Source of the DNA: Dehalococcoidia bacterium
GTDB taxonomy: Bacteria; Chloroflexota; Dehalococcoidia; Plut-88900
Length of the DNA stretch: 64,000 nucleotides
Assembly: GCA_965249275.1 (NCBI GenBank)
Contig: CBDFLQ010000005.1
Location: forward strand, 512,001-576,000
Reading direction: 5' to 3'
The notes under the pieces were generated by a model, which saw nothing but the letters and a program-made list of their open reading frames with translations, made no database searches and had not been told where the DNA came from. The translations under genes were made by a program, and so were the position numbers. Shown here piece by piece: positions 1-64,000 of the stretch. How positions within the stretch are numbered: position 1 is the first letter of the stretch; every line of letters begins with the position of its first letter.

Positions 1-1
1 A

Positions 2-271
2 GTCCTTAATGCGGAAGCTTCTCAGAGGGCCAGGGTAGCGGAAGCGCTAGGTAAAGCGGCGGAGTTCGACGCCATACTCGCAGAGTACCGTCAGGCACCG
101 CTGGTCACCCGATACCGGCTCTACCTGGAGACGGTGGAGACGGTACTAGGCGCTACCAGGGAGTTTGTGCTCACGTCTAGCTCTTCGGGGGAAGACGTGT
201 TGCCGATCCTAAACCTGAATTCATCCGACGAAGAGACAACCAATGCTGCGGCGGCCGAGACTCTGCAATAA
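2..271 (+). CDS. hflK: FtsH protease modulator HflK, 3' end (partial, starts before the window)
   Basis: Frame 2 reads ...AEFDAILAEYRQAPLVTRYRLYLETVETVL...LPILNL, the typical HflK C-terminal motif. TAA at 269-271, directly upstream of hflC. Confidence 0.85.
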   Translation, partial: VLNAEASQRARVAEALGKAAEFDAILAEYRQAPLVTRYRLYLETVETVLGATREFVLTSSSSGEDVLPILNLNSSDEETTNAAAAETLQ

Positions 272-304
272 GAGCCGCAGCAAATAAACAGGAGCTCGAA
301 GCGA

Positions 305-1630
305 ATGCCTAAGGCCCTTAAATACGCAATCGGACTTGTAGTCCTAATAATCATCGCGCTGATAGTGATACCCCAGTTTCTCTTCACCGTGGATGAGACA
401 GACCAGGCCTTAGTGCTGCGGTTTGGTGAATTCAACAGGCAGTTGGTGGAGCCGGGTCTGAAGACCAAGGTGCCATTCATAGAGACGGTCACGAAGTTCG
501 ACAAGAGATTGTTGCGCTTTGACGCTCCGCCGGAGACGCTCATTACTCTGGACAAGAAGAACCTGATCATCGACGCCTACGCGCGGTACAAGATCACCGA
601 CCCGAGGAAGTTCTTCGAAACGGTCCTGGATGTTCCCGGAGCCGACGCCCGCCTCAGGGACATTATCTCCGGTGAATTGAAAAAGGAGATCGCGTCCTAC
701 GACCAGTCCGACATCATCTTGAACCAGAGACGGACAGGAACCATCGACGGCGTTCCGACGATCGTTCAGACGGTGAGGGACGTCAGTAGGGAGAGTGCGC
801 GTGACATCGGCGTCCAGATAATCGACGTGCGGATCAAGAGAGCGGACTTCACTGAAACGATTAACCAGAGCATATTCCAGAGGATGAATGCTGAGCGGCA
901 GCAGGAAGCAGCGCTGTTCCGAGCGGAAGGCGCCGAGTTTGATTTCAGGATCCGTGCTTTGGCGGACAGAACTAGAACGATCACTGTTGCGAACGCGATG
1001 CGGGACTCGGACATAATCAGAGGTTGTGGAGAGGCGATAGCGGTTAAGATCTTCGCGAGCGCCTTCAACAAAGACCCTGAATTCTACAACTTCCAAAGGA
1101 GCCTGGAGGCCTATTCCAATGCCCTGTCCGAGCAGGACACACTAGTATTGGAAGCCAATTCCGACTTCTTCCGGTATCTGAACAACTTCGAGGGACGACT
1201 GAACGGAGAACTCCCGCCACTCTTCCCGGGTTCCGAGGGCGAATCGACCCTTAGCCAGACCGGCTTAGCCGGGGCTGCGAGCGAGGAAGTATCCCTAATT
1301 GAATCCTACACCACTGACCTGGTAACAGATTTGATCTGGGAGTGCGAGCGGGGGAGCGGCTTCATACAGGACTTTGCGGGAACCGTCGAATCGGTAGAGG
1401 TTGTGTCCACGTTTGAGGCCGGTCTAACGACCACGATCATTGAATGGAACGTAAACGGAGCGGTATTCAAGCTAATTGACTTCGAGACCGAAGTGATAGG
1501 CGAAGCCGAGTTGGATGACATTCTTCCCAGCAGCATCACTGCAGACGACGTAGTAGGCAGAGAGGTTGAGGTGGTGACACGTCGGGAGCCCGACGAGTCT
1601 CGGCTTGCCATACGGGTAACGTTCAAATAG
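305..1630 (+). CDS. hflC: FtsH protease modulator HflC with a ~145 aa C-terminal extension
   Basis: N-terminal TM helix, SPFH domain (VLRFGE, PGLKTKVPFIE, DKKNLIIDAY, DVRIKR, RMNAER, DPEFYNFQRSLEAY), next to hflK. Confidence 0.9.
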   Translation: MPKALKYAIGLVVLIIIALIVIPQFLFTVDETDQALVLRFGEFNRQLVEPGLKTKVPFIETVTKFDKRLLRFDAPPETLITLDKKNLIIDAYARYKITDPRKFFETVLDVPGADARLRDIISGELKKEIASYDQSDIILNQRRTGTIDGVPTIVQTVRDVSRESARDIGVQIIDVRIKRADFTETINQSIFQRMNAERQQEAALFRAEGAEFDFRIRALADRTRTITVANAMRDSDIIRGCGEAIAVKIFASAFNKDPEFYNFQRSLEAYSNALSEQDTLVLEANSDFFRYLNNFEGRLNGELPPLFPGSEGESTLSQTGLAGAASEEVSLIESYTTDLVTDLIWECERGSGFIQDFAGTVESVEVVSTFEAGLTTTIIEWNVNGAVFKLIDFETEVIGEAELDDILPSSITADDVVGREVEVVTRREPDESRLAIRVTFK

Positions 1631-1658
1631 CCCGACAGAATATACAAGAGGATGACAA

Positions 1659-1691
1659 TGAGGCCGGTCCGCCATAGGCGGACCGGCCTCA
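1659..1691. terminator. Probable bidirectional terminator between convergent hflC and DUF951 genes
   Basis: Perfect 15-bp stem TGAGGCCGGTCCGCC-ATA-GGCGGACCGGCCTCA, followed by AGCTTTT. Confidence 0.75.
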
Positions 1692-1696
1692 AGCTT

Positions 1697-1918
1697 TTAG
1701 TCAGGGCTGGGGGAGAGAGGCTTGGAGGCGCGGGTACTGGATATGACGCTCTTGACCCGTTTTTCGAAGGCAGAACGGGGAAGGAGGATGCGGTGTTGAC
1801 AGGTTAGGCAACGGACTCCGATGTCGGCGCCGAGGCGGTAGATCTCCCAGTCGCTGCCTCCGCAGGGGTGAGGCTTGCGCATCCGAACTACGTCTCCGAG
1901 GGAGAACTCTTGAGGCAT
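1697..1918 (-). CDS. DUF951 family small protein
   Basis: [46 protein letters not shown] matches the DUF951 pattern. Confidence 0.85.
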
Positions 1919-1922
1919 TGCG

Positions 1923-2756
1923 TTAGGCCTTTGCGGCAGCCTCGACTCGGCATTCGTTGATGCGGTCTCGAAGGTCGAGGGCGGCGTCCCGGGCGCGTTG
2001 GGCGAAGTCGGCGCCTTTGGAAGCGTAGAGGACCTGTCGGGAGGAGGCGATGATGAGGCCGGCGCCGTTTGAGTCCAGGCCGTTGGTTACGGAGGCACGC
2101 AAGTCTCCGCCCTGGGCCCCGATGCCCGGGAGAAGGATAGGGAGGTCTGGGCACTGCTGACGGACCCGCCGAAGCTCATCCGGGTAGGTGGCGCCGACAA
2201 CCAGGCCGACGTTGCCGGAGACATTCCATTCGTTGCACCGCGCGGCGACTTCCATGTAGAGAGGTCGTTGCTCACCATTGTCTCGGGAGACGGTCAATAA
2301 CTGGAAATCGGCAGCGCCCGGGTTGGAGTTGCGGCAGAGGACTAGGACTCCTCTATCGGCGTAGGCTAAGAAGGGGGCGAGGGAGTCGCTGCCGAGGTAG
2401 GGGTTAGCCGTGACTGCATCGAAGCCATAGTATTCGAATAGGGACGCTGCGTACGCCTTAGCCGTGTTGCCGATATCTCCGCGTTTGGCGTCCCCGATGA
2501 CGGGAATGTCATCGGGGATGTGCTGCAGGGTGCGGCGCAGGGTCTCGAGGCCGGGGGGGCCGAAGGCTTCGTAGAAGGCCATGTTCGGCTTGTAGCAGCA
2601 GACCAGATCGTGGGTGGCGTCGATAATGGAGCGGTTGAACTCAAAAATATCGTCAATGGGCATGAGGCGGAGGTCGGGGTCCAAGCCTACGCATAGGAGG
2701 CTCTGGTTGGCCTCGGAGGTGCGGCGGAGCTTGTCGACGAAATTGTTGGTGCTCAT
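1923..2756 (-). CDS. pyrF: Orotidine-5'-phosphate decarboxylase (type 2)
   Basis: [33 protein letters not shown] and [10 protein letters not shown] motifs. Confidence 0.95.
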
Positions 2757-2887
2757 GGGATAATCGTATCATCTATGCGAGGGTGGGGGGAGGGGGATCA
2801 CGAGAGTCGACCTTATGGGGGTAGGGCGAGCGGATTCCTACCTGCTTATAGAAGAGCCTTTTCTGAAAGAGCGAGCATTTTGCAGAT

Positions 2888-3580
2888 ATGAGGATGGCAT
2901 CAGGGCTAAGGGAGGGGCGGTTTGGGGAGAGGTTGAACAGGTTTTTGGCTCGGGTGGAGGTGGATGGGAAGGAGACGATGGTGCACGTGCCGAACTCGGG
3001 GCGGATGAGGGAGCTGTTCGTGCCGGGTGCGACGGTGTACGTGTCTCCCGGCGTTACGCCCGGGCGTAAGACGGCCTTCGATCTGTGCCTGGTCTCGATA
3101 GACGGTGTTCTGGTGTCGTGCGACTCGCGGCTGCCGCCAGCGGTAGTGGCTGAAGCGCAGAGATTGGGAAGGATTGAGGAGTTCGACGGGTATCCTGTGA
3201 TCGAGAGGGAGAGGACCTTTGGGGACAGCCGGCTCGACCTTTGTTTCTCGGGGCCGAGGGGTCGGGTGTACGTGGAAACGAAGTCGGCGACGCTGGTCAG
3301 TGGCGGGAGAGCGCTTTTCCCGGACGCTCCGACTACGCGAGGGACGAAGCACGTTCGGACGCTGATGAAGGCGGTGGACGAAGGACACGGGGCGGCGGTG
3401 GTATTCGTGGTGCAGAGGGACGATGCGACCTGCCTTTCGCCGAACAGGGATGCGGACCCGGAGTTTACCTCGGTGCTGGAGGAGGCGCAGAGTAAGGGAG
3501 TTGGGGTGTACGCGTATGTGTGCCGGGTGACGTTGGAAGAGATAAGCCTCGGGGCGAGGGTTCCGGTGGAGTTTCGATGA
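2888..3580 (+). CDS. sfsA: Sugar fermentation stimulation protein A (DNA/RNA nuclease SfsA)
   Basis: RLNRF, HVPNSGRMREL, SRLD, YVETKSATL and FPDAPTTRGTKH motifs. Confidence 0.93.
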   Translation: MRMASGLREGRFGERLNRFLARVEVDGKETMVHVPNSGRMRELFVPGATVYVSPGVTPGRKTAFDLCLVSIDGVLVSCDSRLPPAVVAEAQRLGRIEEFDGYPVIERERTFGDSRLDLCFSGPRGRVYVETKSATLVSGGRALFPDAPTTRGTKHVRTLMKAVDEGHGAAVVFVVQRDDATCLSPNRDADPEFTSVLEEAQSKGVGVYAYVCRVTLEEISLGARVPVEFR

Positions 3581-4260
3581 GCGAGGCAACGCCCGGCGAT
3601 ACGGGGACGATAGTGAGGCAGGTTTATGACCTGTTGTACGAAAGATACGGACCGCAGGGCTGGTGGCCAGCCAAGACAAAACTTGAGGTTGTACTGGGTG
3701 CGATATTGGTGCAGTCGACTGCCTGGGGTAATGCGGCGAAGGCGTTGGATGCGATAAGAGAGGCAGGAGCCCTTGACGTGGCGGTTCTGGCTCGGTTGCC
3801 GGAGGGGGAGATTGGGGAGTTGGTGAGGTCGTCGGGGTTCTATACGGTGAAGGCACGCCGGGTGAAGGCTTTCGTGGAGCACGTTATGGAGGGGCACGGG
3901 GGCGACCTGGATGCGATGCTGAATCAAGACGCGGCGGAGTCGAGGAGAGAGCTGCTGGGGATTCATGGGATAGGAGAAGAAACGGCAGACTGCATCGTGT
4001 TGTACGCGGCTGGGAAGCCGACATTTGTCATAGATGAGTACACGAGGCGGATCGTGGGGCGGCTGGGTGTGGGGCCAGGAGGGCGGAGGACATACTCGGA
4101 TTACCAACGGCTGTTCGAGGATGCAATGGTGTCGGATGCGGGGGTGTTTGGGGAGTACCATGCTTTGCTGGTGATGTTGGGGAAGGACGTCTGTCGGAAG
4201 AGCCCACTGTGCCTCGGGTGTGCCTTGAATGAGGTGTGTGAATATGGGAGGAGGAAGTGA
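3577..4260 (+). CDS. Endonuclease III-related HhH-GPD protein with 4Fe-4S motif
   Basis: YGPQGWWP, GAILVQSTAW, GIGEETADCI, FVIDEYTRR and C-X6-C-X2-C-X5-C. The ATG overlaps the sfsA stop (ATGA). Confidence 0.88.
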   Translation: MSEATPGDTGTIVRQVYDLLYERYGPQGWWPAKTKLEVVLGAILVQSTAWGNAAKALDAIREAGALDVAVLARLPEGEIGELVRSSGFYTVKARRVKAFVEHVMEGHGGDLDAMLNQDAAESRRELLGIHGIGEETADCIVLYAAGKPTFVIDEYTRRIVGRLGVGPGGRRTYSDYQRLFEDAMVSDAGVFGEYHALLVMLGKDVCRKSPLCLGCALNEVCEYGRRK

Positions 4261-4441
4261 TAAAAATAAGGTCACTTCCTACGAGGACTAAAGTCGGCTA
4301 TCATTCCCCAATCTAAGCTATGATTCACATGCTTAACCCGATCCCGCTTTCGTCCCTAAAACGATTGGCGTATCGCGGCGCTGATTGCTTAGCCCTACAG
4401 AGACCGCAGACCCACAAATTTCCCTGGAACGAGGTGATCCT

Positions 4442-4978
4442 ATGATAGGCAGAATGTTGGGCGCTGCCCTGTTGAGGGTAGACACTTACGAGGAGGTGGA
4501 GAGGGAAAGTAGCGCTACTCTACAAGCGCTGCTAGTGGTTGTCCTCGTCACCATCGCAAGCTTGGGTGGCGCGCTGTTAGGTGGCGACAAAGTCGATGTG
4601 GTCAGTGCAGTGATCGTCGGGCTAGTCCGGGGAGTGGCCAGCTGGGCCCTGTGGGCGCTGGCTACCTGGATAATCGGCGCCACTATATGTAAGACGGAGC
4701 ATACCGAAGCCGACTGGGGGCAACTGGCTCGCTGCACGGGGTTCGCTCAGACGCCGCGGATTCTAAACGTGCTTGCCTTCGTACCCGTCGTCGGAGGGCT
4801 GATAGTCCTGGTGGCATCCATCTGGAGTTTAGCGGCAATGGTGGTTGGAGTACGGCAGGCTTTGGACTATACGTCGACTTGCCGGGCTGTGATCGTGATA
4901 CTGCTCGCTCTGATTCCGGTAGCCATCTTGAACGTCATCGTAATATTGCTCACGGGCGGATTTGAGGACCTGGCGTAG
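4442..4978 (+). CDS. YIP1-family membrane protein
   Basis: About five hydrophobic helices, RMLGAALL..TYEEVE, GFAQTP and VRQALD motifs; GAGGT RBS before ATG 4442. Confidence 0.7.
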   Translation: MIGRMLGAALLRVDTYEEVERESSATLQALLVVVLVTIASLGGALLGGDKVDVVSAVIVGLVRGVASWALWALATWIIGATICKTEHTEADWGQLARCTGFAQTPRILNVLAFVPVVGGLIVLVASIWSLAAMVVGVRQALDYTSTCRAVIVILLALIPVAILNVIVILLTGGFEDLA

Positions 4979-5040
4979 AGACGTCTTAGGTCTGGACTGA
5001 CAACGTAGGAGCGCAACTCTCCGCTGGGCGAAAATTCTAG

Positions 5041-6552
5041 CTAGTCGAGGGAAGCGACGATGCGTTCGGCGAGCATGAGGGTGGGGAGGTTGGTGTTGGC
5101 CCTTGGCACGACAGGCATGATCGAGGCATCGGCGACGTAGAGGTTATCCAGGCCGTGGACCTTTCCTGTCGGGTCGACGACTGCGGCAGGGTCGGAGTCG
5201 GGGCCCATTTTGCAGGCGCCCACGGGATGGTAGTAGTGGAGGCTGTTGCGCCGCACTGCCTCGGTTGAAACCACATTGGCCGTATCGTCAAGCTCCTTCC
5301 CGATGAGCTCGACAAGCGATGGTCGGGCGGCGATCTCCCTGCTCATGTTCACCCCGTCCATGAGTACAGCTATGTCGTTGTCTTCTGGGTCTGTGAGGTA
5401 CCCCGTGTCGATAACCGGACTGCTTTGGGGGTCGGCGTCACGAAGAGTCAGATGGCCTCGGGACTTCGGGGCCATGTTGGCGACGAGGATCTTGCACTGC
5501 CAGTGTCCTGAAGGGTCGGGCCTCGGGGATGCGACAGGTGCGAGGTGCAGGTCGAAAGCCTGACAGCAGCGGCTGCTACGGGTCTTGGCCAGGCTCTGCT
5601 CCGCGAAGACGATCCTGCCGGAGGCGGTAAATTCCTCCATGAGAGAGTTGAAGAGCGGGGTGCCGTGGTAGCTCAGGTTGAAGCCAGGGTGGTCGTGGAG
5701 GTTGGCCCCTACACCGGGCAGATCGATCAGGGTGGAGATATCCAGCTTGGCGAGGTCTTTGGAGGGGCCGATGCCTGAGCGCAACAGGACTGCGGGAGAG
5801 CCGTAGGCTCCGGCGCAGAGGACTACTCGCCCCGCCTCGATTGTCACCTTTTCCCCTGCATGGACTACATCGACCGAAGCTACTCGGGAGTGAGCCACGT
5901 TGATCTTGTCCACCAGGACATCGCCCACTATAGTGAGCCCTTTTTTGTCCCGGACGGGGTCGAGATATGCTAAGGAGGCGTTCCAACGTATCCCGTTCCA
6001 GATGTTGACCGGCGACATAGCAGCGCCAACGTTCTCGTCCATGTCATTCAAGTCAGTGGTATGGGGAATCCCACTGTCGACAATCGCGTCGAGACAGGCT
6101 GCGTGGAACGGGGTTATCTCTTCCGGCGCGAATTCCCGCACACGCAAGCGTGCTGTCGCCCGTCGGAAGTGGGGAAGTAAGTCTTCCGTCGACCAACCGG
6201 CGTTGCCGACAGCGGCCCAGCCGTCGTAGTCGGCGCGGCTGCCCCAAAGCGCGATGCATCCATTGTGAGCCGAGCAACCGCCTATCACTCTGGCGCGCTG
6301 GAGTGAGTGGCCGGGTTGCCCGGAAGAAGCGGAGCTGATGTACGACCAGTCGTGGGTGTCGGCTACGATGCGGCCATCAAGGAGCTCAGTCGGCCAGCGT
6401 TGTTCTGCAAAGGGACCGTAGTCGGGGCCGGCCTCGAGGAGCAATACTGACTGATCGCCGCGTTCAGCAAGGAGGCCCGCTACGGCAGCACCGGCAGTGC
6501 CGCCACCGATGACTACAGTGTCCGAGTGGCAGGGAAGCTGAGAGGGTGTCAT
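5041..6552 (-). CDS. GMC-family FAD oxidoreductase (choline dehydrogenase-like)
   Basis: GGGTAG, LLLEAGPD, RVIGGCSAHN, LLRSGIG, GANLHDHP, HPVGACKMG, ADASIMP and NTNLPT. Confidence 0.92.
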   Translation of the reverse strand: MTPSQLPCHSDTVVIGGGTAGAAVAGLLAERGDQSVLLLEAGPDYGPFAEQRWPTELLDGRIVADTHDWSYISSASSGQPGHSLQRARVIGGCSAHNGCIALWGSRADYDGWAAVGNAGWSTEDLLPHFRRATARLRVREFAPEEITPFHAACLDAIVDSGIPHTTDLNDMDENVGAAMSPVNIWNGIRWNASLAYLDPVRDKKGLTIVGDVLVDKINVAHSRVASVDVVHAGEKVTIEAGRVVLCAGAYGSPAVLLRSGIGPSKDLAKLDISTLIDLPGVGANLHDHPGFNLSYHGTPLFNSLMEEFTASGRIVFAEQSLAKTRSSRCCQAFDLHLAPVASPRPDPSGHWQCKILVANMAPKSRGHLTLRDADPQSSPVIDTGYLTDPEDNDIAVLMDGVNMSREIAARPSLVELIGKELDDTANVVSTEAVRRNSLHYYHPVGACKMGPDSDPAAVVDPTGKVHGLDNLYVADASIMPVVPRANTNLPTLMLAERIVASLD

Positions 6553-6601
6553 GGGGTCAGTTAGTCGGGTCTAGAGTTGGCGGACTGTAGATACCGGCAT
6601 A

Positions 6602-6919
6602 TTACACGAGAGGCAAGGCACTCCTGCTGTGTACGCCGCCGATGGCGATTATCCCGGTGGCGTTGTAGCCACCGATAGCGACTACACCAACGCTGTTGAC
6701 GCCGCCGATGGCTACTACTCCCAGGGCGTTAACACCGCCGATGGCAACGAATCCCATACAGTTAATGGGGCCGATTGCGACCAGGCCCATTGCATTCAAT
6801 GCGCTTATCGCGACCAATCCAATGGAGTTCCAGAAACCCGCCGCGACCACCCCAATGGCGCTCTGGCCTGCGGCGACGATATCTACGGTGAACCACCATA
6901 CTTGTCTTGGTTCCGACAT
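6602..6919 (-). CDS. Small Gly/Ala-rich protein with 11-aa tandem repeats, function unknown
   Basis: AAAGGAG RBS before ATG 6919; about 7 repeats of G[VLI][VI]AIGGxN[AS]x. Confidence 0.65.
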   Translation of the reverse strand: MSEPRQVWWFTVDIVAAGQSAIGVVAAGFWNSIGLVAISALNAMGLVAIGPINCMGFVAIGGVNALGVVAIGGVNSVGVVAIGGYNATGIIAIGGVHSRSALPLV

Positions 6920-7002
6920 TTGCACCGCTCCTTTCAAGGGGACTATACCATCGATTGCCAACCCGAGGCCCTGGTCCGATACAGGCATCGAAGGAGAGGC
7001 GG

Positions 7003-8115
7003 TCAGACGGTGACAGTATCTCCCATGGAGGAAATATCGTAGCCGCCGAGGGCTTCAACCTGGCGTCGGGAGTAGGGCTGTTTGAGGGTCTCGATAAAGG
7101 CCTGGACCATGGGGAGGTTGAGGAAATGGTTGGGGATTACGAAGTCGTAGCGCTCCTGGCCGAGCGAGACGAAATCGAGGCCACGGGCTTCTGCGGCGGA
7201 GCGGACGCCAATGCCCGCGTCGGCGAGACCGACGGCGACGGTGTCGGCGACTGCCAAGTGTCCCTCGGCGGTGCGTTGGTAGCCATTTATGGAGTCGGGG
7301 GTGAGACCGGCTTGGGATATGAGGCGGTCCATTAGGGCTCGGCTGCCGGATCCCTCCTCACGGTTGATGAAGGAGAGGTCGGGGCGGGAGAGGTCGTCGA
7401 TGGAGGCGACGTTCCTGGGGTTGCCGGCAGCTACGATAAGGCCCTGCTCCCGAACGGCGAAGGTGATGACGGAACAGGGAAAGGGGGCGAGGCGTCGGAC
7501 CCAGGACACGTTGTACTGTCCGGTAGTCTCGTCAAATAGGTGGCAACCGGCGACGTGGGCAGTGCCGGCAGCCAAGTAGGAGAGGGCGGTGTTGCTGTCC
7601 TCGCCGAGGCGGACCATGCGGAAGTCTCGGAGGGCCAAGTCTCGGGAGAGGAAGGGTATGGCGGGGTCGCCGCCCGCCAGGACCAACGTATTGGCCTGGT
7701 CCAAGGGTGCCAGGAGCCGGACCGATACGCCGTCAGGGGATTCGGGAGTCATTGCAATGCCGTCGGCGGGGGTCATGGTGTAGCTGGTGGAGCTACGACC
7801 GGAAAGGGGACGGGCCAAAAGCCTGCCGCCCACAGAGAAGAGCTGTACTCGGGAGGGTATGGGGGATGGGTGGGGGGTGGGGACCAGTTCGGCCCTAACA
7901 GTGCCGCCCTCTTCGAAGGGTAGGAAGAACAGGGACTCGACGGTGCAGCCAAGGGCGCGGGCGAGTCGTAGGGAGACCTCGGTGGAGGGGACGGACTTAC
8001 CGGTTTCTATCGCGACGTAGGCCTGCCGGGAGATGGTGGCCTGTCGGGCGAGGGCGGTTTGGGAGAGGCCGGCGGTGAGTCGGGCGGGTTTGAGGTTTGA
8101 TTTGAGGGTCGGCAT
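7003..8115 (-). CDS. XRE/Cro HTH regulator fused to a molybdate/tungstate-sensing PBP-like domain
   Basis: N-terminal LSQTALARQATISRQAYVAIETGKSVPS HTH; C-terminal AHVAGCHL, REQGLIV, FINREEGSGSR and ERYDFVIP. Divergent from tupABC. Start reassigned to ATG 8115. Confidence 0.88.
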   Translation of the reverse strand: MPTLKSNLKPARLTAGLSQTALARQATISRQAYVAIETGKSVPSTEVSLRLARALGCTVESLFFLPFEEGGTVRAELVPTPHPSPIPSRVQLFSVGGRLLARPLSGRSSTSYTMTPADGIAMTPESPDGVSVRLLAPLDQANTLVLAGGDPAIPFLSRDLALRDFRMVRLGEDSNTALSYLAAGTAHVAGCHLFDETTGQYNVSWVRRLAPFPCSVITFAVREQGLIVAAGNPRNVASIDDLSRPDLSFINREEGSGSRALMDRLISQAGLTPDSINGYQRTAEGHLAVADTVAVGLADAGIGVRSAAEARGLDFVSLGQERYDFVIPNHFLNLPMVQAFIETLKQPYSRRQVEALGGYDISSMGDTVTV

Positions 8116-8119
8116 GATG

Positions 8120-8177
8120 TTGATAAATTGTAATGTGTGATTGATAAATTGACAAACAAGATTGTCATAAATAGAAT
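8120..8177. promoter_or_regulatory. Overlapping divergent sigma70 promoters with a probable operator
   Basis: + strand TTGACA(8149-54)-17-TAGAAT(8172-77); - strand TTGTCA(8155-50)-17-TACAAT(8132-27); inverted repeat TGACAA-N6-TTGTCA (8150-8167); direct repeat TTGATAAATTG at 8120 and 8141. Confidence 0.7.
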
Positions 8178-8280
8178 GCGGTGGATTTTGGGGGAATGCG
8201 GAAGGCAAATGTGTGCTGAAGGAGGGCGACCAGCCGGTCGCCTCTACAGGGAATATGTTTCTGGAAATATTGCTTTTGGG

Positions 8281-9156
8281 ATGAGAGCAACTAAGAAGGG
8301 TAAATTCGAGGAACGGGGACGGTGGGTCGCCGCGTTCACCTTGGCGCTGGTGGCTGTGGCGCTCCTGGTGGGGATGGCTTGCTTCCAGGACACGAGCCGG
8401 TCGCTGGTGCTGACTACAACCACGAGCACATATGATTCGGGGCTGCTCGACTACATCATCCCGCCGTTCGAGGAGGAGTACAACGCGAACGTGCGGGTTA
8501 TATCGGTGGGAACGGGGCAGGCGCTGGCAATCGGGGCACGGGGGGATGCCGACGTAGTGCTGGTGCACGCCCCATCGCTAGAGGAGAAGTTCGTGGCGGA
8601 TGGGAACGGAGTGAATCTGACCTACGTGATGTACAACGACTTCGTGATACTGGGGCCTCAGGAAGACCCGGCAGGAATATCGGGGCTGGAGGATGGGCCG
8701 GAAGCCTTCCGGAGAATAGCAGCTACTGAGTCAATATTCGCGTCTCGGGGGGACGAGTCGGGGACGCACGTAAAGGAGAAGGAGCTTTGGGTGGAGTCGG
8801 GGGTGGGGGCGCCGGAGTCGGAGGACTGGTACCTGTCCCTGGGGCAGGGGATGGGGGGCACACTGACCACGGCCAACGAGCTGGGGGCATATACGCTCAC
8901 CGACAGAGGCACGTTCCTTTCGAGGAAGAACTTGAATCTGGAGATCCTGGCGGAGGGTGACGAGACGTTGTTCAACCCCTATCACATCATCATAGTGAAT
9001 CCCGAGAAGTACATACAGGTACAGAACGAGTTGGCCGAGGCGTTCGTTGAGTTCCTGATTTCCAGGGAGACACAGGAACGGATCAGGGAGTTCAGGCGGG
9101 AGGAGTACGGGCTTTCTCTGTTCAACCCGGTGCACCTGGAGGGGGTGGGGCCATAG
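8281..9156 (+). CDS. tupA: Tungstate ABC transporter substrate-binding lipoprotein
   Basis: Lipobox-like GMAC; TupA signature TTTSTYDSGLL; GTGQAL, SRGDESGTH, GQGMG and YTLTDRGT. Confidence 0.9.
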   Translation: MRATKKGKFEERGRWVAAFTLALVAVALLVGMACFQDTSRSLVLTTTTSTYDSGLLDYIIPPFEEEYNANVRVISVGTGQALAIGARGDADVVLVHAPSLEEKFVADGNGVNLTYVMYNDFVILGPQEDPAGISGLEDGPEAFRRIAATESIFASRGDESGTHVKEKELWVESGVGAPESEDWYLSLGQGMGGTLTTANELGAYTLTDRGTFLSRKNLNLEILAEGDETLFNPYHIIIVNPEKYIQVQNELAEAFVEFLISRETQERIREFRREEYGLSLFNPVHLEGVGP

Positions 9157-9301
9157 GAGCGCCAAGTGGAAACGGGGTGCGTGGGGGTTTTGGGGGGAGT
9201 CGCATTACACTCACTTTCACCCTCACCCTAGCCCTCTCCCATCGAGGGAGAGTGGATAGGACCCATCCCCGGGATTTCGTCTGTGTGGGTGGTGTGGGCT
9301 G

Positions 9302-10000
9302 ATGGATGAGATAGCATCGGGGATATGGCAGGCGATAAAGCTCATCGGGAGCCTGGACCCGGAGGTCCGCCAGATAGCGCTGTTCTCTCTCCAGGTCTCG
9401 GGGCTGGCGTTGCTGGCAGCGGCGACGGCGGCAGTCCCGTACGGCATATGGCTGGCGTTCAGCCGGTTCCCGGGGCGTCGGGTCCTTATAGGCCTGACCT
9501 ATTCGGGGATGGCCTTTCCGACAGTGGTGGTGGGGCTGATAGTGTTCCTGATGCTGTCGCAGCAGGGGCCATTCGGGCTGCTAGGTTGGCTCTTCACTCC
9601 CTGGGCCATAGTGGTGGCCCAGTTCATCATCGCCTTCCCGGTGATCGCGAGCCTGACCATGTCGGCGATACTGTCGATCAACCCCGGGATGCGGTTGCAG
9701 CTCAGGAGTCTGGGGGCGACTCGCGCACAGGCGACACTCGCACTGCTGGGAGAGGCTAGAGTCTCGATGATAATAGCGTTGGCGGCGGCGTTCGGGCGGG
9801 TGGTGACGGAAGTCGGGGCCGTGATCATCGTGGGTGGAAACATTGCCGGGAACACGAGGGTGTTGACGACGGCTATAGTGCTTGAGACGAGGAAGGGGGA
9901 GTTCGCCGCGGCGATAGCGCTGGGCATCATACTGCTATTGATCTCGTTCACGATCAATTTGGTCGCGACCCGGCTGCAGGGAAGGGCGTTGGCCCGATGA
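9302..10000 (+). CDS. tupB: Tungstate ABC transporter permease
   Basis: PTVVVGL, FGRVVTEVGA and GGNIAGNTRVLTTAIVLET. Confidence 0.9.
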   Translation: MDEIASGIWQAIKLIGSLDPEVRQIALFSLQVSGLALLAAATAAVPYGIWLAFSRFPGRRVLIGLTYSGMAFPTVVVGLIVFLMLSQQGPFGLLGWLFTPWAIVVAQFIIAFPVIASLTMSAILSINPGMRLQLRSLGATRAQATLALLGEARVSMIIALAAAFGRVVTEVGAVIIVGGNIAGNTRVLTTAIVLETRKGEFAAAIALGIILLLISFTINLVATRLQGRALAR

Positions 10001-10728
10001 GCGAGAGCATTTACAAGCTGGAAGGGCTGGTGAAGCGGTATGGGGAACGGGAAGCGTGCAATATAGATCACCTGGAGATAGAACGGGGTGAGGTGCTGGG
10101 GCTCATCGGGCCGAGCGGGTCTGGGAAGAGCACGCTTCTGAGGATGCTGAACTTTCTGGAGCCGCAGAGCTCGGGGGTGATACGGTTCTCGGGAGAAGCG
10201 TACGACGGGAAGACGCAAGTATCGCTCTCGGTGCGGAGACGGATGACGCTGGTGTTTCAGAGCCCCCTGCTGTTCAACACGTCGGTACTGGGGAACGTGG
10301 CTTATGGGCTGAAGCTGCGGGGGGTACGGGATGCCAAGGCTCGGGCGGCGGAATTCCTCGACCGGCTAGGCATGGGATCGTTGGCGAAGGAGCACCCGTC
10401 GACAATCTCGTTTGGGGAGACGCAGAGGGTGGCGCTGGCGCGGGCGCTGATAATCGAGCCGGATGTACTGCTGCTGGATGAACCTACGGCGAACCTGGAC
10501 CCATATAACGTGGCACTTGTAGAGGACTTGATGATGAAGGCTCGTAGAGAGATGGGTACGACGATAGTGTTGGTAACGCACAATGTGTTTCAGGCGCGTC
10601 GGCTGGCGGACAGGACAGCACTGCTGCTGGACGGGAAGGTGGTGGAGGTGGGGCCCACGGAGTCGCTGTTTTCCGAGGCGCGGGACCCGAGGACTAGGGC
10701 GTTTCTCGGGGGGGAGATGGTGTATTAG
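9997..10728 (+). CDS. tupC: Tungstate ABC transporter ATP-binding protein
   Basis: Walker A GPSGSGKS, LLLDEPTANLD, VTHN; follows tupB. Confidence 0.88.
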   Translation: MSESIYKLEGLVKRYGEREACNIDHLEIERGEVLGLIGPSGSGKSTLLRMLNFLEPQSSGVIRFSGEAYDGKTQVSLSVRRRMTLVFQSPLLFNTSVLGNVAYGLKLRGVRDAKARAAEFLDRLGMGSLAKEHPSTISFGETQRVALARALIIEPDVLLLDEPTANLDPYNVALVEDLMMKARREMGTTIVLVTHNVFQARRLADRTALLLDGKVVEVGPTESLFSEARDPRTRAFLGGEMVY

Positions 10729-10753
10729 GGGGGTGGGTGGGGGGATGAGGCGG

Positions 10754-12148
10754 TTATTTGGGGGACCAGAAGGCGAGGTGGCCGGGGGCGATTACCCTGG
10801 GGGGAGAGGCGCCGTCTATCGAGACGACCTGGATGGTGCTGCCGCCGGTGCCGTTTGCATCCGGGTCTCGGGCGGAGTAGACGAGGGACCGGCCGTCGGG
10901 GGACCAGAGGTTGTTGGAGTAGGCATACTGGTCGAAGAAGGCAAACATTACGAAAAGCTGCTCGGAGGAGGGGACGAAGTCGGTGAGCTTCTTTTCGGCC
11001 TTGCCAGACCTATCGTTGACGTACCAAGAAATGGTAGCAGCGGGGCGGTCGATGCCCACGTAGGCGACCATCGAGCCGTCTGGGGACCAGAAGAAGGCAG
11101 CGATCTCGCGGTTGGTGATCTGACGGGTCTCGCCGGAGTCAACGTCGAAGACGGCAAGCCCACCGTAGGTGGGGATGCCCAGGCTACGCGCCGGGGTCAA
11201 CTCTGTGTATGCGATCTCGTTTAACGATGGGGACCACAGGAAGACCGTGAGGATGCTAACGCGGTCGACTTCGATTTTGGAGTTGCCCTGGACATCGGTA
11301 ATGACGAGAGTATCAGCGCCAATGGAGCCGTCCACGAAAGCCATTTGCCGGCTGTCCGGGCTCCAGGCGGGGGTCCTGAAAGAGACGGATTGGGCATCGA
11401 GGGAGGCCCTTTCCAAGTCATTGCGGGTATCGATGAGGTCGACGGCGTCGACCAAGTGGTGGAGGAGGTACTGCCCGTCAGGGGACCATGCCATGTAAGA
11501 AGGAGCGCCGAAGGAGAGGACCTCGGGGTGGTGGGGGTCATGGGTCTCGATCATGTAGAGGACGAGGGAGGTGGGTGTGGGGGCGAGGAAGGCGACCCTG
11601 TCGCTGCCGGGGGCCCAGTAGATGTAGTGGGGACTGCGCTGGGCTACGAACCTGCCTATGGTGTCGTCGGGGTCCTGGAAGACTTTGTCGGGGAGCCCGC
11701 CGGGGATATCGACGAGCCAGAGTGCGCCCCCGAAGTCGCCGTTGTCGGAGAATGAGGTGAAGGCGAGCTTGGAAGCGTCGGGAGACCAGGTGGGCCAGTT
11801 GTAGACGGTGTGGCTGGCAAAGGATGCGCTACCGGCAAGGGAGGCGGTCTCCCCGGACATAGGGATTGAGACCAGCTGCTGGTCTGTGCCATCAGGGCGG
11901 ATGGTGTAGATGCTGTCGTCCAGGCCGACGAAGGCGATGAGGTTCACGTCGGGTTCCGGCGCGGGGGTAGGAGTGGGTGCGGGAGTGGGTTCAGGAGTGG
12001 CGGTAGGAGGCGCGGATGTGGGTGAGGGGGGAGGGATTGTGGGTGTGTCATCCGGGGGCTCCTCATTGCTACCGCAGGCCGTGAGGACGAGCGCAAGTAA
12101 GAGAATAAGGGGAAGGATACCCGCACTTATGCGGGAGCATCTGATCAC
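10754..12148 (-). CDS. Lipoprotein with PT-rich linker and TolB-like (PD40) beta-propeller
   Basis: LTAC lipobox, PTATPEPTPAPTPTP linker, repeated WSPD motifs. The GTG start overlaps the pyrK stop. Confidence 0.8.
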   Translation of the reverse strand: MIRCSRISAGILPLILLLALVLTACGSNEEPPDDTPTIPPPSPTSAPPTATPEPTPAPTPTPAPEPDVNLIAFVGLDDSIYTIRPDGTDQQLVSIPMSGETASLAGSASFASHTVYNWPTWSPDASKLAFTSFSDNGDFGGALWLVDIPGGLPDKVFQDPDDTIGRFVAQRSPHYIYWAPGSDRVAFLAPTPTSLVLYMIETHDPHHPEVLSFGAPSYMAWSPDGQYLLHHLVDAVDLIDTRNDLERASLDAQSVSFRTPAWSPDSRQMAFVDGSIGADTLVITDVQGNSKIEVDRVSILTVFLWSPSLNEIAYTELTPARSLGIPTYGGLAVFDVDSGETRQITNREIAAFFWSPDGSMVAYVGIDRPAATISWYVNDRSGKAEKKLTDFVPSSEQLFVMFAFFDQYAYSNNLWSPDGRSLVYSARDPDANGTGGSTIQVVSIDGASPPRVIAPGHLAFWSPK

Positions 12149-12966
12149 AACCCCGTCCAGTTGACCTCTGCGAGGTCGAACATCGGGCCCTGGGTGCAGA
12201 CCATCTTGCGGCCCGAGTGGGTGGCCACGGCGCAACCGTAGCAGATGCCGAAGCCGCAGGCCATGCGCACCTCGAGAAGGACCTGGGTTGGGGTGGAGAT
12301 GTTGTAGTTGCGCCAAGTCTCCCAAATGGCCCGGTACATGGGCACGGGGCCGCAGAAGAAGGCCTGGTCTGCGTTCTGCATGATTTTTGGCAGGGCTTCA
12401 GTGATAAGACCCTTTTCCCCGGTTGAGCCGTCCTCTGTAACCTCAACGACGGTAACGCCGTCGGGGACCCAGTCCCGGGGATAGAGGAGGGAGGCTTTAC
12501 GAGCGGCGGAAACGATGGTCACGTCCTTTCCCGACGCGACGGCCTGGTCGGCCAAGGCGATCAGGGGAGCGAGGCCAGTGCCACCACCGCCCATGACTAG
12601 GTTCTGGGCAGAGGGATCGATGCTGTAGCCTCGGCCCAGGGGCCCGAGCACTCTTATCTCATCACCTGCTACCCGGTTGGCGAGCCAAGTCCGGGCGGCG
12701 CTCCCCGTATTGAAGAGAAGCGCTGTAGAGTCAGGGGTTATCCAATCTGAGGCGAGGGCAGGATCAGCTGCGAGAAGGTCGGGTCCGTAGCGGTGAATGC
12801 TGATGGCTCTTCTGAGAAGAGGGTCCGAAGTGTCGCCGCATTCGGCCATGACGAACTCACCGGGGGTCCGGCTTTCGGCGACTGAAGGAGAGTCGACCCA
12901 CAGGCAGTGGACGCCGGGGGCGATGGTGTGGTTTGCGAGGACCTTGGCTAGGTGGTCTTCCATCAT
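12145..12966 (-). CDS. pyrK: Dihydroorotate dehydrogenase electron-transfer subunit
   Basis: [33 protein letters not shown] and [11 protein letters not shown]...VCTQGP (2Fe-2S). The ATG overlaps the carB stop. Confidence 0.9.
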
Positions 12967-15900
12967 TTGGGGCTCGATTCCAGATAGGCGCGCAGTGGTT
13001 TTACGGAAAAGCTGAGGGGCCCGTTTACGAGGGCGTCGACGGTGGCTCGGGCGGTGTCCAGGGAGGTGAAGCATGGAATACGTCTCTCGGCGGCGGCGCG
13101 TCGTATCTGGAAGCCGTCCCTGAGAGGGGTGCGGTGACCGGTCAAGGTGTTGACTACGACGTCGACGGTGCCGTCCTGGATGATGTCAACGATGTCGGGG
13201 GTGCCCTGTCCGGCCTTGACCACGGCGGTAACGGGAAGGCCGATGGCCTGGATCATCTCGGCGGTGCCCTGGGTGGCATAAAGTTTGTAAGAGAGGGAGG
13301 CGAACATCCTGACGATGTCCAGGGCTTCGGCCTTGTCCCGGTCGGCAATGCTGAGGAGGACTGCACCCTTGGGTGGGAGCATCATGTCGCTGGCCAGGAG
13401 AGCCTTGGCGAGGGCGGGGCCGAGGGAGTGGTCGATGCCCATGACCTCGCCGGTGGACTTCATCTCGGGGCCGAGGAAGGTGTCGACGCCAATTAGCTTG
13501 GACATGGAGAAGACGGGGGCCTTGATAGCGACGATGTCTTTCGCGGGCCAGAGGCCGCCACTGTAACCCTGCTGCTCCAGGGACTTGCCCATCATAATTC
13601 GGGTAGCGACCTGTACGATGGGTACGCCGGTGATCTTGGAGAGGAAGGGGACGGTGCGGCTGGCACGGGGGTTTACTTCGAGGACGTAGACGAGGGTGTC
13701 TCCCCGGTCACGTTCATCTGTGTCGGAGGGTTTCATTACTACATACTGGATGTTCATAAGACCTTTGACCTGAAGGCCGAGGCCAATGCTGATAGTGTAG
13801 TCGATGATAGCGTCTTTCTGGGCGGGGGTGAGGCTGGGGGCGGGGTAGACGGCCATGGAGTCGCCGCTGTGGACTCCGGCCCGCTCAATGTGCTCCATGA
13901 TGCCGGGGATGAGGACCTGCTCCCCATCGCAGATGGCGTCGACCTCGACCTCCATGCCCTCGAGGTACTTGTCGATGAGGATGGGGCGGCCCGGGGCGAC
14001 GTCTACGGCGGCGGCAACGTAACGGATTAGCTCGGTGGCGTTGTGGACTATCTCCATGGCCCGGCCGCCTAGTACGTAGCTGGGGCGCACGAGAACGGGA
14101 TAGCCGATGCTCTGAGCGACGTTAAGTCCGGCCTCCACGGAGGATATGCCGGCGCCGGGGGGCTGAGGGATGCCGAGACGGTTGAGGAAGTCCTCGAAGC
14201 GGTGGCGATCCTCGGCCATATCTATGGTATCGGAGGAGGAGCCTAGAATGGGCGTTCCCGTTCGATGGAGAGGCTCGGCGAGGTTGATGGCGGTCTGGCC
14301 ACCGAACTGGACTACGATCTCGGCGGAGTTGCCGTTGCCGCCTGCCACGCCAGCATTTTCGTTCTCGAGGATGTCTCTGAGGCTTTCCTCGTCGAGGGGC
14401 TCGAAATAGAGTCTGTCGCTGGTGTCAAAGTCGGTGGAAACGGTCTCGGGGTTGGAGTTGACCATGATAGACCCGGCGCCCTCCTTCTTGAGGGCCCAGG
14501 AAGCGTGGACGCTGCAGTAGTCGAACTCTATGCCCTGGCCGATGCGGATGGGGCCGGAGCCGATGACGACAGCCCTGCGGCCAGGTATTGCCTCGGCCTC
14601 GTTCTCCTGCTCGTAGGAGCTGTAGAAATAGGGGGTCTCGGCAGCGAATTCGGCGGCGCAGGTGTCGACCATCTTGTAGACGGGACGGAGGCCCCAGAAT
14701 TGGCGGAGGTCGCGTACCTGCTCGGGGAGGCGGTCGGCGAGGGTGCCGATGTAATCGTCGGCAAAGCCGAGGCGCTTGGCAGAACGCATTAGAGACGGGG
14801 TGAGGGGTTCCTTCAGGAGGCGTCGCTCCATGTGGACTATGTTGTACAGCTTGTTTGTGAACCAGGGGTCGATGCCGGTGCGGCGGGATAGGTCGTCGGG
14901 GCTGAGGCCTCGGCGGAGGGAAGCCATGAGGGCCCAGATCCGATCGTCGCTGGGGTCCGTGGGGACAGTGCCATTGGCGCCATTTTCGTCCTGGGCCCAG
15001 GCTCGGTCTTCCCAGAGGAGGCGACGTTGGCCGGTTTCAAGGGAGCGGACGGCCTTCTGCAGTGCGGCCTCAAAGGAGCGGTCAACGGCCATGACCTCGC
15101 CTGTGGCCTTCATCTGGGTTCCGAGTCGGCGGTCTCCGGAGGCGAACTTGTCGAAGGGCCAGCGGGGTATCTTGACGACGCAGTAGTCGAGGGAGGGCTC
15201 GAAGGCGGCTCGGGTCTTGCCGGTGACGGCGTTGGGGATTTCGTCCAATGTCTTGCCGACGGCGATCTTGGCGGCGACTCGTGCAATGGGATAGCCGGTG
15301 GCCTTGCTGGCGAGGGCGGAGCTGCGGCTGACGCGTGGATTGACCTCGATGACGTAGTAGGCGCGGCCATCTACGGAGCTCTGGCCGAAGGCCTCAGCGA
15401 CGAGGGGGCCGGGGGCAAGGGCGAACTGGACGTTACAACCGCCCTCGATGCCGAGGGCTCGGATGATGTTGAGGCTGGAAGAGCGAAGCATCTGATAGTC
15501 GCGGTCGGAGAGGGTCTGGCTCGGGGCAACGACGATGCTGTCGCCGGTGTGGACGCCCATGGGATCGATATTCTCCATGTTGCAGATGGTTATGCAGTTG
15601 TCCGCAGAATCGCGCATTACCTCGTACTCAAGCTCTTTCCAGCCTTCCAAATATCGCTCAATGAGGACCTGGTTGATGGGGCTGGCTGCGATACCGCCAG
15701 CGGCGATGGTTGCGAGCTCGTCTCGGGTGTGGGCAATGCCGCCACCAGTGCCGCCAAGGGTGTAGGCGGGGCGTATTACGAGGGGAAGTCCGAGCTTGTC
15801 TTCTACAGCCAAGGCACCATCTACGGTCTCGACGGTGGCACTGGGAGGGGAGGGCTCGCCGATATCGTGGAGGAGCTGCTTGAATAGCTCACGGTCCTCG

Positions 15901-16271
15901 GCCTGGCGGATGGTGCCTAGGGGTGTGCCTAGCATGCGGACGCCGTACTTTTCGAGGACACCGGCGTCGGCGAGCTCGACGGCGAGGTTCAGGCCGGTCT
16001 GACCGCCGAGGGTCGGGAGCACGCCGTCGGGGCGCTCCTGCTCGATGATACGGGATAAGACGTCGACGGTGAGGGGTTCGATATAGACGATGTCGGCGAT
16101 GTCCTCGTCGGTCATGATGGTAGCGGGGTTGGAGTTGACGAGGACGGAAATGACGCCTTCTTCGCGTAGGGCCTTACAAGCCTGGGTACCGGCGTAGTCG
16201 AACTCGGCGGCTTGACCGATGACAATAGGGCCTGAGCCTATGACGAGGACTTTTGAGGGTTTGGGGGGCAT
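12963..16271 (-). CDS. carB: Carbamoyl-phosphate synthase large subunit
   Basis: [39 protein letters not shown], a second ATP-grasp half and an MGS domain. Start reassigned to ATG 16271. Confidence 0.97.
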
Positions 16272-16272
16272 G

Positions 16273-16989
16273 TTAACGGGACTCCATTGCAGGTTGGGCC
16301 AAGAGCAGGGAGGAGAGTTCGGCCAGGGAACTAATCTCAATAACGGATTGAGGTTCCTGCCCAGTGGCGTTGCGGTTGAAAAAGACGGGCGTGGCTCCCG
16401 CATTCAAGGTGCCCAGAACGTCGTTTTCCCATGAATCGCCGACGTGAAGAAGCTCATGGGGCTGGCATCGAGCTTCGTGCATTGCTATTTCGAAGATGCG
16501 GGGGTCGGGCTTATCAACGGCGCCGTGGTCTTGCGAAAAGACCTCGAAAGAGACTAAGTCTTCGATGCCGAGGACGTTGGCGCGGCTGTTGCCGTTGGAC
16601 AGGAGGCCGAGCTTGAAATGTCGGGCCAGGAGCTCCAGCGCGGGTCGGGCGTCGGGGAATATGGTCCGCGCCTCCTCTCGACGCTGGAAGTAGATCTTAG
16701 TCAGGTAGGAGCCAAGGGAGTCGTTGGGACGGCCTGCCTCTCGGAGGGCCTGCTGCATCGACTTCTCTCGGATTGTGTCGAGGTCTGTGTCATTGCCCCA
16801 CATCTGCTGGTGGACCTGGTCTCTGATGGTCACTATTTGATCAACGGTGAGGTTTTGTGCGGCCTCTGGGTCGATGCGCGCGAGCTCGTTCAGGACTTCC
16901 TGAAGGGCCTGGCGCGTGAATCGCTCGAAATCCCAGAGGGTGCCGTCGACGTCGAAGGATATGGTTGTGATTTGGGAGAGGGAGGTCAC
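16273..16989 (-). CDS. HAD-superfamily hydrolase
   Basis: FDVDGTL, LLSNG, KPDPRIF and [10 protein letters not shown]. Confidence 0.9.
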
Positions 16990-17029
16990 TAGTCGGGTAA
17001 TTCCTCGATTTTCATAAGTTGAAAAGTGC

Positions 17030-17428
17030 TCAGTTTAAGGCTGAAGAGGGCTGGTAGAGCCGGAGGTCGGGGATTCGGTTGAAGCCCTTGTCAAATGTGT
17101 ATAGCGGTACGTTGTGTCGGATTGCGGTGGCGGCGATGATAATGTCGGCATCGGGGAGAGAAAGGCCCGCGCGCAAAAGTCGATTGCTAAGTTGGCCCGC
17201 TGTCACCCAAACCATCTGGTCAGTCTCCAAGAAATCAAGGGAAACGATCCGTTCGGTGAGGGCGCCCAATTCTTCCAAGCCTAGGGCTCCCTGGATGTAT
17301 TCCATAATTACCGGGCCAGTCACCACTGCTTCTCCAGAAGCGAGAAGGTTGGTCAGATGGAGGGTTGTTTCGGCGTCGGGTATCCTCTGAGCTTGGATTA
17401 AGACGGAGGTGTCGAGCAAGATCGTCAA
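17030..17428 (-). CDS. vapC: VapC-family PIN-domain toxin
   Basis: ILLDTSVLI, DIIIAATA and LYTFDKGF; overlaps the antitoxin stop. Confidence 0.88.
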   Translation of the reverse strand: MTILLDTSVLIQAQRIPDAETTLHLTNLLASGEAVVTGPVIMEYIQGALGLEELGALTERIVSLDFLETDQMVWVTAGQLSNRLLRAGLSLPDADIIIAATAIRHNVPLYTFDKGFNRIPDLRLYQPSSALN

Positions 17429-17688
17429 GATGTGCCATCCCTTAACGAATCGAGAAACGCTCGGCGGCTCTCGTCGGCGGCCAACTGCTCTTTTTTACGC
17501 TTCTTGTATCGCTCGTAGTCCCGGTCGCTCATTGGGTTATTGCGCCAGTATTCGAGCAATTCCTGGACATGCTTGCGGCGGATGTACTCCTTGAGAGCGG
17601 TATTCACGGCCTTGCTCTTAGTCTTCTCACCTGTGGCATCGACCACGGTCTCAAGAAGCTTGCTGTCGATGTTAAGAGTTGTTCTCAT
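17425..17688 (-). CDS. vapB: VapB-family RHH antitoxin
   Basis: MRTTLNID..LL.......G.KTKSKAVNTALKEYIRR, upstream of a PIN toxin. Confidence 0.85.
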   Translation of the reverse strand: MRTTLNIDSKLLETVVDATGEKTKSKAVNTALKEYIRRKHVQELLEYWRNNPMSDRDYERYKKRKKEQLAADESRRAFLDSLRDGTS

Positions 17689-17710
17689 ACGCTATACGCA
17701 CCTTTCGAAA

Positions 17711-17770
17711 GCATCATAATAACGCGTCATTCTCAGCATCATTATAGCGCATCATATTCAGGTGCATCAT
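17711..17770 (-). promoter_or_regulatory. vapBC promoter with five direct heptamer repeats
   Basis: GCATCAT/GCGTCAT (+ strand) at 17711, 17724, 17736, 17749 and 17764, around a - strand TATAAT (17746-41). Confidence 0.6.
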
Positions 17771-18894
17771 TTCTTCTGGTCCTTGACCATGTCCAGGAAG
17801 CGTTGGAAGAGGTAGACGTTGTCGAGGGGGCCGGGTGAGGCCTCGGAGTGGTACTGGATGGAGACGATGGGATAGTCCCGGTGGGTGAGGCCCTCGACGG
17901 TTTCGTCGTTGAGGTTGAGGTGGCTGACCTCCAGGGAAGGGGGCAGGCTGTCGGCGTCCAGGGCATAACCGTGGTTCTGGGCGGTGATGTGGACGCGTCC
18001 AGTGACTAGGTCTTTGACGGGGTGGTTCGCGCCTCGATGGCCGAACTTGAGCTTGAAGGTCTTGCCCCCGAAGGCTTTGCCGAGCATCTGATTACCCAGG
18101 CAGATCCCCATTATCGGCTTGACGCCGACCAGGGCGCGCACAGTCTCCGAGATTTGGCCGAGGAGGGCGGGGTCGCCGGGGCCGGGGGAGAGTAGAAGGC
18201 CGTCGGGGTCGATCTGGAGGATGTCCTCCGCGCTGGTGGCGGCGGGTATCACGGTGACCCGGCATTCGAGCTTGTTGAGGATGCGCAGGATGTTGTATTT
18301 CAGGCCATAGTCCAGGGCGACGATATTGTAGGAGGTGGGGGTCTCGGTGGGGTCCCAGGTGTAGGGGGCAGGTGTGGAGACCTCGGAGACGTAGTTGACG
18401 GAGCCGTAACTGGGAAGTGATGCGAGCCTTTTGAGGGCGGACTGGGGGTCGTCCCTGGTGATAATGCCCATCATCACGCCGCTTGAACGTAGACGCCGGG
18501 TGACTGCCCGGGTATCGACGCCCGAGATTCCGGAGACACCCTGGGAGGCGAGGAACTGGGCCACTGTGGACTCGCTGTTCCAGTGGCTAGGGAGATCACA
18601 GTCCTCGCGGACTATGAGGCCGCGCACCTGGATTTTTTTGGATTCGACGGTCTCGGGGTTTATGCCGTAGTTGCCGATAAGTGGGTAGGTGAGCATGACT
18701 ATCTGGCCGGCGTAGGAGGGGTCAGTGAGGATCTCCTGGTAGCCGGTCATGCTGGTGTTGAAGACGACCTCGCCGTGGCCTTCGCCGTTTGCGCCGAAGG
18801 ACGTGCCCTGGAAGGAGCTGCCGTCCTCCAGCACGAGCCAGGCGGGGTGGTTTGAGTTGTTGGTCGGGTTGGTTGAGGTCACGCTAATCTTCAT
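17767..18894 (-). CDS. carA: Carbamoyl-phosphate synthase small subunit
   Basis: LVLEDG, GEVVFNTSMTGYQEILTDPSY, GICLG, KFGHRGANHPV and QYHSEASPGP. Start is ATG 18894 or GTG 18882. Confidence 0.95.
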   Translation of the reverse strand: MKISVTSTNPTNNSNHPAWLVLEDGSSFQGTSFGANGEGHGEVVFNTSMTGYQEILTDPSYAGQIVMLTYPLIGNYGINPETVESKKIQVRGLIVREDCDLPSHWNSESTVAQFLASQGVSGISGVDTRAVTRRLRSSGVMMGIITRDDPQSALKRLASLPSYGSVNYVSEVSTPAPYTWDPTETPTSYNIVALDYGLKYNILRILNKLECRVTVIPAATSAEDILQIDPDGLLLSPGPGDPALLGQISETVRALVGVKPIMGICLGNQMLGKAFGGKTFKLKFGHRGANHPVKDLVTGRVHITAQNHGYALDADSLPPSLEVSHLNLNDETVEGLTHRDYPIVSIQYHSEASPGPLDNVYLFQRFLDMVKDQKK

Positions 18895-20275
18895 TCTCCA
18901 TTTGGCGGTCGGGGACACGGTATCCGGGCCGGTAACCGAGGCTGGAAGCCTGCTCAAAAGATTCGAAGTAGACGAGGTTGCCGCCGCGGAGGCGTCGGGA
19001 GGGGTGACGGCCGGCTTTGTGGTATACCTTGGTCCTGACGCTGCCGGCGGCTTCGGCCCTTGCGTCCCGGCGGCAGTAGCGGCAGCGGAGAACGGTGGGG
19101 TTTTCGTCGACACGGAAGAACTCGGGGACGATGTAGGCGCTCTCATTGTTGGAGACGCAGGTCGGGTTGGGGCACCTTATGCCGGCGTCTGACTTGTAGG
19201 GAGGATAGGTCACGGGATAGGCGAAGCTGCCGTAGTGGGCCTGCGCCTGGGGCTGGGATACGCCAAGGAGGCAAGCCAGAAGGGACATGCGGACTGGGAC
19301 GCCATAGGCAGCTTGCTTGAAATATATGCTCCTGGGGTTTTCGTCGAGGGCATAATCGATCTCGTCGACGCGGGGGAGGGGGTGCATTATCAGGGCGTTT
19401 CTGAACTGGGGGCGCTGCATGAATCGCTTGTCGAGGCGGAGGCCGCCGCCGGTGGCATCAGCTGTGGCCTCGGGGTGGCGTTCCTTTTGCATACGGCTGG
19501 CGTAGACCACGTCCAGGCTGGTCTTAGCTCTTCCCGTATCGGCAGCCTTGCCTCCCTTGGGGTGGGGTGGAAGGAGGTGGGGCCGAGTGGGCGTCTGGTA
19601 TATGGCGTCCATTTCCTTGAAGGAGCCGGACGCGTTGCCCTTACCTTCCGATACCGTACCCATGTACTCCCGGTTCAGCCTGTCTTTGACGTAGTCGGGA
19701 AGCTCATAGCCCTTGCTGGGCATGAACATGATGTTGGCGCCGAACCGGGCGAGGGCGTAGGTCAGGGAGTGGACAGTCCTGGCGCCTTTCAGATCGCCGC
19801 AGAGGGCTACGGTGATGCCGCGGATATCGCCTTTCTCACGCTTGAGGGTGTAAAGATCGCAGAGGGACTGGGTGGGGTGCTCGTGGCTGCCGTCTCCGGC
19901 GTTGATAACGGGTACGGAGGCGTAGTCGGCGAGGGCCTGCGCGGCGCCCTCCCAAGGGTGTCGGATGACTATGACATCGACGTAGCTGCTGACGACGCGG
20001 GCGGTGTCGGCGAGAGTCTCGCCCTTGGCTATGGAGGTGGTGTTTATGTCGGCGGCGGTGACGACATTGCCGCCGAGCCGGTGCATGGCTGTTTCGAAGG
20101 AGAGCCGGGTGCGGGTACTGGGTTCGTAGAATAGGCTGGCCATGACCATGCCTTTGCAGAGGTTGGACTGGCCGCGGATGTCGGCGTGCATCAGGTCGGC
20201 GAGGGAGAAGACGGACTCGACCTCGTCGTTGGAGATGTCGTCGACGGTGATAAGGTTGCGCCCCTGGAGGTTCAT
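18884..20275 (-). CDS. pyrB: Aspartate carbamoyltransferase catalytic chain with C-terminal PyrI-like Zn domain and Ada-like tail
   Basis: FYEPSTRTRLSF, KGETLADT, HPTQ, RMQKER and MHPLPR, then CPNPTC...CRYC. Confidence 0.93.
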   Translation of the reverse strand: MNLQGRNLITVDDISNDEVESVFSLADLMHADIRGQSNLCKGMVMASLFYEPSTRTRLSFETAMHRLGGNVVTAADINTTSIAKGETLADTARVVSSYVDVIVIRHPWEGAAQALADYASVPVINAGDGSHEHPTQSLCDLYTLKREKGDIRGITVALCGDLKGARTVHSLTYALARFGANIMFMPSKGYELPDYVKDRLNREYMGTVSEGKGNASGSFKEMDAIYQTPTRPHLLPPHPKGGKAADTGRAKTSLDVVYASRMQKERHPEATADATGGGLRLDKRFMQRPQFRNALIMHPLPRVDEIDYALDENPRSIYFKQAAYGVPVRMSLLACLLGVSQPQAQAHYGSFAYPVTYPPYKSDAGIRCPNPTCVSNNESAYIVPEFFRVDENPTVLRCRYCRRDARAEAAGSVRTKVYHKAGRHPSRRLRGGNLVYFESFEQASSLGYRPGYRVPDRQMENED

Positions 20276-20856
20276 GTGAGTTTGAGACCTCCGGCAAAGC
20301 GGGCTCGACCTTGTACAGAAACAGCATTACCGAGCAGCACGACCTCGTCCCTGCCATCCATCTCTTCGAGGCGGACCTTGACGGTCTGAGCGAGCGAAGT
20401 GGGTATATTCTTGCCCACGTAGTCGGCGCGGATGGGGAGCTCGCGGTGGCCTCTGTCGACGAGAACAAGGAGTTGAACGGAGCGGGGTCTTCCGAGATTG
20501 ACGAGGGCGTCGAGGGCGGCACGGATGGTGCGTCCGGTAAAGAGGACGTCGTCGACGAGGACTACGTCACGATCGGTGACGCCGCCGGGTATGGGCGAGC
20601 CTGTGCCGTTGGCAGGCTGAGCGGGAGTGCTTCGGTCGTCGCGGTAGGGAGTAGTGTCAAGGGCGGCGACGGGGATTTGGCCGTTGTCATTGGAAGAAAT
20701 ATTGCGGGCGATGCGCTGGGCGAGGGGGAGGCCCCGGGTGCGGATACCGATAAGGAGAAGGTGAGAGGTGTCCGGGTGGGCCTCTACGAGCTCATGGGAA
20801 ACACGGCGGAGGGACTTGCCGATGTCGGCGGGGGACATTAGGACGGTGTCGGTCAA
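20272..20856 (-). CDS. pyrR: Pyrimidine attenuation regulator / uracil phosphoribosyltransferase
   Basis: GIRTRG, YRDD, VLVDDVLFTGRTIRAALDAL and VDRGHRELPIRADYVGKN. Start is probably TTG 20856 (alternative ATG 20838). Confidence 0.93.
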   Translation of the reverse strand: MTDTVLMSPADIGKSLRRVSHELVEAHPDTSHLLLIGIRTRGLPLAQRIARNISSNDNGQIPVAALDTTPYRDDRSTPAQPANGTGSPIPGGVTDRDVVLVDDVLFTGRTIRAALDALVNLGRPRSVQLLVLVDRGHRELPIRADYVGKNIPTSLAQTVKVRLEEMDGRDEVVLLGNAVSVQGRARFAGGLKLT

Positions 20857-20963
20857 AAAAATACCCCTGCTAAGGGGCGGCAAGGGTGTAGGCCGAAATC
20901 GGCTGCGGTAATCCTGTTTTCCTTGCCAGCCTCTCGGGACTGAATTAAAGGTCCGTTACCGCG
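20855..20963 (-). promoter_or_regulatory. PyrR-binding attenuator leader (binding loop, antiterminator, terminator)
   Basis: - strand CTTTAATTCAGTCCCGAGAGGCTGGCAAGG matches the PyrR consensus (CUUUAA...ARUCCNGNGAGGYU). Downstream CCTTGCC can pair with GGCAAGG. Terminator GCCCCT-TAGC-AGGGGT-ATTTTTTT. Confidence 0.9.
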
Positions 20964-21097
20964 TTTACAGGTTTGTCGGGCGTTGATTGCGTGGGGGTAT
21001 TTTAGCGCGGTTGTGGGGGGTGGGGCAAGGGTGGGGGGCGTGCGTGCGTGCGCGTTGTGGGGAGGGTGCGACGAATTAGCAGTGCAGGGCTGCCCCC

Positions 21098-21132
21098 CCG
21101 CTCGACCCTTCGACTGTGCTCAGGGTGAGCGG
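21098..21132 (+). repeat. Family C hairpin repeat CCGCTC-N-CTTCGA-N-CTCAG-N-GAGCGG
   Basis: Other copies at 23224-23277, 41293-41352, 43778-43812, 57297-57351, a partial copy at ~57129-57172, and as the core of every complete MITE-B copy. Confidence 0.85.
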
Positions 21133-21274
21133 CCCCTCCCCTGGGGATGGATTCCGGCTCTCGGCAGCTGGAATGACGGATGAGGAGAGAGGATGGGGAG
21201 GTCGGTTCGCGAACCGACCCGACGGGGAAGGGGGGAGGGAAGGAAGGCGAGGAAGGGCGTGGGAGGGCAAGTTC

Positions 21275-21303
21275 TAGATCCCTCGCGGGGCCTCGGGATG
21301 ACA
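21275..21303 (+). repeat. Family D palindromic repeat TAGATYCCTCGCGGRGCCTCGGRATGACA
   Basis: Copies at ~21881, 31694, 42508, 43861 and 50838 (+), and inverted at ~34614, 34912 and 35189. Related GGATTCC..GGAATGACG variants at ~21149, 25195, 34700, 34974 and 51202. Confidence 0.88.
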
Positions 21304-21401
21304 GGGTGTGAGGGGAGGGTGCGGTAGGTGGAAAGGGTTGGGGCTGTGGGGTATGGTATCCGGGCAAGCGGGAATTTAGAGCATACGGGAGGTACTGTCT
21401 G

Positions 21402-21818
21402 ATGGAAAAAGTACGGATAATGCCGAAGGGCCATTGGTACTGGAGCATGTCGGTGCCGTTTTCGCAGGGGTGGAAGGTCGGGAAGATGATATTCGTCGGG
21501 GGGCAGATTTCGGCGGACGAGCAGGGCACACCGATAGCCCCGTTCGATATCGAGGAGCAGACACGGATCGTGTTTGAGAACGTGCGTACGGTGCTGAGGG
21601 AAGTCGGGGCGGACATGAAGGACATAGTAAAGCTGAACACTTACTACGTGGACGACTCCAAGGGTGACGATTCTCGGAAGTTCTGGGAGAAGATGACACA
21701 CGTGAGGAACCAGTACATCCCCAGTCCAGGTCCCGCGGCGACGGCGGTGAAGGTGGCCGGATTGGCATATGACGGTCTGGTGATAGAGGTGGAGGCGATA
21801 GCGATTGTGGACGAGTAG
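21402..21818 (+). CDS. RidA/YjgF family protein
   Basis: FSQG, IFVGGQI, QTRIVFEN, PAATAV and LVIEVEAIA; GGAGG RBS. Confidence 0.88.
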   Translation: MEKVRIMPKGHWYWSMSVPFSQGWKVGKMIFVGGQISADEQGTPIAPFDIEEQTRIVFENVRTVLREVGADMKDIVKLNTYYVDDSKGDDSRKFWEKMTHVRNQYIPSPGPAATAVKVAGLAYDGLVIEVEAIAIVDE

Positions 21819-22015
21819 GGGAGGGGAATGGCGAGTGTCGAGGCTTTGTTGGAATGGGGTTGATGGCTAGAGGGACGCCTTAGATCCCTCGCGGAGCCTC
21901 GGGATGACATATAAAGGGCCTCGGGACGGCGCAAAAGGAGTGTTGCGATGGCGCAAAAAGAGGCGTCGTGTGACGCGATAAAGAATGTAGATGTAACAGT
22001 ACCAGGGGGTGAATT

Positions 22016-23179
22016 ATGAGAGGTAGCGCAGAAGCCGTGATCATCGGCGGTGGGCTGATGGGGACAAGCATTTGCTTCAACCTGGCGTCGAGGGGAGTAA
22101 AAGGCGTCTTGCTGGAAAAAGAAGGGTTGGGGGCAGGTTCGACGGGAAAGTCTTCGGGGATAACTACAGGGTTCAGCCTGCTGCTGTTCACGCACGGGGG
22201 TGGATTTGGGTCGGTGATTTCCCTTCTCGCCAGGGAAGGGCAGAGGTGGCTGAGGAACTTCAAGGAACTGGTGGGAGCGGAGTCGGGGTTCAAGGAGGTG
22301 GGGGTACTGTTCATGGCGCAGGAAGACTTGAAGGAGGCGATGACGGAGACCTTCGCCAAGGTGCGGGATCTGGGCTTCGACTCCCGGGTGATCAGCCGGG
22401 AGGACCTGAAAGAGATGGCACCCTACCTGGACCCCAGAGATGCAGGCTTTCTGGGGTTGGAGGCTAGCGCCGGTTATGCGGACCCGCCGGGAGTGGCCCA
22501 GGGATATGCGTCGGCTGCGGGGAGGCTGGGGGCCGAGATATCGCTGGGGAATGCTGCGCTCGAAGTGGAGGTACAGGGGGGTCGGGTGACGGGGGTGGTT
22601 AGCGAGCAGGGTCGGATAGCTACGGATACGGTAGTGGTAGCAGGAGGCCCCTGGAACGGGCAATTGATGAAGAAACTTGGCTACAACCTGCCCCTGCAAC
22701 CCACCAGGCACGAGGTGTTCTTCCTGAAGAAGGGCCCCGGGGCCCCGACCACGCACCCGGTGGTCTTTGACCTGATTGGCATGACCTACATGCGGGAGGA
22801 GAGCCCGGACCTGATGCTGGCGGGCGACATACAGAAGGACGAGCACGTAAATGACCCGGACAGCTTCCACCAGGGCACGACAATGGAGCAGACGCGTACG
22901 ATATGGGGACGTTTAGGCGAACTTATGCCGTCGCTGACAGATGCTGAGCTGTTCACGAGTTTCTCGGGCCTGTACACGAACACGCCTGACAACCACCCAA
23001 TCATCGGAAAGGTGGATGGAATCGAAGGGCTGTACATAGCAGCGGGGTTCAACGGTTTCGGTTTCAAGATATCTCCGGCTGTGGGCGTAGCGATGGCGGA
23101 GCTGATCACAGGGGGAGAGGCGAAGGTGGTGGATATCAGCGCGCTGGGGATGGGGAGGTTTGCTGGGGTGGAGGCGTAG
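22016..23179 (+). CDS. FAD-dependent amine/amino-acid oxidoreductase (DAO / sarcosine oxidase beta-like)
   Basis: IIGGGLMG, GSTGKSSG, VVAGGPW, TPDNHPIIG and GFNGFGFKISPAVG. Confidence 0.88.
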   Translation: MRGSAEAVIIGGGLMGTSICFNLASRGVKGVLLEKEGLGAGSTGKSSGITTGFSLLLFTHGGGFGSVISLLAREGQRWLRNFKELVGAESGFKEVGVLFMAQEDLKEAMTETFAKVRDLGFDSRVISREDLKEMAPYLDPRDAGFLGLEASAGYADPPGVAQGYASAAGRLGAEISLGNAALEVEVQGGRVTGVVSEQGRIATDTVVVAGGPWNGQLMKKLGYNLPLQPTRHEVFFLKKGPGAPTTHPVVFDLIGMTYMREESPDLMLAGDIQKDEHVNDPDSFHQGTTMEQTRTIWGRLGELMPSLTDAELFTSFSGLYTNTPDNHPIIGKVDGIEGLYIAAGFNGFGFKISPAVGVAMAELITGGEAKVVDISALGMGRFAGVEA

Positions 23180-23291
23180 CAGATAGGGCAACCACGATGG
23201 GTCGATAGTGCGAGGCCGTCCCTCGCTCGACCCTTCGATCCGCCTCGGCGGACTTTCAGTTGGCTCAGGATGAGCGGCCACCTTTGCGGCA

Positions 23292-25022
23292 CTATGTCGA
23301 AGGGACGACCTGCACCGTAATGATATCTGTGTCGTGGTATTTATTGTGCTTGACCGAAGATGCGTAATGACGCAGGAGGCGGAAGGAAATCTCGCCCTCG
23401 TTCCGTAGCTCAGGCTGTTCGTTCATATAGGCCAGCTTGTCTTCCAGATTCTCACCCTCAGCAGTCACTACAAATTCCATCTCAATGGCGGAGTCTGCGC
23501 GACGGGCAGCGACAATCAGGCGCTTTTTGGCATCCTCTTCCGAACCCTCATCCTGCGATAGCAGACTCGAAAGAGTTTCTTCCCCGGCTGACCTGAGCCG
23601 GTTTGTCGATGCCTCGTTCCAGCCGGCGCTTGCAGCGAATTCCTGGAGGAAGGAGTCAATTCCGGGTAACGGCGAAATGTTCATGGCGACATTCAACCGC
23701 TTGCGACGTCTGGAAGTGACATCCATGAGCAGAGTGAGCAAAATTACGCAGACCGAGCCGGTTGTCATGCCGTTGCTGAGCAGAGTCCCCAAAGTTCCAG
23801 TCAGCAGGTCGGGCAGAATCGCCTGGTTCTGAAAACCTATTCCTAACCAGAGGGACACTCCTACAACTGCGGCTTTTCGTCCATCTATGCCGTCCTTGAA
23901 AACGGTCCTCATGCCCTGAACGAAGAGGAGCGACAACAGAAACACCAAGTACGCCACCAAGACGGGGCGTGGAGTGGCGACAACCAGCGCCAATAACTTT
24001 GGAGAGACCGCTACTGCTATCAGGATCAGGCCTCCATAGATACCCATGCGACGCGCTGCGACGCCGGTGAGCATGACCCGCGCGGAATTGGTGGCTCCGA
24101 TCATATTGGGAAGCGTGCCCAGAGCGGCGGCCAGAAGATTGGTCAATACCAGCAGATGGTGCGCCCCTTGAACTACACGGAAGTCAGTGGCGCGGGGCCT
24201 GCGCCAGGCCACCTGCTGAATCACTACGGTGTCACTGATCGAATTGATGGTGGTTGCCATGTTTACTATTACGAATCCCGGCAAAATCCCCCAGAAGGCT
24301 GCGTTAAAGCTCAGGTCGAAGCCTGCCCAGGGATAGCTGGGAAAACCAATCCAGTGGGCATCCATGACTAGCTGCCAGTCGTATGCGCCGAAAGGGACCG
24401 CTATGACGCACCCTACAACGATGCCGATAACCGGCGCCCATTGCTGTAACTTGGGCGACGCGAATAATCTCAGCATCATCAGGATGAACAGAGTGGTACC
24501 TGCAAGGATGGGGGCTGCCACGGAGGGAGCGCCTTCCGGCACATCAGAAAGCCTGCTTAGTACGACGGTTATTATCGTCGAGGCCAGCAGCATCAGGACG
24601 GTCCCGGCGACCAACGGGCTGATGACACGCCGCAGCCAGGAGAGCCGGGCGATGAACACAAACTGTATCAGCGATGAAGCGACGATCAGGGTCGAAAGCA
24701 GCGCCGGACCGCCGGCCAACAGCGCTGAGATACAGATTGGTATGAAGGCGGATGCAGAAACTACGCTGAGGGAATATCCCGACCCGAATCTCCAGAATCG
24801 AAAGATCTGCAAGATACCGCCTATTCCACAGACCACGAGAGCCGAAAAGAAAATCCAGGACAGGTAACCCTGGGACTGCCCACCCGCCACGGCGATGATC
24901 GACGTAGTGGCAGCCATTGCCGCCATGCGGGTCATGACAGTCTGGAATCCAAGAACCAGAGATGCCGGATGGCTCGGCCGCTCATCCGGTTGATAGAGGA
25001 TATTTTCGTTTACCTGTGGCAT
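23292..25022 (-). CDS. NCS2 (xanthine/uracil permease-like) transporter with C-terminal HATPase_c-like soluble domain
   Basis: Many TM helices with NCS2-like motifs (YQPDERP, LQIFRFWRFGSG, SPLVAGTVLML, TGVAARR, SPKL); ~135 aa soluble tail. Confidence 0.78.
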   Translation of the reverse strand: MPQVNENILYQPDERPSHPASLVLGFQTVMTRMAAMAATTSIIAVAGGQSQGYLSWIFFSALVVCGIGGILQIFRFWRFGSGYSLSVVSASAFIPICISALLAGGPALLSTLIVASSLIQFVFIARLSWLRRVISPLVAGTVLMLLASTIITVVLSRLSDVPEGAPSVAAPILAGTTLFILMMLRLFASPKLQQWAPVIGIVVGCVIAVPFGAYDWQLVMDAHWIGFPSYPWAGFDLSFNAAFWGILPGFVIVNMATTINSISDTVVIQQVAWRRPRATDFRVVQGAHHLLVLTNLLAAALGTLPNMIGATNSARVMLTGVAARRMGIYGGLILIAVAVSPKLLALVVATPRPVLVAYLVFLLSLLFVQGMRTVFKDGIDGRKAAVVGVSLWLGIGFQNQAILPDLLTGTLGTLLSNGMTTGSVCVILLTLLMDVTSRRRKRLNVAMNISPLPGIDSFLQEFAASAGWNEASTNRLRSAGEETLSSLLSQDEGSEEDAKKRLIVAARRADSAIEMEFVVTAEGENLEDKLAYMNEQPELRNEGEISFRLLRHYASSVKHNKYHDTDIITVQVVPST

Positions 25023-25290
25023 TGGGAGTTTTATGCTTTTCGATCAACTCGAAGGGGTGCGGTCTTCATGGGAAGTGGACTTGGACGCGACCGGGGTTGA
25101 ATAGATGGCGCCATGCTGCGACAGGGCGAACGGGGGGCTGGCCGGGGAATAGTGGAGGGCGTCCACCAGAGTAGCCCCCAACAGGGGAGGGGATGGATCC
25201 CGGCTCGGAGGCCGGGATGACGGAGGGAGAGGGGATGGATTCACGCCTCGGCGCACTTTCAGCCTGCCTTTGCAGGGATGGTGAAGGGGA

Positions 25291-26760
25291 TTACCAGTGG
25301 AGGTCTGGGTGGCGGGCGGCCTGCGCCTCGTCGAGGCGGGAGGAGGGGGTGGTGTGGGGGGCGGTTGTGACGATATCCGGGTCGGTCTCGGCCTCACGGG
25401 CGATGGACTTCATGGCGTCGACAAAGGTGTCGAGGGTGCGTTTGCTCTCACACTCGGTAGGTTCGATCATGAGGGCCTCGGGGACGACCTGGGGGAAGTA
25501 CATGGTCGGGGGGTGGAAGCCGTAGTCCATGAGGCGCTTGGAAATGTCCAAGGCCCGCACGCCCAAGGCCTTCTGCTTGGATGCCGAGAACACGACCTCG
25601 TGCATGCAAATGCGCTTGTTGGGGAGCAGGTAGTCTTCCTCCAGCCTTGAGAGGAGGTAGTTGGCGTTCAGGACGGCATTTTCGCTTATCTCCCGCATTC
25701 CGGGAGCGCCTAGGAGCCGGATGTAGGCGTAGGCCCTGAGGACGACACCGAAGTTACAGTGGAAGGCGCTTATCTTACCGATGGACTTGGAAGGCCGTCC
25801 AAGCTGGTATTCGGGGCCGGGGGAGCCGGGCGGGGACTTGTGTACGACGGGTGCGGGCAGGAAGTCGGCGAGGGACTCGGCGGCGCATACGGGCCCTGCG
25901 CCCGGGCCTCCACCACCGTGAGGGGTGCTGAAAGTCTTGTGCAGGTTGGAGTGGACGACGTCGAAACCCAGGTCACCGAAGCGGACTCGGCCGAGGATGG
26001 CGTTGAGGTTAGCGCCGTCGCCGTAGACCATTGCGCCGACATTATGGAGGGCGTCGCTGATTTCGAGGATACGGGGATTGAAGAGTCCGAGGGTGCTGGG
26101 GAGGGTGAGCATGAGGGCGGCGGTCTCTGATGTGGCGAGCTCTTTAAGGGCCTCGACGTCGAGGTTGCCCTGGGCGTCGGAGGGAGCGGTAACGAGGTCG
26201 TAGCCGCACATCTTGGAAGAGGCGGCGTTGGTGCCGTGGGCGGTGTCTGGGATGAGGATTTGCCTACGGGTGTCACCTTCGCCGCGGGACTCGTGGTATG
26301 CGCGGATCATGAGGAGGCCTGCCATCTCGCCGTGCGCGCCAGCAAGAGGAGCGAGGCTGACGGCCTTGGCGCCGGTAATCTCGGCGAGGAGGTTTTGTAG
26401 GCCGTACATGATGCCAAGGGCGCCCTGGACCGACTCGGCAGGCTGGAGGGGGTGAATCTGGGCAAAGCCCGGGAGCCGGGCGACTTCCTCGTGCCACTTG
26501 GGGTTGTACTTCATGGTGCAGCTGCCGAGGGGGTAGAAACCGCTGTCTATGCCGAAGTTCAGCTTGCTCAATCCGGTGAAGTAGCGGACCAAGTCAAGCT
26601 CACTGAGCTCCGGGATATCGAGCTCGGTGCGAAGGAGACCTTCCTCGGGGAGGGGGGCGGGGGGCACATCAAGCGCGGGGAGGGTCGTGCCCCGTGCGCC
26701 GGGGGCGTGGAGGTCTTTAAGGGTGAGCCGCCTGGATTGGGTGTCGGTGGTTTCGGTCAT
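25291..26760 (-). CDS. gcvPB: Glycine dehydrogenase (decarboxylating) subunit 2
   Basis: FYPLGSCTMKYNP, AGAHGE, HGTN, NLHKTFSTPHGGGGPG and GFHPPT. Confidence 0.96.
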   Translation of the reverse strand: MTETTDTQSRRLTLKDLHAPGARGTTLPALDVPPAPLPEEGLLRTELDIPELSELDLVRYFTGLSKLNFGIDSGFYPLGSCTMKYNPKWHEEVARLPGFAQIHPLQPAESVQGALGIMYGLQNLLAEITGAKAVSLAPLAGAHGEMAGLLMIRAYHESRGEGDTRRQILIPDTAHGTNAASSKMCGYDLVTAPSDAQGNLDVEALKELATSETAALMLTLPSTLGLFNPRILEISDALHNVGAMVYGDGANLNAILGRVRFGDLGFDVVHSNLHKTFSTPHGGGGPGAGPVCAAESLADFLPAPVVHKSPPGSPGPEYQLGRPSKSIGKISAFHCNFGVVLRAYAYIRLLGAPGMREISENAVLNANYLLSRLEEDYLLPNKRICMHEVVFSASKQKALGVRALDISKRLMDYGFHPPTMYFPQVVPEALMIEPTECESKRTLDTFVDAMKSIAREAETDPDIVTTAPHTTPSSRLDEAQAARHPDLHW

Positions 26761-26762
26761 GG

Positions 26763-28070
26763 CTAGGACTGGGCTTTCAGTGCTTGGACCAGGTGGTCTA
26801 TTTGGTCCTTGGTGTTCATTTCGGTGGCGCAGAGGAGCATTCCGTTGGGGACTGTGTCGCTGACGTCCAGGCCGCCGATGATCTGGGCGTCGAGGAGGGC
26901 GGCGTTGATCTCAGATGGGGACTTGGGACACCGGACTACGAATTCCCGGAAGAAGGGGTTATCAAAGGGCAGGGAATAGCCGGGAAGCTCGGAGATCTGG
27001 GAGGCGGCGTAGTGGGCCTTGTGGTAACAAAGCTCCGCGACGTGGGCAAGACCCTTGGGCCCGACGGCGGTGAGATAGGCGGTAGATGCGAGCGCGACGA
27101 GGGCCTCGCTGGTGCAGATATTGGAAGTGGCGGTCTGTCGCCGGATGTGCTGTTCACGGGTCTGGAGGGTGAGGACGAAGCCCTCGCGGCCACGGTCATC
27201 GGTAGTCTTGCCGACGATGCGGCCGGGCATCTGGCGCAGGTGCTTCGTCTTGGCCGAGAAGAGACCGACGTAAGGGCCACCGAAGGTGGTAGGAGAGCCG
27301 ACGGTCTGACCTTCGCCGACTACGATGTCGGCGCCGTAGTCTCCGGGTGACTTGAACATGGCGAGGGCGACGGGGTCGGCAGAGACGACCAGGAGGGCCT
27401 TGGCCTCGTGGGCTGCCTCAGCGTAGGGAGTCAGAGATTGGATTCGGCCGTAGAAGTCGGGGTACTGGGTGATTACGCAGGCGACATCTTCGTTGACGGT
27501 GAGGGCGTCCGGTGAGACAACGGTCATGCCGATGTTCTGTGGACCCATGTAGTGAGCGATGATATCCCGATAGAGTGGGGATACGGTATCCAGGACTACG
27601 ACGTTGCGGCGTCGGGTGACCCGGCAGGCCATGAGAGCGGCCTCGGCGAGCGCGGTGGAACCGTCGTACATACCGGCGTTGGCAACGTCCATGCCGGTGA
27701 GGTGGCAGACCATGGACTGGAAGTCGTAGGTGGTCTGGAGCGTGCCCTGGCTGATCTCGGCCTGGTATGGTGTGTAGGAGGTATAAAATTCGCTGCGGCC
27801 CGTGACATGGCGGACCACGCTGGGGATGTAGTGGTTGTAGGAGCCCGCACCGAGGAAGCAGGCGTAGTCATCGAGATTTGCGTTCTTGAGGGATAGGGCG
27901 CGGAGTTCGCGGATGAGCTCAAGCTCGGAGAGGGGGGCGGGGAGGTCGAGAGGGGGGTCCCGGTGGGACTCGGGGATTTCGAGGAACAGGTCTGCTACGG
28001 AGGCTACACCGGCGGACTCCAACATGGCCTTGCGGTCGGCGTCAGTGTTGGAGATGTAGGGAGAAGTCAT
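26763..28070 (-). CDS. gcvPA: Glycine dehydrogenase (decarboxylating) subunit 1
   Basis: FLGAG, YTPYQAEISQGTLQ, MYDG, PGRIVG and LQTREQHIRR..ATSNIC. Confidence 0.96.
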   Translation of the reverse strand: MTSPYISNTDADRKAMLESAGVASVADLFLEIPESHRDPPLDLPAPLSELELIRELRALSLKNANLDDYACFLGAGSYNHYIPSVVRHVTGRSEFYTSYTPYQAEISQGTLQTTYDFQSMVCHLTGMDVANAGMYDGSTALAEAALMACRVTRRRNVVVLDTVSPLYRDIIAHYMGPQNIGMTVVSPDALTVNEDVACVITQYPDFYGRIQSLTPYAEAAHEAKALLVVSADPVALAMFKSPGDYGADIVVGEGQTVGSPTTFGGPYVGLFSAKTKHLRQMPGRIVGKTTDDRGREGFVLTLQTREQHIRRQTATSNICTSEALVALASTAYLTAVGPKGLAHVAELCYHKAHYAASQISELPGYSLPFDNPFFREFVVRCPKSPSEINAALLDAQIIGGLDVSDTVPNGMLLCATEMNTKDQIDHLVQALKAQS

Positions 28071-28111
28071 GGCTTATCTGAGTCGTCGGTTGTGGGAGTA
28101 TGGCGCTGTCT

Positions 28112-28498
28112 TTACTCGGACTCGGCGGTGAGGGCATCGTACTGGTCGGCGGACATGAGGTTGTCCATTTCGGAGAGGTCTGAGAGTTGGACTTTGAGCA
28201 TCCACCCGGCTTCGTAAGGCTCCTCGTTGACGAGCTCGGGGCGATCCTGGAGCTCGGCATTTACCTCGATGATGTTGCCGCTGACGGGGGCGAATAGCTC
28301 AGAGACGGCCTTGGGGGACTCGATCTCTCCGAAGGACTTGAACTGCTCGAGGTTTTCGAGGTCGTCGGGGAAGTAGACGAACACGATGTCGCCTAGCTGG
28401 TCCTGGGCGAAGTGGGTGATACCGACGAGGGCTACGTCACCGGACTCGATCTTGACCCATTCGTGCTCTTTAGAGTACCTCCGGTCGGTTGGGTTCAT
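28112..28498 (-). CDS. gcvH: Glycine cleavage system H protein
   Basis: HEWV, GITHFAQDQLGDIVFV, ESPKAVSE (lipoyl-Lys), PELVN..PY..GW. Confidence 0.96.
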   Translation of the reverse strand: MNPTDRRYSKEHEWVKIESGDVALVGITHFAQDQLGDIVFVYFPDDLENLEQFKSFGEIESPKAVSELFAPVSGNIIEVNAELQDRPELVNEEPYEAGWMLKVQLSDLSEMDNLMSADQYDALTAESE

Positions 28499-28573
28499 AT
28501 CTTCTCCGCCAAGGCCTGATGACCCTCCCTCAAACAGATTCTGCGCTAAATGGCGGGAAACATCAAGGCGGAG

Positions 28574-29653
28574 CTAGGGGTCGGGCCTGGGGCGGCGGTA
28601 GAAGGGCATGGGCGTCACTGTGGCAGGGACGTGCCGGCCGCGGATATCGATATCTATGTTCGTGCCCTTGCGGGCGAGGTCTATGGGGACGAAACCCATG
28701 CCTATGTCCTGGTTGAGGCTCGGGGCACGGCCCCCGCTGGTAACCTCACCGACGGGCTGGCCTTCGTGGAGGATGGCCTGGCCGTGCCGGGGGATGCCTC
28801 GGGCGTCCATGGTGAAACCGACGAGCCGGCGATTGGGTCCTTGTTCCTTGACCTTGAGCAGGGCTTCCTTGCCGGTGAAGGGACCTGCTGTGAGGTCCAC
28901 GAAACGGCCCAGGCCCGCTTCGAAAGGGTTTACGGACGTGTTCATGTCGTTGCCGTAGAGCCGGAGGGAGGATTCGAGGCGGAGGCTGTCTCGGGCGACG
29001 AGGCCGCATGGTTCGACACCCGCGGCCCGGAGTCGGTCCCAGAGGGGGATGGCGGCGTCGGCGTTAACGATGATTTCAACTCCGTCCTCGCCGGTGTAGC
29101 CGGTGCGAGCGATGAAAGTATCAGGAGTTGGGACGGCGATGGAGAAGATTGGCGCGTTGTCGGGGTTGAAGGGTAGAAGGGACTGGACGATAGATGCGGC
29201 GCTCGGGCCCTGGACGGCGATCATGGTCGTCTCCCGAGTGTGGTCGACCATGTTGGCATTGGGGAAGTCGGAGATCTTATCGGTCAAGGTCTGGACGATT
29301 ACGTCACGGTTGGAGGCGTTGCATACGATGAAGATGCGCTGGTCCGGGAGCCGGTAGACGATGAGGTCGTCGAGGATGCCGCCGTCGGGGTTGCAGGCAA
29401 TGCAGTAGCGGGCGTGGCCGGTCGGGATGGAGGTGACGTCGGCGGTGACAACGGAGTCGGCGAGGGCCTCAGCGTCGGAGCCATTTAGGAAGAGCCTGCC
29501 CATATGGGAGACGTCGAACATGCCGGCGTGGGAGCGCACGGCGTGGTGCTCCTGGATGGCGGAGCCGTAGCGGGCAGGCATGTCCCAGCCGCCGAATTCG
29601 ATCATCTGGGCGTCGAGGGAAAGGTGGGCGGGGTGGAGGGGGGTGGTGTTCAT
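28574..29653 (-). CDS. gcvT: Glycine cleavage system aminomethyltransferase T
   Basis: TPLH, FGGWDMP, FDVSHMG, RTGYTGEDGVE and RDSLRLE. Confidence 0.96.
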   Translation of the reverse strand: MNTTPLHPAHLSLDAQMIEFGGWDMPARYGSAIQEHHAVRSHAGMFDVSHMGRLFLNGSDAEALADSVVTADVTSIPTGHARYCIACNPDGGILDDLIVYRLPDQRIFIVCNASNRDVIVQTLTDKISDFPNANMVDHTRETTMIAVQGPSAASIVQSLLPFNPDNAPIFSIAVPTPDTFIARTGYTGEDGVEIIVNADAAIPLWDRLRAAGVEPCGLVARDSLRLESSLRLYGNDMNTSVNPFEAGLGRFVDLTAGPFTGKEALLKVKEQGPNRRLVGFTMDARGIPRHGQAILHEGQPVGEVTSGGRAPSLNQDIGMGFVPIDLARKGTNIDIDIRGRHVPATVTPMPFYRRPRPDP

Positions 29654-29692
29654 TGCGTGTTCGCCTAATTTCAGGCGCGTCTACTTTTCATT

Positions 29693-29730
29693 CACCCTCA
29701 CCCTAGCCCTCTCCCGTCAAGGGAGAGGGG
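29693..29730 (+). repeat. Family A hairpin repeat CACCCTCACCCTAGCCCTCTCCC-(5 nt loop)-GGGAGAGGGG
   Basis: Intact copies at 9218-9252, 29693-29730, 37249-37286 and 46618-46655. Interrupted or degenerate copies at ~31470, 34540, 39747, 41204, 45044, 45424, 51320 and 57048. Confidence 0.9.
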
Positions 29731-29786
29731 ACAGAACTTCATCCCCACCTCTTGCGAAAGGGTCAGGCGAAGGGATGGAGGGGTGG

Positions 29787-30116
29787 TTACTTGAGGGGGG
29801 AATAGGAGGTCGGGCCGAGGAAGGTGTGGAACTCCCGGGAGACGATCGCGCCGTGCTTCTTGCCGACATCTTCGCGTCCGGCGAGCCAATCGGGGTGGTT
29901 GAAGAAGTCCTGCCACTTCTCCTCGCGCTCGTTGAGGGACTCCCAGGCGAGCATGTAGGAAAGGGCATTGGTGTAGTCCCCGGCCACGGGGGTCCAGGCC
30001 CCGACCAACCTCATGCCGACCTTTTCGAAGACCGGTACGGCAAGGCTTTCCATAACCTCGTTGAGTGCGGCCATTTTGCCGGGCGTGGCCTCGTATCTTC
30101 GCATCTCGTAGATCAT
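29787..30116 (-). CDS. NIPSNAP family protein
   Basis: MIYEMRRYEATPGK, GMRLVGAW, YMLAWESL..RE..W..F..HPDW and PTSYSPL; AAGGAGG RBS. Confidence 0.88.
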   Translation of the reverse strand: MIYEMRRYEATPGKMAALNEVMESLAVPVFEKVGMRLVGAWTPVAGDYTNALSYMLAWESLNEREEKWQDFFNHPDWLAGREDVGKKHGAIVSREFHTFLGPTSYSPLK

Positions 30117-30281
30117 CGGTGCACCTCCTTAGTGGTGGGTCGAGACGGGTGCATGTTACCACAGGGATGGTGGTTCATTGAATTTTGATCTAAGGGACCA
30201 GGACCTATCGAGACACTGGCAGGTTGACAAGTCGTGAAGCTAAGATAATGTAGAGGCAAGATATACATAGGTTGGAGATAT

Positions 30282-30674
30282 ATGCTTGCAAAGACACGTT
30301 CCCACATCGAGACGGAAGAATACTGGGAAAACTTAATCAAGAAGAGTGTTTCCCGTTACTTTCTACTGGGGATGCTGGCCGAGCGGCCGATGCACGGCTA
30401 TGAGCTGGCTGCCAGCATAGAAAGCTGCTGTGAGGGGTGGAGCAAACCGACTTCAGGCATGATTTACCCGACCATTAAGGAAATGACCGAGAGCGGCCAC
30501 ATTGCGAGCAGGGAAGAAGTAATCGGGGGACGGCTCAGGAAGGTGTGCGAGCTAACGGAATCCGGCAGAGAAGCCTACAAGACAGCAGCCGGAGTCTGGG
30601 CTCGGCTACTGCCCTATCTGGAGCAATCGGTCAAGAACGCGGGAATCGAGATTAAGAAGGCGGAGGTTGATTAA
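30282..30674 (+). CDS. PadR-family transcriptional regulator
   Basis: LAERPMHGYEL, GMIYPTI, RKVCELTESGR. Confidence 0.88.
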   Translation: MLAKTRSHIETEEYWENLIKKSVSRYFLLGMLAERPMHGYELAASIESCCEGWSKPTSGMIYPTIKEMTESGHIASREEVIGGRLRKVCELTESGREAYKTAAGVWARLLPYLEQSVKNAGIEIKKAEVD

Positions 30675-30721
30675 CTGCAACCGGCATGTAATGAGGGCTG
30701 ACTCAAGAGGAGGATACAGAC

Positions 30722-31459
30722 ATGGTGAACATCGACGAAAAGAAGATCAAAGAGGTGGTTAGGGAGCACTACGGGGGGTTGGCTCGGGGGGCGAGGTCCC
30801 AGATAGGCCAGGCGGGCACGGCGCCCGAGATGGCACTATATAGCGAGGAGGAGGTTGCGGCGCTGCCGAGCGAGGCAGTGCAGGCGTCGGCGGGGTGCGG
30901 GAATCCTACGGCTTTGGCGTCGCTGAAGGTTGGGGAGACAGTGGTGGATTTCGGGAGCGGGGGAGGGATCGACTGCTTTTTGGCGGCACAGCAAGTCGGG
31001 GAGGGGGGCCGGGTTATCGGGATCGACATGACGCCCGACATGATCGCCCTCGCGAACAAGAACCGGGACAAGCTCGGCTTGGCTAATGTGGAGTTTCACC
31101 TTGCCGAGATGGAGTGCACACCCTTGGGAGAGAGCACGGTGGACGTGATCATATCCAACTGCGTGATCACCCTGGCCCCAGACAAGGATGCGGTGTTCCG
31201 GGAGGCGTACCGGATTCTGAAACCCGGCGGAAGGATGTACATCTCAGATATGGTGCTTTGGGAGGCGCTGCCACCGGAAGTGCAATCCGACATGGCCCAG
31301 TGGGTGTCCTGCGTGAGCGGGGCAGACTTGAAGGAAACGTACATGGCACGGTTAAAGTCGGCGGGATTTGAGGAAGTGCGGATAATGTCGGACAAGCAGT
31401 CTGCTTGTTATCCAGAGGCTGTCCGGGACATGGACATTGTGGCGGTTAAGCCGGGATAG
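30722..31459 (+). CDS. arsM: Arsenite S-adenosylmethionine methyltransferase (ArsM-like)
   Basis: VREHYG, GCGNPTALA, DFGSGGGIDC, GIDMTPDM, SNCVI and WVSCVSGA: the three conserved Cys are present. Confidence 0.85.
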   Translation: MVNIDEKKIKEVVREHYGGLARGARSQIGQAGTAPEMALYSEEEVAALPSEAVQASAGCGNPTALASLKVGETVVDFGSGGGIDCFLAAQQVGEGGRVIGIDMTPDMIALANKNRDKLGLANVEFHLAEMECTPLGESTVDVIISNCVITLAPDKDAVFREAYRILKPGGRMYISDMVLWEALPPEVQSDMAQWVSCVSGADLKETYMARLKSAGFEEVRIMSDKQSACYPEAVRDMDIVAVKPG

Positions 31460-31540
31460 GGGGCAGGAACACCCGCACTCCCCTTGGCGAGCCTACGGGC
31501 CTAGCCCTCTCACCTCTGCGGCGCACCTACGGCCCGTCGA

Positions 31541-31651
31541 GACCACCTTACGTCCCTCCCCCCGCTCATACTTCAAGAGCCTCCCGCCCCTGCGGCTCTT
31601 CGACAGCACGAGCGGCCCCGGCCCATCCGACACTGGTTATGCAAAGGTATC
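31541..31651 (+). mobile_element. Degenerate MITE-B copy (left part deleted, carries a micro-insertion)
   Basis: Follows GTCGA in a family A loop; family C core; right end GTTATGCAAAGGTATC. Confidence 0.7.
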
Positions 31652-31740
31652 ATCGTAGGGGGGAGGGGATGGCGGATGTGAGTGGGCAAGTCCTAGATTC
31701 AGCGCGGAGCCTCGGGATGACATTTGACACGAGGAGCGTG

Positions 31741-32301
31741 TCAGGGGGATTGGTCGGGGGGTGGGGTGGCGGAGTAGTAGCCAGTGAGGAGGAGGTCTAG
31801 CTCCAGCATCAGCAGCTTGTTCCAGGCGATGCCGGCTCGAGTGGCGAGGTCCTTGTCTTCCAGGTCCTCGAGCAGAATTGTGCTGACGGTGGTCTGGACG
31901 AAACTCATTGTGCCCACCATGAAGGGCCCCGGGACCCGGCCCATGGGCTTCTGCATCCGGTGGCTGTGAGAAATGCCCATCGCGACCATGTGCCAGGCGA
32001 AGGAGTAGTCAAGCTTGGCGTCGGCGGTGCGGGCAAGCCACCGAGCGAGGCCCCTGCGCCGGTTTTCGACTCGCTCCTCGTCGATTGAGCCATCGGGCTT
32101 TCGGAAGAAATCGTGAGTGCCGGGCTGCTCCAGGAGATGGTCGTAGACGACCTTGGTTACCTCGTCGGCGCGGGCGATGACGGTTGGGCCGGTGGAACGG
32201 ATTAGCTGGGCGTCCTCCTCGGTGAAGCCGATAAACTCGGCCATCTGGAGGAGATGGAGGTCCATCTTGCGGCCCGATTTTCGGGTGACGGGGGCTTGCA
32301 T
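31741..32301 (-). CDS. Protoglobin / single-domain sensor globin
   Basis: FIGFTEED..LI, VYDHLL..P....FF, L.RWL, MGISH (proximal His) and AWNKLL. TACACT lies 6 nt before the ATG (leaderless). Confidence 0.8.
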   Translation of the reverse strand: MQAPVTRKSGRKMDLHLLQMAEFIGFTEEDAQLIRSTGPTVIARADEVTKVVYDHLLEQPGTHDFFRKPDGSIDEERVENRRRGLARWLARTADAKLDYSFAWHMVAMGISHSHRMQKPMGRVPGPFMVGTMSFVQTTVSTILLEDLEDKDLATRAGIAWNKLLMLELDLLLTGYYSATPPPDQSP

Positions 32302-32411
32302 TTGTCCAGTGTACTATACGGGACAATGACGGACACCCGCCTTGACACGGGTAGCGCGTTATCTAATATGAGGCAACCGCTTTTCGGCTCAAAGAGAGTC
32401 GAGTCTGGAGA

Positions 32412-33344
32412 ATGAAGATGGCAGAAGCTCGTTTACCTACCGAAGAAGAGGTCTTGGGGTATGCGGAGACATGCTCGAATTGGGGGCGTTGGGGGGCGGA
32501 GGACCAACTGGGGACGCTGAACCTGGTGACGGATGAGAAGAGGCGGCAGGCGGCAGGGCTGGTGAGGGATGGGGTGTCGGTGTCCTGCGCCTGGACAATC
32601 AAGACGGATATGCCGGGGGAGCACACGTCCCGGGTGCTGCACTACATGGTGGCGACGGGGGAAGCAGGCGCGGATGCCACGTGGTCGGGGGACTTCCTGG
32701 GGATGGCGTATCACGGCAACTGCATAACGCACGTGGATGCGCTGTGTCACGTGTTCACGGGTGGGAAGATGTACAACGGCCTCCCATCAACACTGGTGAA
32801 CAGTGAGAATGGGGCAGAGGCGGAGTCGATCACGCTGCTTTCTCAGGGGGTGGTGACGAGGGGGGTGCTGCTGGACATAGCGAGGCTGCGGGGCGAGGAC
32901 CGGATCGAATCGCCGGTGGCGATTACGCCGGATATATTGGAAGAGGCGGAGGTGTCGGAGAGAGTGAGAGTGGAATCGGGGGACGTACTGCTAATTCGGA
33001 CGGGGCACCTGGCTCGGTACTACGACGGTATCGTGACCGACACGTCTGACCCTAAGCCGGGGCCGCACGTTTCGTGTCTGCCGTGGTTCCGTGAGAGGGG
33101 AATAGCGATGCTGGGCGGCGACCAGAACAACGAGGTCTCGCCGAGCGGGTATGCGAACATCGGGGAGCCTATACACCAGGTCGGGATACCGGCGCTGGGG
33201 CTGTGGCTTATCGACAACATGAACCTTGAAGAGGTGGCGCAGGCGTGTGCGGAGCGGGGTCGGTGGGAGTTCATGATTGTGGTTGCGCCGCTCAGGTTTC
33301 GGGGGGCTACGGGGAGTCCGGCGAATCCGCTGGCGGTGTTTTAG
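32412..33344 (+). CDS. Cyclase-family metal-dependent hydrolase (kynurenine formamidase-like)
   Basis: NWGRWG..DQLGTLN, HG..ITHVDALCH, RGVLLD, GDVLLIRTG and GATGSPANP. TTGACA/TAATAT promoter upstream (32342-32369). Confidence 0.88.
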   Translation: MKMAEARLPTEEEVLGYAETCSNWGRWGAEDQLGTLNLVTDEKRRQAAGLVRDGVSVSCAWTIKTDMPGEHTSRVLHYMVATGEAGADATWSGDFLGMAYHGNCITHVDALCHVFTGGKMYNGLPSTLVNSENGAEAESITLLSQGVVTRGVLLDIARLRGEDRIESPVAITPDILEEAEVSERVRVESGDVLLIRTGHLARYYDGIVTDTSDPKPGPHVSCLPWFRERGIAMLGGDQNNEVSPSGYANIGEPIHQVGIPALGLWLIDNMNLEEVAQACAERGRWEFMIVVAPLRFRGATGSPANPLAVF

Positions 33345-33398
33345 TCACCAATTGGCCCCTTATCGGCTTTTCGTGTCATTCACCTTAGGAGTTGAGAA

Positions 33399-34529
33399 GT
33401 GACAGCGAAGTTTGTGGATATAGACGGGCACATCATGGAGCCGGCCAACCTGTGGCTCGACTATATCGAGCCGGAGTACCGGGAACATGCGTTGCGGATA
33501 TCGGAGGATGAGGACGGGCTGGAGTATCTCAATGTAGACGGGAATAAGTCGTACTTCGGGCGAGGGGGGTCGTTGGGTGCACTGGGGGCTATCGGGCAGG
33601 ACGTGAGGCCGTATCTGGAGCCGGGCCGGATCTCTTGGGAGGAGGCGATGGTCCCGGGAGGGTACATCTCCGGCGAACGGGTGAAGGTGATGGACGCCGA
33701 GCGAATCGACGTCACGATGGTGTACCCATCACTGGGGCTGATGTGGGAGTACGACTGCGACGACTACAGGATCGCGGCGGCTAACTGTCGGGCGTACAAC
33801 AATTGGGTGTTCGATTTTTGTGGCGGGGCGCCGGAACGGCTGGTCCCGGTCGCACATATCCCTATGGGGGACGTCGATGAGGCAATAAAGGAGATGAAGA
33901 GGACGGCGGGGCTCGGGGCTAAGGCGATGATGGTAGGGTCGGACTTTCACGAGGGCAGGACCTACGGACACTCATACTATGACCCGTTCTGGGCGGAGGC
34001 CCAGGCGATAGACATGCCGATAACCATCCACCCATCGACGGGGAAGGGGTCTCTGACATCGGTGGCGTATCCCAACAGGGAAGAGCTGACGGTCTGGTGG
34101 GTGAACATCCACGGGGGCGAGAACGTGAAGATGAACTTCACCAGCCTCTTCAATCATGGTACGTTCGACAAGTTTCCAGACCTGAAGGTCGTGATATTGG
34201 AGGCGGGTATCGGGTGGCTGGTGTGGTGGCTCGACAGGCTCGACGAGAAGTTCGAGGTCAACGGGTTTACGACGCCCATGCAGGAAGTCCCGAGCACCTA
34301 CTTCAAGCGGCAGGGGTTCATATCGATGGACCCGGATGAGAGGCTGGCCAAGTTCAGTATCGAGGTTCTGGGGGCAGACAAGTTCATGTGGGCCTACGAT
34401 TTTCCGCACTCGGACTCGATTCTCGACCCGGTGAGGGAATTGGAGGAGAATCTGGCGGGGTTGTCGGAGGAGGACCAGTTGAAGGTGTTTGGGGAGAATG
34501 CGGTGGAGCTGTATAAGCTGGCGGTGTAG
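33399..34529 (+). CDS. Amidohydrolase_2-family metalloenzyme, paralogue 1
   Basis: DIDGHIMEP, RAYNNW, YDPFW, TIHP, ILEAG and DFPHSDS; GTG start after AGGAG. Confidence 0.9.
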   Translation: MTAKFVDIDGHIMEPANLWLDYIEPEYREHALRISEDEDGLEYLNVDGNKSYFGRGGSLGALGAIGQDVRPYLEPGRISWEEAMVPGGYISGERVKVMDAERIDVTMVYPSLGLMWEYDCDDYRIAAANCRAYNNWVFDFCGGAPERLVPVAHIPMGDVDEAIKEMKRTAGLGAKAMMVGSDFHEGRTYGHSYYDPFWAEAQAIDMPITIHPSTGKGSLTSVAYPNREELTVWWVNIHGGENVKMNFTSLFNHGTFDKFPDLKVVILEAGIGWLVWWLDRLDEKFEVNGFTTPMQEVPSTYFKRQGFISMDPDERLAKFSIEVLGADKFMWAYDFPHSDSILDPVRELEENLAGLSEEDQLKVFGENAVELYKLAV

Positions 34530-34739
34530 AGGACTCTTTCACCCTCACCTATCGAGGGACCTTTGGACAACTACTATTTCGGAACTCGGATCACCCTCAC
34601 CCCACCCCCCTCCCATCCCGAGGCCCCGCGAGGGATCTACAGCATCCCTCCCATATACCACCTCATTCGTTGCCATTACGCCCTTCTTCTCCCCCCTCCC
34701 GTCATTCCCGACCCCTATCGGGAATCCATCCCCCTCCCA

Positions 34740-35240
34740 CCAGTACTGAATTAGAGGCCCACGTGCGTGCTCTGCACGCACGTGGGCCTCTATTCTTCTC
34801 TCCCCCTCTCCCTTGAAGGCCCTAAGGGTCGAAGATGCGCCTTTGGCGTGAGAGGGGGACAAAGGGGGTGAGGGTTCCCCGGTGGGGCTGGGGCGGGTCC
34901 CCTTTCTCCCGTGTCATTCCGATGCCCCGCGAGGAATCTGGGGTGGGGCGTCCTGTCCCCCTCCCACCCCCCCCGTCATTCCCGACTCCGATCGGGAATC
35001 CATCCCCCTTCCCCCCCAGTACTGAACTAGAGGGAGACGTTGGCGCAGACGCGCCAACGTCTCCCTCTGTTCTTCTCTCCCCCTCTCCCTTGAAGGCCCT
35101 AAGGGTCGAAGATGCGCCTTTGGCGTGAGAGGGGGACAAAGGGGGTGAAGGTTCCCCGGTGGGGCTGGGGCGGATCCCCTTTCTCCCGTGTCATTCCGAT
35201 GCCCCGCGAGGAATCTGGGGGGGGCGTCCTGTCCCCCTCC
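34740..35240 (-). repeat. Tandem ~277-bp composite repeat unit (family E scaffold plus D-type hairpins), inverted relative to the other copies
   Basis: ~34793-34960 is nearly identical to ~35070-35237. Family E copies at 34740-34878 and 35016-35155. Confidence 0.88.
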
Positions 35241-35293
35241 CCTTTTACTAGGGATGGGGCCGTAGGCTCGCCTCGGCGAGTGACACGAACCCC

Positions 35294-35362
35294 TTGACCC
35301 TACCTGAACACCCGTGCTATTCTCCCCACCGTTCGAACACCAACCTAACTATCTCAAGGAGG
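35294..35362 (+). promoter_or_regulatory. Putative sigma70 promoter with LexA-box-like site and an RBS lacking a start codon
   Basis: TTGACC(35294)-18-TATTCT(35318) with TG extension; GAAC-ACCC-GTGC (35306-17) in the spacer; AAGGAGG at 35356-62. Confidence 0.45.
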
Positions 35363-36039
35363 AACCAAAAACCCAGGGAAGCCCACCCGACCCACCCGAG
35401 GACTCAACGCCTCAGCCCATCCCAACGGTCGCCTAGCGACATGCGGCTCAAGCGACCGGCGCCATCTCCTCATCCCACCGGGTCTCGTGTCCCCTTCCCT
35501 GACCACCCAGGCGATGGAGGGTCCATCGACTCTACGCGGCACGCCCCCTTCCAGGGGCCCCTGCCGAATCGGTGCCCCCTATCAGGGGAGCGCCTATGCG
35601 TCGGCATCTACTTTGCCGGCGAAGCTAAACGGCCCGGCGTTACCGGGATTAGGGCCATCGAGCCCCTACGCGGCTCCACCGTCGTCACCATCGGCGAACT
35701 CCATTCCGCCCATGACGACTTCGAGCCGAATGCTGTCCCGCACAGCGGTCGAGCGCTGATGCGGGACGGATTGCCCCACCCAGGGACGCCCTCGACACCG
35801 GCAAGTCCCCAAAGGCATGCGTGGGGATACGGCAGGACAGCCGCCGATGTGATAGATACGCTGTGGTGGACCACAAGCGTCGGCGTAGGTGCCATCGTCA
35901 TCCTGCATCAGAGTCCCGGACCTTCCATCGCCTTCCCCTCCAAAACAAAAACCGAAACCCCAAATCCCAATCGAATATGGAACATCCGCCTCGGGCGGGT
36001 CCGCCTCAGGAGGACTGAATAACCACCCCATCCTCCTCA

Positions 36040-36068
36040 TTGTACCCGCCGTGGATGTGGAGTAGCAT
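36040..36068 (+). promoter_or_regulatory. Putative promoter of amidohydrolase 2, homologous to that of amidohydrolase 3 (37329-37357)
   Basis: TTGTAC-17-TAGCAT versus TTGTGC-17-TAACAT, with shared GTGGATGTG and CATTCCC..CAATCGT. Confidence 0.6.
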
Positions 36069-36110
36069 TCCCCCCAATCGTCAGGCGCATTTTAGTTAAG
36101 GAGACAGGAA

Positions 36111-37241
36111 ATGGGCGCTACTTTCGTGGACATAGACGGCCACATCATGGAGCCTTCGAACCTGTGGCAGGATTACATAGATCCCGAGTACCGGGACCAC
36201 GCCCTGAAGATATCCAAAGACGAAAACGGGCTTGAGTACCTGAACGTTGACGGCAACAAGGCGTTCTTGGGGAGGGATGGGGCTTTCGGGGCCCTGGGCG
36301 CGATCGGCAAAGACGTGAGGCCCTACCTGGAGCCCGGACGCATCTCCTGGGACGAGGCGATGGTGCCTGGAGGCTACATAGCCTCCGAGAGGGCCAAGGT
36401 GATGGACGAGGAGCGGATAGACATTACCCTGGTCTATCCCTCCCTCGGCCTGGTCTGGGAGTACGACTGCGACGACGTGAAAGTTGCGGCGGCCAACTGT
36501 CGGGCATACAACGACTGGGTGTTCGACTTCTGCAGCGAAGCCCCGACACGCCTCATCCCCGTGGCGCACATCCCGATGGCCGATGTGGACGAGGCGATCA
36601 AGGAGATGAAGAGGACGGCGGCGCTCGGGGCCAAGGCAATGATGATTGGGTCGGACTGCACCCCCGGAAGGCCCTACGGCCACCCTTACTTCGACCCTCT
36701 GTGGGAAGAGGCGGTGGCCCTGGACATGCCCATGACCATTCACCCTGCCACGGGGCGCAATTCGGTTTCGGCGGTGGCCTACCCTGACGCCGAGGACCTG
36801 ACCCCCTGGTGGATCTTCCTCTACGGCGGCGAGAACGTAAAGCTGAATTTCAGCAGCTTCTTCAACCATGGCACTTTCGACAGGTTCCCGGACCTGAATC
36901 TGGTGATCCTGGAGTCGGGGATAGGGTGGCTCGTGTGGTGGCTTGACCGAATGGACGAGAAGTTCGAGATCAACGGCTTCACCACCCCCATGAAGGAAAT
37001 CCCCAGCTACTACTTCAAGCGCCAGTGCTTCATATCCATGGACCCGGATGAGCGCCTAGCCAAGTTCAGCATCGAGGTCCTGGGGGCCGACAGGTTCATG
37101 TGGGCCTACGACTTCCCGCATTCCGACTCGATTCTCGACCCCGTGAACGAGCTGGAGAAGAACTTGGCAGATCTGCCGGAAGAAGACCAGCAGAAGGTGT
37201 TCGGGGGGAACGCGGTACATCTGTACAACCTGGCAATGTAG
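36111..37241 (+). CDS. Amidohydrolase_2-family metalloenzyme, paralogue 2
   Basis: Same motifs and same length (376 aa) as paralogues 1 and 3. Confidence 0.9.
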   Translation: MGATFVDIDGHIMEPSNLWQDYIDPEYRDHALKISKDENGLEYLNVDGNKAFLGRDGAFGALGAIGKDVRPYLEPGRISWDEAMVPGGYIASERAKVMDEERIDITLVYPSLGLVWEYDCDDVKVAAANCRAYNDWVFDFCSEAPTRLIPVAHIPMADVDEAIKEMKRTAALGAKAMMIGSDCTPGRPYGHPYFDPLWEEAVALDMPMTIHPATGRNSVSAVAYPDAEDLTPWWIFLYGGENVKLNFSSFFNHGTFDRFPDLNLVILESGIGWLVWWLDRMDEKFEINGFTTPMKEIPSYYFKRQCFISMDPDERLAKFSIEVLGADRFMWAYDFPHSDSILDPVNELEKNLADLPEEDQQKVFGGNAVHLYNLAM

Positions 37242-37399
37242 AGAGAATCACCCTCACCCCAACCCTCTCCCGTCAAGAGAGAAGGGACAGGATATCTTTT
37301 CAAAGCGACATGAAGTCTGAAATTCGCGTTGTGCATGGTGTGGATGTGCAGTAACATTCCCGTCAATCGTTGGGCCCCCTGTAATTAAGGAGACGAGAG

Positions 37400-38530
37400 A
37401 TGAACGCTACCTTCGTGGACATAGATGGTCACATCATGGAGCCTTCGAACCTGTGGCTGGACTACATCGATCCCGAGTACCGGGACCACGCCCTGAAGAT
37501 ATCGAAGGACGAGAACGGGCTTGAATACCTGGATGTTGACGGGACCAAGTCGTTTTTCGGGCGGGGTGGGGCGCTGGGGGCCCTGGGAGCGATCGGAAAA
37601 GACGCGAGACCCTACCTCGAGCCGGGTCGTATATCTTGGGACGAAGCTATGGTCCCGGGAGGGTATATCGGTACTGAGCGGGCGAAGGTGATGGATGAGG
37701 AGCGGATAGACATAACGCTGGTCTACCCGTCGCTGGGACTGCTTTGGGAATACGATTGCCCTGACGTAAAGGTTGCGGCGGCAAACTGTCGGGCATACAA
37801 CGACTGGGTGTTCGACTTCTGCAGCGAGGCGCCGACCCGCCTGGTACCCGTGGCGCACATCCCCATGGCCGACGTGAATGAGGCGATCAAGGAGATGAAG
37901 AGGACTGCGGCATTAGGGGCGAAAGCGATGATGATCGGGTCGGACTGTACCCCCGGAACGCCGTACGGGCATCCGTATTTCGACCCGCTGTGGGCGGAGG
38001 CCGAGGCTCTGGAAATGCCTATGACCATACATCCGTCGACGGGAAGCAACTCGGTGTCGGCGGTGGCGTACCCGAATCCGGAGGACCAGACCGCATGGTG
38101 GCTCTTCCTCTACGGCGGCGAGACGGTGAAACTGAACTTCAGCAGCTTTTTCAACCACGGCACTTTCGACAGGTTCCCGGACCTTAAGGTGGTGATCCTG
38201 GAGTCGGGGATCGGGTGGCTGGTGTGGTGGCTGGACCGCATGGACGAGAAGTTTGAGGTGAACGGTTTCACCACGCCCATGAAAGAGATTCCGAGCACTT
38301 ACTTCAAGCGGCAGGGGTTTATATCGATGGACCCGGACGAGCGCTTGGCGAAGCTCAGCATCGAAATCCTCGGCGCCGACAGATTTATGTGGGCCTACGA
38401 CTTCCCGCACTCGGACTCGATACTGGACCCGGTGAGGGAGCTGGAGGAGAATCTGGGAGACCTGCCTGAGGATGACCAGTTGAAAGTGTTCGGGGGGAAC
38501 GCGATGGAGTTGTATAAGCTGGCTTCTTAG
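37400..38530 (+). CDS. Amidohydrolase_2-family metalloenzyme, paralogue 3
   Basis: Same motifs; closest to paralogue 2. Confidence 0.9.
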   Translation: MNATFVDIDGHIMEPSNLWLDYIDPEYRDHALKISKDENGLEYLDVDGTKSFFGRGGALGALGAIGKDARPYLEPGRISWDEAMVPGGYIGTERAKVMDEERIDITLVYPSLGLLWEYDCPDVKVAAANCRAYNDWVFDFCSEAPTRLVPVAHIPMADVNEAIKEMKRTAALGAKAMMIGSDCTPGTPYGHPYFDPLWAEAEALEMPMTIHPSTGSNSVSAVAYPNPEDQTAWWLFLYGGETVKLNFSSFFNHGTFDRFPDLKVVILESGIGWLVWWLDRMDEKFEVNGFTTPMKEIPSTYFKRQGFISMDPDERLAKLSIEILGADRFMWAYDFPHSDSILDPVRELEENLGDLPEDDQLKVFGGNAMELYKLAS

Positions 38531-38591
38531 CAACCAGCTGTAGCTCGGGCCCCTTACAACAGGTCTCGCTCGAACTGGGAGGTAAGTAAAG

Positions 38592-39737
38592 ATGTCCGCG
38601 CCCAGACTTATCGATATAGACAGCCATGTGCTGGAGCCGCCGGACCTTTGGGTCGAGAATATCGAGGCGAAGTATAAGGACCGAGCGCTTCGTTTTGAGA
38701 AGGATGAGAAGGGCTGGGAATACATGTGTGTGGACAATGCGCACCACCACGGGTATTTCCTGGACGGCGGGATTTTCGGGAGGGCGGGCGCGGGCCAACC
38801 CGACCGGCCTCATCCGATTCAAGACTATCTGACACCTGGGAAGGTCGGGTATGCGGAGGGACGACCTCCGGCCGCCTACGACCCCGATGAGCACGTGAAG
38901 GTGTTGGACCAGCGGGGGATAGACACGGTGATCCTGTACCCGACGCTGGGACTGACGTGGGAGACTGTGTGCCCTGATGCGGGTCTCGCTTTGGCTTACG
39001 CCCGGGTCTACAACGACTGGATCGCTCAATTCTGCAGCACCAACCCCTCTCGGCTGGCGCATGTGGCCCACGTTCCACTTCGGGACATGGCGGGGGCTGT
39101 CGAGGAGGTGAGGCGGGTGAAGGGGCAGGGGGCGAAGGGGCTGATGGTCTACGGTCGGCCAACGAATGGTGGCTCGTATGGGGATGCGTACTTTGATCCG
39201 CTGTGGGACGTGTGCCAGGAACTCGACATGCCGGTGTCGCTGCACGCTACGGGGAACCCGCGGCATTTTGGGAACGAGTTGTACCCACAGTCGGACCACA
39301 CAGTAACGTGGTGGGTGTACATGTGGGCTGCGGAGGACGTGAAGCTGGGGTTTACATCGTTCTTCCAGGGAGGCGTGTTCGAGCGGTTCCCGGGATTCAA
39401 GCTGGTGGTTACGGAGTCAGGGAGTGGATGGCTGCCACACTGGCTGGAGCGGATGGACGAGTACTACGAGCTTTTCGGTTTCACGACGGGTATGAAGATG
39501 AAGCCGACGGAGTATTTCAAGCGGCAGTGCTGGATCGACATGGAGCCGGAAGAGAAGGAAGCACATCGGCCGATTGAGTTGCTCGGGGCGGACAGGTTCC
39601 TTTGGGCAGGTGACTTTCCGCACAGCGACAGCAGCGCTGACCCTGTGGGTGAGTTGAAGGAGAACCTGAGTTCGCTGCCGGAGTCGGACCAGCGGAAGAT
39701 CATGGGGGAGAATGCGGTAGGATTGTACGGGTTGTAG
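38592..39737 (+). CDS. Amidohydrolase_2-family metalloenzyme, paralogue 4
   Basis: DIDSHVLEP, YNDW, FDPLW, SLHA, ESGSGW and GDFPHSD. Confidence 0.9.
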   Translation: MSAPRLIDIDSHVLEPPDLWVENIEAKYKDRALRFEKDEKGWEYMCVDNAHHHGYFLDGGIFGRAGAGQPDRPHPIQDYLTPGKVGYAEGRPPAAYDPDEHVKVLDQRGIDTVILYPTLGLTWETVCPDAGLALAYARVYNDWIAQFCSTNPSRLAHVAHVPLRDMAGAVEEVRRVKGQGAKGLMVYGRPTNGGSYGDAYFDPLWDVCQELDMPVSLHATGNPRHFGNELYPQSDHTVTWWVYMWAAEDVKLGFTSFFQGGVFERFPGFKLVVTESGSGWLPHWLERMDEYYELFGFTTGMKMKPTEYFKRQCWIDMEPEEKEAHRPIELLGADRFLWAGDFPHSDSSADPVGELKENLSSLPESDQRKIMGENAVGLYGL

Positions 39738-39775
39738 GGTTAATCTCACCCTTACTTTGGTCCTCTCCCCGTCAA

Positions 39776-39908
39776 GAGACCTTTGCAAAAATGCTGGTCA
39801 CGCCAGTGGTGCCATCCAGATCACCTTACCTCCTTCCCCCCGCTCATACTTCAAGAGCCTCAGCACGAGCGGCCCCGGCCCCTCCGGCACGGGTTATGCA
39901 AAGATCGC
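39776..39908 (+). mobile_element. MITE-B (133 bp), IS1106/IS5-like terminal inverted repeats
   Basis: GAGACCTTTGCAAAA...TTATGCAAAGATCGC, flanked by GTCAA/ATCGA in the loop of a family A hairpin. Confidence 0.8.
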
Positions 39909-40037
39909 ATCGAGGGAGAGGAGGCTGGATATCACCCTCTGCCCCAGAGATAAAAATGGAAACAACAAGAATTACAGCATTCTTGTTGTTTCTTTAACAG
40001 TAGGGGACGTACGCTTCAGGAGACTTGAATTTTGACG

Positions 40038-41195
40038 ATGTCGAATGGCGAGCCCAAGATTGTGGATGCGGATGGGCATGTGTTGGAGCCTCCCGGGTTG
40101 TGGGAGGAGTACCTGGAGCCCGAGTACAAGAACCGCGCCATTCGAATCGCCACTAACGAGGCGGGGCTGGAGTATATCGAGATTGATGGGAGGCCGTCAG
40201 AGGCGGGGGCGGTGGGGACATTGGGGAACGTGGCATCGGCGGGTAAGTCGATGGAGTGGAGGCTGGAGAATAGCCTGAAACCAGGCGCCTTCACCTACGC
40301 CGACGGTCTGAAGATGGCTCCCGGCTCCTGCGACTCCCATGAACGGATCAAGGTGCTGGACGGGGATGGGATCGACGTTGCGGTGCTCTATCACACGATC
40401 ATCGTTCAGACGCAGTCGGAGTGGAAGGACGCGGAATTGTCGGCGGCGTATGCCCGGGCGTACAACCGATGGATAGTGGATTTCTGCGAGCCCTATCCGG
40501 ACAGGCTCATTCCGATTCCTCACCTTTCCATGCTCGACGTAGAGCTTGCAGTTGCCGAGCTTCAGAGAGTGGCGGGGCTCGGGGCCAGGGCGGTCAATAT
40601 CGGTATGGAAGCCCCGGAGGGCCGGCCATACGGGGACTCTCTCTACGACCCGTTTTGGGCCGAGGCCCAGGAGTCGGGGCTGCCGGTTACCATTCATCCC
40701 CACGATAGCGTCAAAGCTCCCGGGGTCATCCAGGGCTACTACAAGATCACCTACTCGGACACCTACTGGTGGCATCTAACGACTGCGGTCCTGGATATGC
40801 CGCTGGCAGTCGCCTCTTTATTTCAGGGTGGAGTGTTCGAGAAGTTTCCGGGGTTGAAGATAGTGATATTGGAGTCGGGGTGCGGGTGGCTGCCGTGGTG
40901 GCTTGATCGGATGGATGAGAAGTTCGAGATAGCCGGGTTCACGACCGGATGCAAGCGGCCCCCAAGCGAGTATTTCAAGGAGCAATGTTGGATCTCCCTG
41001 GACCCCGATGAACATTTTGCCCCGGCGGTCATAACGCACGTTGGGGCGGACAGGTTCATCTGGGCATCGGACTATCCACATGCGGACGGTGTGCCGGACC
41101 CGGTCAATGAACTCAGGAAGACCCTGGAGGTGCTGCCGGAGGTCGACCAACTTAAAGTGTTGGGGGAGAATGCGGTTGGGTTATATGGGTTGTAG
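40038..41195 (+). CDS. Amidohydrolase_2-family metalloenzyme, paralogue 5
   Basis: DADGHVLEP, RAYNRW, YDPFW, TIHP, ESGCGW and SDYPHAD. Confidence 0.9.
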   Translation: MSNGEPKIVDADGHVLEPPGLWEEYLEPEYKNRAIRIATNEAGLEYIEIDGRPSEAGAVGTLGNVASAGKSMEWRLENSLKPGAFTYADGLKMAPGSCDSHERIKVLDGDGIDVAVLYHTIIVQTQSEWKDAELSAAYARAYNRWIVDFCEPYPDRLIPIPHLSMLDVELAVAELQRVAGLGARAVNIGMEAPEGRPYGDSLYDPFWAEAQESGLPVTIHPHDSVKAPGVIQGYYKITYSDTYWWHLTTAVLDMPLAVASLFQGGVFEKFPGLKIVILESGCGWLPWWLDRMDEKFEIAGFTTGCKRPPSEYFKEQCWISLDPDEHFAPAVITHVGADRFIWASDYPHADGVPDPVNELRKTLEVLPEVDQLKVLGENAVGLYGL

Positions 41196-41414
41196 GGGAG
41201 GTTCACCCTCACTCTTCTTGGTGAGCCTACGGTCCTAGCCCTCTCAGGCTTGGCGCAACTCCCGGGCGTGGGGCTAGGACACCCCGCCCATTCCGCTCTT
41301 GAGACCCTTCGACTCGGCTCACGCCACGGCGCATCTTCGACAGGGCGAGCGGAATACCCCGCCCTTGGGGATGTATGTGCCATATTTCGTGAGCATCCTA
41401 CGCAGGAATGGAGG

Positions 41415-42410
41415 TCATGCAAAGGTCTCGAAGAGGGGTATGACCTCTTCTCCGAAGAGCTGAATCTGCTCCTGCATTTCGGGGAAGGTGTCGACGGCGA
41501 AGTCCTGAATAATGATGTGGTCGATTCCTTCCCGGCAGATGTTCCGTATCTGCTCGGCGACTTCGGATGGGGTGCCGACGCACCTGGTGAATCGGTAGGA
41601 TTTGCTGCCCAGGCCACGGGGCCCGTTCATGAGCAGGCTGTTTTGGAACCTGTCGACGGCCTTTTCGTGGGTAGGGTCAACTCTAAGGGCTATGGTGTGG
41701 GCCATTTCCAGGGTGGAGGGGTCTCGGCCTGCGTTTTCGGCGAGGCGCTTGACGGTTTCAATGCGCTCGCCGAGGGTCTGATCCCCCACGTTAGTTAGCA
41801 TCCAGCCCGTGCCCCATTTGACCACGCGCTCCGGGGTCTTGGGCCCCGTGCCCGTGATGTATATGGGGAGGGGGTCCTGGAGGGGTTTGGGGTGCAGGGA
41901 GATATCTTCGAACCCATAGTGCTTGCTGGAGAAGCTCGCGGGATCTTGGGTGAATATCGCGTGTAGGGCTTCAAGGGCCTCTTCGAACATCTCGCCGCGG
42001 TGGGCGTGTTTCTGGCGGGGCTTCACGTTGACGAATTCGTCGCGGTAGTGGCCGATTCCTACAGCCAATGACACTCGGCCCTTGCTGAATACATCCAGAG
42101 TCGCGACCTGCTTGGCGAGGGCCACGGGCTCACGCTGGGGCAGGGTGAGGGCGGCGACCCCGAGCCTGATACACTTTGTTACAGCGGCAGCGCTGGCAAG
42201 GGTGATGAGAATTTCGTAGACGTTAGGAGGCTGGTCGTAGCGATAGCGGGCGCCCCTTGGGGTGTTGAGGTGGTCGTTGCCCCAGGCGGAATAGAAGCCG
42301 AGGGACTCGGCTTGGGGGAACAGGCCAATGATCTGCTCCGGGGTCGAGAAGGCGGAGGGTATGTAGATGCCCTCTCGGCCGGCGGGGACCTGGATGCCGA
42401 ACTTCACCAT
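41415..42410 (-). CDS. LLM-class (luciferase-like) flavin/F420-dependent oxidoreductase
   Basis: MVKFGI, AESLGFYSAWGNDH, LAKQVATLDVFSKGR, PKPLQ and GTPSEV. Start reassigned to ATG 42410. Confidence 0.88.
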   Translation of the reverse strand: MVKFGIQVPAGREGIYIPSAFSTPEQIIGLFPQAESLGFYSAWGNDHLNTPRGARYRYDQPPNVYEILITLASAAAVTKCIRLGVAALTLPQREPVALAKQVATLDVFSKGRVSLAVGIGHYRDEFVNVKPRQKHAHRGEMFEEALEALHAIFTQDPASFSSKHYGFEDISLHPKPLQDPLPIYITGTGPKTPERVVKWGTGWMLTNVGDQTLGERIETVKRLAENAGRDPSTLEMAHTIALRVDPTHEKAVDRFQNSLLMNGPRGLGSKSYRFTRCVGTPSEVAEQIRNICREGIDHIIIQDFAVDTFPEMQEQIQLFGEEVIPLFETFA

Positions 42411-42647
42411 GAGTTTGTGCCCGTTTCCATTGGGTGGACTAGATAGTAGTATAGCTTTCGGGGGCTGGGAGAGTGGGGGGTTAGGAAGAAGGTGAGGGGG
42501 CAAGTACTAGATTCCTCGCGGAGCCTCGGAATGACAGTGAAAAGGGCCTCGGTTTGACAGGGGAGAGGTGGGGAGGGCGACCACGAGAGTCGCTCCTACG
42601 GGGAGTGGGAATGGAAGAACGGAAAGAGCACGAATGGAGGGGTAAGA

Positions 42648-43754
42648 ATGAAAAGAATAGAAATGGACTATTCGAAGAGGTGCTGGGAGGAACAGGAGAA
42701 GGTACACAACCGCTGGCACCCGGATATTCCGCCAGCGTTAGAGGTGGAGCCGGAGGAAGAGGTCTACCTGCAGACCAGGGACGCGCTGGATGGACAAATA
42801 ACCCCGGAGTCCACATTGGCAGATGTGCCGGGCATTGACGGCGGTGTCGTGCACCCGATGACAGGGCCCGTGTACGTAAAAGGGGCTAAGCCGGGAGATT
42901 TGCTGGAAATCGAAATCATCGACATAGTGCCTGGGACTTTCGGGTTCACGGGGATACTGCCGCATTTCGGGTTTCTGTCGGACCTGTTTACGGACCCATT
43001 CCTGGTGAAATGGTCGATGGACGGGAAGCACGCGGTGTCGGAGCAGCTGCCGGGGCTGCGGATCCCGGAGGCGTCGTTTATGGGAACAATCGGGGTTGCA
43101 CCGTCAAGGGCAGCTATGGAGGAGTGGCGGGAGAGGGAAGCTCGGGCGGCGGAGGCGGGGGGATTCGCGGAGCCGCCGGACAAGGCGGGGGCGGTGCCGA
43201 CGTGGGAGCCGATAGCTTCGGAGGGGCTGAGGACGATTCCGCCGAGGGAGAACGGCGGCAACATGGATATCAAACAGCTGACCAAAGGCGTTCGGCTACT
43301 GTGTCCGGTGTTTGTGGACGGGGGGATGTTCTCGGCGGGGGACGGGCACTTTGCACAGGGGGACGGAGAGACGTGCGGGACGGCGGTGGAGATGGCTACG
43401 GCGATTCACGCTCGATTTCGGATAAGGGAGGGAGCGGCCGAGAGACGGAACATCCGGTTCCCGATATTCGAAGCGGACAACTACTGGACGTCGCCGGAGA
43501 TGGCGGCGCCCAAGCGGTTCATTGCGACTACAGGGATGCCGATAGAGGATGGTCGGAACGAGTCGGGGAATATAACGTTGGCGACCAGGCAGGCGCTACT
43601 GAACATGATCGGGATAATCATGGAGCGGGGGTACTCCAGGGAGCAGGCGTACTGCATAACGAGCGTGGCGGTCGATTTCAAGGTGAGCGAGGTGGTGGAC
43701 TTGCCGAACGTTTGCGTGTCGGCGTTTCTGCCGTTGGACATATTTGAGGGGTAG
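42648..43754 (+). CDS. Acetamidase/formamidase (FmdA/AmdA family), paralogue 1
   Basis: HNRWHPDIP, HPMTGPVYV.GAKPGD, PPRENGGNMDIK, GDGHFAQGDGE.CGTAVE and VVDLPN. Confidence 0.92.
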   Translation: MKRIEMDYSKRCWEEQEKVHNRWHPDIPPALEVEPEEEVYLQTRDALDGQITPESTLADVPGIDGGVVHPMTGPVYVKGAKPGDLLEIEIIDIVPGTFGFTGILPHFGFLSDLFTDPFLVKWSMDGKHAVSEQLPGLRIPEASFMGTIGVAPSRAAMEEWREREARAAEAGGFAEPPDKAGAVPTWEPIASEGLRTIPPRENGGNMDIKQLTKGVRLLCPVFVDGGMFSAGDGHFAQGDGETCGTAVEMATAIHARFRIREGAAERRNIRFPIFEADNYWTSPEMAAPKRFIATTGMPIEDGRNESGNITLATRQALLNMIGIIMERGYSREQAYCITSVAVDFKVSEVVDLPNVCVSAFLPLDIFEG

Positions 43755-43921
43755 GGGGAGAGGCCCCCACCCGGAATCCGCTCGACCCTTCGACCTGGCT
43801 CAGGATGAGCGGATTCTCCCCGCCCTAGGGGTTTTAAGGAGGAAGGTGAATGGGAAGTCCTAGATTCCTCGCGGGGCCGCGGAATAACAGGTAAAAAGAG
43901 TTTTGGAATGGAGAAGGAAAA

Positions 43922-45028
43922 ATGAAGAGCATAGAACTGGATTATTCGAAGAGGTGTGGGGAGGAGCCGGAGAAGGGGCACAATCGCTGGCACCCGGACA
44001 TCCCGCCGGCGCTGGAGGTCGAGCCGGAAGAGGAGGTGTATCTCGAGACCCGGGACGCCTCGGACGGCCAGTGCACCCCCGACTCTACGTCAGAGTCACT
44101 GCTTGGGTTTAGCCGCAATGTGGTGCACCCGCTCACGGGGCCCGTGTACGTGAAGGGCGCCAAGCCCGGCGACCTGCTGGAAATCGACATCATAGACATC
44201 GTGCCCGGTACTTTCGGATTCACGAGCATTAAACCGGGCTTCGGGTTTATTGCCGACCTGTATGGCGAACCGTTCCTGGCGAAATGGTCGATGGACGGGA
44301 AACATGCGGTGTCGGAGCAAATTCCCAACGTGAGGATCCCTGAGGCGTCGTTCATGGGTACCATAGGCGTGGCTCCTTCCAGAGCTTTGATGGAAGCGTG
44401 CCGTGAGAGGGAGGCTCGGGCGGCGGAGGCTGGAGGGACGGCGCTGCCGCCGGAAAAGATTGGAGCGGTGCCTTCCTGGGACCCGGTGGCATCGGAGGGA
44501 CTGAGGACCATGCCGCCCAGGGAGAATGGCGGGAACATGGACATTAAACAGCTGACTCGTGGCGTTCGCCTGCTGTGCCCGGTCTTCGTAGAAGGAGGGT
44601 TGTTCTCGGCGGGGGATGGGCATTTTGCACAGGGGGACAGCGAATGCTGCGGGACGGCGGTCGAGATGTCGGCGGCGATTCATGCCAAGTTCCGGATAAG
44701 AGAGGGAGCAGCAGAGAGGCGTAACATCCGGTTCCCGATATTCGAGTCGGACCAGTACTGGACATCGCCGGAGATGGCGGCGCCGAAACGGTTCATAGCG
44801 ACTACGGGTATGCCGATAGAGGATGGCCGGAACGAGTCCGGTAACGTGACTCTCGCCATGAGACAGGCGCTTCTAAACATGATCAGCCTGCTGATGGAGC
44901 GGGGGTACAGTCGGGAGCAGGCGTACGTAATCTGCAGCGTGGCGGTGGACTTCAAGGTGAGCGAGGTAGTGGACCTGCCAAACGTGTGCGTGTCGGCGTT
45001 TCTGCCGTTGGACATATTTGGGGGGTGA
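43922..45028 (+). CDS. Acetamidase/formamidase (FmdA/AmdA family), paralogue 2
   Basis: Tandem duplicate of paralogue 1, same length (368 aa). Confidence 0.92.
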   Translation: MKSIELDYSKRCGEEPEKGHNRWHPDIPPALEVEPEEEVYLETRDASDGQCTPDSTSESLLGFSRNVVHPLTGPVYVKGAKPGDLLEIDIIDIVPGTFGFTSIKPGFGFIADLYGEPFLAKWSMDGKHAVSEQIPNVRIPEASFMGTIGVAPSRALMEACREREARAAEAGGTALPPEKIGAVPSWDPVASEGLRTMPPRENGGNMDIKQLTRGVRLLCPVFVEGGLFSAGDGHFAQGDSECCGTAVEMSAAIHAKFRIREGAAERRNIRFPIFESDQYWTSPEMAAPKRFIATTGMPIEDGRNESGNVTLAMRQALLNMISLLMERGYSREQAYVICSVAVDFKVSEVVDLPNVCVSAFLPLDIFGG

Positions 45029-45059
45029 GGGGGGGAGAGGAATCACCCTCACTAATCGA

Positions 45060-45190
45060 GAGCCCTTTGCGTAACTGCAGATCGCATCTCTGTTGTTCCA
45101 TCCATATGCCCTAACACCCCCCTGCTCATACTTCGAGAGCCTCAGCACGAGCGGCCCCGGCCCCGCCAACACCGGTTATGCAAAGGTCTC
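45060..45190 (+). mobile_element. MITE-B (131 bp)
   Basis: GAGCCCTTTGCGTAAC...GTTATGCAAAGGTCTC, flanked by ATCGA/ATTGA in a family A remnant. Confidence 0.82.
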
Positions 45191-45212
45191 ATTGAGGGAG
45201 AAGGGATAGGAC

Positions 45213-45284
45213 GGTACAGACCGGGGACATAGGTAACAGTTGTTCGGGGAGATAGGTAACACATGTTCGGAGACATGGGTAACA
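45213..45284 (+). mobile_element. Solo IS481-like transposon end with three 23-bp-spaced GA(C/G)AT(A/G)GGTAACA sites
   Basis: Nearly identical to 57073-57123. The family assignment is from recalled similarity to IS481-type ends. Confidence 0.55.
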
Positions 45285-45316
45285 GATCGTGGGGTTTTCC
45301 CTGTGAGGGGTGTTCG

Positions 45317-45350
45317 GTAGGGAGGGCGACCAGCCGGTCGCCCTCCCTAC
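45317..45350. repeat. GTAG-type REP-like palindrome
   Basis: GTAGGGAGGGCGACC-AGCC-GGTCGCCCTCCCTAC. Related copies, mostly ending in CTAC, at ~8221-8247, 21196-21223, 42571-42599, 51272-51297 and 57245-57270. Confidence 0.75.
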
Positions 45351-45513
45351 CGGTAGAGGGAGGAGTTCGATTGAAGGGTGGGGGGTTTTTGGGTAGAATC
45401 GGGCGGCGGGGGAGCCACTATGGCCCTATCTCTCACGCCTCGGCGTACGCTAAAGGCGCACTTGCAGCATCTACGACTCCTATCAAGGGAGAGGGGATGG
45501 ACGGAGGAAATAA

Positions 45514-46605
45514 TTGAAGTTTGACAGAGTAATTTCGGCGGATTCCCATGTTGTCGAGCCGACGGAGCTGTGGTGGGACGCGATAGGGAAGAAGTTCGGA
45601 GAGCGGACGCCGCGTATCGTCAATGAACACCTGGGGAAGAAGGGCCGTTTCTTCTACACGGGGGCTCAGTATCTGAAGATAGACGAGACCGAGGCCGAGA
45701 TGGCGGATATGGGAGACCTGGTCGACGCGGGCAAGGACCCGGCGAAGCGGGTCAAGTTCCAACAGGAGGCCAAGGTCGAGGCGGAGGTGCTGAACCCGAC
45801 ATTGATGATGCTGGCGATGCAGGGCCGGGACCGGGAAGTGGTAAGGGCGGCGGCGCAGACATATAACGACTGGCTGGCCGAGTTCGTGTCGTACAGTCCC
45901 AAGACGTTGATCGGGATCGGGGCGGTGCCTATGGAGGACGTGGATTGGGGGTTGGCGGAGCTGGAACGGGTATCGAAAAAGGGCCTTAAGGGTGCCATGA
46001 TCAACGTCGTTCCGCCTGAGGGGTCGAAGCCGTACAGGGACAAATACTACGATCCGTTTTGGGCGGCGGCGGAGGACGCAGGGATTTCCATCACTTTGCA
46101 CTCTATAACGGGTCGGGTGCCGGACCCCCTGCACTTCCACACCAGGGAAGACATGGAGAGGGCGCCTAGCACGTGGGTCGATCTGTTCCTGGAGTTGACT
46201 ACTACGCTGGCTGACGACTTCATCTTCGGGCGGATACTAGACCGGTTTCCAAAACTGAAGCTGATCTGCGCCGAGTGGGAGATATCCTGGGTGCCGATGT
46301 TCATGTTCCGGATGGACCAGGTGCAAGGGGCAGCGGCGCACCGGATGCCGATGGAGAAGCTGGACATGCTGGCCAGCGACTACATAAAGAAACGGATGTG
46401 GCACGGGATGATCGATGACCCGTTCGGGCGGGACGCGGTAAATCACATTGGGGCGGACGGGGTGATGTGGGGGTCGGACTTCCCGCATATCCGGTCGATA
46501 GGGCTGGATGCGCATGCTTCACTGGAACGGATATTGGACGGTCTTTCGAGCGAAGACCAGGAGAAGCTGGTCGGGGGGAATGTGGCGAAGGTGCACGGGT
46601 TGTAG
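45514..46605 (+). CDS. Amidohydrolase_2-family metalloenzyme, divergent paralogue 6
   Basis: SADSHVVEP, YNDWL, YDPFW, TLH and WGSDFPH; TTG start after GGAGG. Confidence 0.88.
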   Translation: MKFDRVISADSHVVEPTELWWDAIGKKFGERTPRIVNEHLGKKGRFFYTGAQYLKIDETEAEMADMGDLVDAGKDPAKRVKFQQEAKVEAEVLNPTLMMLAMQGRDREVVRAAAQTYNDWLAEFVSYSPKTLIGIGAVPMEDVDWGLAELERVSKKGLKGAMINVVPPEGSKPYRDKYYDPFWAAAEDAGISITLHSITGRVPDPLHFHTREDMERAPSTWVDLFLELTTTLADDFIFGRILDRFPKLKLICAEWEISWVPMFMFRMDQVQGAAAHRMPMEKLDMLASDYIKKRMWHGMIDDPFGRDAVNHIGADGVMWGSDFPHIRSIGLDAHASLERILDGLSSEDQEKLVGGNVAKVHGL

Positions 46606-46680
46606 GGGGGAGGGAGTCACCCTCACCCTAGCCCTCTCCCGTCAAGGGAGAGGGGATTCCGAAGGATAGGAGAAAAAGAG

Positions 46681-47658
46681 ATGGGTGAAAAGAGTGTGAT
46701 GTTCAGGCCTCGGAGGTTGGGACATGCGAATTTGTTTGTTGGGGAGCTTGAACGCTCGATGGAGTTTTACACGAAGGTGTGCGGGCTCAGCGAGGTGTTC
46801 CGGGAGCCGCCGATCAAGGCAGGGTTTTTGAGCAACGGAAGTTCGCACCACGACGTGGCCCTGATCGAGATATCGGCGAGGGCGCGGAAGGCCGGGGATG
46901 GGTCGAGCCTGATATCGGAGAAGCGAGGCATGAGGCCTGGGCTGAACCACTTTGGGTGGGAGATGGAGAACGAGCTCGTGTTGCTGGAGGCTTATGAGCG
47001 GGCGCTGGAGTCGGGGCTGCCGATCCACAGGACGGCGGACCACCAAGTGTCGCACAGCGTTTATCTATTTGACCCTGAGGGCAACTACCACGAGTTCTAC
47101 GCTGATGCCGCCAAGGACTGGCGAGAAGTGTGGCGAGACGGGAATACGGAGGTGTTGACGGTCAAGTGGACACCGCAGACGGCAGAGCGAAGCACGGCCG
47201 CAAGGTACGCTGTAGACCCCAACCTCGTGCCTAACCCTGGAGCGATAATACCGAGCAGACAGGTGGGACACGGAGCGATTGTGGCCCAAAACTACGAGGG
47301 ACTGGTGGACTTCTACAAGGACGTGGCAGGGCTGGAAGTTGCTCACGCGGGGGCGGATGGGTCTTATACCGTGTTCACGGGTCCCCTGGACAGGCATGAC
47401 CTGGTGATACTGCCTTTGACTGAGGGCCGAGAGCCGGGGATGCACCATGTCGGGTTTGAGTTGAAGAGCGAGGAGGAAGTGGAAGCGGCGGAGGCAGCGG
47501 TGAGGGCCAAGGGCATAGAGCCGGAGGTTAGCATCGACTCGTCGACGAAGAGGAGTTTCTTCCTGCTGGACCCGGACGGGTTACGACTGGAATTCTATGT
47601 GTCGAGGGATGGGGATTGGGAGGAGGTGTCGGGGGTGGATGTTGCGTATCAGTTGTAG
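46681..47658 (+). CDS. Two-domain VOC-family protein (catechol 2,3-dioxygenase-like)
   Basis: RRLGHANL, HHDVAL, GLNHFGWE, DHQVSHSVYLFDPEGNYHE, and a second domain with GMHHVGFE...DPDGLRLE. Confidence 0.85.
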   Translation: MGEKSVMFRPRRLGHANLFVGELERSMEFYTKVCGLSEVFREPPIKAGFLSNGSSHHDVALIEISARARKAGDGSSLISEKRGMRPGLNHFGWEMENELVLLEAYERALESGLPIHRTADHQVSHSVYLFDPEGNYHEFYADAAKDWREVWRDGNTEVLTVKWTPQTAERSTAARYAVDPNLVPNPGAIIPSRQVGHGAIVAQNYEGLVDFYKDVAGLEVAHAGADGSYTVFTGPLDRHDLVILPLTEGREPGMHHVGFELKSEEEVEAAEAAVRAKGIEPEVSIDSSTKRSFFLLDPDGLRLEFYVSRDGDWEEVSGVDVAYQL

Positions 47659-47697
47659 GGGATGAATTCACGTCTCAGCACATCTACAACCCTTCAA

Positions 47698-47830
47698 AGG
47701 ACCTATGCGTAACTGCTGATCACGCCAGTGGTGCCATCTAGATCATCTTACCTCCCTCCCCCCGCTCATACTTCGAGAGCCTCAGCACGAGCGGCCCCGA
47801 CCCCTCCAACGCAGGTTATGCAAAGGTAAC
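47698..47830 (+). mobile_element. MITE-B (133 bp)
   Basis: AGGACCTATGCGTAAC...GTTATGCAAAGGTAAC; internal sequence closely matches the 39776 copy; followed by GTCTA-GGGAGGGGG. Confidence 0.78.
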
Positions 47831-47855
47831 GTCTAGGGAGGGGGGATAGGACGAT

Positions 47856-48878
47856 ATGAACATATCGAATGTTATAAGCAGTGTTGAGGCACATGCCGCC
47901 GGGTGTCCCCTGAGGGTGATAACCGGCGGTTTTCCTATGATTCCCGGCGAGTCGGTGGTGGAGAAGACCCAGTACCTGCGGGACGAGATGGACCATCTTC
48001 GGACGGCGGTGCTGTTCGAGCCTCGGGGACACAGCGGAATGTGTGCGACGGTGATAACGGAACCTTCGATGCCGGGGGCCGACGTGGGGATGATCATCCT
48101 GGAGCCGCAGGGATACGTGCCTATGTGCGGCCACTGCACTATAGCGACATGCACCGTGCTGGTGGAGACGGGCATGGTGGAAGTGCAAGAGCCGGTAACC
48201 AGGATAAACCTGGAGACGCTGGCGGGGCTCATCGAGGCGCGGGTGCTGGTGGAGGGGGGAAGGGCGAAATCGGTGACAATCCAGAATGTGCCGGCGTTTC
48301 TGTATGAGAAGGATGTGAGTGTAAACACGAGGGAGTTTGGCGAGGTCGTGCTGGACGTGGCTTATGGGGGGATGTACTACCTGCTCGTGGCTGCGGAGTC
48401 GGTGGGGCTGACACTTGGGGAGGGGGAGCTGGAGAAGATCATAGCCTCGGGGATTAGCATAAGGGATGACGCCCTGGAGCAGTTGGAAATAGTGCACCCT
48501 GAGCCGAATGGCCGGGAGCAGTCCTACTTCGGGGGCACGATGCAGGTGCAGTTCTACGGGCCTCCTACCCACCCAGAGGCCAATTCCAAGAATGTCGTGG
48601 TGATACCGCCGGGGAGCATCGACCGGTCGCCGTGCGGGACGGGGACTTGCTCTCGGCTGGCGGTGATGTACTCCGACGGGAAGATAGGCAAGGGTGAAGA
48701 ATTCGTTTACGAAAGCTACATCGGGACGCTGTTCCGGGCTCGGGCGATAGGAGAGACCATGGTCGGGGACTACCCGGCAATAGTGCCTGAGCTGACAGGA
48801 TCGGCATACGTGACTGCGATGCACCAGTTTGTAATAGACCCTGACGACCCGCTAAAGCACGGCTTTTTGATGAGCTGA
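47856..48878 (+). CDS. Proline racemase / hydroxyproline epimerase family
   Basis: EPRGH, MCGH and DRSPCGTG, with both catalytic Cys. Confidence 0.92.
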   Translation: MNISNVISSVEAHAAGCPLRVITGGFPMIPGESVVEKTQYLRDEMDHLRTAVLFEPRGHSGMCATVITEPSMPGADVGMIILEPQGYVPMCGHCTIATCTVLVETGMVEVQEPVTRINLETLAGLIEARVLVEGGRAKSVTIQNVPAFLYEKDVSVNTREFGEVVLDVAYGGMYYLLVAAESVGLTLGEGELEKIIASGISIRDDALEQLEIVHPEPNGREQSYFGGTMQVQFYGPPTHPEANSKNVVVIPPGSIDRSPCGTGTCSRLAVMYSDGKIGKGEEFVYESYIGTLFRARAIGETMVGDYPAIVPELTGSAYVTAMHQFVIDPDDPLKHGFLMS

Positions 48879-48919
48879 CGGCCGGGTCTCGGGGAGAGGA
48901 GACAAGGGCGAACAGACAG

Positions 48920-49837
48920 ATGAAATTCGGGATATGCTTCGCACAGTACCAGGATGGTGTGCAGGTGCGGGAGTCGGTGCAGCTGGTGGAATCGGTTGGC
49001 TACGACTCCCTGTGGGTGACAGAGAACGTTCACAGCGGACCGGAGGCTTTGGAACCCATGGTGGTCCTGAGCCAATTCGCAGCGTATACGGAGCGGATCA
49101 CGATAGGGCCTGCGGTGGTGCTGCTGCCTCTCCGGAACCCTGTTGGATTCGCACACGCTGTGGCGACGGTCGACCACCTCTCGGAAGGGCGGTTCATACT
49201 TGGGGTTGGGTCGGGGGGGAACGCGGTTGAGGGGTATAAGGCCTACAGTGTGCCCTTGAGCGAGCGGGGCAAGCGGTGCGACGAAACGCTGGAGATAATG
49301 ACCAAGCTTTGGACTGGAGAACCAGTCACCTTTGAAGGGAAGTTCTCGCAGTTTTCGGACTACGCCCTGGGGGCGAGGCCGTATCAGCGACCTTTTCCGC
49401 CGATCTGGGTTGGGGGAGATGCTCCGGCGGTGCTTCGGCGGGCGGGGCGGTGGGGGGACGGGTTCATACCCGCGCACACGGCGCCGGCGGACACGGCGGA
49501 GATGTACGGGAAGATAGAAGGATATCGTCGCGAGTGTGGGAGGGAGTCGAGGGAGTTTGCGAATGGGATTTACCTGTACGTGAACTTCGGGGATTCTGCG
49601 GAGAGTGCACTGGAGGTAGCAAGGGCGACGCTGCTGGCTCGATACACGTACCCGGTTTACCATATCCACGCAGGGGTGAATGCCGTTCTGGGAACGGTGG
49701 AGGAGTGTGTGAGGGTGTTGAAGGAATACGAAGCAGCTGGGGCGACGCACGTTATTCTCGACCCGGTGTGTCCGGCGGGAGAGGTCCCGGCGACGGTGGA
49801 GAAGGTGGCGCGGGAGATAATGCCGCATTTCAAATAG
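48920..49837 (+). CDS. LLM-class flavin-dependent oxidoreductase
   Basis: GYDSLWVTE, LLPLRNP, ATVDHLSEGRFILGVG and PPIWVGG. Confidence 0.9.
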   Translation: MKFGICFAQYQDGVQVRESVQLVESVGYDSLWVTENVHSGPEALEPMVVLSQFAAYTERITIGPAVVLLPLRNPVGFAHAVATVDHLSEGRFILGVGSGGNAVEGYKAYSVPLSERGKRCDETLEIMTKLWTGEPVTFEGKFSQFSDYALGARPYQRPFPPIWVGGDAPAVLRRAGRWGDGFIPAHTAPADTAEMYGKIEGYRRECGRESREFANGIYLYVNFGDSAESALEVARATLLARYTYPVYHIHAGVNAVLGTVEECVRVLKEYEAAGATHVILDPVCPAGEVPATVEKVAREIMPHFK

Positions 49838-49852
49838 CAGAGGTGAATTAAC

Positions 49853-50773
49853 ATGTCAGACATCAAGTTCGGGGTGACTTATTCGGAGCGGGCGGACTTT
49901 ACGGACCTTCCGGCGTACGCTCAAAAGGTTGAAGAGCTGGGGTTAGACTCGATTTGGGTGACGGAGAACATAGGGTCGAGGGCTCCGGCGTTGGAGTGTT
50001 TCACGGCGTTGTCGTTCATGGCGGCCCATACGAGCAAGCTGATGGTGGGAACGTCCGTGATGCTGCTGCCGTTGCGGAACCCTGTGATGGTGGCGCAGAC
50101 GGTGGCGAGCCTGGACATCCTGTCCGGGGGAAGGGCGGTGCTGGGAGTCGGGGTGGGTAATGAAGGGCCCGACTTGAAAGCATACGGGGGCAACGTACGA
50201 CACAGGGCGAGCTGGTCGGACGAGGCGTTGGAGGTGATCAAGAGGTTGTGGACAGAGGATTCGGTGACGTTCCACGGAAAGCATTTTGACCTGGATGAAT
50301 ACCAGTTGGTCCCCAAACCGGTGCAGAAGCCTCACCCTCGGATACATGTCGGGGGAGGAGCGGCGTCGGTGGTGCGGAGGGCGGGCCGTTTCGCCGACTC
50401 ACTAATCCCTGTGAGCAAGACACCGGAGGAAGCAAAGGCGATGTTCGAGCGGGCGGAGGAGCAGGCGCGGGAGTCGGGGCGCGGGGACCCGGAGATGACG
50501 AGGGTGATGCACCTGTTCCTGTGCTTCTCGGGGAGTGCGGAGGAGTCGGCGGAGATAGCGTCGGGGGTGTTTACGCGGAGATATGGGAGTTCGACGACCG
50601 TGCCCGCGGACGCGCCTCATCTGCTGGGAACGGCAGACCAGATGCGGGAGATGCTGCAGGCGTTCGTAGACGTCGGGGTGACGGAGTTTGTGTTGAATGT
50701 CGTGTGTCCGCCGGAAGAGGGGATATCGCAGGTTGAGCGGTTTGCGAAAGAGGTGATGGCGGGGTTTCGGTAG
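49853..50773 (+). CDS. LLM-class flavin-dependent oxidoreductase
   Basis: GLDSIWVTE, LLPLRNP, SLDILSGGRAVLGVG and PKPVQKPHP. Confidence 0.9.
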   Translation: MSDIKFGVTYSERADFTDLPAYAQKVEELGLDSIWVTENIGSRAPALECFTALSFMAAHTSKLMVGTSVMLLPLRNPVMVAQTVASLDILSGGRAVLGVGVGNEGPDLKAYGGNVRHRASWSDEALEVIKRLWTEDSVTFHGKHFDLDEYQLVPKPVQKPHPRIHVGGGAASVVRRAGRFADSLIPVSKTPEEAKAMFERAEEQARESGRGDPEMTRVMHLFLCFSGSAEESAEIASGVFTRRYGSSTTVPADAPHLLGTADQMREMLQAFVDVGVTEFVLNVVCPPEEGISQVERFAKEVMAGFR

Positions 50774-50836
50774 GGGGGAGTCAAGTGATGGGGTAGTGTG
50801 ACTGGCAGCAAGTGAGGTGGCTGGTAAGCCGACGCC

Positions 50837-51118
50837 TTAGATCCCTCGCGGGGCCTCGGGATGACATGGGCTAAAGGGACGAGGAGGAAGGGATAGTCGC
50901 TCGAATTCCTGATCGTCCTGGGGCATCTGGAGGAGTAAGTCACTGAAAGTCGGGGCGTTGGCCTTCTCCAGACGGCAGAGGCGCTCGTATTCCTCGGCGG
51001 ACAAAACGACCACGGCGGGTTTCCCCCGACGAGTCACTAACTGAGGCTCGCCTGATAGCGCATCATTGACCAGTGCGCTGAACTTGGTCTCCGCTGTATG
51101 TATATCCCATTGAGTCAT
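50837..51118 (-). CDS. Phd/YefM-family antitoxin with no adjacent toxin
   Basis: W....A..KFSALV..A....PQLVTRRGKPAVVVLS.EEYERL. The C-terminus runs into a family D repeat. Confidence 0.82.
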   Translation of the reverse strand: MTQWDIHTAETKFSALVNDALSGEPQLVTRRGKPAVVVLSAEEYERLCRLEKANAPTFSDLLLQMPQDDQEFERLSLPPRPFSPCHPEAPRGI

Positions 51119-51335
51119 GGCTTTGTACTGCTAGATTATAAGACACCCGTTTATTGGGGATGAACGTTTCTTAGTATATAGATTCGAGGAGGGAAGGGGA
51201 TGGATTCCGGAGGTTGGGGGCCGGAATGACGGGTGGTAATTCTGTTGCGCCCCTTCCGAGGTGACGGGGAGAGGGCAGGCACGAGACCAGCCCCTACGGG
51301 GAATGGGAATAAAGAGGGGCACCCTTACCCGTCGA

Positions 51336-51461
51336 GGGACCTTTGCATAACTACAGATTGCCTCCGGCGAGCTGTCCAGATCAATTGATCTCCACCCCCC
51401 GCTCATACTTCGAGAGCCTCAGCACGAGCGGCCCCACGCAGGGGGGTTATGCAATGGTCTG
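51336..51461 (+). mobile_element. MITE-B (126 bp) with perfect 5-bp target duplication
   Basis: GTCGA[GGGACCTTTGCATAAC...GTTATGCAATGGTCTG]GTCGA within a family A remnant. Confidence 0.85.
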
Positions 51462-51561
51462 GTCGAGGGAGGGGGGATGGTGTGGGGCGTTGCGTGGGGG
51501 TGGGGGGTCTGATATTCTTTTTCAGCCCTTGGATAGGGGCTTTATTACTAGGAGGTATCCC

Positions 51562-52896
51562 ATGACCGGCAAAGGCCCCGAGACTATCGCGTACAGGTCC
51601 GAAGCGTCGCGGTCCAAACAGCTCTACGAGCAGGGCCTGAGGGTGCTGCCGGGGGGGAACAGCCGACACTCGGTGACGATGAATCCGTACCCGATCTACG
51701 TGAGCAGTGCGAACGGGTTCAAGGTGAAGGATGTCGAAGGGGAAGAGCGGCTGGACTTCATCAATAACATGACGTCTCTGATCCACGGGCACGCGCACCC
51801 GTCGATCGTGGAAGCCGTCAGCAAGCAGCTGGAGAGAGGCACGGCATTCGCGATGCCGACGGAGCCCGAGCTGGAACTGGCGAACCTGCTGGTCGACCGG
51901 ATCGACTCCATAGACAAGATCCGGTTCTGCAACTCGGGGAGCGAGGCGGTGATGCTGTCGATCAAGGCGGCTCGGGCTCGGACGGGCAAGTACAAGATCG
52001 CCAAGATCGAGGGCGCCTACCACGGGAGCTATGACTACGCCCAGGTGAGCGAGGCCGCCAACCCCGGCGAGTGGGGCGACCCGGTTATGCCGACAAGCGT
52101 GTCGGAGCTGAGCGTATCGCCTGCGGTCACCAATGAAGTGATCGCGATGCCCTGGAACAACATTGACGCTTGCGCCTCGATAATAGAGCAGCACAAGGAC
52201 GAGCTGGCGGCCGTGATTATCGACCCCCTGCCTGCGGCGCTCGGGTGGATTCCGCCCAAGCCGGGGTTCCTGGAGTCGATAAGACGAATAACGCAGGACT
52301 ACGGGATACTTCTGATCTCGGACGAGGTCATCAGCTTCCGGCTCTCCTATAAGGGAGCGCTCGAGCAACATGGGATCAATCCGGACATCACCGCGCTGGC
52401 TAAAATAATCGGGGGCGGGTTCCCTGTGGGGGCGGTGGCAGGCACGGACGACGTGATGGAAGTCTTCGACCACAGGTCGGGGCACCAGGTCCATCACGGA
52501 GGCACATTCAACGCGAACCCGGTGACGATGACGGCGGGCCTGACGGCGATGAAGATGATGACGCCGGAGGCGTTCGACCGGATAGGCGGGCTGGGCGACT
52601 ACGTGAGAGGTAAGCTGAACGACCTGGTTGTGCGGAAAGAAGTGCCGGCGCAGATCACGGGTTCCGGATCTCTGTTCTGGTTCCACCTGACGGACAAAGC
52701 GATGAACGATTTCCGGGACTTCTCGGCCTCCGGGCCGGGGCAGGAGACGTTCAACAAGTTTACCCACGAGATGCTGGGCCACGGGATTATCTACGCGGGC
52801 CGGGGGATGAGCTGCATCTCGACGGTGATGGGACACGAGGAGATGGATGCGTACGTGGATGCGGTGGATGCGTCGCTGGATGCGATAGGGTACTAG
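51562..52896 (+). CDS. Class III PLP aminotransferase (glutamate-1-semialdehyde aminomutase-like)
   Basis: LPGGNSR, RFCNSGSEA, GAYHG, LISDEVISFR, AKIIGGGFPVGA and GTFNANP; GGAGG RBS before ATG 51562. Confidence 0.9.
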   Translation: MTGKGPETIAYRSEASRSKQLYEQGLRVLPGGNSRHSVTMNPYPIYVSSANGFKVKDVEGEERLDFINNMTSLIHGHAHPSIVEAVSKQLERGTAFAMPTEPELELANLLVDRIDSIDKIRFCNSGSEAVMLSIKAARARTGKYKIAKIEGAYHGSYDYAQVSEAANPGEWGDPVMPTSVSELSVSPAVTNEVIAMPWNNIDACASIIEQHKDELAAVIIDPLPAALGWIPPKPGFLESIRRITQDYGILLISDEVISFRLSYKGALEQHGINPDITALAKIIGGGFPVGAVAGTDDVMEVFDHRSGHQVHHGGTFNANPVTMTAGLTAMKMMTPEAFDRIGGLGDYVRGKLNDLVVRKEVPAQITGSGSLFWFHLTDKAMNDFRDFSASGPGQETFNKFTHEMLGHGIIYAGRGMSCISTVMGHEEMDAYVDAVDASLDAIGY

Positions 52897-52942
52897 GGGC
52901 AAAGGGGGAGACATTCACTCCCTCAAAAGAAAACGCAATAAC

Positions 52943-52977
52943 CGGGCGTCACATGTGCAAAAAGCATGTGACGCCCG
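52943..52977. terminator. 13-bp GC-rich hairpin, possibly a terminator or processing stem
   Basis: CGGGCGTCACATG-N9-CATGTGACGCCCG with no clear U-tract. Confidence 0.4.
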
Positions 52978-53033
52978 CATTGTAGGCAGGAGATGGAGCT
53001 GCCAGAGGGGACACTCTCCCTAGCAGCGTAAGA

Positions 53034-54242
53034 ATGGATAATTGGCTTTCCCATTTAAAGGTCCTCGACGTCAGCAACGGCATTGGGGGGGCTTTTTGTG
53101 CGAGGCTGCTGGGGCGGGGAGGGGCGGAGGTCTTGAAGGTCGAGCCTCCGGTCTCGGGGGACCCGGTGCGGGCTTTGGCGCCGTTTTACAACGATCTACC
53201 GGGGCGGGAGAGCAGCGGTCTTTTTCTCTACCTGAACAGCGGTAAGCGGAGCATAACCCTAGACCTGACCAGAGCCTCGGGGAGGCGGATTTTCCGGCGC
53301 CTGGCCGAAGAAGCGGACGTGCTGGTGGAGAGCTTCGATCCGGGGTATCTGGAAGAGATGGGGCTCGGATATGACGAATTGAGATCCACGAATCCGGGGC
53401 TGGTACAGATTTCGGTGTCGGATTTCGGGCAGTGGGGCCCGTATGCGGGGTACAAGGCAAACGAGCTGATTGAGCACGCGATAAGCGGGCTGATGTACCC
53501 CACCGGGTTCCCCGACCAAGAACCAGTGCCGTCAGGCGGGCTACTGCCTCAGTTCAAGTCCGGGATGTCGGGGGTGATAGCGGCGCTTTCAGCCCTGCAT
53601 TGGCGGGAGGTGTCGGGGGAGGGGCAGCAGGTGGACGTGTCGATGTTGGAGGTGGCGGCGAATTTCCTGGAGACGACGCTCGTGCTGTACACGTATCAGG
53701 GGGTCGTGAGGGGCAGGACGGGCAGTTCACTTTCGCCGCCGACGCCCCTGTGCGACATGTACCAGACCAAGGACGGCTATATGATCGTGACCTCTCTAAC
53801 GCAACAGCAGCGGCAATCGCTGTTCGAGATGATAGGGCACCCGGAGTTGGTGGACTCGTTCGAATCAGCGCTTTCGAGAGCCATACCGGAAGAGGCAAAG
53901 CAGACACTTTGGGACTCCATCGGGGCATGGTTGGGGGAGATGGAGAGTGACGAGGCATTTGAGCTATCACAACTGCTGAGGATACCTTGCGCCAAGGTCG
54001 ACACGCCCAGGGACATGCTCAGAGACCAGCACCTGAGAGAGCGCGGGTTCTTCAAGACGCTGGAGCACCCGAAGTTTGGGGATATTGCGTTTCCCGGCAC
54101 GGGGCTGACGGTGATGGGGGAAGAGACGCCTGCACCGGAAATGGCTCCGGCACTGGGGGAGGCGAACCGGGAGGTGTATCAGCAGAGATTGGGGATATCT
54201 ACAAGGGAGATGGCGATGCTGGGCTCGGGGCAGGTGATATAG
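53034..54242 (+). CDS. Class III (CaiB/BaiF) CoA-transferase, subunit apparently lacking the catalytic Asp
   Basis: GAEVLKVEPP..GD, LNSGKRSITLDL, GQQVDVS and APALGE. Confidence 0.88.
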   Translation: MDNWLSHLKVLDVSNGIGGAFCARLLGRGGAEVLKVEPPVSGDPVRALAPFYNDLPGRESSGLFLYLNSGKRSITLDLTRASGRRIFRRLAEEADVLVESFDPGYLEEMGLGYDELRSTNPGLVQISVSDFGQWGPYAGYKANELIEHAISGLMYPTGFPDQEPVPSGGLLPQFKSGMSGVIAALSALHWREVSGEGQQVDVSMLEVAANFLETTLVLYTYQGVVRGRTGSSLSPPTPLCDMYQTKDGYMIVTSLTQQQRQSLFEMIGHPELVDSFESALSRAIPEEAKQTLWDSIGAWLGEMESDEAFELSQLLRIPCAKVDTPRDMLRDQHLRERGFFKTLEHPKFGDIAFPGTGLTVMGEETPAPEMAPALGEANREVYQQRLGISTREMAMLGSGQVI

Positions 54243-54257
54243 GGATGGGAGCTTGAA

Positions 54258-55502
54258 TTGAAACATCTGCCGTTAAGCGACGTAAGAGTCGTTGATCTCA
54301 CCCGGTATTGGGCAGGGCCGTACGCGACGCAGCTCATGGGGTCGCTGGGGGCGGAGGTGATACGGGTCGAGGCGACCGTATACGTGGATGCGGTGAGGTA
54401 CATGCTTCCACCGGACGGGATAGAGGATACAGAGGACCCACATAACCGGGGCTCCTATTTTCATATGGGAAACCGGAACAAGGACAGTATCGCTCTGGAC
54501 CTGCAGACTGAGCGGGGCCGCGACCTTATGCTGGAGCTGGTCTCGATTGCGGATGTGGTAATCGAGAATTACAGCGCACGGGTGATGGGTAATCTGCGGT
54601 TGGACTACGACGACCTGAGGAAGGTGAGGCCGGACCTGATAATGATAAGCATGCCGTCCTTCGGACGGTCTGGGCCTTACAGGGACTACGTGTGCTTTGG
54701 AGAGGCCCTGGAAGGTATGACGGGGCTTTCCCACCTGACGGGGCACCCGGACGGGCCGCCGGTACGTTCTTCGGGGGCGTTCACGGACCCGGCGTCGGGG
54801 ATGTGGGGGGTGTATGCGGTGCTGGCTGCTTTGGAGAGGAGACGGCGGACGGGCAAAGGGGCTCGGATGGACCTGTCTCAGCAGGAGGGCTACATCGGCC
54901 TGCTGGGTGACGCAGTCCTGGACTACACGATGAACGGGCGGGTGCGGAAGCGTCTCGGGAACCGGCACCCTTCCAGGACACCGCAAGGCGCGTACCGGTG
55001 CAAGGGCGAGGATGAGTGGGTGGCGATCTCGGCGGGGAGCGATGCGGAATGGGAGTCGTTGTGCCGGGCACTGGGTCGGGAAGACCTGCTCGAAGAGCAA
55101 CGATATCGGCATATCTTGAGCAGATTTCGGCTGCAGGAAGAGATTGACGAGGCGATAAACGCGTGGACGTCGGGGTTGGGGGCTAGGGATGTGATGGCTC
55201 GGCTGCAAGGGGTGGGTGTGCATTGCGGAATCGTCTCCAAGGCAAACGACCTATTCGAAGATCCACACTTCAAAGAGAGAGGGTTTTTCGAGACGACGGA
55301 GCATGCGTCGGTGGGGGAATACTCTCACTTTGGCATACCGTTCAAGATGTCGAAGACGCCGGGAGGGAGCCATGCACCGGCACCCCGATATGGCGAGCAC
55401 AACCGCCGGGTGTTCTGCGATATGCTGGGATTGGGGGAGGAAGAGTATGCGGGGTTGCTCGGGACGAGGGTATCTGCGGAAGCGCCGTTGATCGGAGACT
55501 AG
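54258..55502 (+). CDS. Class III (CaiB/BaiF) CoA-transferase, catalytic subunit
   Basis: WAGP, GAEVIRVE, NRNKDSIALDL, AFTDPASG, GNRHP...PQGAYRC and APRYGEHN; TTG start. Confidence 0.9.
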   Translation: MKHLPLSDVRVVDLTRYWAGPYATQLMGSLGAEVIRVEATVYVDAVRYMLPPDGIEDTEDPHNRGSYFHMGNRNKDSIALDLQTERGRDLMLELVSIADVVIENYSARVMGNLRLDYDDLRKVRPDLIMISMPSFGRSGPYRDYVCFGEALEGMTGLSHLTGHPDGPPVRSSGAFTDPASGMWGVYAVLAALERRRRTGKGARMDLSQQEGYIGLLGDAVLDYTMNGRVRKRLGNRHPSRTPQGAYRCKGEDEWVAISAGSDAEWESLCRALGREDLLEEQRYRHILSRFRLQEEIDEAINAWTSGLGARDVMARLQGVGVHCGIVSKANDLFEDPHFKERGFFETTEHASVGEYSHFGIPFKMSKTPGGSHAPAPRYGEHNRRVFCDMLGLGEEEYAGLLGTRVSAEAPLIGD

Positions 55503-55522
55503 CAGGGCCAAGGGAGAAGCAG

Positions 55523-56284
55523 ATGGGCGACAGCAGTGACATAACCGGCGAAGTGGCGATAGTGACGGGTGCGGCGCAGGGAATTGGGAGAGGTATAGCG
55601 CACGTTCTGGCGGAGGCGGGTGTGAAGATCGTGATTGGAGACATTCAGCCCGCGGACAGGACGGTGTCGGAGATCAGGGGGATGGGTGGGGAGGCGGTGA
55701 GCATGGTTATGGACACAAGCCAGCCCCGGGAGGCGGAAGCGCTAGTGGAGCGGGTGGTCGAGGAGTACGGCCGGCTGGACATCCTGGTGAACAACGCGGG
55801 GATAGATGCGCCGAGGGGCAACGCGTGGGACCTGCCGGACGAGGAATGGCGTCGGGTGATAGACGTGAACGTAAACGGGGTGTTCTACTGCTCCAGGGCG
55901 GCGCTAGGTCCGATGATGAAGGCAGGCAAGGGGTTCATCGTTAGTATGAGCTCCCAGGCGGCGCGGGTCGGGGAGCCGGGGATGTCTCCCGCGTACAACG
56001 CCAGCAAGGCGGCGCTATTGGGCATGACGATGGAGTTTGCGATACAGGTGGCTGACAAGGGGATCAGGGTGGTGGCGCTGATGCCGGGGGCGATCGACTC
56101 CCGGGAGCCGGGGTGGAGCGAGGAGAGGAAAGCCGAGGTGCTGCTTGAGTATCCCCTGGGTATCGGGACGCCGCGGGACATAGGGGAGATGATTCGGCAC
56201 CTGGCGAGCCCGGCGGCGAAATGGGTGTCGGGGACGGCGGTACAGCTGACCGGGGGATATCAGAGAGGCGTGTCATGGTTTTAG
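55523..56284 (+). CDS. SDR-family NAD(P)-dependent oxidoreductase
   Basis: TGAAQGIG, NNAG, YNASK. Start reassigned to ATG 55523. Confidence 0.92.
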   Translation: MGDSSDITGEVAIVTGAAQGIGRGIAHVLAEAGVKIVIGDIQPADRTVSEIRGMGGEAVSMVMDTSQPREAEALVERVVEEYGRLDILVNNAGIDAPRGNAWDLPDEEWRRVIDVNVNGVFYCSRAALGPMMKAGKGFIVSMSSQAARVGEPGMSPAYNASKAALLGMTMEFAIQVADKGIRVVALMPGAIDSREPGWSEERKAEVLLEYPLGIGTPRDIGEMIRHLASPAAKWVSGTAVQLTGGYQRGVSWF

Positions 56285-57039
56285 ATTACGAAGTGCGGGA
56301 CAGGATTGCGTATATCACCCTGAACAGGCCGCGGGCGATGAACGCGATGAACGAGGAGTTGAAGCAGAAGCTGGCCGATGCGATAGAGGAAGTTGACCGG
56401 GACCCGGATGTCTGGGTTGCGATTGTCACGGGAGCAGGGGGCAAGGCTTTCAGCGCCGGGGGAGACCTGAAAGAGTACGTGAATCGGGAGTTGGAAGGGC
56501 CGGGGCAGCCGTACACGATGTTCAAGCACTACGATCAACCGATGTCGGTTAAGCCGTTCATTGCGGCAGTCAACGGGTATTGTTTAGCCGGTGGGCTGGA
56601 GTTGGCGCTTGCCTGCGATATCAGGATTTCGTCGGAGAGTGCATCGTTTGGGTCGCCGGAGGTGAGATGGGGGCTGCTGCACGGGTATGGGGCGATGCGC
56701 CTGCCGAAGATGGTGGGGATGGCGGAGGCTATGGAGATTCTGCTGACGGGGGATTTCATTGATGCGGAGAAGGCGTTGCGGATCGGGCTGGTCAGCCGGG
56801 TGGTGGCACAGGAAGAGTTGATGCCGACGGCGGAGTCGATAGCGCGGCGGATATGTGAGAACGCGCCTTTGTCGGTGAGGGTTACGAAGGAGCTGGCCTA
56901 CCGGGGTTCGAATATGCCTCATAGCGAGGGCCTGCACCTGGTACACACTCTGATGAGCGCGTTGTACGAGAGCAAGGACAGCAAGGAAGGGCCGCGGGCG
57001 TTTTCGGAGAAGAGGAAGCCCGAGTACGGGGCTCGGTAG
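56275..57039 (+). CDS. Enoyl-CoA hydratase/isomerase (crotonase family)
   Basis: ITLNRP..MNA, AFSAGGDL, KPFIAAVNGYCLAGGLELALACD, PEVRWG and EGPRAFSEKR. Confidence 0.92.
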   Translation: MVLDYEVRDRIAYITLNRPRAMNAMNEELKQKLADAIEEVDRDPDVWVAIVTGAGGKAFSAGGDLKEYVNRELEGPGQPYTMFKHYDQPMSVKPFIAAVNGYCLAGGLELALACDIRISSESASFGSPEVRWGLLHGYGAMRLPKMVGMAEAMEILLTGDFIDAEKALRIGLVSRVVAQEELMPTAESIARRICENAPLSVRVTKELAYRGSNMPHSEGLHLVHTLMSALYESKDSKEGPRAFSEKRKPEYGAR

Positions 57040-57072
57040 GGGGGAATCACCCTCACCCTAGCCCTCTCCGGG

Positions 57073-57123
57073 TGTATAGACCGGGGACATGGGTAACAGT
57101 TGTTCGGGGAGATAGGTAACACA
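57073..57123 (+). mobile_element. Solo IS481-like end at the loop position of a family A hairpin
   Basis: TGTATAGACCGGGGACATGGGTAACAGTTGTTCGGGGAGATAGGTAACACA directly after CACCCTCACCCTAGCCCTCTCCGGG. Confidence 0.55.
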
Positions 57124-57405
57124 TTCTATCGACTTAGATCCCGCCTCGGCGCATCTTCGACAGGGCGAGCGGAGTACCCCGCCCTTAGGAATGGAAAGTC
57201 CGTACATCGTGGGCGGGTTGTGGGGTGAGGAGCGTGCGGGGCGTTAGGGCGATTGGCCAATCGCCCCTACGGAAGGGAGAGGGGACTGGCCCCCCACCGC
57301 TCATACTTCGACGGGCTCCCGCCGCAGGCGGATCTTCGGCAGGGCGAGCGGCTCGCCATCCTCCCGACGCAAAAGTCCCGTTGAGGGGGAGGGGATTGGG
57401 GGCGG

Positions 57406-58320
57406 TTAGAGGGATTCGAGTTCTGAGCGGTGGGGGATGGAGGAGCTTGCGCCGGGGCGTTGGACGGAGAGGGCGGCAGCTTTGTTGGCGAAGGTAATGG
57501 CGTCGGCGAGTGAGGCGCCTTCGTTGAGGCGGGAGGCCAGGGCCCCTAGGAAGCAGTCGCCGGCGCCGGTCGGGTCCAAGGCGTGGACGGTAGAGGCGGG
57601 GGTCAGGTAGGTATCGTCGGGGGTGATTGTGAGGGCTCCGGCAGCGCCCAGGGTTACTATCACGGTCCGAGGGCCACGTGCCAAGAGCATACGGGCAGCT
57701 GATACCAGCACTTCGCGGTCTGTGGAATCTATGGGCGTTTGAGCCATCTCGGAGAGCTCTGTTTCGTTGAGGCACAGGATGTCGACGAGGGAGAGCAGGG
57801 ATTCGGGGAGGGGAAGGGCGGGGGCGGTGTTGAGTATTGTGGTGACGCCGGACTCGGAGGCGATGGTGAGGAAGCGGTGGATGGTCTCGACGGGTATTTC
57901 AAGCTGGACGAGAGCTACGCCTGCATTGGCTATGTGTGCAGCGAGGGGGTCGAGGGTACTGGGGGCGAAGCGAGAGTTGGCTCCCGTGGCAACGACGATG
58001 GTGTTCTCGGCGTGGGAGTCGACCGTGATAAGGGCGACGCCTGTGGGGTCAGGGGATGAGGTTACGCCTACAGTCTCGATATCCTCGGCTCGCATGAATT
58101 CCAGAAGCTCGTTGCCGAACGGGTCGTTGCCGACGCTCCCGAGCATGTAGACGGGAGCGAGGCCGAGGCGTCGGGCGGCGACGGCCTGGTTTAGACCCTT
58201 GCCTCCCGGGACCCGGGTGAGGCTCGTCGCGAACACCGTTTCGCCGGGCCGGGGCATTCTTTCGGTGGAGGCGATCAGGTCCATGTTGATACCACCCGCT
58301 ACGACGATGGGCTTGATGAT
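57406..58320 (-). CDS. rbsK: Ribokinase
   Basis: IVVAGGINMDL, PGETV, PGGKGLNQAVAARRLG, QLEIP, NETE and DPTGAGDCF. The conserved N-terminus extends upstream of ATG 58284 to an ATC at 58320. Confidence 0.88.
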   Translation of the reverse strand: MIKPIVVAGGINMDLIASTERMPRPGETVFATSLTRVPGGKGLNQAVAARRLGLAPVYMLGSVGNDPFGNELLEFMRAEDIETVGVTSSPDPTGVALITVDSHAENTIVVATGANSRFAPSTLDPLAAHIANAGVALVQLEIPVETIHRFLTIASESGVTTILNTAPALPLPESLLSLVDILCLNETELSEMAQTPIDSTDREVLVSAARMLLARGPRTVIVTLGAAGALTITPDDTYLTPASTVHALDPTGAGDCFLGALASRLNEGASLADAITFANKAAALSVQRPGASSSIPHRSELESL

Positions 58321-58404
58321 AAGATGCTCCTTTCTCGGGGACTGCTACGGGGGCAATATACCCCAACGAATGCTTCGGTTGGTACATTCATGGAGGAGAC
58401 TTCA

Positions 58405-59367
58405 ATGGCTAGACCCATCATTTTAGACGTAGACGCAGGTGTCGACGATGCGCTGGCGATATTGCTGGCCCTGGCCTCGCCGGAGGTGGAGGTGATTGGG
58501 ATTACGACAGTGAGCGGGAACGTACACGTGGACAAATGCACGCCGAACGTGCTTCGAATACTGTCGTTTGTGGAAGAAGAGAAGAGGCCAAAGGTGTACA
58601 AGGGGGAGTCGGCGCCGCTGGTGAAGGAACTCTATACTGCGGCTGCGGTCCACGGGGAGGATGGGCTGGGGGACCTGGGAGACGATTACTACCCCGAGCT
58701 TGATTGGGGACTGGTGTCTGAAATGGGCGCAGTAGAGGCTATGGCGGAGATGGTGGCAGGGAGGCCTGGGGAGGTGACGGTAGTGGCCACGGGGCCCTTA
58801 ACCAATGTTGCAAGGGCGATACAGGAATTTCCTGAGAAGATGGCGCAGGCGGGAGAGATAGTGAACATGGGAGGGGCAGTGGATGCGGCTGGGAACATCG
58901 AGCCGATATACGCAGCGGAGTTCAATACCTACGTGGACCCGGAGTCGTTGGATGTAGTCCTGGAGTCGGGTATAGCGTTTACCCTGGTGCCGACGGATGC
59001 GACTCACGGGATCGGGCTGATGCGCAGCGCGGCGAGGGAGTGGTTTGTGGAGAAGGGAGGCAGGGCGGGCCGTTTCGCCTACGACTGCTGCCAATTCTAC
59101 ATGGACTTCACGCAGGCACAGAGCGGATTCGACGGGACGTACATGCACGACCCGATGGCAACCGCAGTGGTAATCGATCCATCGCTGATGACAGCGGCGC
59201 CGCGTCGGATATATGTAGAAGTTAGGGAAGGTCTGACACGGGGGATGACGGTGCCGTATCGGCTCCCGGGAGACAAGCAACCGGAGCCTAACTGCCGGGT
59301 GGCTTCCTGGGTGGAGGGGGAGCGGTTTATTGAGATGCTGCTGACGAGGGTCGGTGGGTTGGGGTGA
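58405..59367 (+). CDS. IUNH-family nucleoside hydrolase
   Basis: DVDAGVDD, TTVSGN, HGEDGLG, TGPLTN, MGG, AEFN and HDP; GGAGG RBS. Confidence 0.93.
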   Translation: MARPIILDVDAGVDDALAILLALASPEVEVIGITTVSGNVHVDKCTPNVLRILSFVEEEKRPKVYKGESAPLVKELYTAAAVHGEDGLGDLGDDYYPELDWGLVSEMGAVEAMAEMVAGRPGEVTVVATGPLTNVARAIQEFPEKMAQAGEIVNMGGAVDAAGNIEPIYAAEFNTYVDPESLDVVLESGIAFTLVPTDATHGIGLMRSAAREWFVEKGGRAGRFAYDCCQFYMDFTQAQSGFDGTYMHDPMATAVVIDPSLMTAAPRRIYVEVREGLTRGMTVPYRLPGDKQPEPNCRVASWVEGERFIEMLLTRVGGLG

Positions 59368-60194
59368 GGGGTACGTGGGTGGCCGTGTTGGGGAAGGTGC
59401 GGGAGTACAGGTGGGAGCTTTGGCTGTTCTTTGGGGTGGGGGTTGTTGGATCGATAGTGGGCTCCCTCGTGCAAATAGCTGTTGGCTTTTTCATCTACGG
59501 AAACTACGGATGGTCTAACTTACCGTTCTTCATAGCTAGCTTTGCAGTGTTGGCGATTTCGTACAGGTGGGTTAGACGGTTACAGCGCCCGATGCTCAAA
59601 TTGATGTGGCACTTCTCATTGGCAGTCGGTGTCCTTAGCATCACCTTCAGCGTGATTCAGGCGGGAGTGTATGTGACCTTTTACGATGAATCGGCTAGGT
59701 CGTATGGGCTTTACTCGTCGTTGACGAGACCCGTGCAATCCGTTGTAGGAATTTCGATTCTCGTTTGGTTTGCCAGACAGGCCTCGCGTGACGGTTTCCG
59801 CAAGGCCTTGGCACTCATCAGTATAGCGGCGTCCAGCGAGGTAAATGTCCTTGATGTGTTTGTCTATGTGTTTCGGTTCTTAGCCGGCTTTGGGACCGGT
59901 CAATTTGGATTCCTATTAGCAACGATTCCGCTGGCGCTGTTACCGGTATGGGCACTCAAGCGCGTGGACTCCGGGAAACGCATGCCGAGCAAGGGAATTG
60001 CAGTCCTATTCGCTGCCGCGTGGCTGTCATGGGTATTGCGTTTCCTGGGGCCGATTGATGAGCCGGGGGATGGTTTGATCGCTGTTGCTGTGAGCATCTC
60101 AACTGTGCAGGTTGTCCTATATGCGATAGTGATATGGATAGCGTACTCAGTGCGCGTACGGATACCTGTTCAACCTGAACCTATCGAAGGATGA
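59364..60194 (+). CDS. Hypothetical multi-pass membrane protein
   Basis: 276 aa with about 8-9 hydrophobic segments; GTG overlaps the upstream stop; lower GC. Confidence 0.6.
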   Translation: MRGTWVAVLGKVREYRWELWLFFGVGVVGSIVGSLVQIAVGFFIYGNYGWSNLPFFIASFAVLAISYRWVRRLQRPMLKLMWHFSLAVGVLSITFSVIQAGVYVTFYDESARSYGLYSSLTRPVQSVVGISILVWFARQASRDGFRKALALISIAASSEVNVLDVFVYVFRFLAGFGTGQFGFLLATIPLALLPVWALKRVDSGKRMPSKGIAVLFAAAWLSWVLRFLGPIDEPGDGLIAVAVSISTVQVVLYAIVIWIAYSVRVRIPVQPEPIEG

Positions 60195-60200
60195 GTGGAG

Positions 60201-60743
60201 CTAAGGCCGCTCTGTCTCTTCGTAGCGGGCGAGGACGAAGAGTAGGGAGCTGAGGCGGTTGAGGTAGCGGGGGATTTCGGTGTTGGTGAGGATGCCGTTA
60301 TCCATGAGCTCTACGGTGCGGCGCTCGGCGCGGCGGACGGTGGAGCGGGCGAGGTCTATGGCTGCGCCGGCGGGTGAGCCGCCGGGCATTACGAACTCTC
60401 GGGGGAGTTCAATTTTCTCGGAGAGGGAGTCGGTGGTCTCTTCAAGCTTGTCGACCATGTCGGCGGTGACTTTCTGGAAGTGCTTGAGGAATTTGGGGTA
60501 GAAGTCGGTGTCGATGGCGATCTCGCCGCCGACGGTGAAGGACTCTCTCTGGAGGGCGAGAAGGATTTCCCGGACATCCTGTTTTGGGGATAGGGCGCGC
60601 CCGAGACCCATGGCGGATACGGCTTCGTCGAGTGCGCCATAGGCCTCGCAGCGGGGGTCGGCCTTGGAGACTCGGCCGCCGTAGAGGAGGCCGGTCTGGC
60701 CGCCGTCGCCGAATCCGGTGTACATGGGAGGGGTCTTGGGCAT
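60201..60743 (-). CDS. pduO: PduO-type cob(I)alamin adenosyltransferase
   Basis: YTGFGDGGQT, RCEAYGALDE, PGGS, ARSTVRRAER and YLNRLSSLLFVLAR. Confidence 0.92.
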   Translation of the reverse strand: MPKTPPMYTGFGDGGQTGLLYGGRVSKADPRCEAYGALDEAVSAMGLGRALSPKQDVREILLALQRESFTVGGEIAIDTDFYPKFLKHFQKVTADMVDKLEETTDSLSEKIELPREFVMPGGSPAGAAIDLARSTVRRAERRTVELMDNGILTNTEIPRYLNRLSSLLFVLARYEETERP

Positions 60744-60770
60744 GGGTGAATTATAGCAGGGAGGGGATAG

Positions 60771-60886
60771 GAACCCTTACCCCCTTTATCCCCCTCTCCC
60801 TTAGGGCCTTTAAGGGAGAGGGGGAGATAAGAACAGAGGGATGCATTGCCGCTTTGCGGCAATGCATCCCTCTAGTTCAGTACTGG
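60771..60886 (+). repeat. Family E scaffold repeat, copy 1
   Basis: AACCCTYACCCCCTT..TCCCCCTCTCCCTTAGGGCCTTTAAGGGAGAGGGGGAGA..AGAACAGAGG-[hairpin]-CCTCTAGTTCAGTACTGG. Confidence 0.88.
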
Positions 60887-61097
60887 TTAGAAGGGAAGGT
60901 TAGGGGCATGGACGAGCGTGATGTGCCTGTGCTCGCCCATAACGCAGTACGAAGGGATAGGCAAGGATTAGGAAATAATCAGTTCGCCAGTCGATGTGGT
61001 GGACAGGAAAGGAGACAGAGTTGTCGTTGCCAGGGGATCGGGGAAAATTAGGGGGATTGGCTATGCTCGCGTTTCCTTTAGATAGGTGCGGGTAGGG

Positions 61098-61213
61098 AAA
61101 CCCTCACCCCCTTGGTCCCCCTCTCCCTTAGGGCCTTTAAGGGAGAGGGGGAGATGAGAACAGAGGGAGGCATAGGCGCAAAGCACCTATGCCTCCCTCT
61201 AGTTCAGTACTGG
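61098..61213 (+). repeat. Family E scaffold repeat, copy 2
   Basis: Direct repeat of copy 1, 327 bp downstream, with a different hairpin sequence. Confidence 0.88.
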
Positions 61214-61274
61214 TTTGGAAGGGAGAGAAGGTTAGGGACGGGCATGACTTTAATGAGGGATGGAATAACGGTAG

Positions 61275-62234
61275 TTAGAGAGCGAGGCATTCTTTGAGGT
61301 GGGTTAGGGAGAGGTTGCCGCCGCTGAGGATTAGGACGGTCTTTCGGCCTTTGATGCGGTCTTTTAGGGCTTGGGCGGCGGCGAGGGGGGCTGCGCCTGC
61401 GCCCTCGGCGAGGTTGTGGGTCTTTTCTAGCATCTGGACGACGGCGAAGCGGATGTCGTCCTCGGAGACGAGGACGTAGTCGTCGAGGAGGTCACGGATG
61501 ACGGCCTGGGAGCCGTCGAAGGAGATGCGTACGGAGATGCCCTCGGCGAAGGTGGTGGTTGGGGAGTCGACTAGGCGGCCCTCTTTCCAGGACAGGTAGG
61601 GGGAAAGTGCAGCTTCGGAGGAGACACCGATGATTTCGAGGTCGGGCCTGATGGCCTTGCCTGCGATGCAGAGGCTGGATGCGAAGCCAGCGCCGCCGAT
61701 GGGGACAATGACGACCTCGGCGTCGGGGAGGTCCTGGAGGATTTCGACCATGCAGGTCCCGAGGCCGGAGACGAAATCGTGGTCTTCGGCGTCGTTGAAG
61801 AGGCGGTAGCCCTTCTCGTCGGCGATGGTCTGTAGGTGGTCGCGGGCTTCGTCGTAGTCTGCGCCGTAGGTCATCAACTCCGCGCCGAAGTTCCGGATGG
61901 CCTCGGCCTTGCCGGGATTGGGGTTAGAGGGCAGAGCTATGACGGCATGACAGCCGAAGAGTTGGCTGGCGTAGGCCACGGACTGGCCAAAGTTGCCGGT
62001 GGATGCAACGGCTACGCCCTTCTTCAACTGTTCCGGCGTGAGGTTGGCTATGGCGTTCAGGCCACCCCTGATCTTGAAGGAGCCGATTGCGGTGTGGTTT
62101 TCGTGCTTGACGTAGGTCTCGGAGCCGAGGAGGGCGTCGAGGCCCGGGTAGTGGTGGAGGGGGGTGGGGGACATGTACCGCTTGAGCAGTGCGTGGGCCT
62201 TGGTTATGGCCTGGATGTCGGTTGTGTAGGTCAT
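61275..62234 (-). CDS. Threonine/serine dehydratase-like fold-type II PLP enzyme, paralogue B
   Basis: KHENHT.IGSFKIRG, ASTGNFGQ, VPIGGAG, EGAGAA and LSGGN. Confidence 0.9.
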   Translation of the reverse strand: MTYTTDIQAITKAHALLKRYMSPTPLHHYPGLDALLGSETYVKHENHTAIGSFKIRGGLNAIANLTPEQLKKGVAVASTGNFGQSVAYASQLFGCHAVIALPSNPNPGKAEAIRNFGAELMTYGADYDEARDHLQTIADEKGYRLFNDAEDHDFVSGLGTCMVEILQDLPDAEVVIVPIGGAGFASSLCIAGKAIRPDLEIIGVSSEAALSPYLSWKEGRLVDSPTTTFAEGISVRISFDGSQAVIRDLLDDYVLVSEDDIRFAVVQMLEKTHNLAEGAGAAPLAAAQALKDRIKGRKTVLILSGGNLSLTHLKECLAL

Positions 62235-63193
62235 TGGGTTGCACTCAGGGAAGCTTTAAGCTCTTCGATGGAAGCGTTGCCGCCTGACTGAATAAGGGCT
62301 ACCTTCTTGCCCTGGAGCCGCTCTTTGAGCTTGAGGGCGGCGGCTAGGGGTGCGGCACCCGCGCCCTCGGCGAGGTTGTGGGTCTTTTCGAGGAGGAGTG
62401 CTATGGCCTGACGGATTTCGCTGTCATCGACGGCTACAAAATCGTCCAGGAGATCGCACATTATTCGGAAAGGTATCTCGTCGGTGACCTTGACGCCGAT
62501 GCCCTCAGCGAAGGTGGTCATTGGGGCGTCGACCAACATGCCCTGCTTCCATGAGAGGTAGGGCGAGGCCGCTTGGGCGCTGCACACAGCTATAACCTGG
62601 ACGTCGGGTTTGAGGCCCTTGGCGGCGACGGAGACGCCGGAGGCGAGACCGCCACCTCCTACGGGGAGGATGACCACGTCGACATCGGGGAGCTGGTCCA
62701 GGATTTCGAGCATGATAGTGCCGCTGCCGGCCATGAATCGGGAGTCGGTGGAGTCGCTGACGTACTCGCAGCCGCGTTCAGAAACGATTGAGCGGATTGC
62801 GGCGGGATCGGCATCGTAGACGGTGTCGCTGAGGACCACCTCTGCGCCAAAGGCTTTGATAGCCTCAACCTTAGAGGGGTTGGGGTTTTCCGGAAGAACG
62901 ACGATGGCCTTCGCGCCGAATATGCGACCCGCATAGGCCATGCCCTGACCGAAGTTGCCGGAGGAGGCTACGACTACGCCGCGCTCTTTCTGCTGAGGGC
63001 TGAGCTGGGACATCGTGTTGAGGGCGCCACGAATCTTGAATGCGCCGAGCCGGGTGTGATTTTCGTGCTTGACGTAGGTCTCGGAGCCGAGGAGGGCGTC
63101 GAGGCCGGGGTAGTGGTGGAGGGGGGTGGGGGACATATAGTTGGCGAGAAGGGCGCGTGCCTTGTAGATGTCCTGGAGGGTGGGGCGAGTCAT
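62231..63193 (-). CDS. Threonine/serine dehydratase-like fold-type II PLP enzyme, paralogue A
   Basis: KHENHTRLGAFKIRG, ASSGNFGQ, PVGGGGL, EGAGAA and SGGN. Start reassigned to ATG 63193. Confidence 0.9.
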   Translation of the reverse strand: MTRPTLQDIYKARALLANYMSPTPLHHYPGLDALLGSETYVKHENHTRLGAFKIRGALNTMSQLSPQQKERGVVVASSGNFGQGMAYAGRIFGAKAIVVLPENPNPSKVEAIKAFGAEVVLSDTVYDADPAAIRSIVSERGCEYVSDSTDSRFMAGSGTIMLEILDQLPDVDVVILPVGGGGLASGVSVAAKGLKPDVQVIAVCSAQAASPYLSWKQGMLVDAPMTTFAEGIGVKVTDEIPFRIMCDLLDDFVAVDDSEIRQAIALLLEKTHNLAEGAGAAPLAAALKLKERLQGKKVALIQSGGNASIEELKASLSATQ

Positions 63194-63216
63194 AGGGGTG
63201 ATTGCCTTATCGGGGG

Positions 63217-64000
63217 TTAGACTTCGGTGGGGACGAGACGCCAGTCGTATGGGGCCTGAGCCATGACCTCGGGGCCGTTCTTGGTGATGAGAAGCTGCTC
63301 TTCCAGCTTGACCTGCTCCGTGCCGTTCTCGCGGCCGAAGCTGGCCTCCATGCAGATGACCATGTTCTCCTGTACTTCTCCTACGTCGTTGCCGAAACCG
63401 GTGTCGTTCACGTCGGGGAAGTAGAGGGCGGGCCACTCGTCTGACATGCCTGCGCCGTGGGCGAGGACAACGTAGCGGTTTCGCTTGTACTCGTCGGGGA
63501 CTTCGGGAATGGAGTTGGCGATGTCGATGAAGGAAGCACCGGGAACGAACTTGGGAATGCCAGTCTGAACAAACTCATAGGCGCGCTTGTAGGCGTCGAG
63601 CTGTTCTTCGTTGGGTTTGACGTCACCGCATAGGTAGGTGCGGGAGATATCGGCGAAGTAGCCGAGGGGCCCGGCCATGTCGGTATCCATTGCGACGAGG
63701 TTGCCGGGCAGGACGACGCGCTCGGTGGCCTCCCGGTGGAGCCAGGGGTTGGTGTTGCCGCCGGAGGCGAGGAGCTTGCCGTCGATGCGTTCGCCGCCGT
63801 ACTCAAGGTTGGTGCCGGACATGATGGAGTAGAGCTTGTTCTCGGTGACGCCGGGGACTATGGCATCCCGGACGCGGGAGACGGCAACGTCGGCTATGGC
63901 GCAGGCCTGTCGGATGGCGGCGATTTCGTCTGGGGTCTTTATGGCTCGGGCCCAGCCGACGGGCGCCAGAGCGCCCTCTACGCGGATGCCGAGATCAGTA
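63217..64000 (-). CDS. M24 metallopeptidase-fold enzyme, DddP (DMSP lyase)-like, partial (5' end outside the window)
   Basis: The frame stays open to the window edge: ARAIKTPDEI, LLASGGNTNPW, DTD, ADISRT, HGAGMSDEWP and VKLEEQLLIT. Confidence 0.8.
   Translation of the reverse strand, partial: TDLGIRVEGALAPVGWARAIKTPDEIAAIRQACAIADVAVSRVRDAIVPGVTENKLYSIMSGTNLEYGGERIDGKLLASGGNTNPWLHREATERVVLPGNLVAMDTDMAGPLGYFADISRTYLCGDVKPNEEQLDAYKRAYEFVQTGIPKFVPGASFIDIANSIPEVPDEYKRNRYVVLAHGAGMSDEWPALYFPDVNDTGFGNDVGEVQENMVICMEASFGRENGTEQVKLEEQLLITKNGPEVMAQAPYDWRLVPTEV

Follow-up and report, generated by a model that had tools for sequence, protein, structure and literature searches.

Small dispersed repeats (SDRs) of the Nostocaceae are reportedly 21-27 nt long, lie inside other repeats, nest within themselves and have been mobile in the recent past, and an RNA route is said to have been proposed for them. 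They are also said to form a small predicted secondary structure with compensatory changes and to have no known mobilising enzyme. Mitochondrial double-hairpin elements, which are based on AT or GC clusters, occur in the organelle genomes of fungi, algae and sponges.

Among HIP1-rich cyanobacteria, one study reports no SDRs outside the Nostocaceae (PMC5861425). For REPs and REPINs, Di Nocera et al. 2013 (PMC3733652) describe GTAG- or CGTC-tagged palindromes with stems of 5-13 bp and the tag at one end, which reach high copy number and form sub-families whose stems show compensatory changes and G.T pairs; they also mention GTAG-23 REPs of T. roseum inserted in small palindromes and CGTC REPs without a known transposase. 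IS608 and ISDra2 insert as single strands into, and are excised from, the lagging-strand template (PMC6006769), and we count them as precedent for the mechanism discussed below.

Here we analyse a 64-kb window, the whole stretch of DNA under study, from the 2.9-Mb genome (59% GC) of a Dehalococcoidia bacterium, and describe a dispersed unit that we call element E, to be kept apart from the host-repeat family of the same letter. The analogy with SDRs, drawn already by a sequence-only reading of the window, fits the behaviour of this element: E shares with them the 21-27 nt length class, clean insertion inside other repeats, nesting in itself, a small secondary structure with compensatory changes, recent mobility and the lack of a known mobilising enzyme. 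The sequence family is different, however, and E occurs in Dehalococcoidia and in MAGs labelled as other phyla, so that it is not confined to heterocystous cyanobacteria. Strict polarity relative to GC skew, which is not known to be reported for SDRs, is a further feature of E.

Results

Anatomy of element E

Element E measures 21 or 22 nt, N-CGCC-N2-3-GGCG-N and then a 9-nt tail. On the strand as first written, N1 is followed by CGCC, 2-3 nt of loop, GGCG, N1' and the tail R-YY-TNC-RR-Y. Two mini-hairpins stand back to back; the tail is itself a covarying hairpin of 2-3 bp. Read on the complementary strand, the tail is a hairpin with a C-[GNA]-G triloop, and both hairpins then have G.T at their closing positions. 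The tail variants ATCTTCGAC, ATCTGCGAC, ACTTTCAGC, ATGTTCCAT and GCCTACGGC show the covariation of a stem, and the complement of GTAG is found among the tail variants only in ATCTACGAC.

Pairing was evaluated in 87 distinct copies picked irrespective of their tails, using 5000 shuffles and slid controls. Tail positions t2-t8 were paired in 87% of copies versus 47% in shuffles, t3-t7 in 92% versus 42%, and N1-N1' (A.C counted) in 88.5% versus 38.6%; each observed value was reached in 0/5000 shuffles, and slid controls gave 3-15%. Five different double-pair combinations occurred among these copies. An A..C closing pair, converted to G.U on the complement, was present at hairpin 1 in 27/87 copies and in the tail in 54/87. 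Inserts taken from different hosts were more alike than shuffled hairpins, with ~21 bits of conserved sequence in common. No Rfam family matched E, and longer elements with hairpin 1 at one end and the tail at the other did not form a class beyond the nested forms of 21-43 nt. Nearest-neighbour folding of single copies predicted the first hairpin only and performed no better than shuffles (z -0.1 to -2.1), which we count against our preferred reading.

Copies and empty sites in the window

The strict consensus has seven matches in the window, and a 21-22 nt unit of the described shape was present at all coordinates listed by the sequence-only reading. The contention that these are clean insertions held for 9 of 12 copies, which have an empty match across 14+14 nt of flank (at most 3 substitutions, several with 0); no such empty paralogue was found for 57141-57161, 31512-31533 and 25243-25263.

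Four copies, all on the plus strand, occupy family-C hairpin repeats. The copy at 23240..23260, of CCGCC..GGCGG type with tail ACTTTCAGT, has four empty-site matches with 3 substitutions, and the remaining three interrupt CTC^AG sites: a degenerate copy at 31584..31604 (40 empty-site matches, one of them exact at C5:551848), ACGCCACGGCGC + ATCTTCGAC at 41321..41341 (three exact empty sites; orthologous site in G003 filled too) and the 22-nt CCGCCGCAGGCGG + ATCTTCGGC at 57319..57340 (seven empty-site matches, 3 substitutions). Family-A repeats carry degenerate plus-strand copies at the CAC^CC site at 31479..31499 (T..A type, tail GCCTACGGG; six empty-site matches, the best with 1 substitution) and 41213..41233 (five, with 3 substitutions), and a degenerate 22-nt copy at the CTCTC^CC site at 31512..31533 (+); both target sites are empty in the family-A repeat at 29693..29724 (+). 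Family-E repeats hold two 22-nt copies on the minus strand. The copy at 34828..34849, ACGCCAAAGGCGC + ATCTTCGAC, has an exact empty site at C7:981135, and precisely its 22 nt are missing at the orthologous position in G002; that at 35105..35126 corresponds to a 22-nt gap in G002 with flank identity of 1.0/0.92. The empty family-E copies already noticed were recovered at 60790..60808 (CCCCCTCTC^CCTTAGGGCC) and 61117..61135, both on the plus strand.

The strict-consensus search also yielded ACGCCTCGGCGC + ACTTTCAGC in a D-like repeat, where it follows GGATTC (25243..25263, +), a copy at an ATC^AG site (57141..57161, +) and a T..A-type copy, TCGCCGAGGCGA + GCCTACGGC (35259..35279, -); the copy at 35977..35998 (-, tail ATGTTCCAT) is additional to the earlier list. 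At 45435..45477 (+), an inner 22-nt copy with tail ACTTGCAGC (45447..45468, +) separates the two hairpins of an outer 21-nt copy (45435-45446 + 45469-45477). This nested pair, proposed earlier from the window, is real, and two sister species, G005 and G002, have the same arrangement.

Boundaries, targets and nesting genome-wide

The genome contains ~195 copies with family tails and about 71-72 copies of the strict consensus. A looser regular expression also picks up many chance matches (112 in the real sequence of contig C5 versus 42 in its Markov simulation), and counts were therefore restricted to the 195 family-tail copies or to copies verified by an empty site. Boundaries were examined in 240 candidates by joining the 9+9 nt flanks and searching for an exact recurrence elsewhere in the genome. 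Exact removal of 21/22 nt recreated an 18-mer found elsewhere in 64/240 candidates with boundaries as written and in 74/240 with both shifted by -1, falling to 15 at shift -2 and 10 at shift +1, whereas removal of any other length did so in 0-4. The earlier proposal of one family of fixed-length micro-insertions is borne out by this result, the boundaries being fixed at 21/22 nt rather than ragged. At seven host-repeat sites, inserts measured only 0, 21, 22 or 42-43 nt: site A was empty in 36 cases and held 21 nt in 4, 22 nt in 2 and 43 nt in 2; site A0 was empty in 37, with 21 nt in 6 and 42 nt in 3, and the corresponding counts were 30, 7 and 2 at C1 and 49, 4 and 1 at C3; the site in repeat family E was empty in 16, with 22 nt in 4 and 43 nt in 1.

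The 83 verified insertions fall into 47 distinct 8+8 contexts. E thus has at least 40 target contexts, rather than one or two ancestral positions spread by copying. The base at -1 was a pyrimidine in 81/83 (C 54, T 27), so that of the earlier rule of insertion after TC or AC the pyrimidine stands and the dinucleotide gives way to a simple C or T. The base at -2 was never C, and +1 was G once. The last base of E equalled the -1 base in 63/83, and no target duplication was seen beyond this 1-nt ambiguity, as the earlier limit of one duplicated nucleotide had implied. Insertion takes place in the loops of other short hairpin repeats or next to them, between the two hairpins of E, or at the end of another E, and further nested and tandem cases exist besides the pair in the window. 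Intergenic candidates number 207/240, versus an intergenic share of ~27% of the genome. Both flanks were repeated in 135 of the 195 copies, one was unique in 50 and both were unique in 10. Each host site favours one subtype of E, a preference that is also expected from gene conversion within a host family and that we count against the preferred reading.

Polarity relative to GC skew

The ACGCC strand of E lies on the locally G-rich strand in 167/195 copies in the window's genome (p = 3e-25) and in 133/143 copies in G005, and the same polarity was found in 27/35 copies from other phyla; genes show no comparable bias relative to skew (759:709). Empty host-repeat sites have E's polarity in 177/186 cases (95%). 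Between co-directional genes, the complementary strand was sense in 72 cases and opposite in 46. The polarity appears fixed relative to the replication fork, whose direction we read from GC skew, itself patchy; by the usual skew rule, the G-rich strand bearing ACGCC would be the lagging-strand template. The G.T-compatible closing pairs of E fall on the strand opposite to this assigned template, an observation scored against the preferred reading. New in this analysis, the polarity of E is its strongest mechanistic clue.

Turnover between species and spread across phyla

The window's genome (G000) was compared with 79% of that of G005, a sister species whose genes are ~92% identical. Filled/empty polymorphism, anticipated from the window, was observed as 17 clean 21/22-nt orthologous differences (4 + 13), alongside 36 orthologous sites filled in both genomes (21 + 15); the remaining differences were nested or tandem extra copies. 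These orthologous differences between sister species show that turnover of E is recent. A four-species comparison further revealed one site filled in G003 only and one nested copy in G005 only. Mismatches within 10 nt of E had a density of 14.7% at the 17 polymorphic sites versus 4.6% at the 36 shared sites, a contrast that is partly a gap-edge alignment effect and that involves loci more diverged overall (19-21% versus 11-14% at 21-160 nt). The same G/A difference at +5 was seen at two loci.

E is present in 8/8 members of the genus and in 0/3 sister genera. Strict copies per genome range from 4 to 132 within the genus; G001 and G004, both complete chromosomes, each have more than 120. The identical 21-mer also occurs in multiple copies in MAGs that carry labels of other phyla (Planctomycetales, Cytophagia and others), where it sits inside their own hairpin repeats.

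Search for a mobilising enzyme

Y1 HUH/RAYT transposases (PF01797) gave 0 matches in G000, G001, G003 and G004, extrachromosomal elements not included, and control genomes were positive. G000 lacks reverse transcriptase (RVT_1), and so do the complete chromosomes of G001 and G004. None of IS110, TnpB and DUF559 co-occurs with E across genomes, and no more than 1-2 of the 9 genus members have TnpB. Y1 is present in G041 and G044 and absent from the genus, and no tested candidate is common to the E-carrying genomes of several phyla. The suggested co-occurrence with Y1/RAYT, reverse transcriptase, IS110 or DUF559 genes thus failed to appear, and no known enzyme able to move E was found among Y1/RAYT, reverse transcriptase, IS110, TnpB and DUF559. 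These absences, together with the 135/195 copies whose flanks are both repeated, count against a micro-transposon.

Discussion

Like REPs, E is a short extragenic hairpin with a conserved end tag, high copy number, compensatory stem changes and G.T pairs. It resembles CGTC REPs in having no known transposase and the T. roseum GTAG-23 REPs in being inserted in small palindromes, and the Planctomycetales repeats that host E begin with GTAG. The stem of E, however, is 4-5 bp rather than 5-13 bp, its tag is a covarying mini-hairpin instead of GTAG or CGTC (GTAG appearing only in the ATCTACGAC variant), its genus has no RAYT, and it is a single fixed-length unit instead of inverted doublets. With IS200/IS605 elements (PMC6006769), E shares end hairpins, a single-strand logic, insertion on the 3' side of a short target that is not duplicated, and an orientation tied to the replication fork, the direction for E being judged from skew. 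In contrast, E is ~30-fold smaller with no room for guide sequences, its target is a pyrimidine only and not a tetra- or pentanucleotide, and no Y1 transposase was detected. Neither a cognate TnpA nor a full-length, same-ended parent was found for E, there being no PF01797 match and no class of longer elements. A MITE identity was rejected, as E is 21-22 nt instead of 70-300 bp, its ends are not mutual inverted copies and there is no target-site duplication. Mitochondrial double-hairpin elements have in common with E two small hairpins, intergenic dispersal, mutual insertion and a mechanism that is not known; E is shorter and bacterial, and the sequences are unrelated.

On balance, we lean towards E being a non-autonomous, replication-coupled micro-transposon of single-stranded DNA, like cyanobacterial SDRs and REPs, with a catalyst supplied in trans. 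E is inserted, and possibly also excised, with precision, immediately downstream (3') of a pyrimidine; insertion would take place in the single strands laid bare at the replication fork, as for IS200/IS605 and REP-type hairpin elements, by a presumably dedicated enzyme outside the known families tested. The earlier interpretation of E as an ultra-small mobile element is, on this evidence, partly supported.

Gene conversion, by which E rarely enters a host-repeat family and is then copied or erased among its copies by homologous repair, its polarity being that of the host repeats, would account for host-site and subtype specificity, for the 135/195 copies with both flanks repeated, for empty host repeats as polar as filled ones (177/186) and for the want of an enzyme among the tested candidates. 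We nevertheless think it unlikely: some other process would have to bring E for the first time into each of its contexts, at least 40 in number, and the same need arises for copies nested in E or arranged in tandem, for copies with unique sequence on both sides (10) or on one side (50), and for the arrival of E in the unrelated hairpin repeats found in other phyla. The raised mismatch density at the 17 polymorphic sites (14.7% versus 4.6%) and the twice-seen G/A at +5 also speak for conversion, but that density is partly a gap-edge effect at loci more diverged overall. That E is instead a functional motif, a protein-binding site or transcript-end hairpin repeatedly arisen by selection, agrees with its intergenic location and conserved structure, but we consider this highly improbable, as point mutation cannot give clean 21/22-nt orthologous presence/absence or inserts quantised at 0/21/22/42-43 nt.

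An RNA route as proposed for SDRs, in which the complementary strand is transcribed, folded with G.U pairs and returned to DNA, could explain the A..C closing pairs (27/87 and 54/87) and the sense bias of that strand between co-directional genes (72 versus 46). DNA also forms G.T pairs, however, and the gene-direction bias is weak while polarity tracks GC skew (86-93%); the absence of reverse transcriptase from G000, G001 and G004 further argues against this route, to which we give little credence. Equally little weight goes to movement with no dedicated enzyme, whereby a nuclease-resistant GNA-triloop oligonucleotide, such as an Okazaki-maturation flap, would be ligated into the nascent lagging strand at pauses in hairpin repeats and the bulge would escape mismatch repair. 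Strict polarity, fixed length and tandem copies suit this scheme, as do tested enzymes that are absent or not co-occurring, carriers in several phyla without a common candidate (Y1 in G041/G044, not in the genus) and a complementary-strand tail that carries the C-GNA-G core of extraordinarily stable mini-hairpin DNA (PMC13037366). Yet each of its steps is conjectural, ~21 bits conserved across phyla suggest a sequence-specific partner over structure alone, and host-site and subtype specificity is left unexplained.

A bolder and distinctly tentative version of the micro-transposon reading would make E the smallest transposable DNA outside cyanobacteria, a two-hairpin single-stranded element of one conserved sequence, spread between phyla, that inserts at forks through housekeeping flap, ligase or topoisomerase activities acting on a very stable mini-hairpin oligonucleotide, or through an enzyme class so far not connected with transposition, with the polar host hairpin repeats belonging to the same system.

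In practical terms, elements such as E break short-read assemblies, and the 21-22 nt indels that they leave can be mistaken for alignment errors. E also bears on a question that has stood since SDRs were described in 2008, and that applies to RAYT-less REPs as well, namely how elements too small for transposon ends are mobile. The lineage of E is an unusually clean system in this regard, with a unit fixed at 21/22 nt, filled and empty targets in the hundreds, gain and loss between species whose genes are ~92% identical, and several complete chromosomes in the genus. Its strict GC-skew polarity favours single strands at the replication fork over an RNA route, and because the same 21-mer occurs in unrelated phyla, it is practicable to look for the catalyst by comparing genomes, or else to prove that E needs none.

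Element E inserts cleanly and at fixed length

The sequence-only reading had proposed that micro-insertions of 21-22 nt interrupt other repeats in this window, and at each of its coordinates we confirmed a unit of 21 or 22 nt with the described form, here called element E: an N1-CGCC-N2-3-GGCG-N1′ hairpin (hairpin 1) followed by a 9-nt tail (t1-t9). Its strict consensus matched 7 times in the window and 71 times in the source genome (G000; 2.90 Mb, 7 contigs, 59% GC), where the short sequence recurs amid clearly unlike flanking DNA. The window corresponds to C5:512001-576000 of G000. Self-nesting was also borne out, with several cases of one copy interrupting another between GGCG[C/T] and ATCT.

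A looser two-hairpin regular expression returned 240 candidates in G000. Because the chance background of this pattern is substantial (112 matches on contig C5 versus 42 in a first-order Markov simulation), we used two narrower sets: 195 candidates with a tail belonging to recurrent tail families, and copies backed by an empty site, i.e., a host site lacking the element. A tail-blind set, which allowed at most one substitution in hairpin 1 and any 10 nt thereafter and required an exact empty site, contained 107 segments (87 distinct sequences; 83 with family tails).

Insertion boundaries were evaluated by excising the segment from each of the 240 candidates and seeking the joined 9+9 nt flanks exactly elsewhere in G000. 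Excision at the defined boundaries gave 64 exact flank matches, and shifting both boundaries by -1, -2 and +1 gave 74, 15 and 10, respectively; excision of any other length gave 0-4. An ungapped BLAST version revealed an empty paralogue for 150 of the 240 candidates, with a peak at shifts 0 and -1. Nine of the 12 insertions noted in the window likewise have an empty paralogue (≤3 substitutions in 28, several exact), unlike those at 57141, 31512 and 25243.

Conserved flanks at seven host-repeat sites are separated by quantised lengths. Site A was empty 36 times and held 21 nt in four cases, 22 nt in two and 42-43 nt in two; the corresponding counts were 37, 6, 0 and 3 for site A0, 30, 7, 2 and 0 for site C1, 49, 4, 1 and 0 for site C3, and 16, 0, 4 and 1 for the host site also named E. 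The 42-43 nt inserts are pairs of element E units, nested or tandem. Cargo-bearing long forms were sought between hairpin 1 and tail, and among the distances listed only nested forms of 13-28 nt and background appeared. Few ancestral positions, ragged ends and shuffled-like inserts had been named as observations that would speak against the proposal, and we encountered none of the three.

Both halves of the element are paired

Sequence conservation amounts to ~20.7 bits over 19 fixed columns in the 87 distinct empty-site-backed copies. Comparison of pairing with column shuffles identified the tail as a mini-hairpin: t2-t8 is paired in 87% of copies (shuffle mean 47%) and t3-t7 in 92% (42%). 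The N1-N1′ positions form Watson-Crick pairs in 57.5% (26.5%), or 88.5% (38.6%) when A..C is included. In all four comparisons 0 of 5000 shuffles reached the observed value, and slid controls gave 3-15%. Since kinship among copies inflates shuffle tests, it is safer to count pair types, and the tail displays five double-pair combinations (TC/GA 38, CT/AG 14, TG/CA 9, CC/GG 8 and CG/CG 4).

The most frequent state of t1-t9 is A..C (54/87), and hairpin 1 keeps a T.C mismatch in 22/87 copies. On the complementary strand, A..C positions become G.T (G.U) and the TNC loop of the tail reads GNA with a closing C-G pair, a motif that an excerpt of PMC13037366 describes as the core of very stable mini-hairpin DNA. 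Single copies folded no better than shuffles in thermodynamic models of either DNA or RNA; these energy models see hairpin 1 only. An Rfam scan of the entire window at E ≤ 1 covered element E and its hosts with no family; a PyrR-binding-site-like RNA match slightly short of the gathering score was seen at 20854-20955 on the minus strand (47.1 versus 54 bits, E = 0.0025).

Target sites and genomic location

Counted by 8+8 nt flanks, the 83 family-tail copies occupy 47 distinct contexts, or 40 when the flanks are reduced to 5+5. Position -1 holds C in 54/83 copies and T in 27/83, C is absent from position -2 (0/83), and G occupies position +1 once (1/83). In 63/83 copies, element E ends in the same base as that found at -1, hence the 1-nt ambiguity of the boundary. 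Among the 195 copies, both flanks are repeated in 135, one is unique in 50 and both are unique in 10. Intergenic DNA harbors 207 of the 240 candidates, with rough gene calls comprising 73% of G000, and the 33 apparently within ORFs mostly have non-family tails. Between co-directional gene pairs, orientation is weakly biased (72 opposed versus 46 co-oriented).

Runs of paralogous genes of ~365-385 aa lie at window 33399-39737 and 42648-46605, and the spacers between such genes hold repeats bearing element E. Three members of a four-member blastp family are located at 33399-34529, 36111-37241 and 37400-38530. The largest paralogue families scanned in G000 are amidohydrolases and other metabolic enzymes.

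Distribution across genomes and phyla

In G000 the strict pattern was counted 72 times, and each of the 8 other genomes of the genus has 4-132 copies. The family's 3 other genera have 0 copies, and across 29 further families in the class the count is 0-2; a reversed-pattern control gave 0-2. Searching one genome per species, we found the 21-mer in at least 97 stretches, with ~9 expected by chance on a rough estimate. Many of the matches listed are in Dehalococcoidia bacterium MAGs that share the window's host repeats, and further listed matches are in MAGs labelled by their submitters as Planctomycetales, Cytophagia, Desulfovibrionales, KSB1, Ignavibacteria, Thermodesulfobacteriota, Zixiibacteriota or unclassified. 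A few single matches in coding sequences (Centipeda/Selenomonas, Paenibacillus, Anaeromyxobacter) look like chance, and the 2 matches in viral contigs are near the chance level.

Five genomes with other-phylum or unclassified labels contain 3-18 copies each, with reversed-pattern controls of 0, and in these other lineages the 21-mer is placed inside each lineage's own hairpin repeats. In G044, a genome outside the genus, the palindrome CCGCCGCGGCGG[AG]C is empty at ~17 sites and carries an insert directly after CCGC at 7; six inserts measure 21 nt exactly, including a reversed one, and the remaining insert is a variant of element E 25 nt long. G043, also outside the genus, has five filled sites and 0 empty ones.

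A second small module, CGGAGCGAAGCGGAG, fills lineage-specific hairpin loops in two phyla (loci L034, L070 and L042; Planctomycetales and Cytophagia MAGs), and a sister copy of a hairpin bearing it has the reversed hairpin 1 of element E at the same loop position. There may be further micro-modules with similar behaviour.

Gain and loss between sister species

Synteny with the sister species G005, G002 and G003 covers the intergenic region at window 41196-41414, whose neighbouring genes show 89-92% identity. Its CTC^AG site (^, insertion point) contains a 21-nt copy in G002 and is empty in G005, and a second site in the region differs in like manner. The window sites at 34828 and 35105 are filled, versus empty in G002. 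Across 100 kb of synteny compared in four species, G003 alone is filled at one site, G005 alone at another, and G005 and G002 but not G000 at a third; an extra nested copy is confined to G005.

We also compared orthologous loci genome-wide, using 196 copies in G000 and 143 in 79% of G005. No orthologous locus was found for 109 (G000) and 61 (G005) copies, flanks had diverged for 54 and 47, both genomes were filled for 21 and 15, and the partner was exactly empty for 4 and 13. The other copies with conserved flanks (8 and 7) include several with additional units, nested or in tandem, of 21, 22 or 44 nt. In general these counts do not distinguish gain from loss, as the outgroup polarised only a few sites. 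Twenty public runs were listed as containing matching sequence, each as short Logan contigs, with no RNA run among them. Four metagenome runs mapped to window 25700-45699 displayed no 21/22-nt indel in the 12 of 36 rows listed, and contigs break at repeats. At an empty family-A repeat (29691-29732), depth in the four runs is 25-40x that of neighbouring genes and many contigs end, indicating that repeats of this type break short-read assemblies.

Element E and its hosts are polar with respect to GC skew

The polarity of element E relative to GC skew is a new observation. In G000 the ACGCC... strand is the locally G-rich strand for 167 of 195 copies (p = 3e-25; 30-kb skew, element masked), and genes split 759:709 relative to skew. 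Empty host sites are equally polar (177/186 across seven families). All seven hairpin repeat families that host the element are polar, and the entire repeat population is therefore strand-specific rather than element E alone; polar host repeats in the window include 29693-29724, 46618-46649 and 60790-60808. Skew is followed by 133 of 143 copies in G005 (2.485 Mb covered, 79% of its complete chromosome), including patches of local sign flip, and by 27 of 35 copies in other phyla (8-kb loci).

The leading strand is usually the G-rich one, from which we infer that the ACGCC strand is the lagging-strand template sequence, its direction being taken from patchy GC skew. The skew is strong (±0.1 to 0.2) and changes sign several times per Mb (G000 contigs C5-C7; G005:C1:1-2485000). 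Together with genes that are not co-oriented, these sign changes suggest that inversions are numerous or that replication is laid out unusually.

Candidate mobilising enzymes

Of the enzymes put forward as partners from the sequence, none of the families examined (Y1 HUH/RAYT, reverse transcriptase, IS110 and DUF559) has a matching distribution. Y1 HUH/RAYT proteins (PF01797, including IS200 TnpA) are absent from G000, G001, G003 and G004 and present in G041 and G044, both outside the genus, while reverse transcriptase RVT_1 (PF00078) is absent from G000, G001 and G004. G001 and G004 each consist of a single-contig chromosome with >120 strict copies. IS110 occurs in 4/8 genus members and DUF559 in 5/8, but the former is also found in two E-free genera and the latter in E-free genera as well. 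The Y2_Tnp profile (PF04986) yielded zero matches, with control genomes equally silent.

TnpB was rejected as a partner, being found in only 1-2 of 9 genus genomes. A scan of 20 families of multi-copy G000 proteins afforded rve/IS481 and DDE_Tnp_1 as the sole transposases, the others being metabolic; both transposase types generate target duplications. A helper may be encoded off the chromosome, as the assemblies exclude the plasmids and phages of these populations.

A ~700-nt repeated non-coding element is genus-wide, yet it was dropped as a general helper because five unrelated E-bearing MAGs lack it. In G000 it lies outside the window, at C5:156938-157667 and some nine further positions such as C7:453330-454062 and C6:840914-841637 (minus strand), and copies vary by element E insertions. 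Its 5′ start has a promoter-like TTGAC-N17-TATATT site, substitution rate is flat by codon phase (0.175/0.189/0.156), and neither an Rfam match nor a Pfam match to the longest frame was found. All 9 genus genomes possess it (16-51 matching pieces each), as do 0 of 3 sister genera.

Routes of spread and relation to known repeats

The main rival to transposition is gene conversion inside host families, by which element E would be spread or erased. Such conversion would account for host-site and subtype specificity and for the higher mismatch density beside polymorphic copies (14.7% versus 4.6%), but alone it leaves the number of contexts, nesting, unique sites and cross-phylum spread unexplained, and the two processes may act jointly. 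Mobility through RNA is disfavoured, since a reverse transcriptase is lacking and polarity tracks skew rather than transcription. Housekeeping replication enzymes may provide a route.

Among described systems, element E behaves like the SDRs of Nostocaceae but differs in host, which is not cyanobacterial, and like REPs but without a GTAG or CGTC tag and without RAYT. With IS200/IS605, whose single-strand, lagging-strand-template logic is outlined in an excerpt of PMC6006769, it shares polarity, lack of target duplication and insertion 3′ of a short target; however, it has no TnpA and, among the distances listed, no parent element. In the literature searched, six element E 14-mers were found in no paper (one match, an unrelated primer), and no paper was found on Dehalococcoidia repetitive extragenic palindromic elements or the smallest mobile prokaryotic hairpin repeats. 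Because it lacks defining features of each of SDRs, REPs and IS200/IS605, we place element E outside any named family and file it as a new variant among very small mobile hairpin repeats.
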